Assembly: GCA_963611905.1 (NCBI GenBank)
Contig: CAVDTI010000109.1
Span: forward strand, 1-38,158
Direction of reading: 5' to 3'
From: Faecalibacterium prausnitzii
GTDB taxonomy: Bacteria; Bacillota_I; Bacilli_A; RFN20; CAG-826
DNA length: 38,158 nt
Part shown: positions 1 through 38,158 of the stretch, piece by piece
How the letters are laid out: the number at the start of each line of letters is the position of its first letter
Numbering within the stretch: position 1 is the first letter of the stretch
Position numbers and translations under genes: made by a program
The notes under the pieces: generated by a model
What the model saw: the letters and a program-made list of their open reading frames with translations, nothing else
The model's database searches: none
What the model was told of the DNA's origin: nothing

Positions 1-80
1 GAACAAACAACGATAATTGGAAGCTTTGGAATATAGGGAGTCTCTAAGTATAATTACATTAAGATGAGGAGAAAGAAAAA

Positions 81-614
81 ATGAACCCATGGAAAGATAT
101 CGACGATAGCAGAGTATCGCCAGACGAATTTATTGCCTATATTGAAATCTCTAAAGGCAGCAAAAACAAATACGAATTAGACAAAGAAACAGGATTGTTA
201 AGATTAGATAGAATTTTATATACTTCAACACAATATCCACATAACTATGGATTTATTCCTAAAACATATGCAGAAGACCACGATCCTCTTGATGTTTTGT
301 TAATTACATCAGAGCCAATCATCCCAATGACTCTTGTGAAAGGAAAGCCAATTGGCATGATCGATATGGTCGACCAAGGTTTGCCTGATGCTAAAATTCT
401 AGCAGTATGTCCAGATGATCCTTTCTATAAAAACTTCGATGACATTAAAGACCTTCCTGAGCACATCGTTCAAGAAATCACTTATTTCTTTGAAACCTAC
501 AAAGTTCTCGAAGGAAAGGAGACTCGCGTCCCTGGTCTTAAAGACAGAGAGACGGCAAAGAAAGTCATACAAGAAGCAATCGAGCGTTATAAGCAAAAAT
601 TTCCTAACAACTAA
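81..614 (+). CDS. ppa: Family I soluble inorganic pyrophosphatase
   Basis: 177-aa ORF with the typical KNKYELDKETG...LDRILYTS..YPHNYGFIP...DHDPLDVLL motifs. SD-like GAGGAG lies upstream. Confidence 0.95.
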   Translation: MNPWKDIDDSRVSPDEFIAYIEISKGSKNKYELDKETGLLRLDRILYTSTQYPHNYGFIPKTYAEDHDPLDVLLITSEPIIPMTLVKGKPIGMIDMVDQGLPDAKILAVCPDDPFYKNFDDIKDLPEHIVQEITYFFETYKVLEGKETRVPGLKDRETAKKVIQEAIERYKQKFPNN

Positions 615-1507
615 TCGTTAGAAAGAAGCCATTCGCCAATTTCTTTAAGATACTCCTCGTTTTTCTCAAAGTAAGTCATATGTCTTGCTGGAGAAAAAGC
701 GAGGATTTTCTTTTTCTTTGAACCAAGAGATTCGTACATCAACTCATTTTGCTTTTTACTAGATTCATCTAACGAGCCATAACAAACTAAAGCGGGCACG
801 TTAATTGTTTTTAAAAATGGCGTTGTTTCATAATCCCTTAAATTGCCTAAAGGAGTAAATTCACTTGGCCCCCATGCCGTTAGATATGCAACATCTCCCC
901 TTACCTTCTTTCTTCTTAGACATTCTGGAAGAGAAGGATCATCAGGCGAAAAATCTGATACGGTCATTCTCATATATCTATCCAATGTAGATAAAAATTC
1001 AGGCGAAAGATAATCTCCACTGCTTTCGGCCTTAGAAATTACATCTTGATCTTCTTGGCTAATCTTCTTAATCAAACGATGAGTTTCTTCTCTCCATAGC
1101 TTTGCACTAGACAATGTAGATGAAAGAATAATTGATAAAACATCGTCTCTCTTTGTTTGTAGCATAAACAATTGCAGCAACATCCCTCCCCATGAATGTC
1201 CTAAAAGATGAAATGAATGGATATTTAAGTAAGTTAGAAGATTTTCTAACTCTTCAATCCAAAAATCTTTATTATAAATTTCAGGATGTTCATCCGGTCT
1301 AGAGGAAAGCCCGCAACCAATTTGATCATAATAAATAAGCGGGCGATCTTGCATTTCTGCTATAGGAGAAATCAATTCCATCGAATTGTGAGTTGAACCA
1401 GGCCCACCATGTAAAAGAACCAATGGATTTTTCTTTCCTTCTGGATTCACGATTTTTACGTATGTTTTGTAACCTTTGAATGGTATAAATAATTCTTTTT
1501 CCTGCAT
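611..1507 (-). CDS. Alpha/beta hydrolase, proline iminopeptidase family
   Basis: 298 aa with the oxyanion-region motif LLHGGPGS and the nucleophile elbow GHSWGG. Length and layout fit prolyl aminopeptidase-type hydrolases. Confidence 0.8.
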   Translation of the reverse strand: MQEKELFIPFKGYKTYVKIVNPEGKKNPLVLLHGGPGSTHNSMELISPIAEMQDRPLIYYDQIGCGLSSRPDEHPEIYNKDFWIEELENLLTYLNIHSFHLLGHSWGGMLLQLFMLQTKRDDVLSIILSSTLSSAKLWREETHRLIKKISQEDQDVISKAESSGDYLSPEFLSTLDRYMRMTVSDFSPDDPSLPECLRRKKVRGDVAYLTAWGPSEFTPLGNLRDYETTPFLKTINVPALVCYGSLDESSKKQNELMYESLGSKKKKILAFSPARHMTYFEKNEEYLKEIGEWLLSND

Positions 1508-1617
1508 ATTTAGTATTGTAAGACATTCATTGCAAAAACCTTTAAATAATATTTAGTTCTTTCATTTTAAATAATATCTACTATTATGAACTAGGTAGAA
1601 AAAGGAATTTAACTATT

Positions 1618-2559
1618 ATGAGCATTAAAATTGTTGGCGATTCTACGATGGACTTATCAAAAGACCTCCAAGAAAAATTAGGAGTTTTTTGCGTTCCATT
1701 CACCATCGAATTTGGCGGAGAAACGAAGAAAGACGGTACTTTCCCAAACGAAGAGATGTTTGAATATAACAAAACGCATAAAGAAATTTGTAGATCAAGC
1801 GCTGTAAACGTTGGCGAGGCGGAAGAATTTTTCAAAGAACAAATGAAAGATGGAGATGATTTAATTTATTTCTCCATTTCCTCAAAACTTTCATCTGGTT
1901 ATCAAAACGCTTCTATCGCAAAAGATGATAATGAACATATATACGTTTTTGATTCCCAATCCGCATCATTAGGGATTGCTTTACAAGCTTTAAAAGCTAA
2001 GGAAATGGCCGAAGAAGGCAAAAGCATGAAAGAAATTGTCGATGTTCTTGAACAATATCGTCATAATACAAACGTTTCTCTTATCGTTGATGATTTGTCT
2101 TTCTTTGCAAAAGGAGGAAGAATTTCTAAAGCGTCCGCTCTTGGTGCAGGACTTTTAAAATTCCACCCAATTCTTACCATGCGTGATGGTTGTTTTTCTG
2201 TAACCAAGAAACTCGTAGGTAAGATTCAAAAATTAGGTGCAAAATACGCAGACACCATTCTTGAAGGATATGATGATATAGATTATTCACTTGCCTTAGT
2301 TGGATACACCTCGGAAAAAGACTCAACAGTTGATGACATAGTTAATGAACTAAAAGCAAAAGGATTTAAGAAAGTTATAGAAACAAAAACAAATTCCACT
2401 AATGCCGTTCATTCTGGACCAAACACATATGGAATAGCGTATATTTCTTCAATGAAACCAGGGAAATATCGTTTCTTCCTTGGTCAATTAAGCGATCATT
2501 TAAACGAATCTGCAGCTAAAAAAGCAATTGAAAAAGAACTCATTAAATATAAACAATAA
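1618..2559 (+). CDS. DegV family fatty-acid-binding protein
   Basis: 313 aa. The N-terminus IKIVGDSTMDL and overall layout are typical of DegV/EDD-fold proteins. SD-like AAAGGAA lies upstream. There is a short extra C-terminal tail. Confidence 0.85.
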   Translation: MSIKIVGDSTMDLSKDLQEKLGVFCVPFTIEFGGETKKDGTFPNEEMFEYNKTHKEICRSSAVNVGEAEEFFKEQMKDGDDLIYFSISSKLSSGYQNASIAKDDNEHIYVFDSQSASLGIALQALKAKEMAEEGKSMKEIVDVLEQYRHNTNVSLIVDDLSFFAKGGRISKASALGAGLLKFHPILTMRDGCFSVTKKLVGKIQKLGAKYADTILEGYDDIDYSLALVGYTSEKDSTVDDIVNELKAKGFKKVIETKTNSTNAVHSGPNTYGIAYISSMKPGKYRFFLGQLSDHLNESAAKKAIEKELIKYKQ

Positions 2560-2560
2560 T

Positions 2561-3457
2561 TTATTTAACGATAGAAGAAACAATACTGTTGTAATAACCC
2601 ATCAACAATTCTAAGAAGTTATTGTTGTAGAACATTTTTCCGATGGTGTAAATCGAATCATCGGATAAAAATAGCATTTGATCAAGCCAATTGTAAATTG
2701 GAGTGTAGCTGCTCAAAGAAACCAACAAGGCAGAAAGCAAGGAAACATCGATAAATCCAATGACTATGCCTAATATTCCACCTAACAGTCTATTCATCGG
2801 TCCGATAACCTTCCATTTATTGATAGCTTTCCCTACAATTTTTGCGATTAATAAGACAATCAAACCTACCGCAAAGATTGCAACAAAACCTATAGCAACA
2901 AAGGTTAAGGACGCCAAAGAACATGATAGGTAATATCCTAAAGATTGGCTTACCCCACTTTCAGGAACGGCGTTGATAACGAAATTACCAACAAACCCTT
3001 TTAAGAAAGAAGGAATGCCGACAGAATTAAGGGCTGTCTCCAATACCGTTAAATCACTTCCAGGAAGAACTGTATTTAAATCATCACGAGTAATAATCCA
3101 TTCCATGGCATTTGTGGAGCCAAATCTGATTTGCACAGCCAATTGAAGAGCGCTATCACCAGATCCAACTGGATTATTCGCTCCTTTTTCCAACAAGAAA
3201 GATAAAAAATTGCTTTGAACTGTATCTCCCCAACCATTTAAAGAATAAATCCAAGTTCCAATCGGTTTTGCCAATAAGTAAGCCAAGAAAAAAACAATAA
3301 TTAAGCCAAAGAGTTTAATTAAGGTATAGACAAATCCCTTACGAATTCCACGAATAAATGCAAACAAAACAATCACGCCGAATGCCAACGATATCCAATC
3401 GAAGCGATAAGTTTGCGAAGATGTAGGAAGAATGTTCATCAAGTAATTCATACTCAA
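2561..3457 (-). CDS. CvpA-family membrane protein with an inserted extracytoplasmic segment
   Basis: The N-terminus FDWISLAFGVIVLFAFIRGIRKGFV... resembles CvpA, with multiple TM helices. The track start at 3457 is TTG; an ATG at 3451 (MNYLMN...) is an equally plausible start. Confidence 0.6.
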   Translation of the reverse strand: MSMNYLMNILPTSSQTYRFDWISLAFGVIVLFAFIRGIRKGFVYTLIKLFGLIIVFFLAYLLAKPIGTWIYSLNGWGDTVQSNFLSFLLEKGANNPVGSGDSALQLAVQIRFGSTNAMEWIITRDDLNTVLPGSDLTVLETALNSVGIPSFLKGFVGNFVINAVPESGVSQSLGYYLSCSLASLTFVAIGFVAIFAVGLIVLLIAKIVGKAINKWKVIGPMNRLLGGILGIVIGFIDVSLLSALLVSLSSYTPIYNWLDQMLFLSDDSIYTIGKMFYNNNFLELLMGYYNSIVSSIVK

Positions 3458-3475
3458 TTATTTAACGACATTTTT

Positions 3476-3508
3476 TGCAAAAAGAAAAGGCTAGGAATGC
3501 CCTAGCCC
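3476..3508 (-). terminator. Rho-independent terminator after the GPH transporter gene
   Basis: On the minus strand GGCTAGG-GCATT-CCTAGCC is followed by TTTTCTTTTT. Confidence 0.75.
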
Positions 3509-3523
3509 TAGGAGGAATTTAAG

Positions 3524-5155
3524 TTAAGCGGTTACTTGTTGAACCTTATCTTCCGCTTGAATATTTTTCTCGTTACGTTTTGCAAGTTCTTCAACCATCA
3601 TCTTCTCTTCTTCTTCAGTGATATGATAGCCAAATTTCATAATCAAATATGAGCCAAGGAACATGGCAATTGTTAAACCAATAATGATGATTCCAAAAAT
3701 TAACAAATTCGCTTTTCCGTCAGCAAAAAGCCCATCGATTTGAGAATTGATGTCACTATTTACTTGTTCTCTAACCGCTTGAGTTGCACCTTCTGGATTG
3801 GAATTAATTGTGGCTTCCGCTTCACCAATAAGTTGGAATATCCCATAAAATCCGCCTGCAAAATAAGCGAAATATCTAATGCCAAGATTTAGCCCTGAAC
3901 CGAGCTTAACATCAAGAGGACGCCAAGCAAAGCAAATCGATTCCTTCCTTTCGCCAAACTTGTATTCGTTATAATCGATAGCATCTTGGAACATAACAAT
4001 CAAAGCGAGATAGAACAAACCAGACGCAGCAAAGAAAATGAACGCAAATATATAGAGAATGATATTTTGCCATCCAACTATATTTGAGGAATTCAAAATC
4101 GGATAACGCCCACTCATAGGGAACCCCAAGAAGAAGAAAGCGAGATAGAAGACGGCAATCAAAACAACCGAGAATAGGAGAATTTGTTTCTTGCTTAGTT
4201 TCTTGGAAATTATTGGATAGAAGGCCTGGGCAGCAATTGTTCCAACAATATAGAAAACAGAAATTGCGGTAGCTATATTTGCTCCATTTGGATAACCATA
4301 AACGAAATAATAGTAATTTGTTCCTACACCAGTAAGAAGACCTTCGGCCGCATAGCAAAGGAACATTGCAATTGCTGCTGCTCTAAGCTCTTTGTTCTTA
4401 ATGACAACCTTGAATAAGTCAAGAATATGAGATTGTTCCGAAACTTCTTCTTGCTTAGGGTCTCTCTTCTTCTCCTTACAAAGAAAGAAAACTAGCGTTT
4501 GAGTTATTAAGAATATCGAAGCAAGTCCAATTGAAGACCAGAGGAACACTTCTTTATATGTTCCTAAATTTCCAGGCCCCAACGTTAAAAGAGCAAAGGA
4601 AATAAATGTGCCAATTGAAGCGGCAATTGTCATCGAAGTAGAGATTTTACCTCTTGTTTTTGCATCATTAGTCAAGGAAGGTAACATTGACCAATAACCA
4701 ATATCGTTCATGGTAAACATTAAATCCCATATGAAATACATGACAATCATGAATGCGACAAATCCCCAACCATGAACTAAGCCAAGCGAAGGAATTACAA
4801 ACATCAGCATTACAGTAATGGCATTTCCGATTGCGCCAATTTCAATCCAAGGACGGAACTTGCCTAGTTTGAATCTAAATTTCTCAATAATGAAACCCAT
4901 GATCGGGTCGTTAATTCCATCCCAAATAAGCGCGATCATCAAAGCGATTGTAATTACACCATATTGAGCTTTAAACGCATCGCCAGTATCTAAAACGCCT
5001 GATGCAAGCGCATATTGGGTAAGAAACGTTCCCACCAATTGATAACAAGCATCACGAAAGATACCAGACCATGGAAAAAGTATCCTTGTAAGTTTAGGAA
5101 CCCTATCACCTTCGTAAGTTCCATTATCAATCATTTTTTGGAATAATTTGCCCAT
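3524..5155 (-). CDS. Glycoside-pentoside-hexuronide (GPH) family sugar:cation symporter (MFS)
   Basis: 543 aa and polytopic. It has the GPH signature region NDPIMGFIIEKFRFKLGKFRPW. SD GGGAGG lies upstream. There is an extra C-terminal TM helix plus a charged tail. Confidence 0.8.
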   Translation of the reverse strand: MGKLFQKMIDNGTYEGDRVPKLTRILFPWSGIFRDACYQLVGTFLTQYALASGVLDTGDAFKAQYGVITIALMIALIWDGINDPIMGFIIEKFRFKLGKFRPWIEIGAIGNAITVMLMFVIPSLGLVHGWGFVAFMIVMYFIWDLMFTMNDIGYWSMLPSLTNDAKTRGKISTSMTIAASIGTFISFALLTLGPGNLGTYKEVFLWSSIGLASIFLITQTLVFFLCKEKKRDPKQEEVSEQSHILDLFKVVIKNKELRAAAIAMFLCYAAEGLLTGVGTNYYYFVYGYPNGANIATAISVFYIVGTIAAQAFYPIISKKLSKKQILLFSVVLIAVFYLAFFFLGFPMSGRYPILNSSNIVGWQNIILYIFAFIFFAASGLFYLALIVMFQDAIDYNEYKFGERKESICFAWRPLDVKLGSGLNLGIRYFAYFAGGFYGIFQLIGEAEATINSNPEGATQAVREQVNSDINSQIDGLFADGKANLLIFGIIIIGLTIAMFLGSYLIMKFGYHITEEEEKMMVEELAKRNEKNIQAEDKVQQVTA

Positions 5156-5187
5156 AAAGAGCCTCCCTATGTTCTAAAAGCATCTTC

Positions 5188-5216
5188 ATTATAATTAGAA
5201 AGCGCTTACATGTAAC
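5188..5216 (-). promoter_or_regulatory. Candidate sigma-70 promoter (GTTACA-N17-TATAAT) with a cre-like operator in the spacer
   Basis: The minus strand reads ATGTAAGCGCTTTCT (5197-5211), matching WTGNAANCGNWNNCW at every constrained position. TATAAT is at 5188-5193, about 33 nt upstream of the transporter ATG. Confidence 0.5.
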
Positions 5217-5338
5217 CACTTATTTTTTAAGCATCTTAATTAAACAAAACGAATTCTAGCAATAATTGACAATTTATCATTTTTTTGTAACATTTGTAAT
5301 TTTTTAAAGTTTTTAATTAATTAAACAATAGTTTTTTG

Positions 5339-5344
5339 TATAAT
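5339..5344 (+). promoter_or_regulatory. Candidate -10 box (TATAAT) six nt upstream of the DUF1538 ATG, a leaderless geometry
   Basis: TATAAT-gacttt-ATG with no Shine-Dalgarno sequence. The -35 region is weak (TTAATT/ATTAAT). Confidence 0.4.
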
Positions 5345-5350
5345 GACTTT

Positions 5351-6907
5351 ATGATAAAAAATTTGCTCGATAAACTTAAAGAATCATGTTTCTCTGTTCT
5401 TCCTGTAACAGCAATAGTCTTGATTCTATTTTTCACTCCACTTCTTGATCTTTCAGCAAAGGAGATACTTATTTTTAGCGTCTCGGCAATATTCTTGATA
5501 ATCGGTATTGCTCTCTTCAATGTTGGCGCAGAAATGGCCATGTCTCCGATGGGGGAACAAATAGGTTCATCGCTTATCAAATCAAAGAAAATCAAATTAG
5601 CACTTCTTATCATCTTTTTAATGGGCGTTCTTATCACTATCGCCGAACCTGATTTATCAGTCTTGGCAAACCAAGTTAAAGGTGTTCTTAATGGAACAGT
5701 TTTGATTGTCATGGTTGGTGTTGGCGTTGGCTTGTTCCTAGCGGTTGCAATTTTAAAAATCCTCTTCAAAATCGACCTATCTTACATTTTGATGTTCCTT
5801 TACATGGTTCTTTTTGCACTTGCTTGTTTAGCAATGCTTAGCCCTGAAGGAACAAAGTTCATGGGCCTTGCATTTGACTCTGGCGGAGTTACAACAGGTC
5901 CAATTACCGTTCCATTCATCATGGCGTTAGGACTTGGCGTTGCTCAAACTATTGGTGGTCGTCAAGCAAAGGAAAACTCCTTCGGTCTTGTCGCTTTATG
6001 TTCAATTGGACCTATTTTAGTCGTTCTTGTTTTGAGTATGACAATCACTGGCAATATGAACTATGAATTGCCATCAAGCTACACAGTTCCTGAAAATATT
6101 TGGGTTTATATTGGGCAAACAATGTATGGAAGTCTTAAAGAAGTAGGCCTTGCTTTAGGTTTAATCACAGTTTGCTTCCTTATCATCGAATTGATCTTTA
6201 TCAGACTTCCATTCAAACAACTTCTTCACATTTTTGCTGGTTTAATTTTCACATTGGTTGGCTTAGTCGTTTTCCTTACTGCTGCAACAGTTGGCTTCAT
6301 GCCTGTTGGCTATGCGATCGGAAATTGCCTTGCCAAAGCTGGTGCTCCATGGCTTATTGCAATAGGTTTCATTCTGGGATTCATTGTTGTTTTGGCTGAA
6401 CCTGCAATCCACGTTTTAACAAAGCAAGTCGAAGAGGTCACAATGGGCGGAGTATCAAAGAAATCGATGTTACTAGCCTTATGTATTGGCGTTGGCATCT
6501 CTATTGGTTTGTCAATGGTCCGTATCGTTTTTAATTTCTCTATTCTTTACTATTTAGTCCCTGGATATTTGCTTTCCTTGATGTTGTCTTTCTTTGTCCC
6601 AAAAGTATATACATCAATCGCTTTCGACTCAGGCGGAGTTGCCTCAGGTCCACTTACATCATCTTTCATTTTACCTATGGCTATTGGCGCATGCGTTATG
6701 ATGGCTGGAGGAGACGCAACAACTGAAGCAGCAAAAGCAACCATTCTCCAAGATGGTTTTGGCGTTGTCGCAATGGTTGCTATGACTCCACTTATCGCTA
6801 TTCAAGCACTCGGTTTCAAAGCCGTTATTCAAAATAAACTTCGTGAACGTTCTAGAGCCAAACGTGTTCTTAGCGCGGATGATGAAGAAATTATCATTTT
6901 TAAATAG
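5351..6907 (+). CDS. Duplicated DUF1538-family integral membrane protein (putative permease)
   Basis: Polytopic protein with an internal duplication visible by eye: IAEPDLSVLANQV...AFDSGGVTTGPITVPFIMALGLG versus LAEPAIHVLTKQV...AFDSGGVASGPLTSSFILPMAIG. The track start at 5336 is TTG; the ATG at 5351 is preferred. Confidence 0.75.
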   Translation: MIKNLLDKLKESCFSVLPVTAIVLILFFTPLLDLSAKEILIFSVSAIFLIIGIALFNVGAEMAMSPMGEQIGSSLIKSKKIKLALLIIFLMGVLITIAEPDLSVLANQVKGVLNGTVLIVMVGVGVGLFLAVAILKILFKIDLSYILMFLYMVLFALACLAMLSPEGTKFMGLAFDSGGVTTGPITVPFIMALGLGVAQTIGGRQAKENSFGLVALCSIGPILVVLVLSMTITGNMNYELPSSYTVPENIWVYIGQTMYGSLKEVGLALGLITVCFLIIELIFIRLPFKQLLHIFAGLIFTLVGLVVFLTAATVGFMPVGYAIGNCLAKAGAPWLIAIGFILGFIVVLAEPAIHVLTKQVEEVTMGGVSKKSMLLALCIGVGISIGLSMVRIVFNFSILYYLVPGYLLSLMLSFFVPKVYTSIAFDSGGVASGPLTSSFILPMAIGACVMMAGGDATTEAAKATILQDGFGVVAMVAMTPLIAIQALGFKAVIQNKLRERSRAKRVLSADDEEIIIFK

Positions 6908-6919
6908 AGGACATCTTTT

Positions 6920-7459
6920 ATGAACGAAGGCAAAAAAATAAAAGTCATCAAACAAAGACACGAAGAACTAAAAGATAAAAAGATTGAAGAACTTAAAGGC
7001 AAGGCTGAAGAGTTCAAGGAAAGACGTGAAGAAAAACGTGCGGAAATAAAAGAAAAGCTTCCTACAAACGTTTTGAAAGAAGCGGTTAAAGAGAATAAAT
7101 CAGCTCCTCTTGCTGCGCCTAAGAAGCTTAAAGCATTGTTCACCATCGTCCCAAGAAATAAAGCAGAATTCTATCTCGATATTCTTGAAGGATATGAGGT
7201 TAATATGCAAATGGTACTTTTTGGAACAGGTACCCTTCCAAAAGAGCTTGCAGTTGCTATTCACAGTAACACCGATAAAGCCGTAATCATAAGTGTGGTC
7301 AAAGAAGAGCACGTAAAGTCAATTATGAATGCATATGAAGATAAATATTTTAAATTAAGAAATGGTCAAGGCATTGCTTTCACGATTCCATTCTCAAGCA
7401 TGATCGGAAAAACGTCTTATCAGTTCTTAGCCAATATGGAGGGCAAAGGAAATGAGTGA
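6920..7459 (+). CDS. Divergent PII-like protein with a roughly 70-aa Lys/Glu-rich N-terminal extension
   Basis: 179 aa. The C-terminal roughly 105 aa (LFTIVPRNKAEFYLDILEGYEVNM...GIAFTIPFSS) have a PII/ferredoxin-like beta-alpha-beta pattern. SD AGAGGA lies upstream. It overlaps the next gene by 8 nt. Confidence 0.5.
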   Translation: MNEGKKIKVIKQRHEELKDKKIEELKGKAEEFKERREEKRAEIKEKLPTNVLKEAVKENKSAPLAAPKKLKALFTIVPRNKAEFYLDILEGYEVNMQMVLFGTGTLPKELAVAIHSNTDKAVIISVVKEEHVKSIMNAYEDKYFKLRNGQGIAFTIPFSSMIGKTSYQFLANMEGKGNE

Positions 7460-7817
7460 CAAATTTGAATTAATCGTCTGTATCGTAAACTCTGGATTCT
7501 CTGATTCAGTAATGGATGCAGCCCGTGAAGAAGGAGCCAGAGGCGGAACAAAAATAAACGCTCGTGGCACAGCTAGACAAGAAGCCGAAGCAGCCTTTGG
7601 CATTTCCATCCACCCGGAAAAAGAAATCGTTCTTATTTTAGTTACGGAAGACATCCGCGATGGAATTCTCCATGCTATATATAAGAAGGCAGGCCTCAAT
7701 TCCCCTGCTCAAGCAATTGCCTTCTCTTTACCTGTTGATGAAACAGTCGGACTCGGCAATAAATCCGCTCTTCTAGATGCGGTCAAAGAAGAAAACAAAG
7801 AAACACCTAAAGAATAA
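7452..7817 (+). CDS. P-II family regulator-like protein (the type associated with DUF1538 genes)
   Basis: 121 aa. ELIVCIVNSGFSDSVMDAAREEGARGGTKINARGT...KEIVLILV matches the PII-like proteins usually encoded next to DUF1538 genes. Confidence 0.65.
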   Translation: MSDKFELIVCIVNSGFSDSVMDAAREEGARGGTKINARGTARQEAEAAFGISIHPEKEIVLILVTEDIRDGILHAIYKKAGLNSPAQAIAFSLPVDETVGLGNKSALLDAVKEENKETPKE

Positions 7818-8617
7818 TGCGTCTAGATCTTTTCTTAGCGGCAAAAGGCTACGCAGAAACTCGTAGTAAGGCCTCTCAGTTAATCAAAAACGGTAAAATC
7901 AAAGTCAATAACAAGATAGTCACTAAGAACGGCTATGAAGTTGATGATAAAGACAACGTGGAAATGCTCGAAAATAATGTTCTCGAGTTTGTTTCGCGTG
8001 GTGGGCATAAACTTGCTAAAGCATTACAAGTCTTTAATATAGATTTAAAAAACAAAGTCGTATGCGACATTGGCTCCTCAACCGGCGGTTTTACCGATTG
8101 CTCACTTAAAAATGGTGCGGAAAAAGTCTACGCAATCGATGTAGGCACGTCTCAGCTCCACGTAACTCTAAGAAACAACCCTAAAGTCATAGTGATGGAA
8201 AATACCAACTTCAAAGTCGTTACACCATCTTCCTTTAAAGAGAAAATAGACTATTACGTTTGTGATGTTTCATTCATCTCAATTAGAGCAATTATTGATA
8301 CATTAATTGGTTTCAAAGAAAACTTTGATCTTATATGTTTATTCAAACCTCAATTTGAAGTAGGTCCAGCAAAATTAAATAGCAATGGTGTCGTTAAAAA
8401 GAAAGAATTCCTAAACGAAGCATTATCTTCTTTTCTCTATTACATAAAGAAAAACAATCTCCATGTTTTAGGTTCCTCCTATTCTCCAATTCTTGGTAAC
8501 AAAGAAGGAAACATTGAATTCCTTTTCCATATTTCCACGCAAGGAAAAGATGGAAATATTGATACAAATTCATTAATAGAAGACGCATACAAGCACTTGA
8601 AAAATGTAACAAAATAA
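7817..8617 (+). CDS. tlyA: TlyA-family rRNA (cytidine-2'-O)-methyltransferase
   Basis: 266 aa with an N-terminal S4 domain (MRLDLFLAAKGYAETRSKASQLIKNGKIKVN) and an FtsJ-type methyltransferase motif (DIGSSTGGFTDC). The start overlaps the previous stop (TAATG). Confidence 0.9.
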   Translation: MRLDLFLAAKGYAETRSKASQLIKNGKIKVNNKIVTKNGYEVDDKDNVEMLENNVLEFVSRGGHKLAKALQVFNIDLKNKVVCDIGSSTGGFTDCSLKNGAEKVYAIDVGTSQLHVTLRNNPKVIVMENTNFKVVTPSSFKEKIDYYVCDVSFISIRAIIDTLIGFKENFDLICLFKPQFEVGPAKLNSNGVVKKKEFLNEALSSFLYYIKKNNLHVLGSSYSPILGNKEGNIEFLFHISTQGKDGNIDTNSLIEDAYKHLKNVTK

Positions 8618-8652
8618 TAAAAGAAGGCACTTTTACCGCCTAAAATCCGATT

Positions 8653-8675
8653 TTTACATTTCTGTTACATTTCTT
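8653..8675 (+). promoter_or_regulatory. Pho-box-like tandem direct repeat upstream of pstS
   Basis: TTACATTTCTG and TTACATTTCTT are adjacent 11-bp repeats. This gives TT(T)ACA-N5-(G)TTACA, like Firmicute PhoP sites (TTAACA-like hexamers at 11-bp periodicity), about 80-100 nt upstream of the pstS ATG. Confidence 0.5.
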
Positions 8676-8753
8676 TTTCTCTTCCTTGATAGTTACTTTT
8701 TTCTCTTTAAGACAAACTTTAACCGTACAAAAAAGAAAGAAAAGAGAAAAAAC

Positions 8754-9620
8754 ATGAAAAAAAGAAATTACTTGTTCTTAGGCATTGCCACTCTAGGAGT
8801 ATTAGCCTCATGTAATGGAAAGGAATTTGATTCGTCTAAGAACATTGCTGTTGTCGTTAGAGAAACTGGCAGCGGCACAAAAGGAGCCTTCCTTGAAATA
8901 TTAGGACTAAAAGGTGCGGATGACCCAAACGGAGCCATAACCGCAACAAGCACTTCGGCAGTTCTTCAAGAAGTCTCTGGAAATCCATATGCTGTTGCCT
9001 ATGATTCATTGGGATATGTTAATGACACCGTTAAAACAGTCAAACTTGATGGTGTTGCACCAACAACCGCCACAATTAAAGATGGCAGTTACGCTTTATC
9101 AAGACCATTAAACGTCATCTACAAAAAAGCAACAGTTGAAGACTCTGCTTTATATACAGACTATTTGAATTTCCTTGGTTCCAAAGAAGCAGAAAGCATG
9201 GCTTCAGAAAATGGATACGTTGCAATTCATGATAGCACTACTTCTTATACAAAAGGAGACAGTTTTGCTAATGGTAAAATCGCGATCTCTGGATCCACTT
9301 CTTTACAACCATTAATGATCAAACTTGCTGCTAAATACATGGAGTATCATCCAGAAGTCAAAGTCGAAGTTTCTGGCGGAGGTTCTGGCACTGGATATAG
9401 CAATGCTGAAAAGGATGTTTCTGCTTTCGGTATGATTTCAGAAGAATTCAACTCTAGCAAAGCTGCAAGTTGCACACCATATACCGTTTGCAAAGATGGA
9501 ATTGCTCTTATCGTTAATCTTAAAAATCCAGTTGAAAGCATCAGCAAAACAGACGTTGCAACAGTCTATAATCCAAAAGCTGAGTCTCCAATCACAACCT
9601 GGTCACAATTGATTAAATAA
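8754..9620 (+). CDS. pstS: Phosphate ABC transporter substrate-binding lipoprotein
   Basis: 288 aa with lipobox LASC. It has a PBP fold with GSGTKGA and SGGGSGTG motifs and is the first gene of the pstSCAB order. Confidence 0.85.
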   Translation: MKKRNYLFLGIATLGVLASCNGKEFDSSKNIAVVVRETGSGTKGAFLEILGLKGADDPNGAITATSTSAVLQEVSGNPYAVAYDSLGYVNDTVKTVKLDGVAPTTATIKDGSYALSRPLNVIYKKATVEDSALYTDYLNFLGSKEAESMASENGYVAIHDSTTSYTKGDSFANGKIAISGSTSLQPLMIKLAAKYMEYHPEVKVEVSGGGSGTGYSNAEKDVSAFGMISEEFNSSKAASCTPYTVCKDGIALIVNLKNPVESISKTDVATVYNPKAESPITTWSQLIK

Positions 9621-10513
9621 TGGTTGGAACAAACAATTTAAAAATAGAAAGAATAAAAGAGGGCGGCGCAAAATGGATATTTTTCCTAGCCGCCTTTTTG
9701 TCGTTGGGACTTCTTACAACAATCATTGCCTTCCTCTTTGCCTATGGTTCACCATTCTTATTTAGATATGGCGTAGGCAATTTCTTGTTCGGAATGAAAT
9801 GGTCTCCTCTTGGAGAGCCACCTTCATTTGGTGTTTGGCCAATGATAGTTGCAACCTTCTATGTCACCATTCTTTCTTCTGTGATCGGTTGCTTATTTGG
9901 CTTATTTGTTGCAATAAGCTTATTTGGCTTCGTCCCAAAAAAACTCGTTAGGCCAATTAGGTCTTTAATCGATCTTCTAGCAGGCATTCCTTCGGTTATT
10001 TATGGTTTATTTGGAATGGTGCTTATCGTTCCTTTTATTCGCGATTATCTTTCTCCGAATGGTGTTGGATATGGAATATTGGCCGCTTCGATAATCCTTT
10101 CGATAATGATTCTTCCAACAATGGTCGGCGTTTCTTTGGACGCACTTAATTCTGTTGATCGCGCCTATTATGAAGGAGCGCTGTCTCTTGGCTCAAGCAA
10201 GCCTCAAGCTGTTTTTAAAATTATGGTTCCTGCCGCAAAAAGAGGAATTCTTGCAGCTAGTGTCTTATCAACCGGAAGAGCATTAGGCGAAACTATGGCA
10301 GTTATTATGGTCATTGGTGGATCAACTCAATTGCCAACTTCATTAACTCAACCAGTAAGAACGTTAACAGCAAATATTGCCATGGGCGCGATGGAATTAA
10401 ACGCAATTCCTGATGCATTAAGCGCTTTATTTTGCTCAGGTGTCGTTTTATTCATCTTCTCTTTATTGCTTAATGTCGTTTTCTCAATCCTAGAAAACGG
10501 AGGGAGGAAATAA
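9620..10513 (+). CDS. pstC: Phosphate ABC transporter permease
   Basis: 297 aa, 6 TM, with the EAA-type loop YEGALSLGSSKPQAVFKIMVPAAKRGI. TAATG overlap with pstS. Confidence 0.9.
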   Translation: MVGTNNLKIERIKEGGAKWIFFLAAFLSLGLLTTIIAFLFAYGSPFLFRYGVGNFLFGMKWSPLGEPPSFGVWPMIVATFYVTILSSVIGCLFGLFVAISLFGFVPKKLVRPIRSLIDLLAGIPSVIYGLFGMVLIVPFIRDYLSPNGVGYGILAASIILSIMILPTMVGVSLDALNSVDRAYYEGALSLGSSKPQAVFKIMVPAAKRGILAASVLSTGRALGETMAVIMVIGGSTQLPTSLTQPVRTLTANIAMGAMELNAIPDALSALFCSGVVLFIFSLLLNVVFSILENGGRK

Positions 10514-11361
10514 TGGTTAATCAAAAAGCATGGTCAAGAAACAGAGGATATTTTACTTCGTTGAAATATGTTTCTTTGTTTTCTCTTTTACTAAGTTTAG
10601 TAGCATTATTTGCTATCATTATTTTCATCTTCATTAGAGGGATTGGAAACATATCATGGCAATTTTTATTTGGAAATTACGGGGAAAACCCCTCTCTTTT
10701 GCCTGCAACGATAGGAACATTGCATTTAATTGCAATCTCGTTGCTACTCGGAATGCCTTTAGGAATTGCTACATCGATTTATTTAGTCGAATATACCTCA
10801 AACTCAAATATCGTTACTAAGATAATTAGGATTGCAATAGAAACTCTGGCTTCAATTCCTTCAATTGTCTATGGCTTATTTGGATATCTAGTATTCGTTG
10901 TTTCTTTAGGTTGGGGTTACACCTTAATGGGCGGAGGAATTACTCTAGCAATCATGATTCTTCCATTAATCGTTAAAAACGTGGAAGAAGCACTAAAAGA
11001 AGTCCCTAACTCCTTAAGAGAAGCCTCATTAGCGCTTGGTGCTAGCAAAATAAGGACAATATTCCATGTCGTTTTGCCTTCTGCCTTACCTGGCATATTA
11101 ACTTCTGTAATCTTATCTATTGGTAGAGTTGTTAGCGAATCCGCAGTCTTGTTGCTCACTGTTGGTATGGTCGTTAACTTAGTACCGGAAAATGCGATGT
11201 CTGCAGGATCATCTTTAGCACTCGACATCTATTACTTTGCATCATTTGGATACATTGGAGAAGCAAGTGCTGCATCACTTACATTACTAATTCTAGTTTT
11301 GTTATTAAATCTGTTGGCTTATGGCCTATCGTACTTTTTTCAAAGGAGGAGAAATAAATAA
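10513..11361 (+). CDS. pstA: Phosphate ABC transporter permease
   Basis: 282 aa with the loop [27 protein letters not shown]. Its start overlaps the pstC stop. Confidence 0.9.
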
Positions 11362-12122
11362 TGGAGAATGAAATTATCATTCGTAGCGAAAATCTTCGCC
11401 TTTTCTATGGAGAGAAAGAAGCCTTAAAAGGCATCAATCTTTCGATAAGCAAAGGAAGCATCCACGCTTTAATCGGTCCGTCTGGATGCGGTAAGAGCAC
11501 TTTTCTTCGTTCATTAAATCGCATGAATGATTTAATCCCCGATTGCAAGATCGAAGGAAACGTTTTCTTTCATGATGAAGATATCTATAAGAAAGGCGTT
11601 GATATAAATCTTTTAAGAAAGAAAGTTGGCATGGTTTTCCAAAAACCAAACCCTTTCCCGATGTCTATTTACGACAATATTGCCTATGCCCCAAGAACAT
11701 TTGGTCTAAGAAACAAAGAAAAGCTTGATGAAATTGTTATCGAAAGTTTAAAAAAGGCCTCATTGTATGAAGAGGTCAAAGGGAATTTAAAACATTCTGC
11801 TCTGTCTTTATCTGGTGGCCAACAACAACGTCTTTGCATTGCAAGAGCTCTTTCTGCTAATCCGGAAGTTCTTCTCATGGATGAACCTACAAGTGCTCTT
11901 GATCCAATATCAACAGCAAAGATTGAAGAACTTATGTGTGAATTAAAGAAAGATGTCACCATTGTTATTGTTACTCATAATATGCAACAAGCATCAAGAG
12001 TTGCAGATTTCACCTCTTTCTTCTTATTAGGAGAATTAGTTGAAACGCAAAAAACAGAAAAGCTCTTCTCTTCACCAAACGATAAGAGAACTGAAAACTA
12101 TATTACAGGGAGGTTCGGATAG
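11361..12122 (+). CDS. pstB: Phosphate ABC transporter ATP-binding protein
   Basis: 253 aa with Walker [10 protein letters not shown], signature LSGGQQQR and Walker [12 protein letters not shown], plus a PstB-typical N-terminus. Confidence 0.95.
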
Positions 12123-12123
12123 A

Positions 12124-12771
12124 ATGGAAACAAGATTTGAAAGAGAAATAGACGTAGTTTTGCAAAAACTTGCTGAGATGGGTGAACTTGCAGCTAAATC
12201 AGTAGAAATGGCGCTTACCGCCTTAGTCAAGAAAGATGCAAACATTGCTTTAGAAGTAATTCACGATGATAAAAATATCGATATTCTAATGAAAGATATT
12301 GAATCAGCATGTTTTAGAATTCTCTTATTAGATCAACCAGTTGCCAGCGATTTTAGAAAGGTCGGAAGTGCTCTAAAAATGATTACCGATCTTGAACGTA
12401 TTGGCGATTATTCGGTTGATGTTGCTGAAGAGGTAGTTGCTTTCCCAGATGAGCCATATATCAAAGCGTTAGTAGATTTACCACTAATGGGAAATTGCGT
12501 TTCAAGCATGGTAAAAAAGGCAGTAAACTCTTTTATTAGTGGTAACATTGAAGAAGCTCGTTCTCTTGAAAAAGATGATGATCGAGTCGACGATTATTAT
12601 CGTAATATCAAAAAAGAACTTCTTAATCTCATCAAAGATGATGAGAAGAAGGCGGAACAGTCTATAATATTTATGATGATTGCTAAGTATCTAGAAAGAA
12701 TTGGCGATCATGCAGTTAACGTCGGAGAATGGGTAGACTATTCTTCTACAGGAACTCATTTGGTATCTTAA
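12124..12771 (+). CDS. phoU: Phosphate signalling complex protein PhoU
   Basis: Two PhoU repeats (DLERIGDYSVDVAE and YLERIGDHAVNVGE). The ATG at 12124 (METRFEREID) lies 2 nt after the pstB stop. The track start at 12040 would overlap pstB by 83 nt. Confidence 0.9.
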   Translation: METRFEREIDVVLQKLAEMGELAAKSVEMALTALVKKDANIALEVIHDDKNIDILMKDIESACFRILLLDQPVASDFRKVGSALKMITDLERIGDYSVDVAEEVVAFPDEPYIKALVDLPLMGNCVSSMVKKAVNSFISGNIEEARSLEKDDDRVDDYYRNIKKELLNLIKDDEKKAEQSIIFMMIAKYLERIGDHAVNVGEWVDYSSTGTHLVS

Positions 12772-12772
12772 C

Positions 12773-13438
12773 ATGGAAGAACAATTGATTTATTGCGTTG
12801 ACGACGAAGAAAACATTAGATCGCTTTACGAAGAAGCGCTTCCTATGGGTGGCTACTCTTGTAAAACGTTTCCTGATGTAACTTTATTTTGGGAAGAGTT
12901 AAAGAAAACTCAACCTGTTTTGATTTTGTTGGACGTTATGTTACCTGGCGCTGATGGGTTTGAAATTCTTAATGAAATAACCCATAGCAAATATTCTTCT
13001 ATTCCAGTTATCATGGTCTCGGCAAAAGACAAAGAAACAGATAAGGTAAAAGGTTTAAACGCCGGTGCCGCAGACTATATTTCTAAACCTTTTGGCGTGA
13101 TGGAATTATTAGCAAGAATTAAAGCCAATATTCGTAAAGCTAATAAATACGATATTCTTTCTTACAAAGAATTAACTCTTAACAAGGCTCGCCATGAGAT
13201 AACGCTAAATAACGTTCCTTTGCATCTATCTGTTAAAGAATATGATCTTCTTGCATATCTAATTGAAAATGTCGATAAAGCCATTTCTAAAGAAGAGCTC
13301 CTTTCTAACGTTTGGGGGATTGATTGTGCGATAGAAACAAGAACTATCGATATGTTCATTTCAAGAATCAGAAAGAAAATCATTCCTTCTACCATAAGTA
13401 TCGAAACGGTTAGAAGCATAGGTTATATAATGCGATGA
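12773..13438 (+). CDS. OmpR/PhoB-family response regulator (PhoP/PhoB-like by context)
   Basis: 221 aa. The receiver domain has the phospho-acceptor region [10 protein letters not shown], and the C-terminus is a winged-helix DNA-binding domain. Confidence 0.85.
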
Positions 13439-15036
13439 AAAAGAAGCTCGCTTTTTGGAATTCTTTAGTAATAATTCTAAGTGTTTCTTTTATGCTGGCT
13501 TTGGGAATTTTTCTTGCTAGAAATACCCTCATTAATGAAGCAACATCTCATACAATATCTTTAACTCACGCTTATAAGGAAGCCTTCACTGGAGACACTT
13601 CATCACTTGTTGTCAAAGATGAAAACGTTCGTGAAACAATCATTCTTAGTAACGGGGACGTTCTTTGGGATTCGGAAGAAGATGCAAGTAAGCTTGCTTC
13701 GCATAAAAACAGAGAAGAAGTTATTGCTGCGTTAAATGATGAACCTAAAGCGGTTATTAGATCCAGTGAGAGTGTAGGAATTAAATATATCTACTATGCA
13801 GAAACAAAAGAGATCTCATCAACAATATACATAATAAGAATTGCCACAAAGATGTCTTCTTTGAACTCTTTCCTTTCTTCATATATTCCATGGATGGTAT
13901 TGGCTGCAACCGCTTCTTTAAGCCTTTCAATTCTTGGCATATTTACGATAAGTTCGCATTCTCTAAAACCGCTAAAAGAAATGGAAATGAATCTATCTAA
14001 AATCAAGAAAGGCGAACAATTATCGCCAATTCTCTTCACCGAACACGATGAATTAGGCAACATGTTAAAAGACATTGATGACATTTCTAAAGACTTGTCT
14101 GATACGATGAACAAATTGAAACAGGAAGAGGAAAAGATGTCTCTCCTTCTTTCCAACCTACCAAATCCAATTCTTGCTATAGGGAAAGGCAATGAGATTG
14201 TTTTTGCCAATGATGCGGCTAAAACTCTTTTAGGATTAATAGGGAATATATTTCCAAAAAACATAGTTTTAAAGGATCAAGAAATGTTCCAAAAAGGGTA
14301 TGATGGAAAAATCTATTTCGTTTCTTCCAAAGAAGCCAAAGATTACACCCTCTATGTTTTAAACGACATTACCGTTCAAATGGAGATGGAAAAACAAAGA
14401 AAAGAATTTGTAGATGCAGCATCCCACGAATTAAAAACACCGCTCACATCAATAAGAGGATTTAACGAATTAATAGAATTAAGTTCAGACAATCCAAAAA
14501 TCAAAGAATACACAACAAAAATTAAAGAATCATCTACTAGAATGTTATCCGTGATTCAGGATATGTTATCCATTTCTTCGCTCGAAGAAGAAAAGGTTAC
14601 TGATGCAAAAGAAATAAATGTCGCGCCAATAGTTGAAGAAATAATAAAAAGACTTTCTCTTATGGCGAAAGAAAGAAAAGTTAAGGTCTCTTTAAAAGGA
14701 GATATAAAGCTCAAAGTAGAAGAAAAAGATATTGAGCGAATTTTCAAAAATCTACTGGAAAACGCCATTCTTTATAATGTTCCTAACGGAAAAGTCGATG
14801 TTAGTTTTACCAAGGATTTTGTAGAAATTTCTGATACTGGAATAGGCATTCCAGAGAAAGATCAAGAAAGAGTATTTGAACGTTTCTATCGTGTTGACAA
14901 ATCACATAGCAGGCAAAACGGGGGAACGGGTTTAGGCTTAGCAATCGTTAAACATGCCGTTTTAAAATACAATTGGAAAATCAAATTAACATCCCGCTTA
15001 GGCTATGGGACAACAATAAAAATATTCTTTAACTAA
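13435..15036 (+). CDS. Sensor histidine kinase (PhoR-like by context)
   Basis: 533 aa with two N-terminal TM segments flanking an extracytoplasmic loop, the H-box [14 protein letters not shown], and a HATPase G-box [15 protein letters not shown] overlap with the response regulator gene. Confidence 0.85.
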
Positions 15037-16211
15037 GCAATATCAATTTTGATACACATATCGCTCAATGGATAAGTCGAACAAGCGTAGACATAATTAA
15101 ATTCCTTATCTGTTGCTCTACGCATATCGTCCTTTTTTGAAACGTAAAAATCGCCAGAGAGGACTTTTATTCTACAAAAGCCACAAACTCCACTACGACA
15201 TCCAGTATGAATCTTAATACCAGCTCTTTCTAAAGCAACGGCAATAGATTCATTCGCATTTGCTTTAATTTCTTTTTCCTCTAATCCACGAACTACCCTT
15301 AAAGAGAATGTCTTCCCTTCAACATCTTTTGGATAGTCAGGCAAACTATATAAGTCTTTTATTGATCCATAAAAATCAAAATGAGTTCTCTTATTTGGTA
15401 TATTTAATTCTTTCAATTCGTTACGAATTAAGTCTTGCATCTTTTGTGGGCCACAAACGAAATAAGTTGATTCATCATTAGAATATTTCTCAATAACGTT
15501 CTTATTGATGAAACCTTTTTCTCCAACATAAGATGAGTCGTTTGAAATAACATCGATAATTTTTACCTTATCGCAAAGGCAGCTTTCTAACTCTTCTTTC
15601 AAAAAGATTTCATTAGGCAAAGCTGAACCATGAATAATTGTAAGATCGATATCTAATTTTCCGTTTTTAATTTCTCTAGCCATGGATAAGAATGGCGTAA
15701 TTCCACTTCCACCAGCTAAAGCAACGACATTTCTCGAATCCAAAAGGGAATTGAAATAAAAATCACCCAGTCCGATCTCAGAAATAAAGATCTCTCCAAT
15801 TTTTGCTTCATCTAAAAGATAGGTCGAAAAGAAACCATCCTTAGGCAATCTCTTAACGCTTATTTCAACAAAAGGATTCTCTCCTTCTGTTTCATAAGGT
15901 GCTGAAGATATCGAATATGGCCTAGTAACAACGGAAGAGCCGATATTTGTTTGTAACGTTAAATATTGTCCTGCTTGAAATAGAGGAAGATTATTATTTA
16001 TAGAAACAAAACGTAAAGTTTTTCCTCCACCTATAACATCTTTTTTATCAACTAATTTCAATTCGATTTTCCCTGGATGAATTTCTTTTGCAGTTTTGGA
16101 AATAGGATCGGAATAATAAGCTTTTACAGGGGTTTCTTTGATTTTTTTCTCACGTTTTCCCTTGACAACAAAGGCTCCTTTAAGGTCTTGAAAGAATGAT
16201 TTTATCTTCAT
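15033..16211 (-). CDS. FNR-family flavin reductase fused to a C-terminal plant-type [2Fe-2S] ferredoxin domain
   Basis: It has the RPYSISS FAD motif, the [11 protein letters not shown](P) motif and C-terminal CRSGVCGFC...C cysteines. The preferred ATG at 16211 (MKIKSFF) forms an ATGA overlap with the upstream gene. The track start at 16280 overlaps that gene by 73 nt. Confidence 0.8.
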
Positions 16212-17770
16212 TTCTTTTTCCTCCCCTTTTTCAAATATTGTGAGACTATGTTTGCAGTATGTTGGCCATTTCCAATACAAGGAGACATTCCATCGCCCAT
16301 TAGCTGATGAGCTCCCGTGAAGAATAAACCAGTTATATAGTTCTCTGCTTTTTCCATGAATATTCTTGCAACAACAGAATCATGCATAGAATGTTTGTAA
16401 CCATAAATACTACCTTGATATGCACCAACGTAATGAGAAATTGAAACTGGAGTCTCAATGACACAATTCTCAATGTGATCCATTAAATTAACGCCAAGAC
16501 GCTTAGATTCAATCTCTATGATATTCTTGGCTATCTTATTCTTGGTTTCTTCATAATTGTCTTTTGTTATGTCTTTCCACGCTTCAGGACGAGGTAAGGC
16601 AACTATCGTATAGATTGTTTTACCTTCTGGCACCGCTTCTGGATTCGCATAATTCAAACATACGCTAGTAAGATAGTCGTAGCAATCAATATCTTTATGG
16701 TTTTCCCACACTTTATCGAAATCCAAACCGTTTCTTGCATAGAAAACCGAATAACAATTGAGATTCAATTTATCTGGCGTTGTATCAAGTAATAAGCCCA
16801 AGGAAAAACAAGTAAGAGACGCTTCTCTAGAATTCACATATTTTCTTGCAAGGTTTGGCACTTCGCTTTCAGGTTCAATCATCTTAGAATAAGCGACATT
16901 TGGATATGTGCCACAAACAACAGCATCAGCCTTAATTTCATAACCGGATTTTGTTCTTACGCCATAGGTTTTTTTGTTATGGACAAGAATCTTATCAACC
17001 TTTTGTTCAAATTCAATTTGAATGCCTAACTCATTACATTTTTCCGCCATCTTTAACGACATTTCATGGGAAGTTTCTTTAGGAATGTAAGACCCAAAAC
17101 CAAGATAATCAGCAAGGAGATAGCCAAACACGTTGAAAGGAAGATCATCAATCTTGTTTCCGACATAAATCCAGTAGGCGGAAAGAATGTTTTGTGCTTT
17201 TAAAGGAAGGTGATACGCATCCATAACTTCCTTTGTTGAATATCCAGCTGTTTTAACTAAATCAGGAAACTTAAAAACCATCTTTAGCTTGCTACATTTA
17301 TGAAGAGTAACGTATTGCGATGCCTCATGAACTCTGTAACACATTTGGAGGAATTTCAAAACCTGCTTATACACCATTCCATCTTTATCGTCACATGCGT
17401 TTGCAATATCTCTAGCAGGAATTTCAAAATCTCCTTTTGTTCCGGCATGAATAACAACATCCGTGTCTAAATCTATGTAACGATACGCTTCTGGAACACG
17501 AAGCCAATTAATATCGATGCCAAATTCTTTGAAAAAGCTGCCTGCACTTAATTGTCTATCTTCCCCAATAGACATCATTTCGTGTAACGAGGCTTCATAT
17601 TCAACACCGTTACGAACATAAGAAGTTGCAACCCCTCCAGGGAGATTATGTTGCTCAAGAATCAAAATATCTTTGACTCCAAGTTTCTTTAAACGTAAGG
17701 CACAAGCCATGCCTGCTAAGGCCGAGCCAACAATTATTACGTCGTACTTATCTTTAAAAAATTTTTCCAT
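16208..17770 (-). CDS. NAD(P)/FAD-dependent oxidoreductase, phytoene-desaturase (CrtI)/amine-oxidase superfamily
   Basis: 520 aa. The N-terminal dinucleotide fold is YDVIIVGSALAGMACALRL...LEQHNLPGG, and the C-terminal FTGAHQLMGDGM motif is typical of the family. Confidence 0.75.
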   Translation of the reverse strand: MEKFFKDKYDVIIVGSALAGMACALRLKKLGVKDILILEQHNLPGGVATSYVRNGVEYEASLHEMMSIGEDRQLSAGSFFKEFGIDINWLRVPEAYRYIDLDTDVVIHAGTKGDFEIPARDIANACDDKDGMVYKQVLKFLQMCYRVHEASQYVTLHKCSKLKMVFKFPDLVKTAGYSTKEVMDAYHLPLKAQNILSAYWIYVGNKIDDLPFNVFGYLLADYLGFGSYIPKETSHEMSLKMAEKCNELGIQIEFEQKVDKILVHNKKTYGVRTKSGYEIKADAVVCGTYPNVAYSKMIEPESEVPNLARKYVNSREASLTCFSLGLLLDTTPDKLNLNCYSVFYARNGLDFDKVWENHKDIDCYDYLTSVCLNYANPEAVPEGKTIYTIVALPRPEAWKDITKDNYEETKNKIAKNIIEIESKRLGVNLMDHIENCVIETPVSISHYVGAYQGSIYGYKHSMHDSVVARIFMEKAENYITGLFFTGAHQLMGDGMSPCIGNGQHTANIVSQYLKKGRKKK

Positions 17771-18028
17771 TTTTGGTTATTTAACATGGTAAATATAGCA
17801 CTATCTAGTTTTTGTAACTATATCTTTTTTTACAAATATATAGAACCGATTTTTAAATGAATTTTTGTGAATTTGTCAACATATGAGTTAAACAAGAAGT
17901 TGATTAGAGGGAAACGGTTGTAAATATCTATAAAAAGTCTTTTCAAAAAGATAAATATGTAGGCTTTTACATCATTCAAAGAAACAATTCTACGTTCCAT
18001 GATTTTTCATATAGAAGTTTGAATTTCT

Positions 18029-18125
18029 CACGCGCGCATATACGCGCGAGCGTGGGCTCTCGCTCACGTATATATATGGAAAAGCTAGCGCTCGTCGGCA
18101 TTTTCACGTACACGTATGCGCATGT
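18029..18125. other. Alternating purine-pyrimidine, CG-palindrome island (Z-DNA-prone)
   Basis: There are three perfect Pu/Py alternation tracts: 18029-18048 CACGCGCGCATATACGCGCG, 18065-18078 CACGTATATATATG and 18105-18125 CACGTACACGTATGCGCATGT. Nested palindromes (CGCGCG, GCTAGC, AGCGCT, ATGCGCAT) and GAGCG/CGCTC stems are also present. Confidence 0.9.
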
Positions 18126-18139
18126 CTTTTTTAGCGTAG

Positions 18140-18164
18140 AAGACTTTATAAAGTCTTATTTTTT
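18140..18164 (+). terminator. Orphan rho-independent terminator-like hairpin (perfect 18-nt palindrome plus T-run)
   Basis: AAGACTTTATAAAGTCTT is followed by ATTTTTT. No plus-strand CDS lies upstream. Confidence 0.5.
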
Positions 18165-18180
18165 AAAAGAAAATTTGTGC

Positions 18181-18209
18181 TTGAAAAACTATTTTTCTTC
18201 TCGTTAAAT
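18181..18209 (+). promoter_or_regulatory. Candidate promoter for the 150-aa ORF (TTGAAA-N17-TTAAAT)
   Basis: Hexamer spacing is 17 nt. It would give a 5' UTR of about 140 nt containing the GCCGUCC...CCGAU-CGGAACAA-AUCGG...GGAAGGC nested hairpin. Confidence 0.3.
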
Positions 18210-18355
18210 TATGCCGTCCACAAGAGAACCGATCGGAACAAATCGGAAGGCCTGATACTAGTGAAAGGTTTAAAGCTTGGGTATTCGAAAAAGTTCATTT
18301 CGTATATTAGCTTTAGTTTTCTCGCCATGGATTTAACACAAAAGGAGAAAAAAAC

Positions 18356-18808
18356 ATGGAAATCAAAGAAAATAAAAAAGTATCAGAAACTAAAGAAGAC
18401 TACGCAGGTGAAGGACAATGTATAAACGTTTCTTTCCCTGCCTATCATCTAAAAGAGATGAAAGAGTTTTTCATTGCCCAGTTAACCTCGTTAATTAAAT
18501 ACCTTGAAATGATGCAAGGGATATACGGGGAAGATAATTACAAGCAAATAAAAATTTATGAAAATAAAATTAACGCCGTTAAAAATGTAGTAAACGGGGA
18601 AACCTTATCTAGAGGACCAATGAGAACGTTTCATTGGGGTGGAGAATTGGATAGGTGGATTAAAGCAAGCGTGGACGTCGCAAACTGTATCAACGAATTC
18701 AATTTGCCTTATGATGACCAAGCATATACGAAACAGATAGCAGAAATTAGAGTCCAAGAAGAAAAACAAAAAGAAATCGAGAGAAGAAAATACGGAAAAA
18801 ATGAATAG
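18356..18808 (+). CDS. Hypothetical protein (orphan, no recognisable family)
   Basis: 150 aa with a good SD (AAGGAG, 8-nt spacing) and a charged C-terminal tail. I recognise no motifs. Confidence 0.6.
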   Translation: MEIKENKKVSETKEDYAGEGQCINVSFPAYHLKEMKEFFIAQLTSLIKYLEMMQGIYGEDNYKQIKIYENKINAVKNVVNGETLSRGPMRTFHWGGELDRWIKASVDVANCINEFNLPYDDQAYTKQIAEIRVQEEKQKEIERRKYGKNE

Positions 18809-18817
18809 TCTTATAAT

Positions 18818-18857
18818 GGCGTTCCTCCTTTTTAATCTCCGAAAGGTAAGGAACGCC
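18818..18857. terminator. Long interrupted hairpin just after the 150-aa ORF (no U-tract)
   Basis: GGCGTTCCT-CCTTT-(10-nt loop)-AAAGG-TA-AGGAACGCC gives 14 bp in total. Neither strand has a T-run after it. Confidence 0.35.
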
Positions 18858-19160
18858 AAATAAGTCTATAAAATTAAAATCTCTTAACGTAATAAGAATA
18901 GTTTGCATCTTGGCTTTGATAAGTTTAGTTGATTTGAAGACCGCAATCGTTCCTAAGTCCTTGCCTTCAAATCTTTTTTCTTTTAAGTAAATCTTTAAAT
19001 CGTGATGAACGTCATCACTCAAAGAAATCATGCCGATTGTTTCGTTTTTATAAATTATTGCCAAAAGAATATGCCCTTCTCTTTGCTTCTTAAAGCTTTT
19101 GATTCTATTTTCACATTCATAGCCATCCAGAAATTCTCTTAAAACATAAAAAACAAAAAA
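18858..19160 (-). pseudogene. Possible 5'-truncated GNAT-type acetyltransferase remnant
   Basis: The frame is open from the stop at 19161-19163 with no ATG. It reads ...YVLREFLDGYECENRIKSFKKQREGHILLAIIYKNETIGMISLSDD...EGKDLGTIAV..., which is weakly GNAT-like. The track start at 19064 is TTG, and the ORF tail (18747-18857) merely reads through the hairpin. Confidence 0.3.
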
Positions 19161-19269
19161 TCATTTGCATTTCTCACTTATTTTTTAAAACCAGCTATTT
19201 TTTACGGCATTTACTTAACTTCTCATTTGATCCAAACTATAAGCAATTTTACGATTTATCTTTGTTTGT

Positions 19270-19395
19270 CCTCTGTGAATTCACACCAATTGCCCTTGTT
19301 ACCCTCAGAGAGCTTTCACCTCATCATCGCGATCACTTATTCCAGTCTCGCCCACATAGCAGACGGTTTAAGGTTACCCCCCTTCGTCCATGTGT
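19270..19395 (-). ncRNA. Candidate structured RNA of unknown class
   Basis: 126 nt at about 50% GC by hand count (63/126) in AT-rich surroundings. It is purine-rich on the minus strand, has stops in all frames, and shows nested helices (CACAU..GACG..AAGG/CCUU..CGUC..AUGUG; CUCUG...GUGAAUUCAC...CAGAG). It starts directly after a terminator. Confidence 0.3.
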
Positions 19396-19423
19396 AAAAA
19401 AAGATCATGGTTGCCCATGATCC
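19396..19423 (-). terminator. Rho-independent terminator of the 692-aa lipoprotein gene
   Basis: The minus strand reads GGATCATGG-GCAA-CCATGATC followed by TTTTTTT, about 22 nt after the stop. Confidence 0.8.
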
Positions 19424-19445
19424 TTTTGAATATAAAGCAAATCTT

Positions 19446-21524
19446 TTATTCAGCAGAAGAAGATGCGAAATAGAAGCCTCCAACCATGCCATCTCCGCCA
19501 GCAGTAATCTCGATTTTAACGGAAACGGTTTGATCAACGTAATCAACTAAATCATAAGTTACAACAGACCATCCGGCATTTGCAACAAGAGTGGTTCCAT
19601 CTAAAGTAGCTGGATCCCCTTCCGCAATCGTAGGCGTAACGGCAACATCATTTACAGTGAGAGAATATTTAGCGCCATTGCCATGACCACGCAAATCAAT
19701 CGTCCAGACTGTATTTGAAGAAACAACCTGAACCTCGTTAACAGATAACGAATCTGCGTTATTAACGTGGAAATCAAGGCCCTCATTCCTTACATCAAAA
19801 TTGCTTCTATGATAAGCGTAAACACCAGTTGGATTCTCTGCATATGCCGTCCAAGCATTTTTGGCGTTTTCATCATTCTTTGAAACAGATCCGATAAATT
19901 TACCTGTACTAGCTGTGGTTAATTTGTCATTTGCAAAGTAGAATCCGCCAACCATTGCGTCACCACCAGCAACTATCTCTACTTTAAGTGTTACTACTTG
20001 GCCAATATATGAATCAAGACCAAAAGAGATAGTCGTCCAGCCATCATTGACATGAACCTTGCCGTCTTCATCCACTGTCGCTTTCAACTCAGCGTCCTCA
20101 GCTTTTTGGCAAGCTGAAATAGTTGGAACGACCTTTGTCTCATCAACATAGAAATAGAATTGTGAATTACGATCTCCAAATGAGCGAAGATCGACTTTCC
20201 AGGTTGAAGAAGCGGAATCAACTGTCACTTTTGTAGAAACAAAGCCTTGATAATTTTCATGAAGTTTAAGGCCTTCACTAGCAACTGTAGCTTGATTTGA
20301 CCATTCATAAACGGATCCATCTTTATCAAGTTCCGATGTCCATGCTGTATTGGCAGCACCGTCATTTCCATATGTCGATCCAACAAACTTATCGCTATCA
20401 GCCGTTGTAACGTTAGATTTGAAGCTGACTTTGTTAACGCATGTTGATGAGTTTGTTAAGCCAACAAACCAGACCCATACTTTTTGTCCAACATAGGAAG
20501 ACAAGTCATATGAGAAGGTTAGATATTCATCAGACTGAATCGAAACTGTATCATTGCCGTTTGCATCCTCAAGAAGAGTTGCATTGACATATACTTGCAT
20601 TTTTGAGTCTTCGCCTCTGAAATTTCGAGCCGAAATTGTCATAGATGATGTAGCAGCCGTAATTTCTCTGGCTTGATAATGAGCTGCGCCATATTCAATG
20701 CCAACGCCTTCGGAATAAGTGCCGCGCTTCACCTCATCAGCAACATACCAATCAGGTAAGGCTCCATCAGTTAAAGAGTAATTGGCTCCTGTTTTGATAT
20801 CACTATCGGCAATACTCGCTACATAAGTTTTGGATTCACTCCAGTCGGAATCTTGATAACGTGGTGTGTCAGTAGAAGCTGTCGCCTGAACCTTATATTT
20901 AACAACCTTGCCATATTTCGATGGATCAACTGATGTGGCAGTCTTTCCGAGATCAAATTCACGTGCTCCACCTTGAATATCAAGCTTAATATTATCAGCT
21001 TTGCTATGGATATTTGTAAGAGACCCATCATCACCGATTACTGGTGTTGGAAGCTTGCTTACTGTCGCCGTAAATTTAACGACATTAGATGCAGGAGAAT
21101 CTAGATATGAACCACTACTATTCTTGGCAATTACAGAATATGAATGTTCATTAACATCTACGATTGCTAACTGGTAGGTCAATTCCGAGATTGTTGCTAT
21201 CTTGTTCGTGCCATCATACACTTCGTATTGATCAGCATTGCTAACAGCAACCCAGCTAAGCGTCTCTGTCTCTGTATCAATAGATAAAGTCGTAGCTGAC
21301 AAAGCGGTTTTTTCTTGTGATGATTCCGATTTAGATTCTGACTTGTCTGTTGATGATTGTGATTCTTTGCTAGACGAAGAACTAGACGAAGAAGTCGACT
21401 CTTTCTTTGATGAGGTCGAACTTTCAGATGATACTTCGCTAGAGGACGAGGAAGGGTGAGAATCGCTACAACCCGCCAAAAGTAATGACGAAGCTAGTAG
21501 CAGCAAAAGTTTTTTCGTTTTCAT
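19446..21524 (-). CDS. Surface lipoprotein: Ser-rich linker, FN3-like domain, three tandem beta-sandwich (CBM-like) modules
   Basis: 692 aa with lipobox LAGC and a roughly 50-aa Ser-rich spacer. An FN3-like segment (LSWVAVSNADQYEVY) is followed by three related modules that end VWVWFVGL..., VEIVAGGDAMVGGFYFA and IEITAGGDGMVGGFYFA. Confidence 0.85.
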   Translation of the reverse strand: MKTKKLLLLLASSLLLAGCSDSHPSSSSSEVSSESSTSSKKESTSSSSSSSSKESQSSTDKSESKSESSQEKTALSATTLSIDTETETLSWVAVSNADQYEVYDGTNKIATISELTYQLAIVDVNEHSYSVIAKNSSGSYLDSPASNVVKFTATVSKLPTPVIGDDGSLTNIHSKADNIKLDIQGGAREFDLGKTATSVDPSKYGKVVKYKVQATASTDTPRYQDSDWSESKTYVASIADSDIKTGANYSLTDGALPDWYVADEVKRGTYSEGVGIEYGAAHYQAREITAATSSMTISARNFRGEDSKMQVYVNATLLEDANGNDTVSIQSDEYLTFSYDLSSYVGQKVWVWFVGLTNSSTCVNKVSFKSNVTTADSDKFVGSTYGNDGAANTAWTSELDKDGSVYEWSNQATVASEGLKLHENYQGFVSTKVTVDSASSTWKVDLRSFGDRNSQFYFYVDETKVVPTISACQKAEDAELKATVDEDGKVHVNDGWTTISFGLDSYIGQVVTLKVEIVAGGDAMVGGFYFANDKLTTASTGKFIGSVSKNDENAKNAWTAYAENPTGVYAYHRSNFDVRNEGLDFHVNNADSLSVNEVQVVSSNTVWTIDLRGHGNGAKYSLTVNDVAVTPTIAEGDPATLDGTTLVANAGWSVVTYDLVDYVDQTVSVKIEITAGGDGMVGGFYFASSSAE

Positions 21525-21537
21525 AACTTTCCTTTCT

Positions 21538-21552
21538 AAAAAAACGGTTTCC
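21538..21552. promoter_or_regulatory. Partial copy of the locus palindrome (AAAAAAACGGTTTCC = GGAAACCGTTTTTTT)
   Basis: A 13-nt match to the 17-mer at 30953 and 33669. It lies just upstream of the SD of the 692-aa lipoprotein gene, in the divergent intergenic region. Confidence 0.45.
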
Positions 21553-21623
21553 TGATAATTTAATTATACAGCCAAAACAATAAAATGAAAGCCCTTTCTT
21601 TAAAAAGAGCAAGACAACTCTGC

Positions 21624-21652
21624 TTAACAAAAACTTTATTCCTTTTTATAAT
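21624..21652 (+). promoter_or_regulatory. Near-consensus sigma-70 promoter TTAACA-N17-TATAAT placed six nt before the ATG (leaderless geometry)
   Basis: TTAACA is at 21624-21629 and TATAAT at 21647-21652, followed by ttcgat and the ATG at 21659. There is no SD. Confidence 0.55.
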
Positions 21653-21658
21653 TTCGAT

Positions 21659-22510
21659 ATGTTAAAGCGAATGGGAAGCAATAAAGAAAATTCTAAAAAA
21701 GATCGTTTACCAGAAAACAGGAAAGATCAATTTTTATTGTTATTAAAGAATAACTATATGAAAATGGTTATTTTTTCGATGATTGCTTTCGTTTTTGTGA
21801 TACCTATCATAGTTTTATTCATCGTAATGAACTATCAAACATCTCTATTGTTACAAGAAGATGGAGCAAATAAAGGAAACGTTATTTTCTCTGCTTGTTT
21901 GTCCTTTTCCCTTTACGTTTTGCCTCTTATAGCCCTACTTGGTTTGGGTTTTGCAGGTTTATTTTCCATAATGAAAGGCTTTGTGTATAACGAACCGGTT
22001 TTTTATTCTTCGTTTTTTATAGGCATCAAAAAGAACTATAAGCAATTCTTGTTCATTGCATACTTTACCTATTTGTTTTTTGTTCTTTTCCTTTTGACTT
22101 TTGCACGTTTCTATTATTTTTCTATTGGTCCATCAATCCTAAGATATGCGTTGATATCCTTAAGCGCAATTGTCTTTTTTGTCGTTCTAATAATGGCACA
22201 ATATATGTGCACTGCAGCTGTTAGATATGAATCAAGCTTTAAACAATTGCTAGCCAATGCTTTCAAATTGGTTTTTCACAAATGTTATTTCAATCTTCTT
22301 ATAGCAGTTTTATCTGTCGCCCCATGGTTGATAGCCATCTTTTTTAACGTAATAATTCAAATGATCGTGTTTTTATTTATGTTCGTGTATTTGTTAAGCT
22401 TTTTTGCCCTATTACTGACCTCATACCACGCCTCGATATATGATGAGTTCGTCAACAAAGATAAATTTCCCTCAATATATCGAGCTGGATTAGAGAAAAA
22501 ATCAGATTAA
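21659..22510 (+). CDS. YesL-like (DUF624) polytopic membrane protein
   Basis: 283 aa, with 5-6 hydrophobic helices after a basic N-terminus. Its position next to a sugar ABC system is typical of YesL/DUF624. The assignment rests on resemblance only. Confidence 0.5.
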
Positions 22511-23995
22511 AGCAGTTCCATTCTCGTCATCCAAGAAAAGATGAATATTATCTTCATTGAAAGTAACAAATGCCTTATCGTGTGGATTGATTTTCGTCGT
22601 CGCTGGAGCTGTTATTGCTAATTGAGCGCCATTCAATAAACCATGAACAATGAATTGCGCACCAAGGAGCTCTACTATTGTCGTTTCAATCATTTGTCCT
22701 TTGTCATTGATCAATATGTCTTCTGGACGAATGCCAAGCGTTACCTCGAGGCTGCCTTTTTCAATTCTGTCCTTCAATGAAGAAATGTATTTATTTCGCT
22801 TTCCTAAAACTTCGTCGTTTTTAACCACCTCAACAACGTCGACCTTTTTCTTATTAATTCTCGTGGCCAAATTTGATTTTGTATAATAGTCAGTAATGTT
22901 ATCTTTTATAGTTAACGAATTTCTTTCGTAGTTTTCAACGAAAGATTTCAACTTTTCTTTTATCGTTTCGATTTGTTTTTTATCTAACTTAAAAGTGACA
23001 CCGCCAACATCGATATGACCATCGTTTATATTGTAGGTTGCATTAAGCAAATTCATTGCTGGACTTCCAATGAAGGTGGCAACAAAACGATTTGCTGGAT
23101 TACGATATATCTCCTCCGGCTTTCCTATTTGTTGAATGTAGCCCTTATTCATAACAATGATTTTATCCGCCATAGTCATCGCTTCGGTCTGATCATGTGT
23201 AACATAAATTGTAGTTGCTCCTATCTTTTCATGAAGATCAACTATTTCGCTTCTCATGGCGACACGAAGCTTAGCATCAAGATTGCTAAGCGGTTCATCC
23301 ATCAAGAAAAGCTTCGGGCTTCTTACTATAGCTCGCCCTAAGGCAACACGTTGTTGTTGACCACCAGAAAGAGATTTTGGCTTTTGGTTAAGAAATTGTT
23401 CAATATCGAGAACTTTGGCGGCGTTTTTAATACGTGCATCAATCTCATCTTTTGAATATTTGATGTTCTGGAAAGCTGGAATTGGATTTGATTTGACTTC
23501 AACTATTTTATCTTCAAAATCCTTAATCTCGTTTTTCAAAAATAAACGTTCGTCATCAGTTAAATTCTTTTTCTTTAAGCTTTTTGAAGCAATTTTGATT
23601 TGCTTCTCTAAATATTTGATTGTTTTAGAATCAATCACCATTTCCTGATTTCCATCCTTGTCAAGCTTAGGAACCTTGATTCTATGGTTCTTTAAACCAA
23701 AGGCCATATTCTCATAAACGGTCATGTGAGGATAGAGGGCGTAATTCTGAAAAACCATCGCAACATCACGATCTTGTGGTGAAACATTGTTAAACAAAAT
23801 GCCATCAACATAAAGTTCACCATCACTAATGCTTTCTAATCCTGCAATCATACGGAGCGTAGTACTTTTCCCGCATCCAGAAGGACCGACAAATACAACA
23901 AACTCCTTATCTTTTATGTCAAAAGAAAAATCATGAACGGCATGAAAACCATTGTCATAGATTTTATTAATATTTCGCAAGATGACATTTGCCAT
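22502..23995 (-). CDS. Sugar ABC transporter ATP-binding protein (MsmK/UgpC/MalK type) with a roughly 75-aa insertion
   Basis: 497 aa with Walker [11 protein letters not shown]-loop [10 protein letters not shown], signature LSGGQQQR, Walker [13 protein letters not shown] and a C-terminal MalK-like regulatory domain. A charged insertion lies between FGLK and the signature motif. Confidence 0.9.
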
Positions 23996-24032
23996 GATGG
24001 TATCTCCTTATTAGATTAGAAATTGCTGTTAT

Positions 24033-25445
24033 TTATGCATAAAGTTTGGCACTAAGCAAGACACAATGATTCACGTTTTTATTGATTGAAGCTAAAGTAA
24101 GCGTCACGGTTTTGCCTATGTAATTAGCAAAATCGTAAGTGTACGTGAAATGAGGATCCCCTACACCTGCTTCAACCGTAACATATTCGGTATCAACACC
24201 ATTTGCTTTGACAATATCTCCATCAACGCTAGTGGTAACCTTTGCCTTGTCCGTATCTTGATTTACAAACATACGCCAACTTACGCTGAAGTATCTTTTT
24301 TCGGTTGTTAAGGCGATTTTTATTGAAGCCTTACCGCTTCCGGCAAAATCTGGCCCCTCATTGATTGAATTAACCGAAGAAGTATACCAATCAGAGAAGA
24401 AAGCGGTCTTATTTTCCCATGCGACATTATCGCTTAAGCTGGCTCCTGCTTTTTCTAGCATCGCCACCGATGTTATGCAGCAATGCGTCGCAGCAGCTTC
24501 ATAGAACTTTATGAAGACGTTTTGTCCAACGTAATCTGATAAATCGTAGACAAAATCAACAGGAGAGTCGCTGCAAAGAGTAACATACTCTGTTTCGGAG
24601 TCATTCGCTTTAACAAGTGCTCCATCAATATAAACGTAAAATTTAGGATTTGTTTCGCCATCACGAACGAAATTTCTAATTGAAACCTTAAGGAATTTCG
24701 TCTCGTTTGTAATGCTATGATAAACAAAGGCTGTAGCTCCGGCCTTCATATCAAAGCCTTCCCCTACACCGGTGTCGTAATCACCAGTTCTTGTCCATTC
24801 TTCATATAAAGACTTGCGGTTCCAAGAGGTCGTGGTATTTAAAGTAATACCCTCAACATTTTTGTAGACAACAGTATTTGATAAAGGCGAAAGCTCATCG
24901 CCGCGTTTTGCTTGGACTTGAAGATTGTAGCCACCAACTTCGCTAAAAGAAAGCGTGTAAGAGGTTGTTTCAACATCAACAAGATATTCTCCATTACTAT
25001 ATATACAGTATTTCTCAGCACCAACAACTTCGTTCCAAGACAACGTTTTATCGCTTAAAGAAATGGTCGGAGCAAGGAGAGCTGCTGGTTTTTCGTAGGT
25101 GTAAGATACGGCGTTGCTCTTATCGCTATCCAAATAGACTCCATTTCTATCGATGGCTTGGATATAGTAAGAATAAGTGCCGCTTTCTTCCAATGATATC
25201 TCATAAGATAAAGTATTAAGATGGCCATATTTGATTTGACCATTTTCATAAAGCCTATACGACGTGGCGTTATCGATTTTTTCCCAACTAATTAAATTGT
25301 TTTCGATTTTAATCACTGGCGAAGCTAGTTTCTTAATGACCTCACTAGATGAAATATCCTGAGTTTTGCTAGAAGAAGCTGGTGTTGAGCATCCCACTAA
25401 AAGAAATAATGAGACTGGAAATAAAAGCAAGTTATTCTTTTTCAT
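24033..25445 (-). CDS. Surface lipoprotein: two FN3-like domains plus two beta-sandwich (CBM-like) modules
   Basis: 470 aa with lipobox LVGC. It has FN3-like repeats (LISWEKIDNATSYRLYENG, LSWNEVVGAEKYCIYSNG) and two modules carrying FVYDLSDYVGQNV and YTYDFANYIGKTV. Confidence 0.85.
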   Translation of the reverse strand: MKKNNLLLFPVSLFLLVGCSTPASSSKTQDISSSEVIKKLASPVIKIENNLISWEKIDNATSYRLYENGQIKYGHLNTLSYEISLEESGTYSYYIQAIDRNGVYLDSDKSNAVSYTYEKPAALLAPTISLSDKTLSWNEVVGAEKYCIYSNGEYLVDVETTSYTLSFSEVGGYNLQVQAKRGDELSPLSNTVVYKNVEGITLNTTTSWNRKSLYEEWTRTGDYDTGVGEGFDMKAGATAFVYHSITNETKFLKVSIRNFVRDGETNPKFYVYIDGALVKANDSETEYVTLCSDSPVDFVYDLSDYVGQNVFIKFYEAAATHCCITSVAMLEKAGASLSDNVAWENKTAFFSDWYTSSVNSINEGPDFAGSGKASIKIALTTEKRYFSVSWRMFVNQDTDKAKVTTSVDGDIVKANGVDTEYVTVEAGVGDPHFTYTYDFANYIGKTVTLTLASINKNVNHCVLLSAKLYA

Positions 25446-25457
25446 AGTTCATTCTCC

Positions 25458-27734
25458 TTATTCAATACTGATAGATTTGCATTTCACAATTTCGCCACTG
25501 CCTTCGCCGCTGTCATCGCTTTCAAAGACAAGCAATCCTTTTTTGCCATTTAAAGAATATGATGAGAGATCGAAGGTGAGAGTAACAAATTCTCCGCTTT
25601 GGAAGAGATAATATCCATATTTATCAATTTTGGATTTATCCCATTCATTTGCGACCAAATTAATGGAAGAAGCACCACGCTTATTGTTTGGATCCTCCAA
25701 ATAGAGCCTAACTCTCAAATTAACGTCTGATGAAGCGGAACCAGATTTAGCAACCATTGTTATCTTTTTCTCTGAACCATCCCAGTTTTTCATCGCATAA
25801 GCGTAGGCATTAGGAATGTAATCATCTCTATCATCAAGATCGGATCCGTCTAAATAAATACCGTCACTTGTGTATTTGGCGCTATCGTATTGGAGGCCAC
25901 CGCACCCAAGCGTCCAGTCAGTTTGTTCTCCAGTTGAGAAATCCCAACTCTTTTTATCTGTAACTGGCGTATCCTTAACATCGTTCCAATAGAATGGATC
26001 AGTCTCAATATCACATAATTCGCTATCTTTATAGGAGGCTGGGGTGTGATCAAGTACCTCCTCAACATCTTCATGTTTTACATTCTCCGTTATCAAATCG
26101 ATGAATTCGCCTGCATTGACAACCTCAACGTGGTCATCAAGTTGTTCGATAAAACGATTGATGTATTCCATCGTACCAATAGACCATGCGTGGCATACAA
26201 CAGCTGAATAAGCATCGATAGATGTAATATCGGTAGAACGATCGTTAATACGCTGAGCTACGCGTTCGGTATATCCATAATATTTGGCAACCGAAGATCC
26301 CGAAACTCTCCAAAGAGTATCACGGAAACAGACAAATGGCTTATCATTGCTCCAATGAACGCTTCCAGCACCAGCATCTCCTCCTTGGACGTAATAATCG
26401 CTAACACTCCAAAGACCGCCTTTAATGTTGTCGTATTGAGTGAAATAATCCAAATAATCAGAAGTTACATAATTATCAATAAAATTGAGAACGCTTAAAC
26501 CAGATTTTTCGCAATATCCAGCAGTTTTTGCAGCATAATCAGCCATGGCATTTGCGTTATAATCATTAACATTGACATAGCCAAATCCTGAAGGACCGCA
26601 GATGAAATCATCTTTTTCAGTGGCTTTATCATAAATGGATTCCATGACGTAAGGGGCTACATCGCTTAATGCAGGAGCCATCGTCCAGTTCATCTTGAAC
26701 TTCCCACGATACTTCGATCCATAATATTTACTATCAGTTTCAAAACCTCTTTGAAGCCATTGAACGTTATCACCATCTGACATAACAATAGTGACATAAT
26801 GTTTGCCTTTTTCGGCTTTAACCGTTGATTTAACACGATTGGCAGGCTCTAAATCTTTGTTTATATCTTCTGCTGCCATGAAGGAAAGATTACCACTCCA
26901 ATCTGAAGCAATTGTCACCATTGAATAATTGGAATTGTAGCCAACAAAATCTCCTTCAGATTCAGTCCAGCCAAAAACTGGGCAATTTGAGCACGTCCAT
27001 TCAGATATCTCTTTACGGAGTTCATCAGTGAGATATTCAACATACGTGCACAAAGCAACACCGCTAATGCCGTAATCTCTTAAAGGAAGAGATGTTGGAG
27101 ACTGGTTGATAAGATAGGTGTTGTTTAAATATTGCTTATAATTATGGAAAACTACTTCATCGCTCAAACTTGAAGCATCGGCACCAAGTTTAAAACCTGC
27201 CGCTAAACACTGACTGACAAGGCTATTTTCTACCATAATCCATTGCTCAACACCAGATATAGTGGCGGCTCGATTGATGGAGTTGTCATATCTGTCACCT
27301 TTGTCGGTGGAGGTATATGTCACGAACTTTTTATTCACAACGGCAGTTTTGAATTTATCAAGAAGCTCCCACGAATCATCGATTGAGGTAAGCGTAAAGC
27401 CAAGCTTCTTGCTCATCTCAGAGATTGTTTCATCTTTCTCACCCATTCCAGAGATGAAGATAGTTGCTTTTTCCTGAGCCAAAATCCCTTGCAAGGATTG
27501 GATCATCACGAATTCCGATGTAGTCATCGAACTTCTCGGAATCACATAACAAGTTGAAGCGTAACCATCAGGTTTATAAAAAGCTCCTTCTTTTATTTTC
27601 TCTACTGGCGCATCGTTATTTTTTGAGCTCGACGTATCGTCTTCTGCACCACTTTTGCTTGATGTTTCATTTGAAGCACACGAAGCAAGCATAGTGCCTA
27701 GTAGTAAGAGCAAAAAGGTAGTTTTCTTTTTCAT
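25458..27734 (-). CDS. Surface lipoprotein with a GxGYxYP-type putative glycoside hydrolase domain and a C-terminal beta-sandwich module
   Basis: 758 aa with lipobox LASC. The core HYVTIVMSDGDNVQWL...FICGPSGFGYVNV is paralogous to the 511-aa protein at 32099-33628. The C-terminal module carries TLTFDLSSYSLNG. Confidence 0.7.
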   Translation of the reverse strand: MKKKTTFLLLLLGTMLASCASNETSSKSGAEDDTSSSKNNDAPVEKIKEGAFYKPDGYASTCYVIPRSSMTTSEFVMIQSLQGILAQEKATIFISGMGEKDETISEMSKKLGFTLTSIDDSWELLDKFKTAVVNKKFVTYTSTDKGDRYDNSINRAATISGVEQWIMVENSLVSQCLAAGFKLGADASSLSDEVVFHNYKQYLNNTYLINQSPTSLPLRDYGISGVALCTYVEYLTDELRKEISEWTCSNCPVFGWTESEGDFVGYNSNYSMVTIASDWSGNLSFMAAEDINKDLEPANRVKSTVKAEKGKHYVTIVMSDGDNVQWLQRGFETDSKYYGSKYRGKFKMNWTMAPALSDVAPYVMESIYDKATEKDDFICGPSGFGYVNVNDYNANAMADYAAKTAGYCEKSGLSVLNFIDNYVTSDYLDYFTQYDNIKGGLWSVSDYYVQGGDAGAGSVHWSNDKPFVCFRDTLWRVSGSSVAKYYGYTERVAQRINDRSTDITSIDAYSAVVCHAWSIGTMEYINRFIEQLDDHVEVVNAGEFIDLITENVKHEDVEEVLDHTPASYKDSELCDIETDPFYWNDVKDTPVTDKKSWDFSTGEQTDWTLGCGGLQYDSAKYTSDGIYLDGSDLDDRDDYIPNAYAYAMKNWDGSEKKITMVAKSGSASSDVNLRVRLYLEDPNNKRGASSINLVANEWDKSKIDKYGYYLFQSGEFVTLTFDLSSYSLNGKKGLLVFESDDSGEGSGEIVKCKSISIE

Positions 27735-27746
27735 TTTGTTTTCCTC

Positions 27747-28646
27747 CTATTTGATGCCTGAAAAATTCAAACCGCCGACAAATTTCTTTTGACAGCAAAA
27801 ATAAACAACCAAAACCGGAATGAGAGAAATGATTAAAGAAGCGGCTTTGTATACCGTTTCTCCCCAATCGCTCGAACCGGCGAAATTATAAAGTTTGAGT
27901 TGAATTGTAAACATACTACTGTCACCAGTGATAAGCATTGGCCAAAGATAGTCGTTCCACTGAGCAACAAAATTAAGTACAACGTATGTTGATATTACAG
28001 GAAAGCAAAGAGGTAAGACGATGTGGAAGAGGGTTTTTAACTCGTTCGCACCATCCAATTTGGCACTTTCTAAACAAGCGTCTGGAATTGAATCCATAAA
28101 GGCTTTTACCAAGAATATTCCTGTTACATTTACAATGCCTGGCAAAATCAGACCAGCGTATGAGCTTGTCCATCCTAAAGAAGAGACAAGTTGATAGTTG
28201 GTTACCATAAGTATTTCTCCTGGCACCATCATGGTAATAAGCAAACACCAAACAACGACGTTTTTTCCTTTGAATTTCTTTTTTGCCAAGACATAGCCCA
28301 TAAGAAGAATTATTACCGAAGAAAGAAGAATAAAGCCAAAAGCAACAATCAATGTATTTTTGATGCCTTCTAACAATTCGCCTTCAACAAAAGCCTCGGC
28401 ATAGTTTGCAAAGCATAATTCAACAGGGAAAAAGTAGATTTTGCCATATTCTGGATAAAAACCTTCGACTGGTTGAAGTGAAGTAACAAACTGGAGATAA
28501 AAAGGGAAAACTTGAGCAAAGGCGATTATAGAAAGAACTACAATTATGACAATCGTCACAATCGTGCTGCTGACCTTATCTTTCTTTATTTTCTCTTTTG
28601 CCTCTCTATTGGCGATTTTTATTTGAAGTTCCTTATTATCAATCAT
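27747..28646 (-). CDS. Carbohydrate ABC transporter permease (MalG/UgpE type)
   Basis: 299 aa, 6 TM, with the EAA loop ESAKLDGANELKTLFHIVLPL. Confidence 0.9.
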   Translation of the reverse strand: MIDNKELQIKIANREAKEKIKKDKVSSTIVTIVIIVVLSIIAFAQVFPFYLQFVTSLQPVEGFYPEYGKIYFFPVELCFANYAEAFVEGELLEGIKNTLIVAFGFILLSSVIILLMGYVLAKKKFKGKNVVVWCLLITMMVPGEILMVTNYQLVSSLGWTSSYAGLILPGIVNVTGIFLVKAFMDSIPDACLESAKLDGANELKTLFHIVLPLCFPVISTYVVLNFVAQWNDYLWPMLITGDSSMFTIQLKLYNFAGSSDWGETVYKAASLIISLIPVLVVYFCCQKKFVGGLNFSGIK

Positions 28647-28648
28647 AA

Positions 28649-29617
28649 TTAAAATCCCTTATTGTTGCCTGAAGCTTTTCTTTGCAGTATTGAGAAACAA
28701 ACGATGATAATCGTTGTTATTACACCAATAGCGCAAGCATAGGCCATTTCATTATTGAGAATGTTCTGATAGAGATATAAAACTACCGTTATCGTAGCGT
28801 TATCAGGACCCCCAGCAATGAGTGGGTTATCAGCTATAAGTTGCATAGGGCCCATAATACGAACTCCCGAAATAATGGATAAAATTACATTGTAATTAAT
28901 GGCTTTCATTATAGATGGGACGTAGATATTCTTAAAAATTGATATGCCCCTTGCTCCATCGATTTTTGCAGCCTCAATTTGATTTTGATCAACGCCTTTA
29001 AGAGCAACATAATAAATGACAAGTTGAGATGAAAATCCAAGTAAAAGTGGCATGATCATCAAAGTTATAAGAGCTAAAGATTTATCGTTGTACCATGCTA
29101 ATTTATCTCCGCCAAAAGCCATAATGATTTGATTCATAAGACCACTATCTGAAGGAGAGAAAATTTGCTTCGTTATCTCAGTCGAGGCCACGGATGACAC
29201 CAATGTCGGCCAAAAAAGTAACGTTAAGAATAGTTTTTGTCCTCTTTTCATTTTTGTGATGAGATAGGCAAAAAGCAAACCGAGCACATTATTGGCAATG
29301 GTCATAGAAACCGTCCAAATGAAAGTATTCTTCAAAGAGGCCAAAAAAGTCTCATCATGGAAAAGACGTACATAATTATCAAAAGTGAAGAAAACACTAA
29401 TATCACTAACGTCTAATGTTAAATCGGTGAAAGAGAAATATATCGCTCTCACAAAAGCATAGACAAAGAAAATCCCCCACCATAGCATCGGAAAAAGAAT
29501 CATCAAGTACGATGTTTTGTCCTCACGGGAGAAAAATCTTTTTTTCTTCAGCAAAGCATTTCTATCGATATCTCGATAATTTAAATCATAGACGATGGAG
29601 AGATCTTTCTTTTTCAT
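28649..29617 (-). CDS. Carbohydrate ABC transporter permease (MalF/UgpA type)
   Basis: 322 aa, 6 TM, with the EAA loop EAAKIDGARGISIFKNIYVP. Confidence 0.9.
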   Translation of the reverse strand: MKKKDLSIVYDLNYRDIDRNALLKKKRFFSREDKTSYLMILFPMLWWGIFFVYAFVRAIYFSFTDLTLDVSDISVFFTFDNYVRLFHDETFLASLKNTFIWTVSMTIANNVLGLLFAYLITKMKRGQKLFLTLLFWPTLVSSVASTEITKQIFSPSDSGLMNQIIMAFGGDKLAWYNDKSLALITLMIMPLLLGFSSQLVIYYVALKGVDQNQIEAAKIDGARGISIFKNIYVPSIMKAINYNVILSIISGVRIMGPMQLIADNPLIAGGPDNATITVVLYLYQNILNNEMAYACAIGVITTIIIVCFSILQRKASGNNKGF

Positions 29618-30883
29618 TTATTTGTCCAATTTACGGTCAGTTTCATTTTGGCATTCTTCTTGGCAAGAAGCGATCGCTTGCGCGATAGTTTCTTCGCTAG
29701 AAGCTGTTACGCATTTATAAAGCATTGTTACAAGTTTCTTCTCCATGAAAGGCCAAATTGGCGTCGCTGGACGAGGAGTAACGTGCTCTAATTGCGAAGC
29801 ATAGATAGATAAGTATTTATCGCCAGTGTAATAGGCGTCGCCAAGAGCTTCCTTTGTTACAGGAAATAAACTGCCGGCTTTAGCAAAATTCAATTGGCTA
29901 TCTTTATCAGTGCAAAGATATTTAGCAAACTTGTAAGCCTCATTAACACAAGAGGATTTTTGCGCAACCGCAAGAGAATAAAGACCCAAGCCAGAATATC
30001 CTGTTCCGCCATCTTTAAGAGGAAGCATCTCACTAATACCTAACTCAACAGCGTTATAATTGATCTTACTAAGATTCCAAGAGCCCATCTCAATAAAGGC
30101 GCATTTGCCATTATAAAATTTGCCTTCCTCGTATTCATTCTGCGAAGCAAATTTGGATAACTTTATCCATTCATTAATTGCAGCCTTAACCTCTGTGGAG
30201 TCAATCTTGATGGTTTTGCAATCATCCGACACTAAGCTACCACCCAAACGTGAGACATAACTCACGAATTCCATTGCGGAGAAAGTTGAATTGATTGGCT
30301 GAGCAAAAGCAACTTCTGAACTTTCACAACTATTTTTTATTTTTGTAAGATCAGCAAGGAATTCATTATATGTTGTTGGTGCTGTATTAATGCCATATTT
30401 TTTGAGCATTGTCATATTGTACATAAGGGCAACCGTATTAGCGGACATCGGAAGAGCATACGCTTTCCCCAAATATGAATTCGCGTTATAGATGTTTTCT
30501 GGGACCAAAGTTTTAACCTCTTCATCCGCACCAAGCGAAGAAAGATCGGCAAGCTGTCCCTCATTAGCAAGAGATTGAACGTATACGTGATCAATAATTG
30601 CAATATCTGGGCGTGATTTGTTGTCATTTAGGGCAACTTGATAAGCTTGATAAAGATCAAGTCCAGATTTCTTTACGATTTTTATTGTGCAATTTGGATT
30701 TTCCGCCTCAAATTTCTCCTTGGCGTTTTGGAGAACTTTCAAGTAATCCGTATTTGATGGCCACCAAACGGTGATGGTCTTATTCTCGGATCCGCCACTT
30801 TCGTCTCCTGTTTTATGATTACAACTAGCCAATGTTGATGAAAGTAATAACGGAAGGATGAATAATTTGAATTTGTTCTTCAT
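29618..30883 (-). CDS. Carbohydrate ABC transporter substrate-binding lipoprotein
   Basis: 421 aa with lipobox LASC. Its layout is that of a family-1 extracellular solute-binding protein. It is the first gene of a six-gene minus-strand operon (30883 down to 22502). Confidence 0.85.
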   Translation of the reverse strand: MKNKFKLFILPLLLSSTLASCNHKTGDESGGSENKTITVWWPSNTDYLKVLQNAKEKFEAENPNCTIKIVKKSGLDLYQAYQVALNDNKSRPDIAIIDHVYVQSLANEGQLADLSSLGADEEVKTLVPENIYNANSYLGKAYALPMSANTVALMYNMTMLKKYGINTAPTTYNEFLADLTKIKNSCESSEVAFAQPINSTFSAMEFVSYVSRLGGSLVSDDCKTIKIDSTEVKAAINEWIKLSKFASQNEYEEGKFYNGKCAFIEMGSWNLSKINYNAVELGISEMLPLKDGGTGYSGLGLYSLAVAQKSSCVNEAYKFAKYLCTDKDSQLNFAKAGSLFPVTKEALGDAYYTGDKYLSIYASQLEHVTPRPATPIWPFMEKKLVTMLYKCVTASSEETIAQAIASCQEECQNETDRKLDK

Positions 30884-30952
30884 AAAAACTCCAGTGCTCT
30901 TTAAAGCTATTCTTCTAGGATAGTTTATTTCTTAACGCTTAAAAACGCAATT

Positions 30953-30969
30953 AAAAAAACCGTTTTTTT
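30953..30969. promoter_or_regulatory. Candidate LacI-family operator AAAAAAACCGTTTTTTT (odd palindrome)
   Basis: Perfect AAAAAAC-C-GTTTTTT symmetry between a candidate promoter (minus strand TTGTTT-N17-TATATA, 30993-31021) and the SBP gene. The same 17-mer occurs at 33669-33685. Confidence 0.5.
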
Positions 30970-31067
30970 GTAAGGGCTTACTTAAAAGTGCTTATATACG
31001 GTTTAGAAAAACTAAAAACAAGAGTTTTTTAATCAATTTGTTTGACGGCAAAATCATTCATGAATAT

Positions 31068-31095
31068 ATAAAGAAAAGCTCAGTTAGACTGAGCT
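31068..31095 (-). terminator. Rho-independent terminator after the LacI-family gene
   Basis: The minus strand reads AGCTCAG-TCTAA-CTGAGCT followed by TTTCTTT. Confidence 0.7.
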
Positions 31096-31113
31096 AGATA
31101 TATCTTTTATGTA

Positions 31114-32112
31114 TTATTCTTCAAATTTGAACGAATCGTTAATGTGCAACTTGCTTCTGATGAGCACATTATTAGGAGAGCCATCATTCATAATTTCTCT
31201 AAGTTGAATGGAGGCTTGAAGAGCTAATTGGTCATAATCCTGTTCAGCATAAGACAAAGAAACATCAAAAGAATCTAGGTCTTTTTTTGATGAACCTAAA
31301 GCAAAAACAAACACGTCTTTGCCGACAACAAGATTTTTGCTTTTAATTGCTTGATAAACGCCTTTTGCAATAATAGATGAGCCGACAATAAATGCGTTAT
31401 AACCCTTTTCCAAGGATAGCGATGCATGGTAAAAGCCTTCTTCCACAGAGGAATTTTCAGTGTAAAAAGAAGCGTGTAAAAGGGGATTTTTCTCATTAAT
31501 TGCTTTATTGAAACCTTTTTCACGATCTTTTGAGATCGTTAGGGATTTATTAGAATTGATAAGGCATATCTTATCTCCGCCATTATCAATCATTTTGCCA
31601 GCAATATACTCACATAAAGCCTCGTTATCAGTGTCCACGCATGTTATTTTATCTGAATCGGTAGAACCAATAACAACGAAGGGTATGGAATTAAGTTCCA
31701 TTTCTGAAATACGTGTATCCATAAGAGTTGGTCCAACTAAAATTGCTCCATCAATTGGAGATTGACCTTTCTTCAATTTATCCGCTACTTCTTTCTCTTC
31801 TGGCCCAAAATAGAGCAAGACATCTACATCATAATCGCTCCAATAAGTAACGATCGTGCGAATAACATCATTATAGAAAGTATGGTATCTTCTTGTTGAG
31901 GTTTCCAAGAATATGCCAATTATATTTGTCTTTATATCATTGACATTTCCCAAAACCGAAGCGTAAAAGTTAGGAGAATAGTTAAATTCTTTGCAGACTT
32001 TGAGTACTTTTTCTCTGATTGGCTCAGAAACGTATCTTTTGCCTGATAGAACATTACTTACTGTAGACTTTGCTACACCCGCTTTTTCCGCAATATCATT
32101 AATTGAAGCCAT
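31114..32112 (-). CDS. LacI-family transcriptional regulator
   Basis: 332 aa with the N-terminal HTH INDIAEKAGVAKSTVSNVLSG and a periplasmic-binding-protein-like sugar-sensing domain. It overlaps the upstream gene by 14 nt. Confidence 0.9.
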   Translation of the reverse strand: MASINDIAEKAGVAKSTVSNVLSGKRYVSEPIREKVLKVCKEFNYSPNFYASVLGNVNDIKTNIIGIFLETSTRRYHTFYNDVIRTIVTYWSDYDVDVLLYFGPEEKEVADKLKKGQSPIDGAILVGPTLMDTRISEMELNSIPFVVIGSTDSDKITCVDTDNEALCEYIAGKMIDNGGDKICLINSNKSLTISKDREKGFNKAINEKNPLLHASFYTENSSVEEGFYHASLSLEKGYNAFIVGSSIIAKGVYQAIKSKNLVVGKDVFVFALGSSKKDLDSFDVSLSYAEQDYDQLALQASIQLREIMNDGSPNNVLIRSKLHINDSFKFEE

Positions 32113-33628
32113 TCATCGTTTCCTCTGTATTAGATTTTATGTTTTTTCTCATCAAAGAAATCAATTGCTCAATTCCTAAGATTTGTACATTTTCATCTAA
32201 TAGTTTAACCAATTTATCTAGGTCATCACAAGTGGTAGACCAAGGATGAACGTTTATGACGCTATAACCATCCTCGCTATGAGGTGCTATAGGCAATGAG
32301 TTTATCAAAGCTGCTAGCCTTAGAATTAATTGGTCTTTGTTTGTCTTTTCCTCTTCTTTGCTCTCAAAAATATTCCAAAGGGAGGCTTTTACTGAAATAA
32401 ATGGTTTATCATCGATCCAGAATATTTTCCCTTTTCCGCCTTCATATTTAATCGGATCTATCTCATATACACCGCCTATTATGTTCTGATGCTTAGCATA
32501 AGTTGATAAAACGAAATTAACATTTTCTTCATTCATATCCTTAAGATTGTCCAGAAGCATAACAACATTAATCCCCATCAAAGAGAGATATTCACTCGTT
32601 TTTTTTGTATAAAAAGGCAAGTGTTCTTTAGGGAAAACGCAAGGATTCATATATCCGTATCCCGAAACTCCACAAATGAAATCCTCATTAGTGGCATGAT
32701 CATAAATATATTCAAGGCATTTTGGATTTAAGTCGATAAGCGCTGGACTTACTGACATTGTTAAAGGATAGTTCCTCTTTACTGTTGCAAAATTTTTATA
32801 AAAAGAACAGAAACAAAATTCTCTTTCAAGCCATTGAATATTGTCTCCATCACTAACTACAAACGAGACATAATGCTTATTCGGTTTAATCTCTTCGACA
32901 TGCTTTTTTCTTTCAACTTTTTTTGGTGAAAAAGTTCCGAAAAATGAATGATTCGAGCTCCAATCCATCGGAATAATAGCATCGCCGTACTTAGATATCT
33001 GGCTAACAAAAGAGATTTCATCACTCGTCCATCCGTATATACATATGCCTTTGTCTAAATAAGAAAGAACTTCATCCAAGAAACGCCTTTGTTCTTCGCT
33101 TTCATCAACATAAAGAACAAACCATTTATTCGTTATAGAAAAATCGAGTAATGAGATAAGGAAATTATCATCACTTCTCGCAATAGGCTGATGAATTAAG
33201 CCGTTTTTGGCCAATTTATCTCTATATTTATCAAAGGCGTATTTTTGAATTTCTAAATTATCTAGCCCAAGTTTAGTTAGATCCTCAAGCAATAAGAGTT
33301 TTTCTTTTACAAGATATTCTAGAGTATCAGGGACAGCTAAAGCGCCAGTAGCAGCTGCAATAGAAAAAGCAGCATTGATCTCGGTAGATTTTGAATCCAA
33401 GTGATATAAAACATAATGGGACAAAGACGACATGAACATATTAACAACGCTCATGAAGTCAACCGAGTCAAGCTCATATTTGGATCTATCTATATATTCA
33501 AGATAATGATCCACATCTAGAAGCAAGGTTTGTTCTTTTTTGTTCACTAAACCTTGTAAACACGTAAAGAAGGCAAGTTCTTCGTAAGTGAGTTTATTTC
33601 TGCTCACATAAAATATCTGTTTTTTCAT
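32099..33628 (-). CDS. Cytoplasmic GxGYxYP-type putative glycoside hydrolase (paralog of the 25458-27734 core)
   Basis: No signal peptide. HYVSFVVSDGDNIQWL...FICGVSGYGYMNP aligns by eye with the lipoprotein paralog. The ATG at 33628 (MKKQIF) is preferred over the TTG at 33634. Confidence 0.7.
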   Translation of the reverse strand: MKKQIFYVSRNKLTYEELAFFTCLQGLVNKKEQTLLLDVDHYLEYIDRSKYELDSVDFMSVVNMFMSSLSHYVLYHLDSKSTEINAAFSIAAATGALAVPDTLEYLVKEKLLLLEDLTKLGLDNLEIQKYAFDKYRDKLAKNGLIHQPIARSDDNFLISLLDFSITNKWFVLYVDESEEQRRFLDEVLSYLDKGICIYGWTSDEISFVSQISKYGDAIIPMDWSSNHSFFGTFSPKKVERKKHVEEIKPNKHYVSFVVSDGDNIQWLEREFCFCSFYKNFATVKRNYPLTMSVSPALIDLNPKCLEYIYDHATNEDFICGVSGYGYMNPCVFPKEHLPFYTKKTSEYLSLMGINVVMLLDNLKDMNEENVNFVLSTYAKHQNIIGGVYEIDPIKYEGGKGKIFWIDDKPFISVKASLWNIFESKEEEKTNKDQLILRLAALINSLPIAPHSEDGYSVINVHPWSTTCDDLDKLVKLLDENVQILGIEQLISLMRKNIKSNTEETMNGFN

Positions 33629-33636
33629 ATGCAAAC

Positions 33637-33646
33637 ATCATACCAC
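33637..33646 (-). promoter_or_regulatory. Extended -10 promoter element TGGTATGAT eight nt upstream of the ATG
   Basis: The minus strand reads GTGGTATGAT-gtttgcat-ATG with no SD, which implies a leaderless or near-leaderless mRNA. Confidence 0.4.
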
Positions 33647-33668
33647 AATTTATTTTTTAAGAAAAACA

Positions 33669-33685
33669 AAAAAAACCGTTTTTTT
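33669..33685. promoter_or_regulatory. Candidate LacI-family operator AAAAAAACCGTTTTTTT in the divergent control region
   Basis: Identical to the 17-mer at 30953-30969. It lies between the divergent GxGYxYP-lacI and GH38-HAD transcription units and overlaps a candidate -35 (TTATTT-N17-TAGAAT) for GH38. Confidence 0.5.
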
Positions 33686-33735
33686 ATTTCCATTTTTATG
33701 CAACAATAGAATAAAAGAAATTGAGGCATCTTAAA

Positions 33736-36582
33736 ATGAAAAAAACAATTCATCTTATTAGCGGTACTCATTGGGATAGAGAATGGAGACACACAGCCGA
33801 ACAAAGCAAACTCCGTTTAGCCGACCTAATGGACCACATCATCGACATCTTGGAAAATAAACCATCCTACGAATGTTTCTGCGTAGACGGAGGAACGATC
33901 GTTTTAGAAGATTATTTCACCGTCAGGCCAGAAAATAGAGAGCGTGTACAGAAGCTCATAAAAGACGGAAAAATGATCATTGTCAATTGGTATACTCTAC
34001 CAGAAACAAACACGGTCGCGCCAGAAAGCATGATCCGTAACCTTTTAACAGGAAGAAGAATGGGCAAAGAATTTGGTGGAGCAATGAAATCCGGTTACAC
34101 CGCCACTTCTTATGGCCAGCCAAGCCAGCTTCCACAACTTTATCAAGGATTCGGAATTGAAAACGCTATTTTCTATCGCGGAACGAACAAACATTTCTTA
34201 ACCCCACTATTCAAATGGTCGGCACCAGATGGAAGTTCCATATTTACTTTACGTACCTTTGATGAAGTGACTAGAACGAATTGGTTTTTCTATGTCCATG
34301 GTCCAGCAGTTTTAGGGAAGGGATTGAAAGATCTTTCGTATAAATACAATAAGAATGAAGCCCCAGTTCACATGGTCGATATGGGTTCTTATGAAAAAGC
34401 ATTCGTTGCCACAAAAGAAAACGAAGATTATATCCATGACGAAAAAGTATTGAAACGTTCATTGGATTACCTTCTGAACCAAGCAGAACCATACGCCATC
34501 GGAAATAACATTCTCGCTCTCAACATGGAGGATAATGATGAGCCATATCGATACCTTCCTGAACTTATTGCGGATATGAACAAAATTTATCCTGACTACG
34601 AAATCAAACAGGAAAGATTGGATGACTATATGAAAGTCATCATGGATTTGGCTAAAAATGGTGAATATAAGTATGAAAGTTATGTAGGAGAACTCCGTAA
34701 TACCACTTTCTCCCCAGATGATTTCAACGCTTTATTGGGAGCAACGCATTCTTCCCGTATAAATATTAAATTAATGAACGAAGAATGCGAAAATGGCCTT
34801 ATCAATTTAGCTGAACCTTTGACAAGTGCTTCATACCTTCTTGGTGGAGAATATCCCGCAACAAACATCGAACACGCTTGGCACACATTACTTAAATGCC
34901 ACGCCCATGATAGTATTTGCGGAGCAGCTGTCGATAGAGCACACACAGACATGAATTACTCCTTCTCCGTCACAAAAACGGTAGCCGAAGAAGTAACAAA
35001 CCGCGCTTGTGTAAGTCTTTATCAAAAAATAGATACCAAGACTAATTTCCAAAACGATGACTATCCAATTGTCATCTTTAATACGTTGCCTTTCGAAAGA
35101 GAAGAAGTTATTGAACTCGTTATCGACACTCCAAAAGATTCCGTAAAAATGATAGATAACGGCATGGGCGCACCTGTACCAGCCGCAACTTTCTTCGATA
35201 TAGTCGATGACAAAGGCAATGTTGTTGAAAGCAAAGAACTAAGTTCAGAGAGTGCTCTAGTAGCCATTGAAAAACAAACGGATACCAAAGCTATAAAATT
35301 TGAAACCATCAGGAGACACATTTTAGTCAAAGCAAAAGTCCCAGCAAATGGGTATGCAACCTATGCCCTCCGTATGAGATTGGCCAATTTAGCCTTTGAT
35401 CCACAAATTATCGACAACCGCAAACTTATCGCTAGAAGTAACGGCGTTTTGGAAAACGAATACCTTAAAGTCGTGATTAACCCAAACGGAACATTTGATA
35501 TGCTCGACAAAGCAACAAATAGATGGATGAGAAATCAAGGATACTATACCGACGCAGGTGAGGTTGGCAGCGCTCATGAACACGCTGAGCCAAAGGTCAA
35601 CAAAACTTACACTTCATTTGGTTGCAACGCAGATATTGAAATGATTGAAGGAAACAATCTCTTAAGAGGAGTCTATCGAATTGCGTTAACAATGAATATT
35701 CCTGCAGAAGCATCCTTAGATGCCCATGAACGAGTATCGGAATTGAAACCTCTACGTATCGAAACATACCTGACCCTTGAAAAGGGTGCAAAAGCACTTA
35801 AAGTTAAAACAACCCTTATTAACGAATCAAGAGATCACAAGCTTTGCGTCCATTATCCAACAGCGATCTCCAATGCCGATTGGTGCTATGCCGAATCAGC
35901 TTGGGATGTTGCAAAAAGAACAATTAAGTGGCGTGATCATAAAGACAATAAGGAAGATTTCTATTCATTCCAACCTATGCAAAATTTTGTCGACGTAAGC
36001 GATGGTAAATTAGGATACGCCTTCCTTTCGAAAGGCCTTAGAGAATACGAAGTCGAAGATGATGAAAATCGTACCTTGAAAATCACTTTAATCCGTACGC
36101 AAAGAGCCTATATGACAGCCAACAGCAAAATGACAGTTGCTGAAACTCATAAATATACAGGCCAACATTGCCTAGGCACTTTAACTTATGAATACGCTTT
36201 ATACCCACATACTGGCTTATGGAACGAAGGCAATGTATTTGAACAAGCCTACGCAAATAAAGTAAATATGAAAGCCATAATGGGCGTTCCGACCGAGGGA
36301 AAACTTCCATCAACATCATCGTTTATTAATGTAACTGGTGGCGATGGGGCCATTGTCTCAGGCGCATTCAAATTAGCGGAAAACGGCAAGGATATCATCT
36401 ACCGTATATGGAATAACTCTGGCGAAAGCAAGAGCCTTAACATTTCAACTGTCTTCGATTTAAAGGGAGTCAAAGAAGTCAAACTCGATGAGACTCCAAT
36501 CAAAGACATTGAATTAAATGGAAATAGTTTTGCTTATGAGCTTAAACCTCATAAAATTGCAACGTTCTTATTGGTGAAATAA
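33736..36582 (+). CDS. Glycoside hydrolase family 38 alpha-mannosidase (MngB-like, cytoplasmic)
   Basis: About 948 aa with the N-terminal metal-site motif HLISGTHWDREWR and no signal peptide. The ATG at 33736 has a GAGG SD; the track start at 33721 is TTG. Confidence 0.85.
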   Translation: MKKTIHLISGTHWDREWRHTAEQSKLRLADLMDHIIDILENKPSYECFCVDGGTIVLEDYFTVRPENRERVQKLIKDGKMIIVNWYTLPETNTVAPESMIRNLLTGRRMGKEFGGAMKSGYTATSYGQPSQLPQLYQGFGIENAIFYRGTNKHFLTPLFKWSAPDGSSIFTLRTFDEVTRTNWFFYVHGPAVLGKGLKDLSYKYNKNEAPVHMVDMGSYEKAFVATKENEDYIHDEKVLKRSLDYLLNQAEPYAIGNNILALNMEDNDEPYRYLPELIADMNKIYPDYEIKQERLDDYMKVIMDLAKNGEYKYESYVGELRNTTFSPDDFNALLGATHSSRINIKLMNEECENGLINLAEPLTSASYLLGGEYPATNIEHAWHTLLKCHAHDSICGAAVDRAHTDMNYSFSVTKTVAEEVTNRACVSLYQKIDTKTNFQNDDYPIVIFNTLPFEREEVIELVIDTPKDSVKMIDNGMGAPVPAATFFDIVDDKGNVVESKELSSESALVAIEKQTDTKAIKFETIRRHILVKAKVPANGYATYALRMRLANLAFDPQIIDNRKLIARSNGVLENEYLKVVINPNGTFDMLDKATNRWMRNQGYYTDAGEVGSAHEHAEPKVNKTYTSFGCNADIEMIEGNNLLRGVYRIALTMNIPAEASLDAHERVSELKPLRIETYLTLEKGAKALKVKTTLINESRDHKLCVHYPTAISNADWCYAESAWDVAKRTIKWRDHKDNKEDFYSFQPMQNFVDVSDGKLGYAFLSKGLREYEVEDDENRTLKITLIRTQRAYMTANSKMTVAETHKYTGQHCLGTLTYEYALYPHTGLWNEGNVFEQAYANKVNMKAIMGVPTEGKLPSTSSFINVTGGDGAIVSGAFKLAENGKDIIYRIWNNSGESKSLNISTVFDLKGVKEVKLDETPIKDIELNGNSFAYELKPHKIATFLLVK

Positions 36583-36583
36583 T

Positions 36584-37567
36584 ATGGTTGAAATCACAAA
36601 CATCGGATCATTTTCCGAAAAAGATGGTTTAATCAAACTAGACGCCACATCCGACGATAAATTCCATGTAGGCGTTAATGGCGTCAAATCAATCGTGTCC
36701 ACAGGCGACAGAAAAGTTGAATTCATCTCTTTCTCTGATCACTGTTTGGCCTTCGTGAAGTCTTCAATTGGTTATAACGCCTATTATCCAATCAATAAGG
36801 TATCGATCAAACGTCCGATAAAGGCGGTTCTAATGGATTTAGATGGAACCTCGGTAAAAAGTGAAGAATTCTGGATTTGGATCATCGAAAAATCTATTTC
36901 TTCATTGATGAATGATCCGTCTTTCAAATTAGACGAAAGCGATTTGCCTCATGTTTCAGGCCATAGCGTTTCTGAACATCTTCAATACTGCATAAACAAA
37001 TATTGCCCAGATAAAAAGCTTGAAGACGCACGTGCTTATTATTTTCAACATACCGAATTCGAAATGAATGAAATAATGGAGGGAAGAGGAAAGGAAGGAG
37101 CATTTACGCCAGCAAAAGGCATAAAGGAATTCTTACTAGCTTTGAAGGAAAGGAATATCAAAATAGGCCTGGTTACATCAGGTTTGTATCAAAAGGCTTG
37201 GCCAGAAATCTTATCCGCTTTTAAAACCCTTAATATGGGGGACCCTAAAGATTTTTATGACGCAATAATTTCTGCTGGTTATCCCCTCAAGAAAGGAAGC
37301 GTAGGAACACTTGGAGAGTTATCGCCAAAACCACATCCATGGTTATACGCTGAAACTTGCACTGTGGGCCTTAACATTCCTTTTGAAGATCGCAATTCCG
37401 TAGTTGGCATAGAGGATAGCGGAGCTGGCGTATGCTCAATTCGCTTAGCTGGTTATCCAACAATCGGCATTTCAGGAGGAAATATAGAATCCAGCGGAAC
37501 TAAATCATTGTGCGATTTTTATGCTGACGATTTTTCATCGATTTTGAAATATATAGATGGAAAATAA
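36584..37567 (+). CDS. HAD-IA superfamily hydrolase (phosphatase or beta-phosphoglucomutase-like) with an unassigned roughly 80-aa N-terminal domain
   Basis: Motif I is LMDLDGT (aa 83-89), motif II is GLVTSG, and motif IV is IEDSGAG. The start lies 1 nt after the GH38 stop. Confidence 0.8.
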   Translation: MVEITNIGSFSEKDGLIKLDATSDDKFHVGVNGVKSIVSTGDRKVEFISFSDHCLAFVKSSIGYNAYYPINKVSIKRPIKAVLMDLDGTSVKSEEFWIWIIEKSISSLMNDPSFKLDESDLPHVSGHSVSEHLQYCINKYCPDKKLEDARAYYFQHTEFEMNEIMEGRGKEGAFTPAKGIKEFLLALKERNIKIGLVTSGLYQKAWPEILSAFKTLNMGDPKDFYDAIISAGYPLKKGSVGTLGELSPKPHPWLYAETCTVGLNIPFEDRNSVVGIEDSGAGVCSIRLAGYPTIGISGGNIESSGTKSLCDFYADDFSSILKYIDGK

Positions 37568-37605
37568 CACCAACAATTTATTAATCCTCACCATTTGAAA
37601 TTAAA

Positions 37606-37655
37606 AACGAGCCCTAAATTGTTCTGATACATAAAAGGGGCTCGTTTCTTTTTTA
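37606..37655. terminator. Bidirectional rho-independent terminator
   Basis: AAAAACGAGCCC...GGGGCTCGTTTCTTTTTT has a 9-bp GC-rich stem flanked by an A-run and a T-run. It lies between convergent genes. Confidence 0.7.
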
Positions 37656-37703
37656 CTACTTATAGGCTGATTTGTTCATGCCTTCCATTTTTTCATAGGA
37701 ACA

Positions 37704-38158
37704 TTACTTTTTAAAATCGACTCTTACGATCTTCATACCCATATGCTTATCGCCAAATTTTGCCATAAACCTATATAATTTACGTATCGATTTGTCTTTT
37801 AAATCATTGTAACCTAGCATATATCCTTTGCTTGATACCGTTAAATTATCGTCTTGAAAACAATAATCATTTTCAACATTATCTACATAGAAATATGCGT
37901 CTACATCTTTGATTTTCGTTACTTTCAACCATGTTTTACGAATCAATTTCGTGGCTTTCTTATTTGCTGAGTCAAATACGATTTTTCCTCCAGGGAAAGC
38001 TTTTGCCATATTAGTAAGCAGCTCTTTCACTTGATCTTTTAAGAAATAATAAAATACCCCTGATGCGAAAAATACAGCACCGTCTTTAGCGTCGATCTCT
38101 TTAAACCATTCAAAATTATTCAAATCACAAGCAACATTTCTTTCTCTATCTTTTGAAG
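37704..38158 (-). CDS. Class I SAM-dependent methyltransferase-like protein (5' partial, runs off the window)
   Basis: The frame stays open to the window edge (...SKDRERNVACDLNNFEWFKEID...). The track M at 38123 is a TTG inside the frame. The C-terminal part resembles O-methyltransferases of the Leu-carboxyl/tetracenomycin type. The assignment is tentative. Confidence 0.5.
   Translation of the reverse strand, partial: SKDRERNVACDLNNFEWFKEIDAKDGAVFFASGVFYYFLKDQVKELLTNMAKAFPGGKIVFDSANKKATKLIRKTWLKVTKIKDVDAYFYVDNVENDYCFQDDNLTVSSKGYMLGYNDLKDKSIRKLYRFMAKFGDKHMGMKIVRVDFKK

What the first reader, a model, noticed from the sequence alone, without database searches (positions are those of the whole stretch)
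5339..8617. Operon of a duplicated DUF1538 permease, two PII-like proteins and TlyA: a putative PII-gated transporter of unknown substrate
A 12+ TM protein is made of two DUF1538 repeats. The repeat motifs AEPxxxVLxxQV and AFDSGGVxxGP each occur twice. It is followed by two small PII-fold-like proteins whose genes overlap by 8 nt (7452-7459), and then by tlyA, whose start overlaps the preceding stop by 1 nt. PII-type proteins classically bind adenylates or second messengers and plug or regulate transporters, as GlnK does with AmtB and SbtB with SbtA. To my knowledge the substrate and ligand of the DUF1538/PII pairing have not been determined experimentally. The fixed stoichiometric coupling seen here suggests a heteromeric regulatory cap on the permease.
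Basis: partly seen in the sequence, partly recalled or inferred. Interest (0 to 1): 0.6.

Follow-up and report, generated by a model that had tools for sequence, protein, structure and literature searches.

The report
PII-partnered DUF1538 (UmpAB-type) membrane transporter
A membrane transporter of a barely studied family with no solved structure is always encoded with one or two dedicated PII-type sensor proteins, so it is probably an ion transporter with its own metabolic switch, a widespread pairing I found described in no paper.

Summary
At 5336-8617 (+) four tightly packed genes encode a fused two-repeat DUF1538 membrane protein, two small PII-fold proteins (PIIa, PIIb) and TlyA.

The unit is the first three genes. 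The order permease, PIIa, PIIb recurs at almost every related locus inspected:
- 67 of 68 loci in 299 Bacilli genomes;
- about 77 of 80 genome loci;
- 64 of 65 informative metagenome loci.

PIIa and PIIb are often fused to each other. In a few proteins they are fused to the permease C-terminus. tlyA follows only in the nearest relatives and is a passenger.

The predicted permease has 14 helices in two probably inverted 7-helix repeats. Invariant Glu and Asp residues sit at four helix breaks. It has no structural match in the PDB.

Both PII-like proteins keep the fold and the conserved beta3 lysine. Both lack the canonical ATP/2-oxoglutarate residues.

The PII pairing, its ligand and its mechanism appear unpublished.

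Best reading: a cation/proton transporter regulated by a dedicated hetero-paired PII module. It is a new variant of the GlnK-AmtB / SbtB-SbtA theme.

The parts
5266..5293 (+). Candidate sigma-70 promoter of the operon (TTGACA, 16 nt spacer, TAACAT)
   Evidence: Consensus scan, 10 of 12 matches. The region holds no more such sites than shuffled sequence, so this is only a candidate. No Rfam riboswitch was found upstream here or in 11 related loci.
5336..6907 (+). Fused two-repeat DUF1538 (UmpAB-family) permease. It is 523 aa from TTG 5336, or 518 aa from the more likely ATG 5351. Repeat 1 corresponds to the UmpA-type subunit and repeat 2 to the UmpB-type subunit.
   Evidence: Sequence evidence:
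- Pfam PF07556 E=1e-123 with 2 stretches; NCBIfam UmpA/UmpB at 148 and 126 bits;
- internal repeat E=2e-21.

Structure evidence:
- AlphaFold2 pLDDT 85.5, pTM 0.85, with helix breaks at the AEP and FDSGG motifs;
- no PDB fold match, best E=0.04 and TM at most 0.21.

The K+R loop bias indicates 14 TM helices, N-in and C-in.
6920..7459 (+). PIIa. A divergent PII-fold protein of 179 aa. Residues 1-65 are a lineage-specific Lys/Glu-rich helical extension; the PII core is at about 66-175.
   Evidence: - No Pfam, NCBIfam or PDB sequence hit.
- AlphaFold2 pLDDT 88.9 with a beta-alpha-beta-beta-alpha-beta core.
- Foldseek top 50 hits are all PII, CPII, SbtB, PstA, GlnK, PotN or CutA.
- hhalign to the PIIb family gives 98.2%, E=5e-14.
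- It is present between the permease and PIIb in about 77 of 80 genome loci.
7452..7817 (+). PIIb. A PII-superfamily protein of 121 aa and the conserved core partner of DUF1538 permeases. Its start overlaps the end of PIIa by 8 nt.
   Evidence: - Pfam P-II at 22.2 bits, E=1.9e-4.
- 1965 homologues; most of the 120 listed carry PF00543 and the named ones are called 'P-II family nitrogen regulator'.
- The family profile hits PDB 9p1x_H (methanogen NifI1) at E=1.8e-7, then archaeal GlnB/GlnK.
- It lies within 1.5 kb downstream of DUF1538 at 67 of 68 loci in 299 genomes.
7817..8617 (+). tlyA. A TlyA-family rRNA 2'-O-methyltransferase (S4 plus FtsJ domains). It is translationally coupled here but is not part of the conserved module.
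   Evidence: TIGR00478 scores 235 bits against a cut-off of 185.8; Pfam FtsJ and S4 both match. TlyA follows the trio only in L008-L013 and L031, and in none of the other 79 genome loci.

Best explanation
The unit is a three-gene cassette. It encodes a secondary ion transporter of the DUF1538/UmpAB family and its own regulatory module made of two paralogous PII-fold proteins.

The permease:
- It is a single chain of 14 helices. The two homologous 7-helix repeats probably face opposite ways.
- Each repeat has two broken helices.
- The invariant carboxylates at the breaks (E104 and D181; E355 and D431) most likely form the cation/proton binding sites.
- By homology to UmpAB, the most likely activity is exchange of monovalent cations (Na+, K+, Li+) for protons.

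The PII module:
- PIIa and PIIb probably assemble into a hetero-oligomer on the cytoplasmic face. The permease's basic C-terminal tail lies there too.
- The module would bind a small-molecule signal in the inter-subunit clefts and switch the transporter off or on, as GlnK does for AmtB and SbtB for SbtA.
- The ligand is probably not Mg-ATP/2-oxoglutarate bound in the canonical way, because the phosphate-binding residues are replaced.
- The T-loops are short and partly helical, so gating is more likely by docking than by deep loop insertion.

What is shown and what is inferred:
- Shown here: family membership, folds, conserved gene order, fusions, co-occurrence.
- Inferred: physical complex, cation substrate, direction of regulation, ligand.

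tlyA is co-transcribed locally by accident of gene order.
For: Family and fold:
- Pfam and NCBIfam place the permease in DUF1538/UmpAB.
- UmpAB showed antiport activity in E. coli KNabc from a clone that ended at umpB, that is, with no gene downstream of umpB. A partner would therefore be regulatory, not required for transport.
- PIIa has a PII fold. PIIb belongs to the PII family. The two are paralogues.

Linkage:
- 67 of 68 DUF1538 loci in 299 genomes have a PIIb hit just downstream. Only 6 of 232 genomes without DUF1538 have any hit. Fisher p=5e-58, not corrected for phylogeny.
- About 77 of 80 genome loci show the full order. Two of the others are cut by the contig end, and in one PIIa fell below threshold.
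- 64 of 65 informative metagenome loci have PII downstream, including split UmpA/UmpB-type loci.
- Alphaproteobacterial plasmids carry split DUF1538 A and B genes plus one PII gene.
- No other gene recurs around the cassette.

Fusions:
- Tandem PIIa-PIIb proteins occur at 38 of 65 metagenome loci, in Paraclostridium (222 aa) and at L014/L015.
- Single chains joining permease and PII exist: P0354 (720 aa, Pfam P-II 43 bits), P0285, P0366, P0360, P0378.

Cation hints:
- E104, D181, E355 and D431 are invariant in 16 and in 45 aligned sequences and lie at helix breaks.
- A few loci sit next to P-type ATPase or Kef-type genes by eye.
- Relatives lacking DUF1538 carry about twice as many CPA antiporter genes (2.5 against 1.24, p=0.01, uncorrected).

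Not nitrogen control: PIIb is the only PF00543 hit in this genome and in most relatives.
Against: - No complex was modelled or observed.
- The only functional datum (UmpAB) comes from a distant homologue: 148 and 126 bits against equivalog cut-offs of 490 and 500. It rests on a heterologous complementation and vesicle assay that the same laboratory has used to assign antiport to several unrelated families. The physiological substrate could therefore differ.
- The genome already has a CPA-type antiporter.
- Four small genomes keep intact PIIa-PIIb pairs with no DUF1538 gene anywhere. The pair may therefore have other targets.
- Canonical nucleotide-binding residues (K90, R101, R103) are absent from both paralogues, so ligand sensing itself is unproven.
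- No riboswitch or regulator gene gives a substrate clue.
- The Halomonas umpAB locus itself could not be inspected for a PII gene.
Confidence: 0.62

Rival explanations
1. The transporter-plus-PII architecture is the same, but the physiological substrate is not a monovalent cation. It could be a divalent metal, an anion such as bicarbonate, or a small metabolite. The alkali-cation/proton antiport of UmpAB would then be a side activity seen on overexpression.
For: - The permease is only distantly related to UmpAB.
- It has no structural relative in the PDB that would fix a mechanism.
- The genome already encodes a CPA antiporter.
- Another PII pair in a related genome sits next to a FetAB-like metal exporter (L117).
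- A Chelativorans plasmid locus lies near a P-type ATPase and a heavy-metal-associated protein.
- Known PII-like partners include bicarbonate (SbtA) and polyamine (PotN) systems (one search hits).
Against: - Four invariant membrane-embedded carboxylates at helix breaks favour cations or protons over anions.
- The only experiment on the family found Na+/Li+/K+ against H+ exchange.
- No substrate-specific neighbour gene recurs.
Confidence: 0.22
2. The permease mainly serves as a membrane anchor or sensor (a 'transceptor') that sequesters the PII pair. The real regulatory output is on cytoplasmic targets, as when AmtB sequesters GlnK.
For: - Intact PIIa-PIIb pairs persist in four genomes that have lost the permease gene (G067, G308, G329, G333), implying a function beyond gating it.
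- PII proteins are typically multi-target (established knowledge of GlnB/GlnK).
Against: - 67 of 68 permease loci keep the pair adjacent, and only 4 of 299 genomes have a clear orphan pair.
- Covalent permease-PII fusions tie the PII domains permanently to the membrane, which does not fit a shuttling regulator.
- No second conserved partner gene was found.
Confidence: 0.1
3. The four genes, including tlyA, form one functional operon that links ribosome methylation to ion transport.
For: The tlyA start overlaps the PIIb stop by 1 nt. The same order is kept in the nearest relatives (L008-L013, L031).
Against: tlyA is absent downstream in 79 of 80 genome loci and in all more distant relatives. 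TlyA is a housekeeping rRNA methyltransferase (TIGR00478).
Confidence: 0.03

Closest known systems
UmpAB, the two-component Na+(Li+,K+)/H+ antiporter of Halomonas zhaodongensis (DUF1538; PMC5484666; NCBIfam NF041627 and NF041628)
   Same: Same Pfam family (PF07556). Repeat 1 aligns with A-type subunits and repeat 2 with B-type subunits. The AEP and FDSGGVxxGP motifs are shared.
   Different: - Here the two subunits are fused in one chain.
- Scores are far below the equivalog cut-offs (148 and 126 bits against 490 and 500).
- The UmpAB paper does not mention any PII gene ('PII', 'P-II' and 'nitrogen regulatory' occur 0 times).
- Activity of the window protein is untested.
GlnK-AmtB (PII protein plugging the ammonium channel)
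   Same: A small PII-fold protein is encoded next to, and presumably regulates, a membrane transporter. In both cases the partners are sometimes fused.
   Different: - The partner is DUF1538, not Amt.
- There are two divergent paralogues instead of one.
- The canonical ATP/2-oxoglutarate residues K90, R101 and R103 are replaced.
- The T-loop is shorter, partly helical and has no conserved Arg plug.
- There is no link to nitrogen genes.
SbtB-SbtA (PII-like protein regulating the cyanobacterial bicarbonate transporter)
   Same: A PII-like regulator dedicated to one transporter and co-transcribed with it. SbtB structures are among the best fold matches of PIIa.
   Different: The transporter family and fold are different (only DUF1538 is found by Pfam). 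It occurs in non-photosynthetic gut anaerobes. It has a paired or tandem PII architecture. The ligand is unknown.
NifI1/NifI2 (two adjacent PII paralogues forming a hetero-oligomer that switches off archaeal nitrogenase; PDB 9p1x)
   Same: Two paralogous PII genes lie side by side. NifI1 is the best solved-structure sequence match of the PIIb family (E=1.8e-7). It is a precedent for hetero-oligomeric PII modules.
   Different: The target there is nitrogenase, not a membrane transporter. NifI proteins keep the GDG(K/R)IF B-loop (alignment). No nif genes are present here.
PstA/DarA and CPII (PII-like receptors of c-di-AMP, or of ADP/AMP plus bicarbonate)
   Same: Same fold. They show that PII-like proteins have re-tuned their clefts to other ligands. 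They are among the top Foldseek hits for PIIa.
   Different: There is no sequence-level match. Binding of c-di-AMP or bicarbonate was not tested. The module also occurs on alphaproteobacterial plasmids. From general knowledge, not tested here, that group usually lacks c-di-AMP signalling.

Membership tests
DUF1538 / UmpAB transporter family (Pfam PF07556) | Match to the PF07556 profile above the gathering score | tested here: met
   E=1e-123, 411 bits against a cut-off of 22.6, in two stretches.
DUF1538 / UmpAB transporter family (Pfam PF07556) | Equivalog-level identity with UmpA or UmpB (NF041627, NF041628) | tested here: not met
   148.2 and 125.6 bits against cut-offs of 490 and 500. Proteobacterial and other split homologues score equally low.
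DUF1538 / UmpAB transporter family (Pfam PF07556) | Na+(Li+,K+)/H+ antiport activity | not testable with these tools
   Needs an E. coli KNabc complementation or vesicle assay as in PMC5484666.
PII superfamily (Pfam PF00543 and PII-like folds) | Ferredoxin-like beta-alpha-beta-beta-alpha-beta fold matching solved PII proteins | tested here: met
   PIIa: the AlphaFold2 model has Foldseek top hits that are all PII or PII-like, E from 2e-5 to 5e-4. PIIb: the family profile hits 35 PDB sequences at E up to 1, nearly all PII or PII-like, best E=1.8e-7.
PII superfamily (Pfam PF00543 and PII-like folds) | Pfam P-II gathering score reached by the window's own proteins | tested here: not met
   PIIb scores 22.2 bits against 25; PIIa has no hit. 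Orthologues of PIIb elsewhere do pass at 28-49 bits.
Canonical GlnB/GlnK-type PII | ATP/2-oxoglutarate site: B-loop GDGKIF with K90, plus C-terminal R101 and R103 and Q39 | tested here: not met
   Family consensus is GxGIAF, with I at the K90 position and G at the R101 position in both paralogues. Only the beta3 Lys (K57 in PIIb, K120 in PIIa) is kept.
Canonical GlnB/GlnK-type PII | Homotrimer formation | not testable with these tools
   No multimer prediction was available. Fusion architectures (tandem PII, permease-PII) only constrain stoichiometry indirectly.
GlnK-AmtB and SbtB-SbtA regulator-transporter pairs | The partner transporter is Amt (PF00909) or SbtA (PF05982) | tested here: not met
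   The Pfam scan of the permease returns only DUF1538. Foldseek finds no solved transporter fold.
GlnK-AmtB and SbtB-SbtA regulator-transporter pairs | Conserved adjacency and co-occurrence of the PII gene with the transporter gene | tested here: met
   67 of 68 loci in 299 genomes; about 77 of 80 genome loci; 64 of 65 metagenome loci.
TlyA rRNA 2'-O-methyltransferase | S4 plus FtsJ domains and the TIGR00478 subfamily score | tested here: met
   235.3 bits against 185.8. The equivalog NF049952 scores 223 bits against 250, just below its cut-off.

The most novel reading that the evidence does not exclude
DUF1538 permeases with their PIIa/PIIb partners would be a third, undescribed archetype of PII-controlled membrane transport. 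It would combine:
- a transporter with a fold absent from the PDB (an antiparallel 7+7 helix pseudo-dimer with four carboxylate-bearing broken helices);
- a hetero-paired PII module whose degenerate nucleotide cleft senses a ligand other than ATP/ADP/2-oxoglutarate;
- control of cation and pH homeostasis in many anaerobes, with further cytoplasmic targets that would explain the orphan PII pairs.
Probability: 0.4. Interest if true: 0.72.

Novelty: new variant of a known kind. Interest (0 to 1): 0.55.

Why it matters
PII proteins are among the most widespread signal processors in biology, but only a few transporter partnerships are understood mechanistically, AmtB and SbtA among them.

Scale of the family:
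- About 4,700 clusters at 50% identity match the permease profile.
- It is present in about 22% of sampled Bacilli genomes. MAG labels and plasmid records also place it in many Clostridia and in other phyla.

What is unusual:
- The permease fold has no solved relative.
- The partner is a PII pair that has lost the classical effector site.
- NCBI annotates these partners as 'P-II family nitrogen regulator'. That name is probably misleading here, because in this genome and most relatives they are the only PII-family hits.

Working out the ligand and substrate would add a new input to bacterial ion and pH homeostasis. It would also give a first function to thousands of 'DUF' genes in gut anaerobes. 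The system is directly testable because UmpAB already works in E. coli KNabc.

Tried and rejected
- Riboswitch clue to the substrate: an Rfam scan of the window and 11 related loci found only a T-box and tRNAs, away from the cassette's upstream region.
- Conserved neighbours: clustering the flanking ORFs of 80 genome loci and 80 metagenome loci found nothing recurrent beyond the permease and PII genes.
- Fold assignment of the permease: Foldseek against the PDB gave no significant match.
- Single-domain homologue search: a search with the N-terminal half returned mostly truncated fragments of fused proteins and was uninformative.
- Conserved C-terminal DDxQIIxF motif as a universal PII docking site: rejected, because it is limited to the window's subclade.
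- Complementary distribution with CPA or NhaC antiporters: only a weak trend, and most genomes have both.
It succeeded with B-type sequences only.
- The Halomonas umpAB locus itself could not be reached with the available collections.
- P0021 (a NUDIX fragment plus PIIb in one 166-aa predicted protein) was read and not pursued.


Full report
**Observation.** The region 5336-8617 (+) holds four ORFs packed head to tail:
- a 523-aa membrane protein at 5336-6907. It starts at TTG, but an in-frame ATG at 5351 gives the N-terminus MIKNLLDKLKE, which matches relatives;
- a 179-aa protein at 6920-7459;
- a 121-aa protein at 7452-7817;
- a 266-aa protein at 7817-8617.

They are ATGAGTGA at 7452-7459 and TAATG at 7815-7819.

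Pfam assigns the first protein to DUF1538 (PF07556, E=1e-123, two stretches). It assigns the last to S4 plus FtsJ, and NCBIfam calls it TlyA (TIGR00478, 235 bits). The two halves of the permease are 28% identical (E=2e-21). The motifs AEPxxxVLxxQV and AFDSGGVxxGP each occur twice.

**The two small proteins.**
- PIIb (121 aa) scores just under the Pfam P-II threshold (22.2 against 25 bits). It has 1,965 homologues; most of the 120 listed carry PF00543 and the named ones are called 'P-II family nitrogen regulator'.
- A profile of 66 PIIb orthologues matches solved PII proteins. The best is chain H of 9p1x (E=1.8e-7), followed by archaeal GlnB/GlnK. 9p1x is the methanogen nitrogenase-PII supercomplex.
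- PIIa (179 aa) has no sequence-level hit.
- The PIIa AlphaFold2 model has pLDDT 88.9. It shows a beta-alpha-beta-beta-alpha-beta core at residues 70-157, preceded by a long Lys/Glu-rich helix.
- The 50 best Foldseek matches for PIIa are all PII or PII-like proteins: PII, CPII, SbtB, PstA, GlnK, PotN, CutA.
- Profile-profile comparison shows PIIa and PIIb are paralogues (98.2%, E=5e-14), although BLASTP sees nothing.

Both families keep the beta3 lysine (K57 in PIIb, K120 in PIIa) and glycines that line the inter-subunit cleft. Both replace the canonical effector residues. The B-loop reads GxGIAF instead of GDGKIF, with Ile at the K90 position. Gly sits at the R101 position, and no R103 equivalent is conserved. 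The T-loop is about five residues shorter than canonical, and in the PIIa model it is partly helical.

**The permease.** AlphaFold2 gives a confident model (pLDDT 85.5, pTM 0.85).
- Each repeat has two helices broken exactly at the AEP and FDSGG motifs. This places the invariant residues E104, D181, E355 and D431 at the breaks.
- Lys+Arg counts in the loops alternate along the chain and flip between equivalent loops of the two repeats. L1-2 averages 0.4 against 2.9, L2-3 averages 3.4 against 1.1, and L4-5 averages 2.2 against 0.0.
- A-type subunits and repeat 1 show a strong positive-inside bias. B-type subunits and repeat 2 do not show it in the same loops.
- This points to 14 helices, N-in and C-in, with two inverted 7-helix repeats.
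- Foldseek against the PDB finds no relative (best E=0.04, TM at most 0.21).

**Comparative genomics.**
- *Relatives.* In 41 genomes of the same order, 33 carry the fused permease. Wherever enough downstream sequence was available, PII-like genes follow it.
- *Genome loci.* In 80 loci from species-representative genomes, the order permease, PIIa, PIIb is seen in about 77. The MAG labels include Clostridia, Bacilli, Bacteroidales, Sphaerochaetaceae and others. Of the rest, two are cut by the contig end and one has PIIa below threshold.
- *Co-occurrence.* In an even sample of 299 genomes of the phylum, 67 have DUF1538, at 68 loci. At 67 of these a PIIb-profile hit lies within 1.5 kb downstream on the same strand. 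The exception is a 78-residue fragment. Of the 232 genomes without DUF1538, only 6 have any hit (Fisher p=5e-58, not corrected for phylogeny).
- *Metagenome loci.* Of 80 loci found with B-type subunits, 64 of the 65 with at least 800 nt downstream have PII domains:

| Permease | PII arrangement | Loci |
|---|---|---|
| fused | tandem-fused PII | 38 |
| split | one PII gene | 13 (plus 4 where only part of the permease is on the contig) |
| split | two PII domains | 7 |
| fused | two separate PII genes, as in this window | 1 |

- *Plasmids.* Alphaproteobacterial plasmids (Methylocystis, Chelativorans) carry split A and B genes plus one PIIb-like gene. A Paraclostridium plasmid carries the fused permease plus a 222-aa tandem PII.
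- *Fusions to the permease.* Among the 150 best 50%-identity representatives, five join PII domains covalently to the permease C-terminus. P0354 (720 aa) holds the whole trio in one chain and passes the Pfam P-II threshold at 43 bits.
- *Neighbours.* Nothing else recurs around the cassette.
- *tlyA.* It follows only in the closest relatives (L008-L013, L031), so it is a passenger.
- *Family size.* About 4,663 representatives match at E up to 0.001, and 1,037 at E up to 1e-30.

**Literature.** The only functional study of the family found in the library is UmpAB of Halomonas zhaodongensis (PMC5484666).
- Two DUF1538 proteins form a heterodimer and give Na+(Li+,K+)/H+ antiport in E. coli KNabc.
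- The active clone ended at umpB, and the paper never mentions PII.
- Searches for DUF1538, UmpAB, PF07556 and PII-like transporter partnerships found no description of the pairing.
The novelty of the PII partnership stands as far as this library shows.
- The window protein is only a distant UmpAB relative (148 and 126 bits against cut-offs of 490 and 500). So are all the other homologues I scored.

**Interpretation.** I read the cassette as a cation/proton transporter with a dedicated PII-type switch.
- For cations: the invariant carboxylates at helix breaks, the UmpAB data, occasional P-type ATPase or Kef-type neighbours, and a weak inverse trend with the number of CPA antiporter genes.
- For direct regulation: near-obligate adjacency, translational coupling and fusions.
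- For a regulatory rather than essential role: UmpAB worked in E. coli without any gene downstream of umpB.
- For a hetero-oligomer: the 1:1 tandem fusions, and the NifI1/NifI2 precedent, whose NifI1 is the closest solved relative of PIIb.
- Against a nitrogen role: PIIb is the only PF00543 hit in this genome and in most relatives.
- The ligand is open. The cleft positions are conserved, but the phosphate-binding side chains are gone.

**Caveats.**
- No complex was modelled.
- Four small genomes keep intact PIIa-PIIb pairs after an rluA-like gene but have no DUF1538 gene anywhere. The pair may therefore have other targets.
- The substrate rests on one heterologous assay of a distant homologue.

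**Earlier notes of this scan.** They report the same module in many other genomes, with the same reading, and they add single-chain triple-PII variants that I did not see in my loci. I treated them as leads. My co-occurrence counts, fold checks and fusion findings were made independently here.

**Verdict.** The cassette is a real, conserved module of permease plus PII pair. It is a new variant of the known PII-regulates-transporter theme. Substrate and ligand are still to be determined, and tlyA is not part of it.

Noticed in passing
L114 4321-5041; L115 4371-5092; L116 4843-5554 (genomes G329, G308, G067; also G333): Intact PIIa-PIIb gene pairs lie directly after an rluA-like pseudouridine synthase gene, in four small genomes with no DUF1538 match anywhere. 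In sister genera the permease gene sits between rluA and the PII genes. The permease seems to have been lost while the PII pair was kept.
   Followed up: partly
L117 4192-6291 (genome G190, contig 11): A second, different PII pair (109 aa and 133 aa) lies immediately upstream of a FetAB-like ABC exporter: an ATPase plus a UPF0014 permease (PF03649, E=5e-78). Paired PII modules may therefore serve other ion or metal transporters too.
   Followed up: partly
G002:C26:19291-19605, G012:C84:5568-5882, G013:C51:1235-1549, G016:C14:92492-92806, G018:C44:18032-18346: The only canonical PII hits in relatives (81-87 bits) lie inside open frames of 589-611 aa. This suggests a PII domain fused to a larger protein, possibly an Amt-PII fusion.
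   Followed up: no
window 6920-7120: The first 65 residues or so of PIIa are a Lys/Glu-rich stretch predicted as one long helix (residues 3-46, pLDDT about 89-97). Such an extension exists only in the nearest relatives. Other PIIa proteins have short, variable, basic N-termini.
   Followed up: partly
window 5336-5353: The start codon of the permease is ambiguous: TTG at 5336 or ATG at 5351. Relatives begin at the position equivalent to 5351.
   Followed up: yes
proteins P0255, P0256, P0257, P0280, P0322: Some fused DUF1538 proteins carry C-terminal tails of about 120-170 aa that are acidic and low in complexity, with no Pfam or PII match.
   Followed up: partly
window 2561-5155 (-) and 8754-11361 (+): The flanking genes are a CvpA-like membrane protein, a divergently transcribed GPH/MFS_2 sugar-type symporter, and a pstS-pstC-pstA phosphate uptake string. 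None of them recurs next to the cassette in other genomes.
   Followed up: partly
L119, L129, L147, L183 and L125, L136, L145 (metagenome loci); L112 1-671: A few DUF1538 loci sit next to a gene that looks like a P-type cation ATPase (4 loci) or a Kef/CPA2-type antiporter (3 loci), both judged by eye from the sequence. On the Chelativorans plasmid the neighbours are annotated as a P-type ATPase and a heavy-metal-associated protein. This is a weak hint towards cation homeostasis.
   Followed up: no

Follow-up and report, generated by a model that had tools for sequence, protein, structure and literature searches.

Gram-positive PULs such as the N-glycan system of Streptococcus pneumoniae, which reportedly joins an ABC importer to GH38, GH92 and GH125 enzymes, combine a surface enzyme and binding proteins with CUT1-type ABC import, cytoplasmic exo-mannosidases and a local repressor. 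A second point of reference is the GxGYxYP family, for which we found no published activity and which had been connected with alpha-mannan, GH38 and GH92 by 2014 (PMC4071793). In Bacteroides thetaiotaomicron, BT2193 (PDB 3SGG; Rigden et al. 2014, PMC4071793) belongs to a Sus-type PUL and is located in the periplasm or at the cell surface; it has putative catalytic residues Glu272/Asp331/Asp333 and a C-terminal barrel of the 7-stranded type common to CE4 esterases and allantoinases. Two further GxGYxYP genes of this bacterium, BT3857 and BT3859, belong to the alpha-mannan-induced PUL69, or MAN-PUL3 (BT3853-BT3862; GH92, GH99), which responds to yeast alpha-mannan (PMC4071793). The Gilbert laboratory detected no activity of these mannan-PUL members (personal communication cited in PMC4071793), so that a plain alpha-mannanase acting on standard yeast mannan is unlikely.

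Here, we describe a locus of 12 genes (positions 19446-37567) in a window of 38,158 nucleotides, the whole stretch of DNA analyzed, which comes from the metagenome-assembled genome of an uncultured organism. The locus shares with the Gram-positive systems all the features listed above; unlike in those systems, its surface enzyme comes from an orphan family rather than from GH18, GH85 or GH76, and its cytoplasmic set includes an orphan paralog. As in PUL69, two GxGYxYP paralogs accompany alpha-mannosidase, whereas an ABC importer and a LacI regulator take the place of the SusC/D outer-membrane system and the ECF-sigma/anti-sigma pair, and PUL69 lacks the GH38-HAD pair found here. We consider it reasonably probable, at roughly 60%, that this is a LacI-repressed, Gram-positive-type utilization locus for a mannose-rich glycan, most likely fungal or yeast-type alpha-mannan or mannoprotein. 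The cluster is real and widely conserved in uncultured gut bacteria, and because its sole extracellular enzyme candidate and one of its intracellular enzymes are GxGYxYP proteins, it indicates that the activity of this family should be sought on mannose-rich, probably fungal, glycans, making the locus a clean test bed. All features named in a preliminary description of this DNA were found where it had placed them, except that its count of fourteen genes was too high, the gaps holding no further non-overlapping ORF of at least 40 aa.

The transporter operon consists of six minus-strand genes. It begins with a lipoprotein SBP of the CUT1 type (29618-30883; Pfam SBP_bac_8 and SBP_bac_1; lipobox TLASC), which matches sugar-binding SBPs in the PDB, and continues with permease 1 (28649-29617; BPD_transp_1, 5e-07), permease 2 (27747-28646; BPD_transp_1, 1e-19), the extracellular GxGYxYP protein (25458-27734) and the lipoprotein lp470 (24033-25445). 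The last gene encodes an ABC ATPase of the MsmK/UgpC/MalK type with insertions (22502-23995; ABC_tran, OB_MalK and TOBE_2; 453 bits against NCBIfam UgpC). Upstream on the same strand lie lacI (31114-32112) and the gene for the cytoplasmic GxGYxYP protein (32099-33634), whose end lacI overlaps by 14 nt; read-through fusions of the two proteins exist (P0096, P0198). A terminator-like hairpin with a T-run on the minus strand (31077-31095), directly 3' of lacI, is predicted to separate this unit from the transporter operon. Divergently, on the plus strand, a cytoplasmic GH38 alpha-mannosidase (33721-36582; four GH38 Pfam domains; probable start at ATG 33736, giving 948 aa as in orthologs) is followed by a transcriptionally coupled gene for a HAD-IA protein (36584-37567; HAD_2 and Hydrolase). 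The lipoprotein gene lp692 (19446-21524, minus strand) has its own promoter and putative operator.

The LacI-family protein (Pfam LacI HTH 9e-17, Peripla_BP_3/1) has the HTH_LacI domain and periplasmic-binding-protein fold of LacI/GalR repressors. A 16-nt CG-centred palindrome, ARAAAAMCGKTTTTYT, is present at all three promoter regions of the window: O1 (AAAAAACCGTTTTTTT, 33670-33685) sits within the 86-bp divergent promoter region between the GH38 and cytoplasmic GxGYxYP genes, O2 (AAAAAACCGTTTTTTT, 30954-30969) upstream of the SBP gene, and O3 (AAAAAAACGGTTTCCT, 21538-21553), which matches the consensus built from 110 sites, between a TATAAT-like box and the ribosome-binding site of lp692. 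These are the only matches in 38 kb, with 0.18 expected by chance. Of 40 LacI-bearing loci, 38 have one site or more and 34 have two or more, again at the positions of O1 and O2. Since the palindrome marks three promoters here and recurs at the same positions in those 38 loci, this predicted operator supports the single regulon that the preliminary description had assumed. As in other LacI/GalR systems, the sites are even palindromes with a central CG and overlap promoters, both those of the operons under control and that of the operon encoding the regulator itself. The CcpA cre, TGWAANCGNTNWCA, is an example of such a CG-centred operator; unlike in cre, the half-site here is ARAAAAM, an A-tract. 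Regulation would probably be by repression rather than activation.

Both paralogs are true members of the GxGYxYP family (Pfam E-values of 1e-50 to 1e-53; GxGYxYP_C scores of 182 and 172 bits against a gathering cut-off of 27), and both also pass the gathering scores of N-terminal sub-domains. The extracellular protein has 758 aa, a lipobox (MLASC), a catalytic region at about residues 62-552 and matches to PF14323 (2e-53), PF20958 and PF16216; the cytoplasmic one has 509-511 aa (probable start at ATG 33628, giving 509 aa like database protein P0001) and matches PF14323 (3e-50), PF20958 and PF20957. The proposed paralogy is borne out, the two sequences being 27% identical across some 500 residues (E 2e-51), and positions 26574-26597 and 32648-32671 translate, as reported, to GPSGFGYV and GVSGYGYM. 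Neither protein matched a characterized family: Pfam returned only GxGYxYP models, NCBIfam nothing, and the PDB (2026 copy) only 3SGG, a 'hypothetical hydrolase', even with a profile. This only solved relative aligns with the extracellular protein at E 8e-43 and with the cytoplasmic one at 9e-36 (7e-68 in a profile search), at low identity and across both structural domains, and the window proteins match all or most of the family models (PF14323/PF16216/PF20957/PF20958). Both share with BT2193 the SDGDN nest and the putative Glu/Asp/Asp triad, whose residues in BT2193 align with invariant residues in both clades (E206/D262/D264 in the cytoplasmic clade, which has about 50 invariant residues). 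The name-giving motif reads GFGYVNV or GYGYMNP here and GSSYIFP in BT2193. Unlike BT2193, the window proteins are of Gram-positive type, one lipid-anchored with a CBM-like tail and the other cytoplasmic.

This inside/outside split, noted before for the one genome, is by its N-terminal signals a property of the two clades: a hydrophobic N-terminus is absent from 96 of 99 cytoplasmic-type homologs and present in 54 of 55 extracellular-type ones, 47 of these 54 also having a lipobox. The extracellular protein, the sole one in the window to combine an extracellular location with a catalytic-type domain, is proposed to be a glycan-cleaving enzyme at the cell surface, and the cytoplasmic paralog an intracellular enzyme for imported oligosaccharide. 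Both would be glycosidases, probably endo-acting outside and oligosaccharide-processing inside. One protein (P0327) is a GH38-GxGYxYP fusion.

The C-terminal module of the extracellular protein (206 residues; 25461-26078, minus strand) had been called binding-type, a description that holds at the fold level. Its predicted model (pLDDT 90, pTM 0.85) is a beta-sandwich whose top Foldseek matches are the carbohydrate-binding domain of the mannanase 1wky, CBM15, CBM22, CBM27 and a MAM domain (E 1e-5, TM 0.4-0.5). It carries conserved acidic motifs (DGSDL...PN...DDxGxGxGE) and occurs in one or two copies in all members of the extracellular clade. Of the three surface lipoproteins other than the SBP that had been reported, the two non-enzymatic ones stand and the third is this GxGYxYP protein itself. 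In the first, lp692, a lipobox (LLLAGC) and a Ser-rich linker are combined with an FN3-like stalk and repeated beta-sandwich domains of a MAM/CBM-like kind (Pfam InhA-like_MAM, E 1e-09), and the cluster to which this protein belongs is found in 21-29 related loci. Its paralog lp470 (E 2e-19; lipobox LLVGC; weak Pfam MAM match) has two FN3-like and two beta-sandwich domains (AlphaFold pLDDT 87.5), with Foldseek matches to FN3 arrays, Bacteroides SGBP-B (7kwb, 6e57) and a CBM22 tandem. Both are proposed to bind glycan at the surface. Like SGBP-B and SusE/F-like proteins, they are beads-on-a-string lipoproteins with Ig/FN3-like stalks preceding beta-sandwich binding domains, encoded next to a transporter; they differ in being Gram-positive lipoproteins with MAM-like domains (PF20773), with no sequence relationship to SGBP-B and a whole-chain Foldseek TM below 0.25.

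Under the alpha-mannan reading, LacI would occupy the palindromes when substrate is absent, silencing both divergent units (GxGYxYP-lacI and GH38-HAD) as well as the SBP operon and lp692, and would be released by an oligosaccharide taken up by the cell or by a product of it. Polymer held at the surface by lp692 and lp470 would be cut to oligosaccharides by the lipid-anchored GxGYxYP protein, aided by its CBM-like tail, and these would enter through the CUT1 importer with its MsmK-like ATPase. In the cytoplasm, the signal-less GxGYxYP protein, GH38 and the HAD protein, as a sugar-phosphatase, would then yield mannose for glycolysis. Against this scheme stand the phosphatase, which it leaves unexplained in a pathway with ABC (non-PTS) import, and the absence from the window of any gene for mannose-6-phosphate isomerase or a hexose kinase.

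About 47 non-redundant loci from gut Bacilli/Mollicutes and Clostridia share this arrangement, with HAD-GH38 running divergently from cytoplasmic GxGYxYP-LacI, which is followed by (surface binder)-SBP-permeases-extracellular GxGYxYP; lacI adjoins the cytoplasmic paralog gene in the 47 loci. The module is kept from 77% identity down to about 30-45% (cytoplasmic paralog) across two bacterial classes. Partner counts over these 47 LacI-type loci are GH38 32, HAD 32, GH92 6, GH125 5, GH76 4, mannose-6-phosphate isomerase 15, ROK kinase 8, hexokinase 5, SBP 38 and MAM-type surface protein 21-29. The GH38, GH92, GH125, GH76, isomerase and hexose kinase genes are alpha-mannoside-specific company, which strengthens the original guess of a mannose-containing substrate. 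Sister loci end the ABC operon with two GH76 endo-alpha-1,6-mannanase homologs or a GH127-like lipoprotein in place of the extracellular GxGYxYP protein.

The same census bears on a rather unlikely alternative, namely that the locus serves the use of high-mannose N-glycan from glycoproteins of host or diet, with the surface GxGYxYP protein releasing the glycan in the role of a GH18/GH85 endo-beta-N-acetylglucosaminidase and the cytoplasmic paralog cutting the core beta-mannosyl or chitobiose linkage after trimming by GH38. The layout recalls the S. pneumoniae N-glycan system with its ABC importer and GH38/GH92/GH125, and the nearest solved GH38 enzymes come from the host-associated Enterococcus and S. 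pyogenes. Rigden et al. likewise favored core beta-linkages of N-glycans from the GH9-like geometry of the triad (PMC4071793). However, no GlcNAc-handling family (GH20, GH18/85, NagA/B, GH130) recurs in the 47 loci, the GH76 homologs of sister loci would have a substrate in fungal outer chains and none in host high-mannose N-glycan, and one alpha-mannosidase is few for Man9.

Because the C-terminal barrel of BT2193 is shared with CE4 esterases and allantoinases, non-glycosidase chemistry is conceivable, and we give similarly low credence to GxGYxYP proteins acting on a decoration (mannosyl-phosphate diester, phosphate or acyl ester) and so opening mannan to GH38, GH92, GH76 and GH125. Another superfamily with the same barrel has predicted phosphoesterases, and standard mannan gave no activity, but the CE4 catalytic residues are missing in BT2193, and its cleft, with bound glycerol and conserved aromatic residues, suggests a sugar site (PMC4071793). 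Moreover, window-type loci with ABC import would then have no extracellular depolymerase. The HAD protein, in 32 of 47 loci, would fit phosphate removal, yet it tracks GH38, not GxGYxYP, and is not found in loci that have GH92 or a GtaA-like protein in place of GH38. With invariant motifs DLDGT, TSG, K and ED, a conserved N-terminal extension of about 78 aa and only weak beta-PGM matches in the PDB, it is predicted to be a beta-phosphoglucomutase-like sugar-phosphate phosphatase or mutase.

Import of a small mannoside (mannosylglycerate-like, another compatible solute or a head group), with an MngB-type GH38, the HAD protein as matching phosphatase and the GxGYxYP proteins as accessories, appears very improbable. 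The window GH38 is four-domain and cytoplasmic like the E. faecalis (3LVT/5KBP; 5e-88) and S. pyogenes (SpGH38, 2WYH; 1e-72) enzymes and E. coli MngB, and unlike other bacterial GH38 enzymes, those of the window type always come with a specific HAD partner. The mannosylglycerate hydrolase MngB is its best NCBIfam match, and the unusual conservation of the GH38-HAD pair (63-67% median identity versus 38-40% for neighbors) would be expected for a small, invariant substrate. Yet the MngB score, 426 bits, is far under the cut-off of 1138, the MngB substrate is PTS-phosphorylated and no PTS is present here, a polymer is favored by the two to three large binding proteins at the surface and by the CBM-bearing enzyme there, and sister loci carry GH76 and GH125. 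A non-catalytic role for the GxGYxYP proteins, in binding or as a scaffold, would agree with the lack of detected activity (PMC4071793) but is just as improbable, the invariant triad and other invariant residues of a cytoplasmic protein being hard to explain without catalysis, and the surface copy already having a separate CBM-like module in a locus with dedicated binding lipoproteins.

A polytopic membrane protein is encoded at 21659-22510 on the plus strand, convergent with the ATPase gene and overlapping its end. Its earlier label 'YesL-like' was not confirmed: the protein has no Pfam match, one of eight orthologs matched DUF624 at E 0.04, and the match to NCBIfam MusI (E 0.009) is far below the cut-off. 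Homologs of this protein are present in 9-15 related loci.

Twelve genes, rather than the fourteen counted in the preliminary description, lie between positions 19446 and 37567 and form five transcription units. The first, a six-gene operon on the minus strand (22502-30883; intergenic gaps of 0-37 nt), encodes an ABC solute-binding lipoprotein (SBP; 29618-30883; SBP_bac_1/8), two permeases (28649-29617 and 27747-28646; BPD_transp_1), a 758-aa GxGYxYP lipoprotein, hereafter the long GxGYxYP protein (25458-27734; Pfam GxGYxYP_C), a 470-aa surface lipoprotein (lp470; 24033-25445), and a MalK/UgpC-type ATPase identified with Pfam and NCBIfam (22502-23995). The second, also on the minus strand, consists of the gene for a short, 511-aa GxGYxYP protein (32099-33634) and a lacI gene (31114-32112), which overlap by 14 nt, and ends in a hairpin followed by a T-run (31095-31077). 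Divergent from it, the third unit carries plus-strand genes for a GH38 protein with four GH38 Pfam domains (33721-36582) and a HAD protein (36584-37567; HAD_2, 1e-10). The 692-aa surface lipoprotein lp692 (19446-21524, minus strand) and a polytopic membrane protein without a Pfam match (21659-22510, plus strand) are each encoded in a unit of their own.

The importer is of the CUT1 type: its SBP_bac_1/8 lipoprotein and pair of BPD_transp_1 permeases come with a MalK/MsmK-type ATPase that bears a C-terminal regulatory domain. The LacI gene product combines an N-terminal LacI-type HTH (PF00356, 9e-17) with a type-I periplasmic-binding-protein effector domain (PF13377, PF00532). The earlier assignments of the importer, LacI, GH38 and HAD proteins were upheld by Pfam and NCBIfam. 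Enzyme, transporter and regulator genes are co-localized and, by their shared candidate operator, predicted to be co-regulated; the locus falls under the operational definition of a Gram-positive polysaccharide utilization locus adopted here, which asks for a transporter, a regulator and one or more glycan-degrading enzymes encoded together. The window is an entire MAG contig of 38,158 bp, the rest of which (1-19 kb) encodes housekeeping functions, namely, a pyrophosphatase, DegV, a Pst-PhoU phosphate system, a two-component system and oxidoreductases. Rfam and tRNA scans across the 38-kb window found nothing, and promoter and terminator scans of the window yielded no excess over shuffled sequence (48 observed vs 61 expected, and 14 vs 12.7, respectively). 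Of their output, we retained two elements, the hairpin behind lacI and the promoter ahead of the membrane-protein gene, and these as hints only. The ABC ATPase (22502-23995, minus strand) is 497 aa long, about 120 aa more than MalK/UgpC, with a Lys/Glu-rich insertion of about 75 aa within the nucleotide-binding domain, such that the 137-position ABC_tran model is stretched over residues 21-236.

GxGYxYP proteins are among the families most over-represented in gut metagenomes, and a crystal structure has been known since 2011. The family is modest in size: with E-values up to 1e-3 accepted, 1.84 billion representatives contain 2,868 clusters of it (50% identity). The proposed resemblance of both proteins to this family is borne out: the GxGYxYP_C model, a 7-stranded barrel, scored 182 bits with the 758-aa protein and 172 bits with the 511-aa protein, far beyond the gathering cut-off of 27, and models of the N-terminal three-repeat sub-domains were matched as well (PF16216 and PF20958 in the former, PF20957 and PF20958 in the latter). 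The two are also clear paralogs, as had been claimed, with 27% identity over approximately 500 residues (E 2e-51). The motif segments translate as previously described, to GFGYVNV and GYGYMNP, so that, relative to the name-giving G-x-G-Y-x-Y-P, the first Gly-x-Gly-Tyr is kept and the second Tyr is replaced by Asn. The motif is loose within the family, given that BT2193 of Bacteroides thetaiotaomicron itself reads GSSYIFP at this position (PMC4071793).

Single-sequence and profile searches of the PDB (2026 copy) retrieved one relative, 3SGG, the structure of BT2193 deposited as a "hypothetical hydrolase", with E-values of 8e-43 for the 758-aa protein, 9e-36 for the 511-aa protein and 7e-68 with the clade profile. 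The alignments of the two proteins span residues 49-533 and 124-533 of the 3SGG chain, and that of the clade profile residues 48-534. The search for a characterized family among Pfam, NCBIfam and PDB thus returned only the Pfam GxGYxYP models and 3SGG, with no NCBIfam model matching either paralog. Likewise, a literature search for a characterized GxGYxYP activity found no published activity, the sole relevant paper being a 2014 study (PMC4071793). The alpha-1,3-mannanase family GH195, described in a 2026 paper, was considered and rejected as a GxGYxYP activity, being a GH99 relative with another fold. In BT2193, Glu272, Asp331 and Asp333, located in the cleft between the repeat domain and the 7-stranded barrel, have been proposed as a catalytic triad (PMC4071793). 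The corresponding putative triad in the 511-aa ORF is E206, D262 and D264 (E204, D260 and D262 when counted along P0001, the 509-aa database protein), invariant among the 13 aligned clade sequences. The 758-aa paralog also keeps the triad, as does at least 90% of the long-form clade.

Several fusions were encountered in public data. A PTP-like phytase joined to a complete GxGYxYP (P0340) represents the only catalytic domain fused to this family (see also PMC4071793). In addition, a signal-less GxGYxYP is joined to the C-terminal half of GH38 in a protein cut at a contig end (P0327), and two proteins are GxGYxYP-LacI read-through fusions (P0096, P0198); these three lend weak support to a functional coupling of GxGYxYP with GH38 and LacI.

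The N-terminus of the 758-aa protein, MKKKTTFLLLLLGTMLASC, is a lipobox, and the SBP, the 470-aa and the 692-aa proteins likewise open with a lipobox, whereas the 511-aa protein has no hydrophobic N-terminus. The outside/inside split of the paralogs, previously proposed from this window, holds clade-wide: a signal-like segment is absent in 96 of the 99 short-form homologs and present in 54 of the 55 long-form homologs; of these 54, 47 have a lipobox. By these signals, the division runs between two old clades.

All long-form homologs carry one or two modules of about 200 residues C-terminal to the catalytic region. In the 758-aa protein, this tail (residues 553-758) was modeled as a beta-sandwich (pLDDT 90, pTM 0.85), and a Foldseek search of the model against the PDB retrieved CBMs and one MAM domain as the best matches (E of about 1e-5, TM 0.4-0.5, 13-16% identity), the top ones being the mannanase binding domain 1wky, CBM15, CBM22, CBM27 and CBM29. 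Neither these C-terminal 206 residues nor the tails of three related extracellular homologs had a Pfam match. The notion of a fused binding-type module therefore stands at the level of the fold class; as modeled, the tail would act like a CBM, and sequence searches place it in no defined CBM family. Homology of the tail to the MAM-like domains of lp470 and lp692 is weak (hhalign probabilities of 6% and 30%, and 75% against larger orthologs), and we propose no more than a common fold class.

The lp470 model (pLDDT 87.5) consists of two FN3-like domains followed by two beta-sandwiches, with structural matches to FN3 arrays, Bacteroides surface glycan-binding proteins and tandem CBM22. Its paralog lp692 matches the Pfam InhA-like MAM domain (E 1e-9). 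Given that both lack a catalytic-type domain, the long GxGYxYP protein is the sole extracellular enzyme candidate in the window. An FN3-like stalk repeat (..ISW..V..A..Y.vY.NG..) opens lipoproteins that are otherwise unrelated: lp470 (24033-25445), lp692 (19446-21524), and two lipoproteins of an Acholeplasmataceae genome, one GH127-like and one with Ricin repeats (L042, 15654-21491). This lineage seems to use the repeat as a common stalk for surface display.

Three 16-nt palindromes mark the promoter regions of the locus: AAAAAACCGTTTTTTT in the divergent GxGYxYP/GH38 region (O1, 33670-33685) and again between lacI and the SBP gene (O2, 30954-30969), and AAAAAAACGGTTTCCT in the promoter region of lp692 (O3, 21538-21553). 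The 38 kb contain no further copy of their core, AAAAACSGTTT, for which shuffled sequences average 0.18 matches. In other genomes, the palindrome recurs at the positions of O1 and O2: in the divergent region that separates GH38 from GxGYxYP, and between lacI and the gene for the transporter or the surface protein. The pattern AAAANCGNTTTT is present at least once in 38 of 40 LacI-type loci and at least twice in 34 (110 sites in 776 kb), and is almost absent from distant LacI-less GxGYxYP loci; most matches in loci scored as lacking LacI trace to a lacI gene masked by an antisense ORF during gene picking. The 110 sites have the consensus ARAAAAMCGKTTTTYT. Operators of the LacI family are usually even palindromes centered on CG, as this one is, and we consider the palindromes candidate LacI operators. 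O3 sits between a TATAAT-like box and the ribosome-binding site of the lp692 gene, a position that would fit repression.

A scan of one genome per GTDB species yielded 550 confirmed relatives, and neighborhoods were extracted from the best 80 of these 550 loci, with all ORFs clustered and accessory clusters named from Pfam. The arrangement is conserved among orthologs: contigs with homologs at 77%, 45%, 41% and 39% identity share the same gene core, usually in the order HAD-GH38, divergent short GxGYxYP-LacI, (large MAM-type surface protein)-SBP-permease-permease-long GxGYxYP. Among the 47 non-redundant loci, from the best 80, in which LacI adjoins the short paralog, SBP was found in 38, GH38 and HAD each in 32, a MAM-type surface protein in 21-29, mannose-6-phosphate isomerase in 15, ROK kinase in 8, GH92 in 6, hexokinase and GH125 each in 5, GH76 and a GtaA-like six-hairpin protein each in 4, and a GH127-like lipoprotein in 3. 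No GlcNAc-handling family, which would point to N-glycans, recurs among the clustered ORFs. In the alpha-mannosidase slot, GH38 can be exchanged for GH92 or the GtaA-like protein, and HAD is then missing too. The last slot of the ABC operon has two variants, both without the long GxGYxYP: one holds two GH76 genes and a secreted protein of no known family, accompanied by GH125 and, in some loci, by the isomerase and hexokinase; the other holds the GH127-like lipoprotein and a Ricin/FN3-repeat lipoprotein. A secreted protein of about 480-540 aa without a Pfam match (cluster c37) is conserved between the permease and GH76 genes of GH76-type sister loci (L004, 19369-20991; L019, 15373-16827; and three more).

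The hosts are gut MAGs named as Bacilli, Izemoplasmatales, Acholeplasmataceae, Mollicutes, Christensenellaceae, Oscillospiraceae and other Clostridia, originating from humans, ruminants, rabbits, birds and a termite. The closest GTDB-representative relatives of the window (L006, L007 and L031) carry the names "Prevotella sp. CAG:755", "Bacteroidaceae bacterium" and "Akkermansia muciniphila". Each of these loci is of the Gram-positive type: the lipoproteins have a lipobox, import is by a CUT1 ABC system, and SusC/D is absent. The next relatives are named as Bacilli, Izemoplasmatales and Acholeplasmataceae. Either the first three names look wrong or the contigs are mis-binned. Distant Acutalibacteraceae loci (L051-L085; about 32% identity, 555-aa proteins) have no LacI or operator and were set aside as uninformative for functional context, their neighbors being mostly housekeeping genes.

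Domain-level matches identify the product of 33721-36582 (plus strand) as a predicted GH38 alpha-mannosidase: the N-terminal, middle, C-terminal and beta-sandwich GH38 Pfam models all exceed their cut-offs, and PDB GH38 structures are matched with E-values down to 5e-88. It is only a relative of MngB (NCBIfam equivalog NF007331; 426 bits against a curated cut-off of 1138). The HAD motifs I-IV (D85-L-D87-G-T89, T198-S199, K249 and E277-D278, respectively) are invariant in 23 orthologs, aligned with a mean column identity of 75%, and place the protein in the beta-PGM-like subfamily IA as a predicted phosphatase or mutase. Searches of the PDB with the single sequence and with the 23-sequence profile retrieved nothing better than beta-phosphoglucomutase (E 6e-4 to 4e-3). 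A conserved N-terminal extension of about 78 aa matches nothing in Pfam or the PDB. Across distant genomes, GH38 and HAD as a pair are far better conserved than the adjoining genes: in distant loci (L003-L080), the median identity to the window is 63% for GH38 and 67% for HAD, against 38% for the short GxGYxYP, 40% for LacI, 33% for SBP, 30% for the long GxGYxYP, and 30-42% for neighbors overall.

Taken together, the locus is most likely a Gram-positive-type utilization locus for a mannose-rich polymer. The surface lipoproteins would bind the polymer, the surface GxGYxYP, a putative enzyme, would free oligosaccharides for uptake by the ABC system, and the cytoplasmic GxGYxYP, GH38 and HAD proteins would complete their breakdown, with LacI holding the genes off until the imported product shows up. 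GH76 and GH125 act on alpha-1,6-mannan. As to the polymer, a fungal-type alpha-mannan or mannoprotein is probable, because these two families occur in sister loci, because B. thetaiotaomicron has two GxGYxYP genes in a yeast-mannan-induced PUL (PMC4071793), and because no GlcNAc catabolism is attached to the loci. No activity was obtained with the GxGYxYP proteins of the B. thetaiotaomicron mannan PUL (H. J. Gilbert, personal communication cited by Rigden et al., PMC4071793), and a simple alpha-mannanase acting on standard yeast mannan is therefore unlikely.

That null result, the phytase fusion, the HAD partner and the strong conservation of GH38-HAD together lead to a further reading, one to which we give long odds: GxGYxYP enzymes would cut a non-canonical mannose linkage missed by standard alpha-mannan assays, working with phosphatases. 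The linkage may be the mannosyl-1-phosphate diester of fungal phosphomannan, mannosyl-inositol-phosphate or O-mannosyl. Both the PTP-like phytase fusion (P0340) and the beta-phosphoglucomutase-like HAD accompanying GH38 in 32 loci point to phosphate. Such a linkage would explain the negative B. thetaiotaomicron assays, the phytase fusion, the near-obligate and extremely conserved GH38-HAD partnership, and why one chemistry is needed on both sides of the membrane; if the reading is true, the locus would define an enzyme activity and a CAZy-type family that are both new.

Under the favored reading of a mannose-rich polymer, the locus belongs to a known kind of system, the Gram-positive utilization locus that combines ABC import with surface binding proteins and control by LacI. 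A 2014 paper (PMC4071793) already described the GxGYxYP family, its structure, the putative triad, and the link to alpha-mannan PULs, GH92 and GH38. New here are the conserved locus architecture with an outside/inside GxGYxYP pair, the slot equivalence of the long GxGYxYP with GH76, the candidate operator, the tight GH38-HAD cassette, and the MAM/FN3 surface proteins. This locus type represents a minimal conserved system, with one GxGYxYP as the sole surface-enzyme candidate and the short GxGYxYP as the obligatory cytoplasmic partner of the alpha-mannosidase, and narrows the substrate search for the family to fungal-type mannans and their decorations. In practical terms, it offers a test bed for an orphan enzyme family, with the SBP, the surface lipoproteins, the CBM-like module and the repressor-operator pair as possible probes for the true ligand. 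The locus also suggests competition for mannose-rich glycans by uncultured gut Bacilli/Mollicutes and Clostridia, in a niche that, to our knowledge, has so far been documented mainly for Bacteroides.

Two further membrane proteins were noted. The "YesL-like" label previously attached to the 283-aa membrane protein is not supported: the protein matches neither DUF624 (PF04854) nor MusI (NF052431) above cut-off, with only one of eight orthologs reaching E 0.04 for DUF624, and 15.9 bits for MusI against a cut-off of 160. The annotated start of its ORF (21659-22510, plus strand) lies only 7 nt past the best promoter-like -10 box (21624-21652, 11 of 12 matches), and the true start is probably one of the downstream Met codons. 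Finally, an MFS_2 glycoside-type transporter is encoded 14 kb off the locus (3524-5155, minus strand); its homologs adjoin distant LacI-less Acutalibacteraceae GxGYxYP genes (cluster c16, 12 loci), which may be coincidence.

Follow-up and report, generated by a model that had tools for sequence, protein, structure and literature searches.

A conserved CpG-centred palindrome as the probable operator of a LacI-family regulator at a GH38 mannosidase and ABC importer locus

The E. coli operator lacO1 is built around one central base, about which the outer positions of its half-sites are symmetric. The described systems closest to the locus discussed here are the LacI/GalR sugar repressors with CG-centred operators, such as PurR on the purF operator, CcpA on cre, and RbsR (RegPrecise, PMC4052901), which combine an HTH_LacI domain with a periplasmic-binding-protein-like domain, carry A51 and L54 in the hinge, bind operators of 16 bp that have CpG at their centre, and control their own gene together with adjacent divergent and downstream sugar operons. 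Sites of the family typically lie 30-140 nt upstream of start codons (PMC4052901). The dominant recognition helix is xxTVSR, in which R20 pairs with G at half-site position 6, while the hinge leucine is the lever for the CpG, such that L54 predicts a central CG in the operator (PMC2978694). About 4% of LacI-family factors have operators of odd length (PMC4052901), with the motifs of LacR, GalR and EbgR as examples, and the natural lacO1 has an intervening central base (PMC2978694). The family also includes ManR, regulators of mannose and mannoside genes that fall into five orthologous groups (PMC4052901).

The window, by which we mean the whole stretch of 38,158 nt that was analysed, carries a locus that shares the features listed for the CG-centred group, with a putative regulon of the same make-up (Table 1). 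The 332-aa regulator has an HTH_LacI domain (PF00356 over residues 3-48, scoring 61 bits where the cut-off is 27) and a C-terminal periplasmic-binding-protein-like effector domain (PF13377 and PF00532). Its best solved relative is CcpA (E = 1.7e-23), and it scores below the cut-off of every named NCBIfam equivalog. With residue numbering anchored on TVSR as residues 17-20 (PMC2978694), the recognition helix reads K15-S16-T-V-S-N20, and the hinge has A51 and L54, both invariant in seven orthologs. It is in the helix that this regulator departs from the described repressors, with KSTVSN in place of xxTVSR, and the DNA departs likewise: half-site positions 3-6 are all A, with no G at 6, N20 here going with A at position 6, and in this genus the arms are homopolymeric. 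As with ManR, the regulator is local to mannoside catabolism genes, but here the set comprises a GH38 protein, GxGYxYP proteins and an ABC importer, and the bacterium is a gut dweller with a small, low-GC genome. The GH38 protein matches the NCBIfam mannosylglycerate hydrolase model with a score below the cut-off, and the GH38-HAD pair is syntenic in all related loci. The transporter operon encodes a solute-binding protein (SBP), two permeases, a 758-aa GxGYxYP protein, a 470-aa protein and a MalK-like ATPase.

Table 1. Features of the locus, in positions of the window
Feature	Position	Strand	Basis and remarks
692-aa lipoprotein-like gene, putatively under O3	19446..21524	-	ORF, conserved O3 region
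Candidate operator O3	21538..21553	.	plus strand reads AAAAAAACGGTTTCCT, single mismatch at +6
Transporter operon downstream of O1	22502..30883	-	Pfam, synteny
Candidate operator O1	30953..30969	.	AAAAAAACCGTTTTTTT, exact match; CpG 30961-30962; 16-bp register 30954-30969
cre-like box abutting O1	30969..30982	-	AGTAAGCCCTTACA; conserved block of O1-region alignment
Terminator-like hairpin after lacI	31077..31095	-	separates lacI unit from SBP operon
LacI-family regulator, 332 aa	31114..32112	-	Pfam PF00356 + PF13377, translation, ortholog alignment
GxGYxYP-family protein	32099..33634	-	Pfam PF14323; likely start ATG 33628
Candidate operator O2	33669..33685	.	17-mer identical to that of O1
GH38 alpha-mannosidase and HAD-family hydrolase	33721..37567	+	Pfam; divergent from O2; likely GH38 start ATG 33736

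The preliminary description of this DNA had reported an identical 17-mer at two places, and exact matches to AAAAAAACCGTTTTTTT are indeed found at both O1 and O2, each intergenic with respect to the ORFs. O1 lies between the lacI stop and SBP, whose start codon (30883, minus strand) is 78 nt downstream of the O1 centre. O2 lies in the divergent region between the GxGYxYP-lacI and GH38-HAD units, and from its centre the distance is about 49 nt to the ATG of GxGYxYP on the minus strand and about 58 nt to that of GH38 on the plus strand. The third site proposed near 21538 proves to be a real site with one mismatch, and it is kept in both orthologous genomes (G233 and G001) as GAAAAAACGGTTTTTC and AAAAAACCGTTTTTTT. 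It immediately precedes the ribosome-binding site of the lipoprotein gene (ATG 21524, minus strand), and a divergent 283-aa gene starts 113 nt away. The statement that all three intergenic control regions of the locus carry the motif thus holds. With a matrix trained only on other lineages, O1 and O2 each score 21.2 bits and O3 scores 16.4 bits, while two weaker matches that had also been listed, the half-match AAACCGTAT near 30996-31004 and GAAACGGTTG at 17910-17919, score -9.2 and -2.9 bits and are background. Site centres are 22-114 nt upstream of start codons, overlapping the typical LacI range, and O3 alone sits closer, 22 nt from the lipoprotein start.

With regard to specificity, a genome-wide search against other A/T-flanked words had been suggested as a check, and it found the core to be restricted to the locus. 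The 13-mer core AAAAACCGTTTTT is present only at O1 and O2 in the whole assembly of 1,263,027 bases, in which other A5-NNN-T5 words have 0-5 occurrences each. Among the 41,713 CpG-centred 16-mers of the genome O1 and O2 rank first and second and O3 about eighth, by a matrix built solely from sites of other lineages. The 15-mer occurs twice only in the two genomes with an ortholog of the regulator among 41 relatives, and in G117 and G357 all genome-wide occurrences of RAAAAHCGDTTTTY fall inside the locus. A candidate fourth member of the regulon was seen on another contig of the assembly (C94) by a ManC-like gene, of which no equivalent exists in the seven regulator-bearing genomes.

Phylogenetic footprinting of the orthologous loci had also been suggested beforehand. 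When the window is aligned with two orthologous genomes, whose LacI proteins are 84-86% identical to its own, the motif is the invariant island of each of the three intergenic regions. O2 is the invariant block of the three-genome alignment, and O1 is kept in the loci L003 and L004; in L003 its centre base is flipped and its arms are unchanged. At greater distance, G072 and G117 (LacI about 41% identical) each have two exact copies of the 16-mer AGAAAAACGATTTTCT, located as in the window in the GH38/GxGYxYP-lacI divergent region and in the interval between lacI and the ABC-transporter operon, and related sites are found at corresponding places in G357, G397 and G053. In 45 metagenome loci exact AAAAnCGnTTTT is found in the lacI-SBP and GH38/GxGYxYP intergenic regions, with 49 matches over 22 kb outside ORFs and 35 over 300 kb within them. 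As sites of this family are related by descent, their counts overstate their independence.

The motif also goes with the protein. Members of the motif-linked LacI group, from 8 genomes and about 40 metagenome contigs, are 36-86% identical and all have the helix GVAKSTVSN, and this helix, A51 and L54 are common to all orthologs and paralogs that have the motif. The genome's other two LacI-family genes have different helices, and there is no such site near either of them.

We consider it likely that O1, O2 and O3 are operators of the LacI-family protein encoded at 31114-32112, because the motif is near-unique in the genome, is conserved in the same regions and co-occurs with the regulator. The preliminary proposal that the 17-mer is the operator of the local LacI regulator is thus well supported, not least by orthologs with the same helix that have sites in the same regions. 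The sites are also as expected of LacI/GalR operators in being palindromes in the 16-22-bp range with a central CG, and in lying upstream of the regulator's own and adjacent operons, as sets conserved across orthologs. The mechanism we propose is that a homodimer would sit on each site with its recognition helices (K15, S16 ... N20) reading the A- and T-tract arms, and with the L54 leucines of the hinge helices inserting into the central CpG, the functional site being the CpG-centred 16-mer. Without a sugar effector the protein would most likely repress four units, those being GH38-HAD, GxGYxYP-lacI, the SBP ABC-transporter operon and the 692-aa lipoprotein gene, and repression would be lifted by an effector that is probably a mannose-containing sugar. 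The GxGYxYP gene is the first of the lacI unit behind O2, and therefore the regulator is probably autoregulated.

The sign of regulation is the part of this proposal for which the position of the sites gives some reason to look at an alternative, and here the promoter placements are our own reading of the sequence. The SBP copy had been described as lying downstream of a promoter. The promoter in question, TTGTTT-17-TATATA, is not conserved in two orthologous loci and was unreported by the promoter scan. A better-conserved promoter-like match, TTGCGT-17-TAAACT, would put O1 at about -54 to -38, upstream of the promoter, where a classical repressor would not be expected to bind. In the case of O2, the GxGYxYP ATG is 8 nt after an extended -10 box TGGTATGAT, relative to which O2 would be at about -55 to -40, and the O2-region alignment has a conserved TGTGnTA box 26 nt downstream of O2. 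Positions of about -55 to -38 are those of a class I activator or UP element, and the protein might then bind its sites but act as an activator, or have a dual role, at the SBP and GxGYxYP-lacI promoters. The conservation of the TTGnnT-17-TAAACT match immediately downstream of O1 and of the extended -10 box at O2 would fit with this, as would a similar spacing of 28 nt in G072. However none of the promoter-like matches on which activation depends was picked up when the O1 and O2 regions were scanned with the sigma-70 consensus, which yielded no usable match there and only the 283-aa gene's own promoter match in the O3 region. Other sites are in positions typical of a repressor: the transporter-operon operator has a TATAAT box 6-8 nt upstream in G072 and G357, the site abuts the ribosome-binding site in G053 and G397, and O3 is downstream of a TGTATAAT box (minus strand), the ATTATACA stretch of which is common to the two genomes that can be read there. 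Local LacI-family sugar regulators are moreover overwhelmingly repressors, and we think activation unlikely.

There is also the question of the centre of the site, which had been described as an odd single base. The 17-mer is literally an odd palindrome, AAAAAAAC-S-GTTTTTTT, and its C-G-G centre resembles the GCGG of lacO1. The flanks, however, are symmetric about the CpG step and not about a base: the family consensus is the 16-mer A-R-AAAA-H-CG-D-TTTT-Y-T (ARAAAAHCGDTTTTYT; 63 unique sites, all CpG-centred). The even register alone fits 20 of 60 unique sites, including all four of G072 and G117, and there are no odd-only sites among those with the odd core. When sites are picked solely for the odd core, all 44 have A at distance 6 in the arm on the side of the CpG and 29 have it in the other arm; the flanks hold 4.08 bits of information in the CpG register and 2.54 bits in the odd register. 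Since the even register needs an additional A and all 44 have it, the odd centre, though real as sequence, is probably not the dyad of binding and most likely a by-product of the homopolymer arms. In the genus of the window, positions -7/+7 are A/T and -2/+2 are A/G, which jointly give the perfect 17-nt odd palindrome.

A LacI operator with a genuinely odd, lacO1-like geometry, in which half-sites AAAAAAAC flank one central C/G pair and one DNA-binding domain is displaced by one bp, would account for the perfect 8+1+8 palindromes of the window, for the flipped centre base and retained arms in L003, and for the presence of AAAAC-S-GTTTT in 43 of 63 family sites when the plain even palindrome AAAAACGTTTTT is in none; such operators do exist, as noted above. 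Half-sites symmetric about one base pair are nevertheless not what is seen, as the obligatory additional A on the CpG side leaves the arms unequal about that base, only the CpG register brings the R and A flank positions into line, the 20 even-only sites cannot be read as odd, and in L004 the site of the divergent region, AAAAAAACGGTTTTCT, is a perfect match to the even consensus but departs from the odd one at two positions. We regard this geometry as quite improbable. The centre is A-CG-G in 43 of 63 sites and A-CG-T in none, an asymmetry that would not follow from a simple model of a symmetric dimer, and A-CG-T is common by chance in these AT-rich genomes. There is some chance, though we rate it as low, that the centre is obligately asymmetric, with half-sites ending AC and CC and a homodimer with a small residue 55 binding asymmetrically while its outer contacts stay equidistant from the CpG. 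If so, it would be unlike the lacO1 solution, and this genus, with its perfect 17-nt odd palindrome, would show the asymmetry at its most extreme.

The motif might instead be something other than a LacI site, whether an A/T-rich feature of promoters, be it an UP element or curved DNA, or a site bound by a different factor, for instance CcpA. Its A- and T-tracts near promoters and the cre-like box adjoining O1 would suggest this, but we regard it as very improbable. The CpG is invariant, the motif is unique to the locus and missing from other promoters of the genome and from relatives without the regulator, and its distance from start codons differs from lineage to lineage, extending from contact with the ribosome-binding site to a place ahead of the -35 box; an UP element is an A/T-rich tract of many strong promoters, fixed at about -40 to -60 and with no specific CpG. 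The 17-mer has A where the cre consensus WTGNAANCGNWNNCW has TG/CA at positions 6-7 of each half, and canonical cre-like sites form a separate genome-wide set. The leader RNA, too, is without structure. An attenuator or riboswitch was also considered and rejected, as the leader folds no better than shuffled sequences (z = +0.40) and there is no Rfam match in the window. The box AGTAAGCCCTTACA beside O1 is itself probably a CcpA site in which C replaces the central G; relatives have AAGCGCTT boxes at the same place, and there are many canonical cre-like sites elsewhere in the genome. We propose that cre-like boxes beside O1 and near O3 may provide a further layer of control.

The pairing of motif and regulator is a solid but ordinary gene switch, textbook in kind. 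Three gene groups for uptake and breakdown of mannose glycans are very probably switched by the neighbouring LacI-type regulator, and we suggest this as a regulon for an uncultured, small-genome gut lineage. It would tie the uncharacterised GxGYxYP proteins to the same sugar signal as the GH38 mannosidase, HAD hydrolase, ABC importer and surface lipoproteins, and so narrow the search for the GxGYxYP substrate. For the family, the recognition class with K15-S16 and with N20 replacing R20, paired with an all-A half-site, would extend the published amino-acid-to-base rules and may offer an orthogonal repressor-operator pair.

The exact 17-mer AAAAAAACCGTTTTTTT was found again where the preliminary description had placed it, at 30953-30969 (here O1) and 33669-33685 (O2). 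Genes were called and then assigned by Pfam (see table), and the gene map thus puts the two copies in the lacI-to-SBP intergenic region, SBP being the solute-binding protein of an ABC-transporter operon, and in the GH38/GxGYxYP-lacI divergent region respectively. The assembly that holds the window (contig C109) has 1,263,027 bases in 127 contigs, with a completeness of 69% and a GC content of 36.8%, and in all of it the 13-mer core AAAAACCGTTTTT occurs only in these two copies. Control words of the form A5-NNN-T5 occur 0-5 times each, and the chance expectation for the 17-mer, estimated from base composition alone, is about 0.002. With a position-specific matrix trained on sites from other lineages only, O1 and O2 rank first and second among the 41,713 CpG-centred 16-mers of the genome at 21.2 bits each, and the third site (O3, 21538-21553) scores 16.4 bits. 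With this matrix the weak matches that had been added get -2.9 bits (17910) and -9.2 bits (30996), and we do not retain them.

Genes and other features of the locus, with positions in the window
Feature	Position	Strand	Basis
692-aa lipoprotein-like gene	19446-21524	minus	
283-aa gene	21659-22510	plus	
MalK-like ATPase	22502-23995	minus	
470-aa protein	between 758-aa GxGYxYP protein and MalK-like ATPase	minus	
758-aa GxGYxYP protein	after permeases	minus	
Two permeases	between SBP and 758-aa GxGYxYP protein	minus	
SBP	29618-30883	minus	gene call + Pfam
Terminator-like hairpin	31077-31095	minus	
LacI-family regulator	31114-32112	minus	gene call + Pfam
GxGYxYP protein	32099-33634	minus	gene call + Pfam
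GH38 alpha-mannosidase	33721-36582 (likely ATG 33736)	plus	
HAD hydrolase	36584-37567	plus	

Two further genomes carry close orthologous loci (L003 in genome G233 and L004 in G001) with LacI proteins 84-86% identical. On footprinting, the motif is kept in both intergenic regions of L003 and L004 alike as an invariant island, the SBP-side copy of L003 having its centre base flipped (CCG instead of CGG) with the arms intact. O3 (AAAAAAACGGTTTCCT), which the preliminary description had also proposed, is likewise conserved in both, as GAAAAAACGGTTTTTC and AAAAAACCGTTTTTTT. It lies immediately 5' of the lipoprotein ribosome-binding site and 3' of a TGTATAAT box on the minus strand; a ATTATACA stretch matching this box is common to the window and G233, and G001 is gapped or unreadable there. 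The GenBank titles of L003 and L004 are 'Bacteroidaceae bacterium' and 'Prevotella sp. CAG:755', but their gene content looks unlike that of Bacteroidota (genomes of 1.0-1.6 Mb with 37% GC, cre sites and ABC sugar importers of the SBP type) and the labels may be wrong.

A search of the order with the GxGYxYP and LacI proteins gave five more genomes with syntenic loci. In the case of G072 and G117, in which LacI is about 41% identical, GH38 63% and HAD 69%, the exact 16-mer AGAAAAACGATTTTCT occurs twice, once in the divergent region of GH38 and GxGYxYP and once in the gap from lacI to the operon that follows, and G357, G397 and G053 have AGAAAAACGGTTTTTT, TAGAAAACCGTTTTTCA, GCAAAAACCGTTTTTCT and GGAAAATCGGTTTTCT in the equivalent places. 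Seven orthologs were aligned for a scan of metagenome contigs, which chose G[VI]AKSTVSN as search peptide and yielded 45 loci. Exact AAAAnCGnTTTT is present in their lacI-SBP and GH38/GxGYxYP intergenic regions in one to three copies each, with 49 matches in 22 kb of non-ORF sequence as against 35 in 300 kb of ORF, and where the helix recurs in paralogs outside this gene context (L058, L063, L081) a site is again present just upstream.

There is some variation in arrangement. The window has a single operator per region, whereas the GH38/GxGYxYP divergent region of L056, L057 and L062 contains three, at spacings of 54 and 75 bp (L056 1504/1558/1633), and the SBP side two, 64 bp apart in L056 (5085/5149) and L062 and 109 bp in L057. 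One lineage has an exact CGAAAAACGATTTTGC match within the SBP coding sequence (L054 2153, L055 2011, L056 5758, L061 5758), which may be either an operator inside the gene or a chance occurrence. G397, of the same genus, has GGAAACCGGTTCG in place of the A-tract motif in its divergent region, and three LacI paralogs with a (A/T)KST(V/I)SN helix on one contig (C6; L029/L030).

With regard to the protein, K15-S16-T-V-S-N20, A51 and L54 are common to all orthologs. Camas et al. found that L54 inserts into the central CG of the operator, that operator position 5 is read by residue 15 and position 4 by residue 16, and that G at position 6 is the partner of R20 (PMC2978694); the pairing here of N20 with A at position 6 is coherent with these rules. 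The two other LacI-family genes of the genome, on contigs C98 and C10, have the helices LATVSR and SAAVSY, and no operator-type site is present on those contigs. Of 41 relatives, G000 and G001 alone have an ortholog of the regulator, and no relative but these has AAAAAACSGTTTTTT in two copies; it occurs once in one further genome, as often as the reversed-pattern control does. In the nearly complete G117 and G357 all genome-wide matches to RAAAAHCGDTTTTY fall in the locus, as do 2 of 3 in G072, 3 of 4 in G233 and 3 of 6 in G001. On conserved placement and co-occurrence with the regulator we judge that the 17-mer was rightly proposed as the candidate operator of the local LacI protein.

On contig C94 (L085) of the genome that holds the window, TAAAAACCGGTTTTCT at 5998-6013 matches O1 and O2 in score (21.1 bits) and lies about 290 nt 5' of genes for a sugar transferase, a mannose-1-phosphate guanylyltransferase of ManC type and a phosphomannomutase-like protein. 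It could be a distal, mannose-related member of the regulon; these sugar genes have no counterpart in other regulator-bearing genomes.

The preliminary description emphasised an odd centre of a single base, for which there would be precedent, as odd motifs account for about 4% of LacI-family factors (PMC4052901). To avoid favouring the even register we took a match to the odd core AAAACGGTTTT as the sole criterion for a site, which gave 44 unique sites. A at distance 6 is present in all 44 on the CpG-side arm and in 29 on the opposite arm, the R and A flank positions align with a dyad on the CpG step, and the four flank positions hold 4.08 bits in the CpG register and 2.54 in the odd one. Among 60 unique sites, 20 fit the even register only and none the odd only. 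The unequal arms, the flank alignment and the lack of odd-only sites argue that the protein most probably binds with its dyad on the CpG, in the way known from solved complexes of the LacI family, and that the odd-centre emphasis is probably wrong; the 17-mer is a perfect odd palindrome because this genus has A/T at -7/+7 and A/G at -2/+2. The half-site from 63 unique sites reads, from position 8 to 1, A, G/A, A, A, A, A, A/C/T, C. The centre is asymmetric, with A-CG-G in 43 of the 63, C-CG-A in 11, A-CG-A in 7, C-CG-G in 2 and A-CG-T in none, and half-site frequencies predict about 23 A/C pairs, 10 A/A and 13 C/C if the halves are independent. The sites stem from about 17 lineages and the counts are thus not independent, but the bias is present in nearly all of these lineages. 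AAAAACGTTTTT occurs four times in this genome, never near the locus.

We infer promoter geometry, sign of regulation and effector, and repression is the likeliest mode of action, since O3 sits between the TGTATAAT box and the ribosome-binding site, a TATAAT box lies 6-8 nt 5' of the transporter-operon operator in G072 and G357, and a site adjoins the ribosome-binding site in G053 and G397. In this genus the positions point less plainly to one mode. The SBP-operon promoter originally placed upstream of O1 is not conserved in the orthologous loci; a conserved TTGnnT-17-TAAACT match flanks O1 downstream and would put it at about -54 to -38. Measured from the extended -10 box of GxGYxYP-lacI, which is conserved, O2 is at about -55 to -40; on the GH38 side it overlaps the -35 region of both candidate promoters. 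A consensus promoter scan of the O1 and O2 regions gave nothing informative, and no support was found for an RNA-level reading of the region. Within 33626-33645, TGGTATGAT lies 8 nt ahead of the GxGYxYP ATG, and within 21624-21661 a TTAACA-17-TATAAT ends 6 nt ahead of the ATG of the 283-aa gene; -10 boxes so near to start codons suggest that both mRNAs are leaderless or near-leaderless.

Cre-like boxes adjoin O1 (AGTAAGCCCTTACA, 30969-30982) and lie near O3 (TGAAAGCCCTTTCT, 21586-21599). In this genus both have GCCC for the canonical GCGC centre, and each is conserved wherever an orthologous genome can be read at that position. In other lineages the equivalent place is taken by AAGCGCTT boxes (L016 ~16520-16560; L032 ~9230-9250), and WGWAAGCCCTTWCW has about eight sites genome-wide, besides many canonical cre sites.

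The regulator is a bona fide LacI-family member, with CcpA as its nearest solved relative, and in an NCBIfam search it was not an equivalog of any named family. Regulator and motif are a new orthologous group and a new motif inside a very well-known kind of switch.
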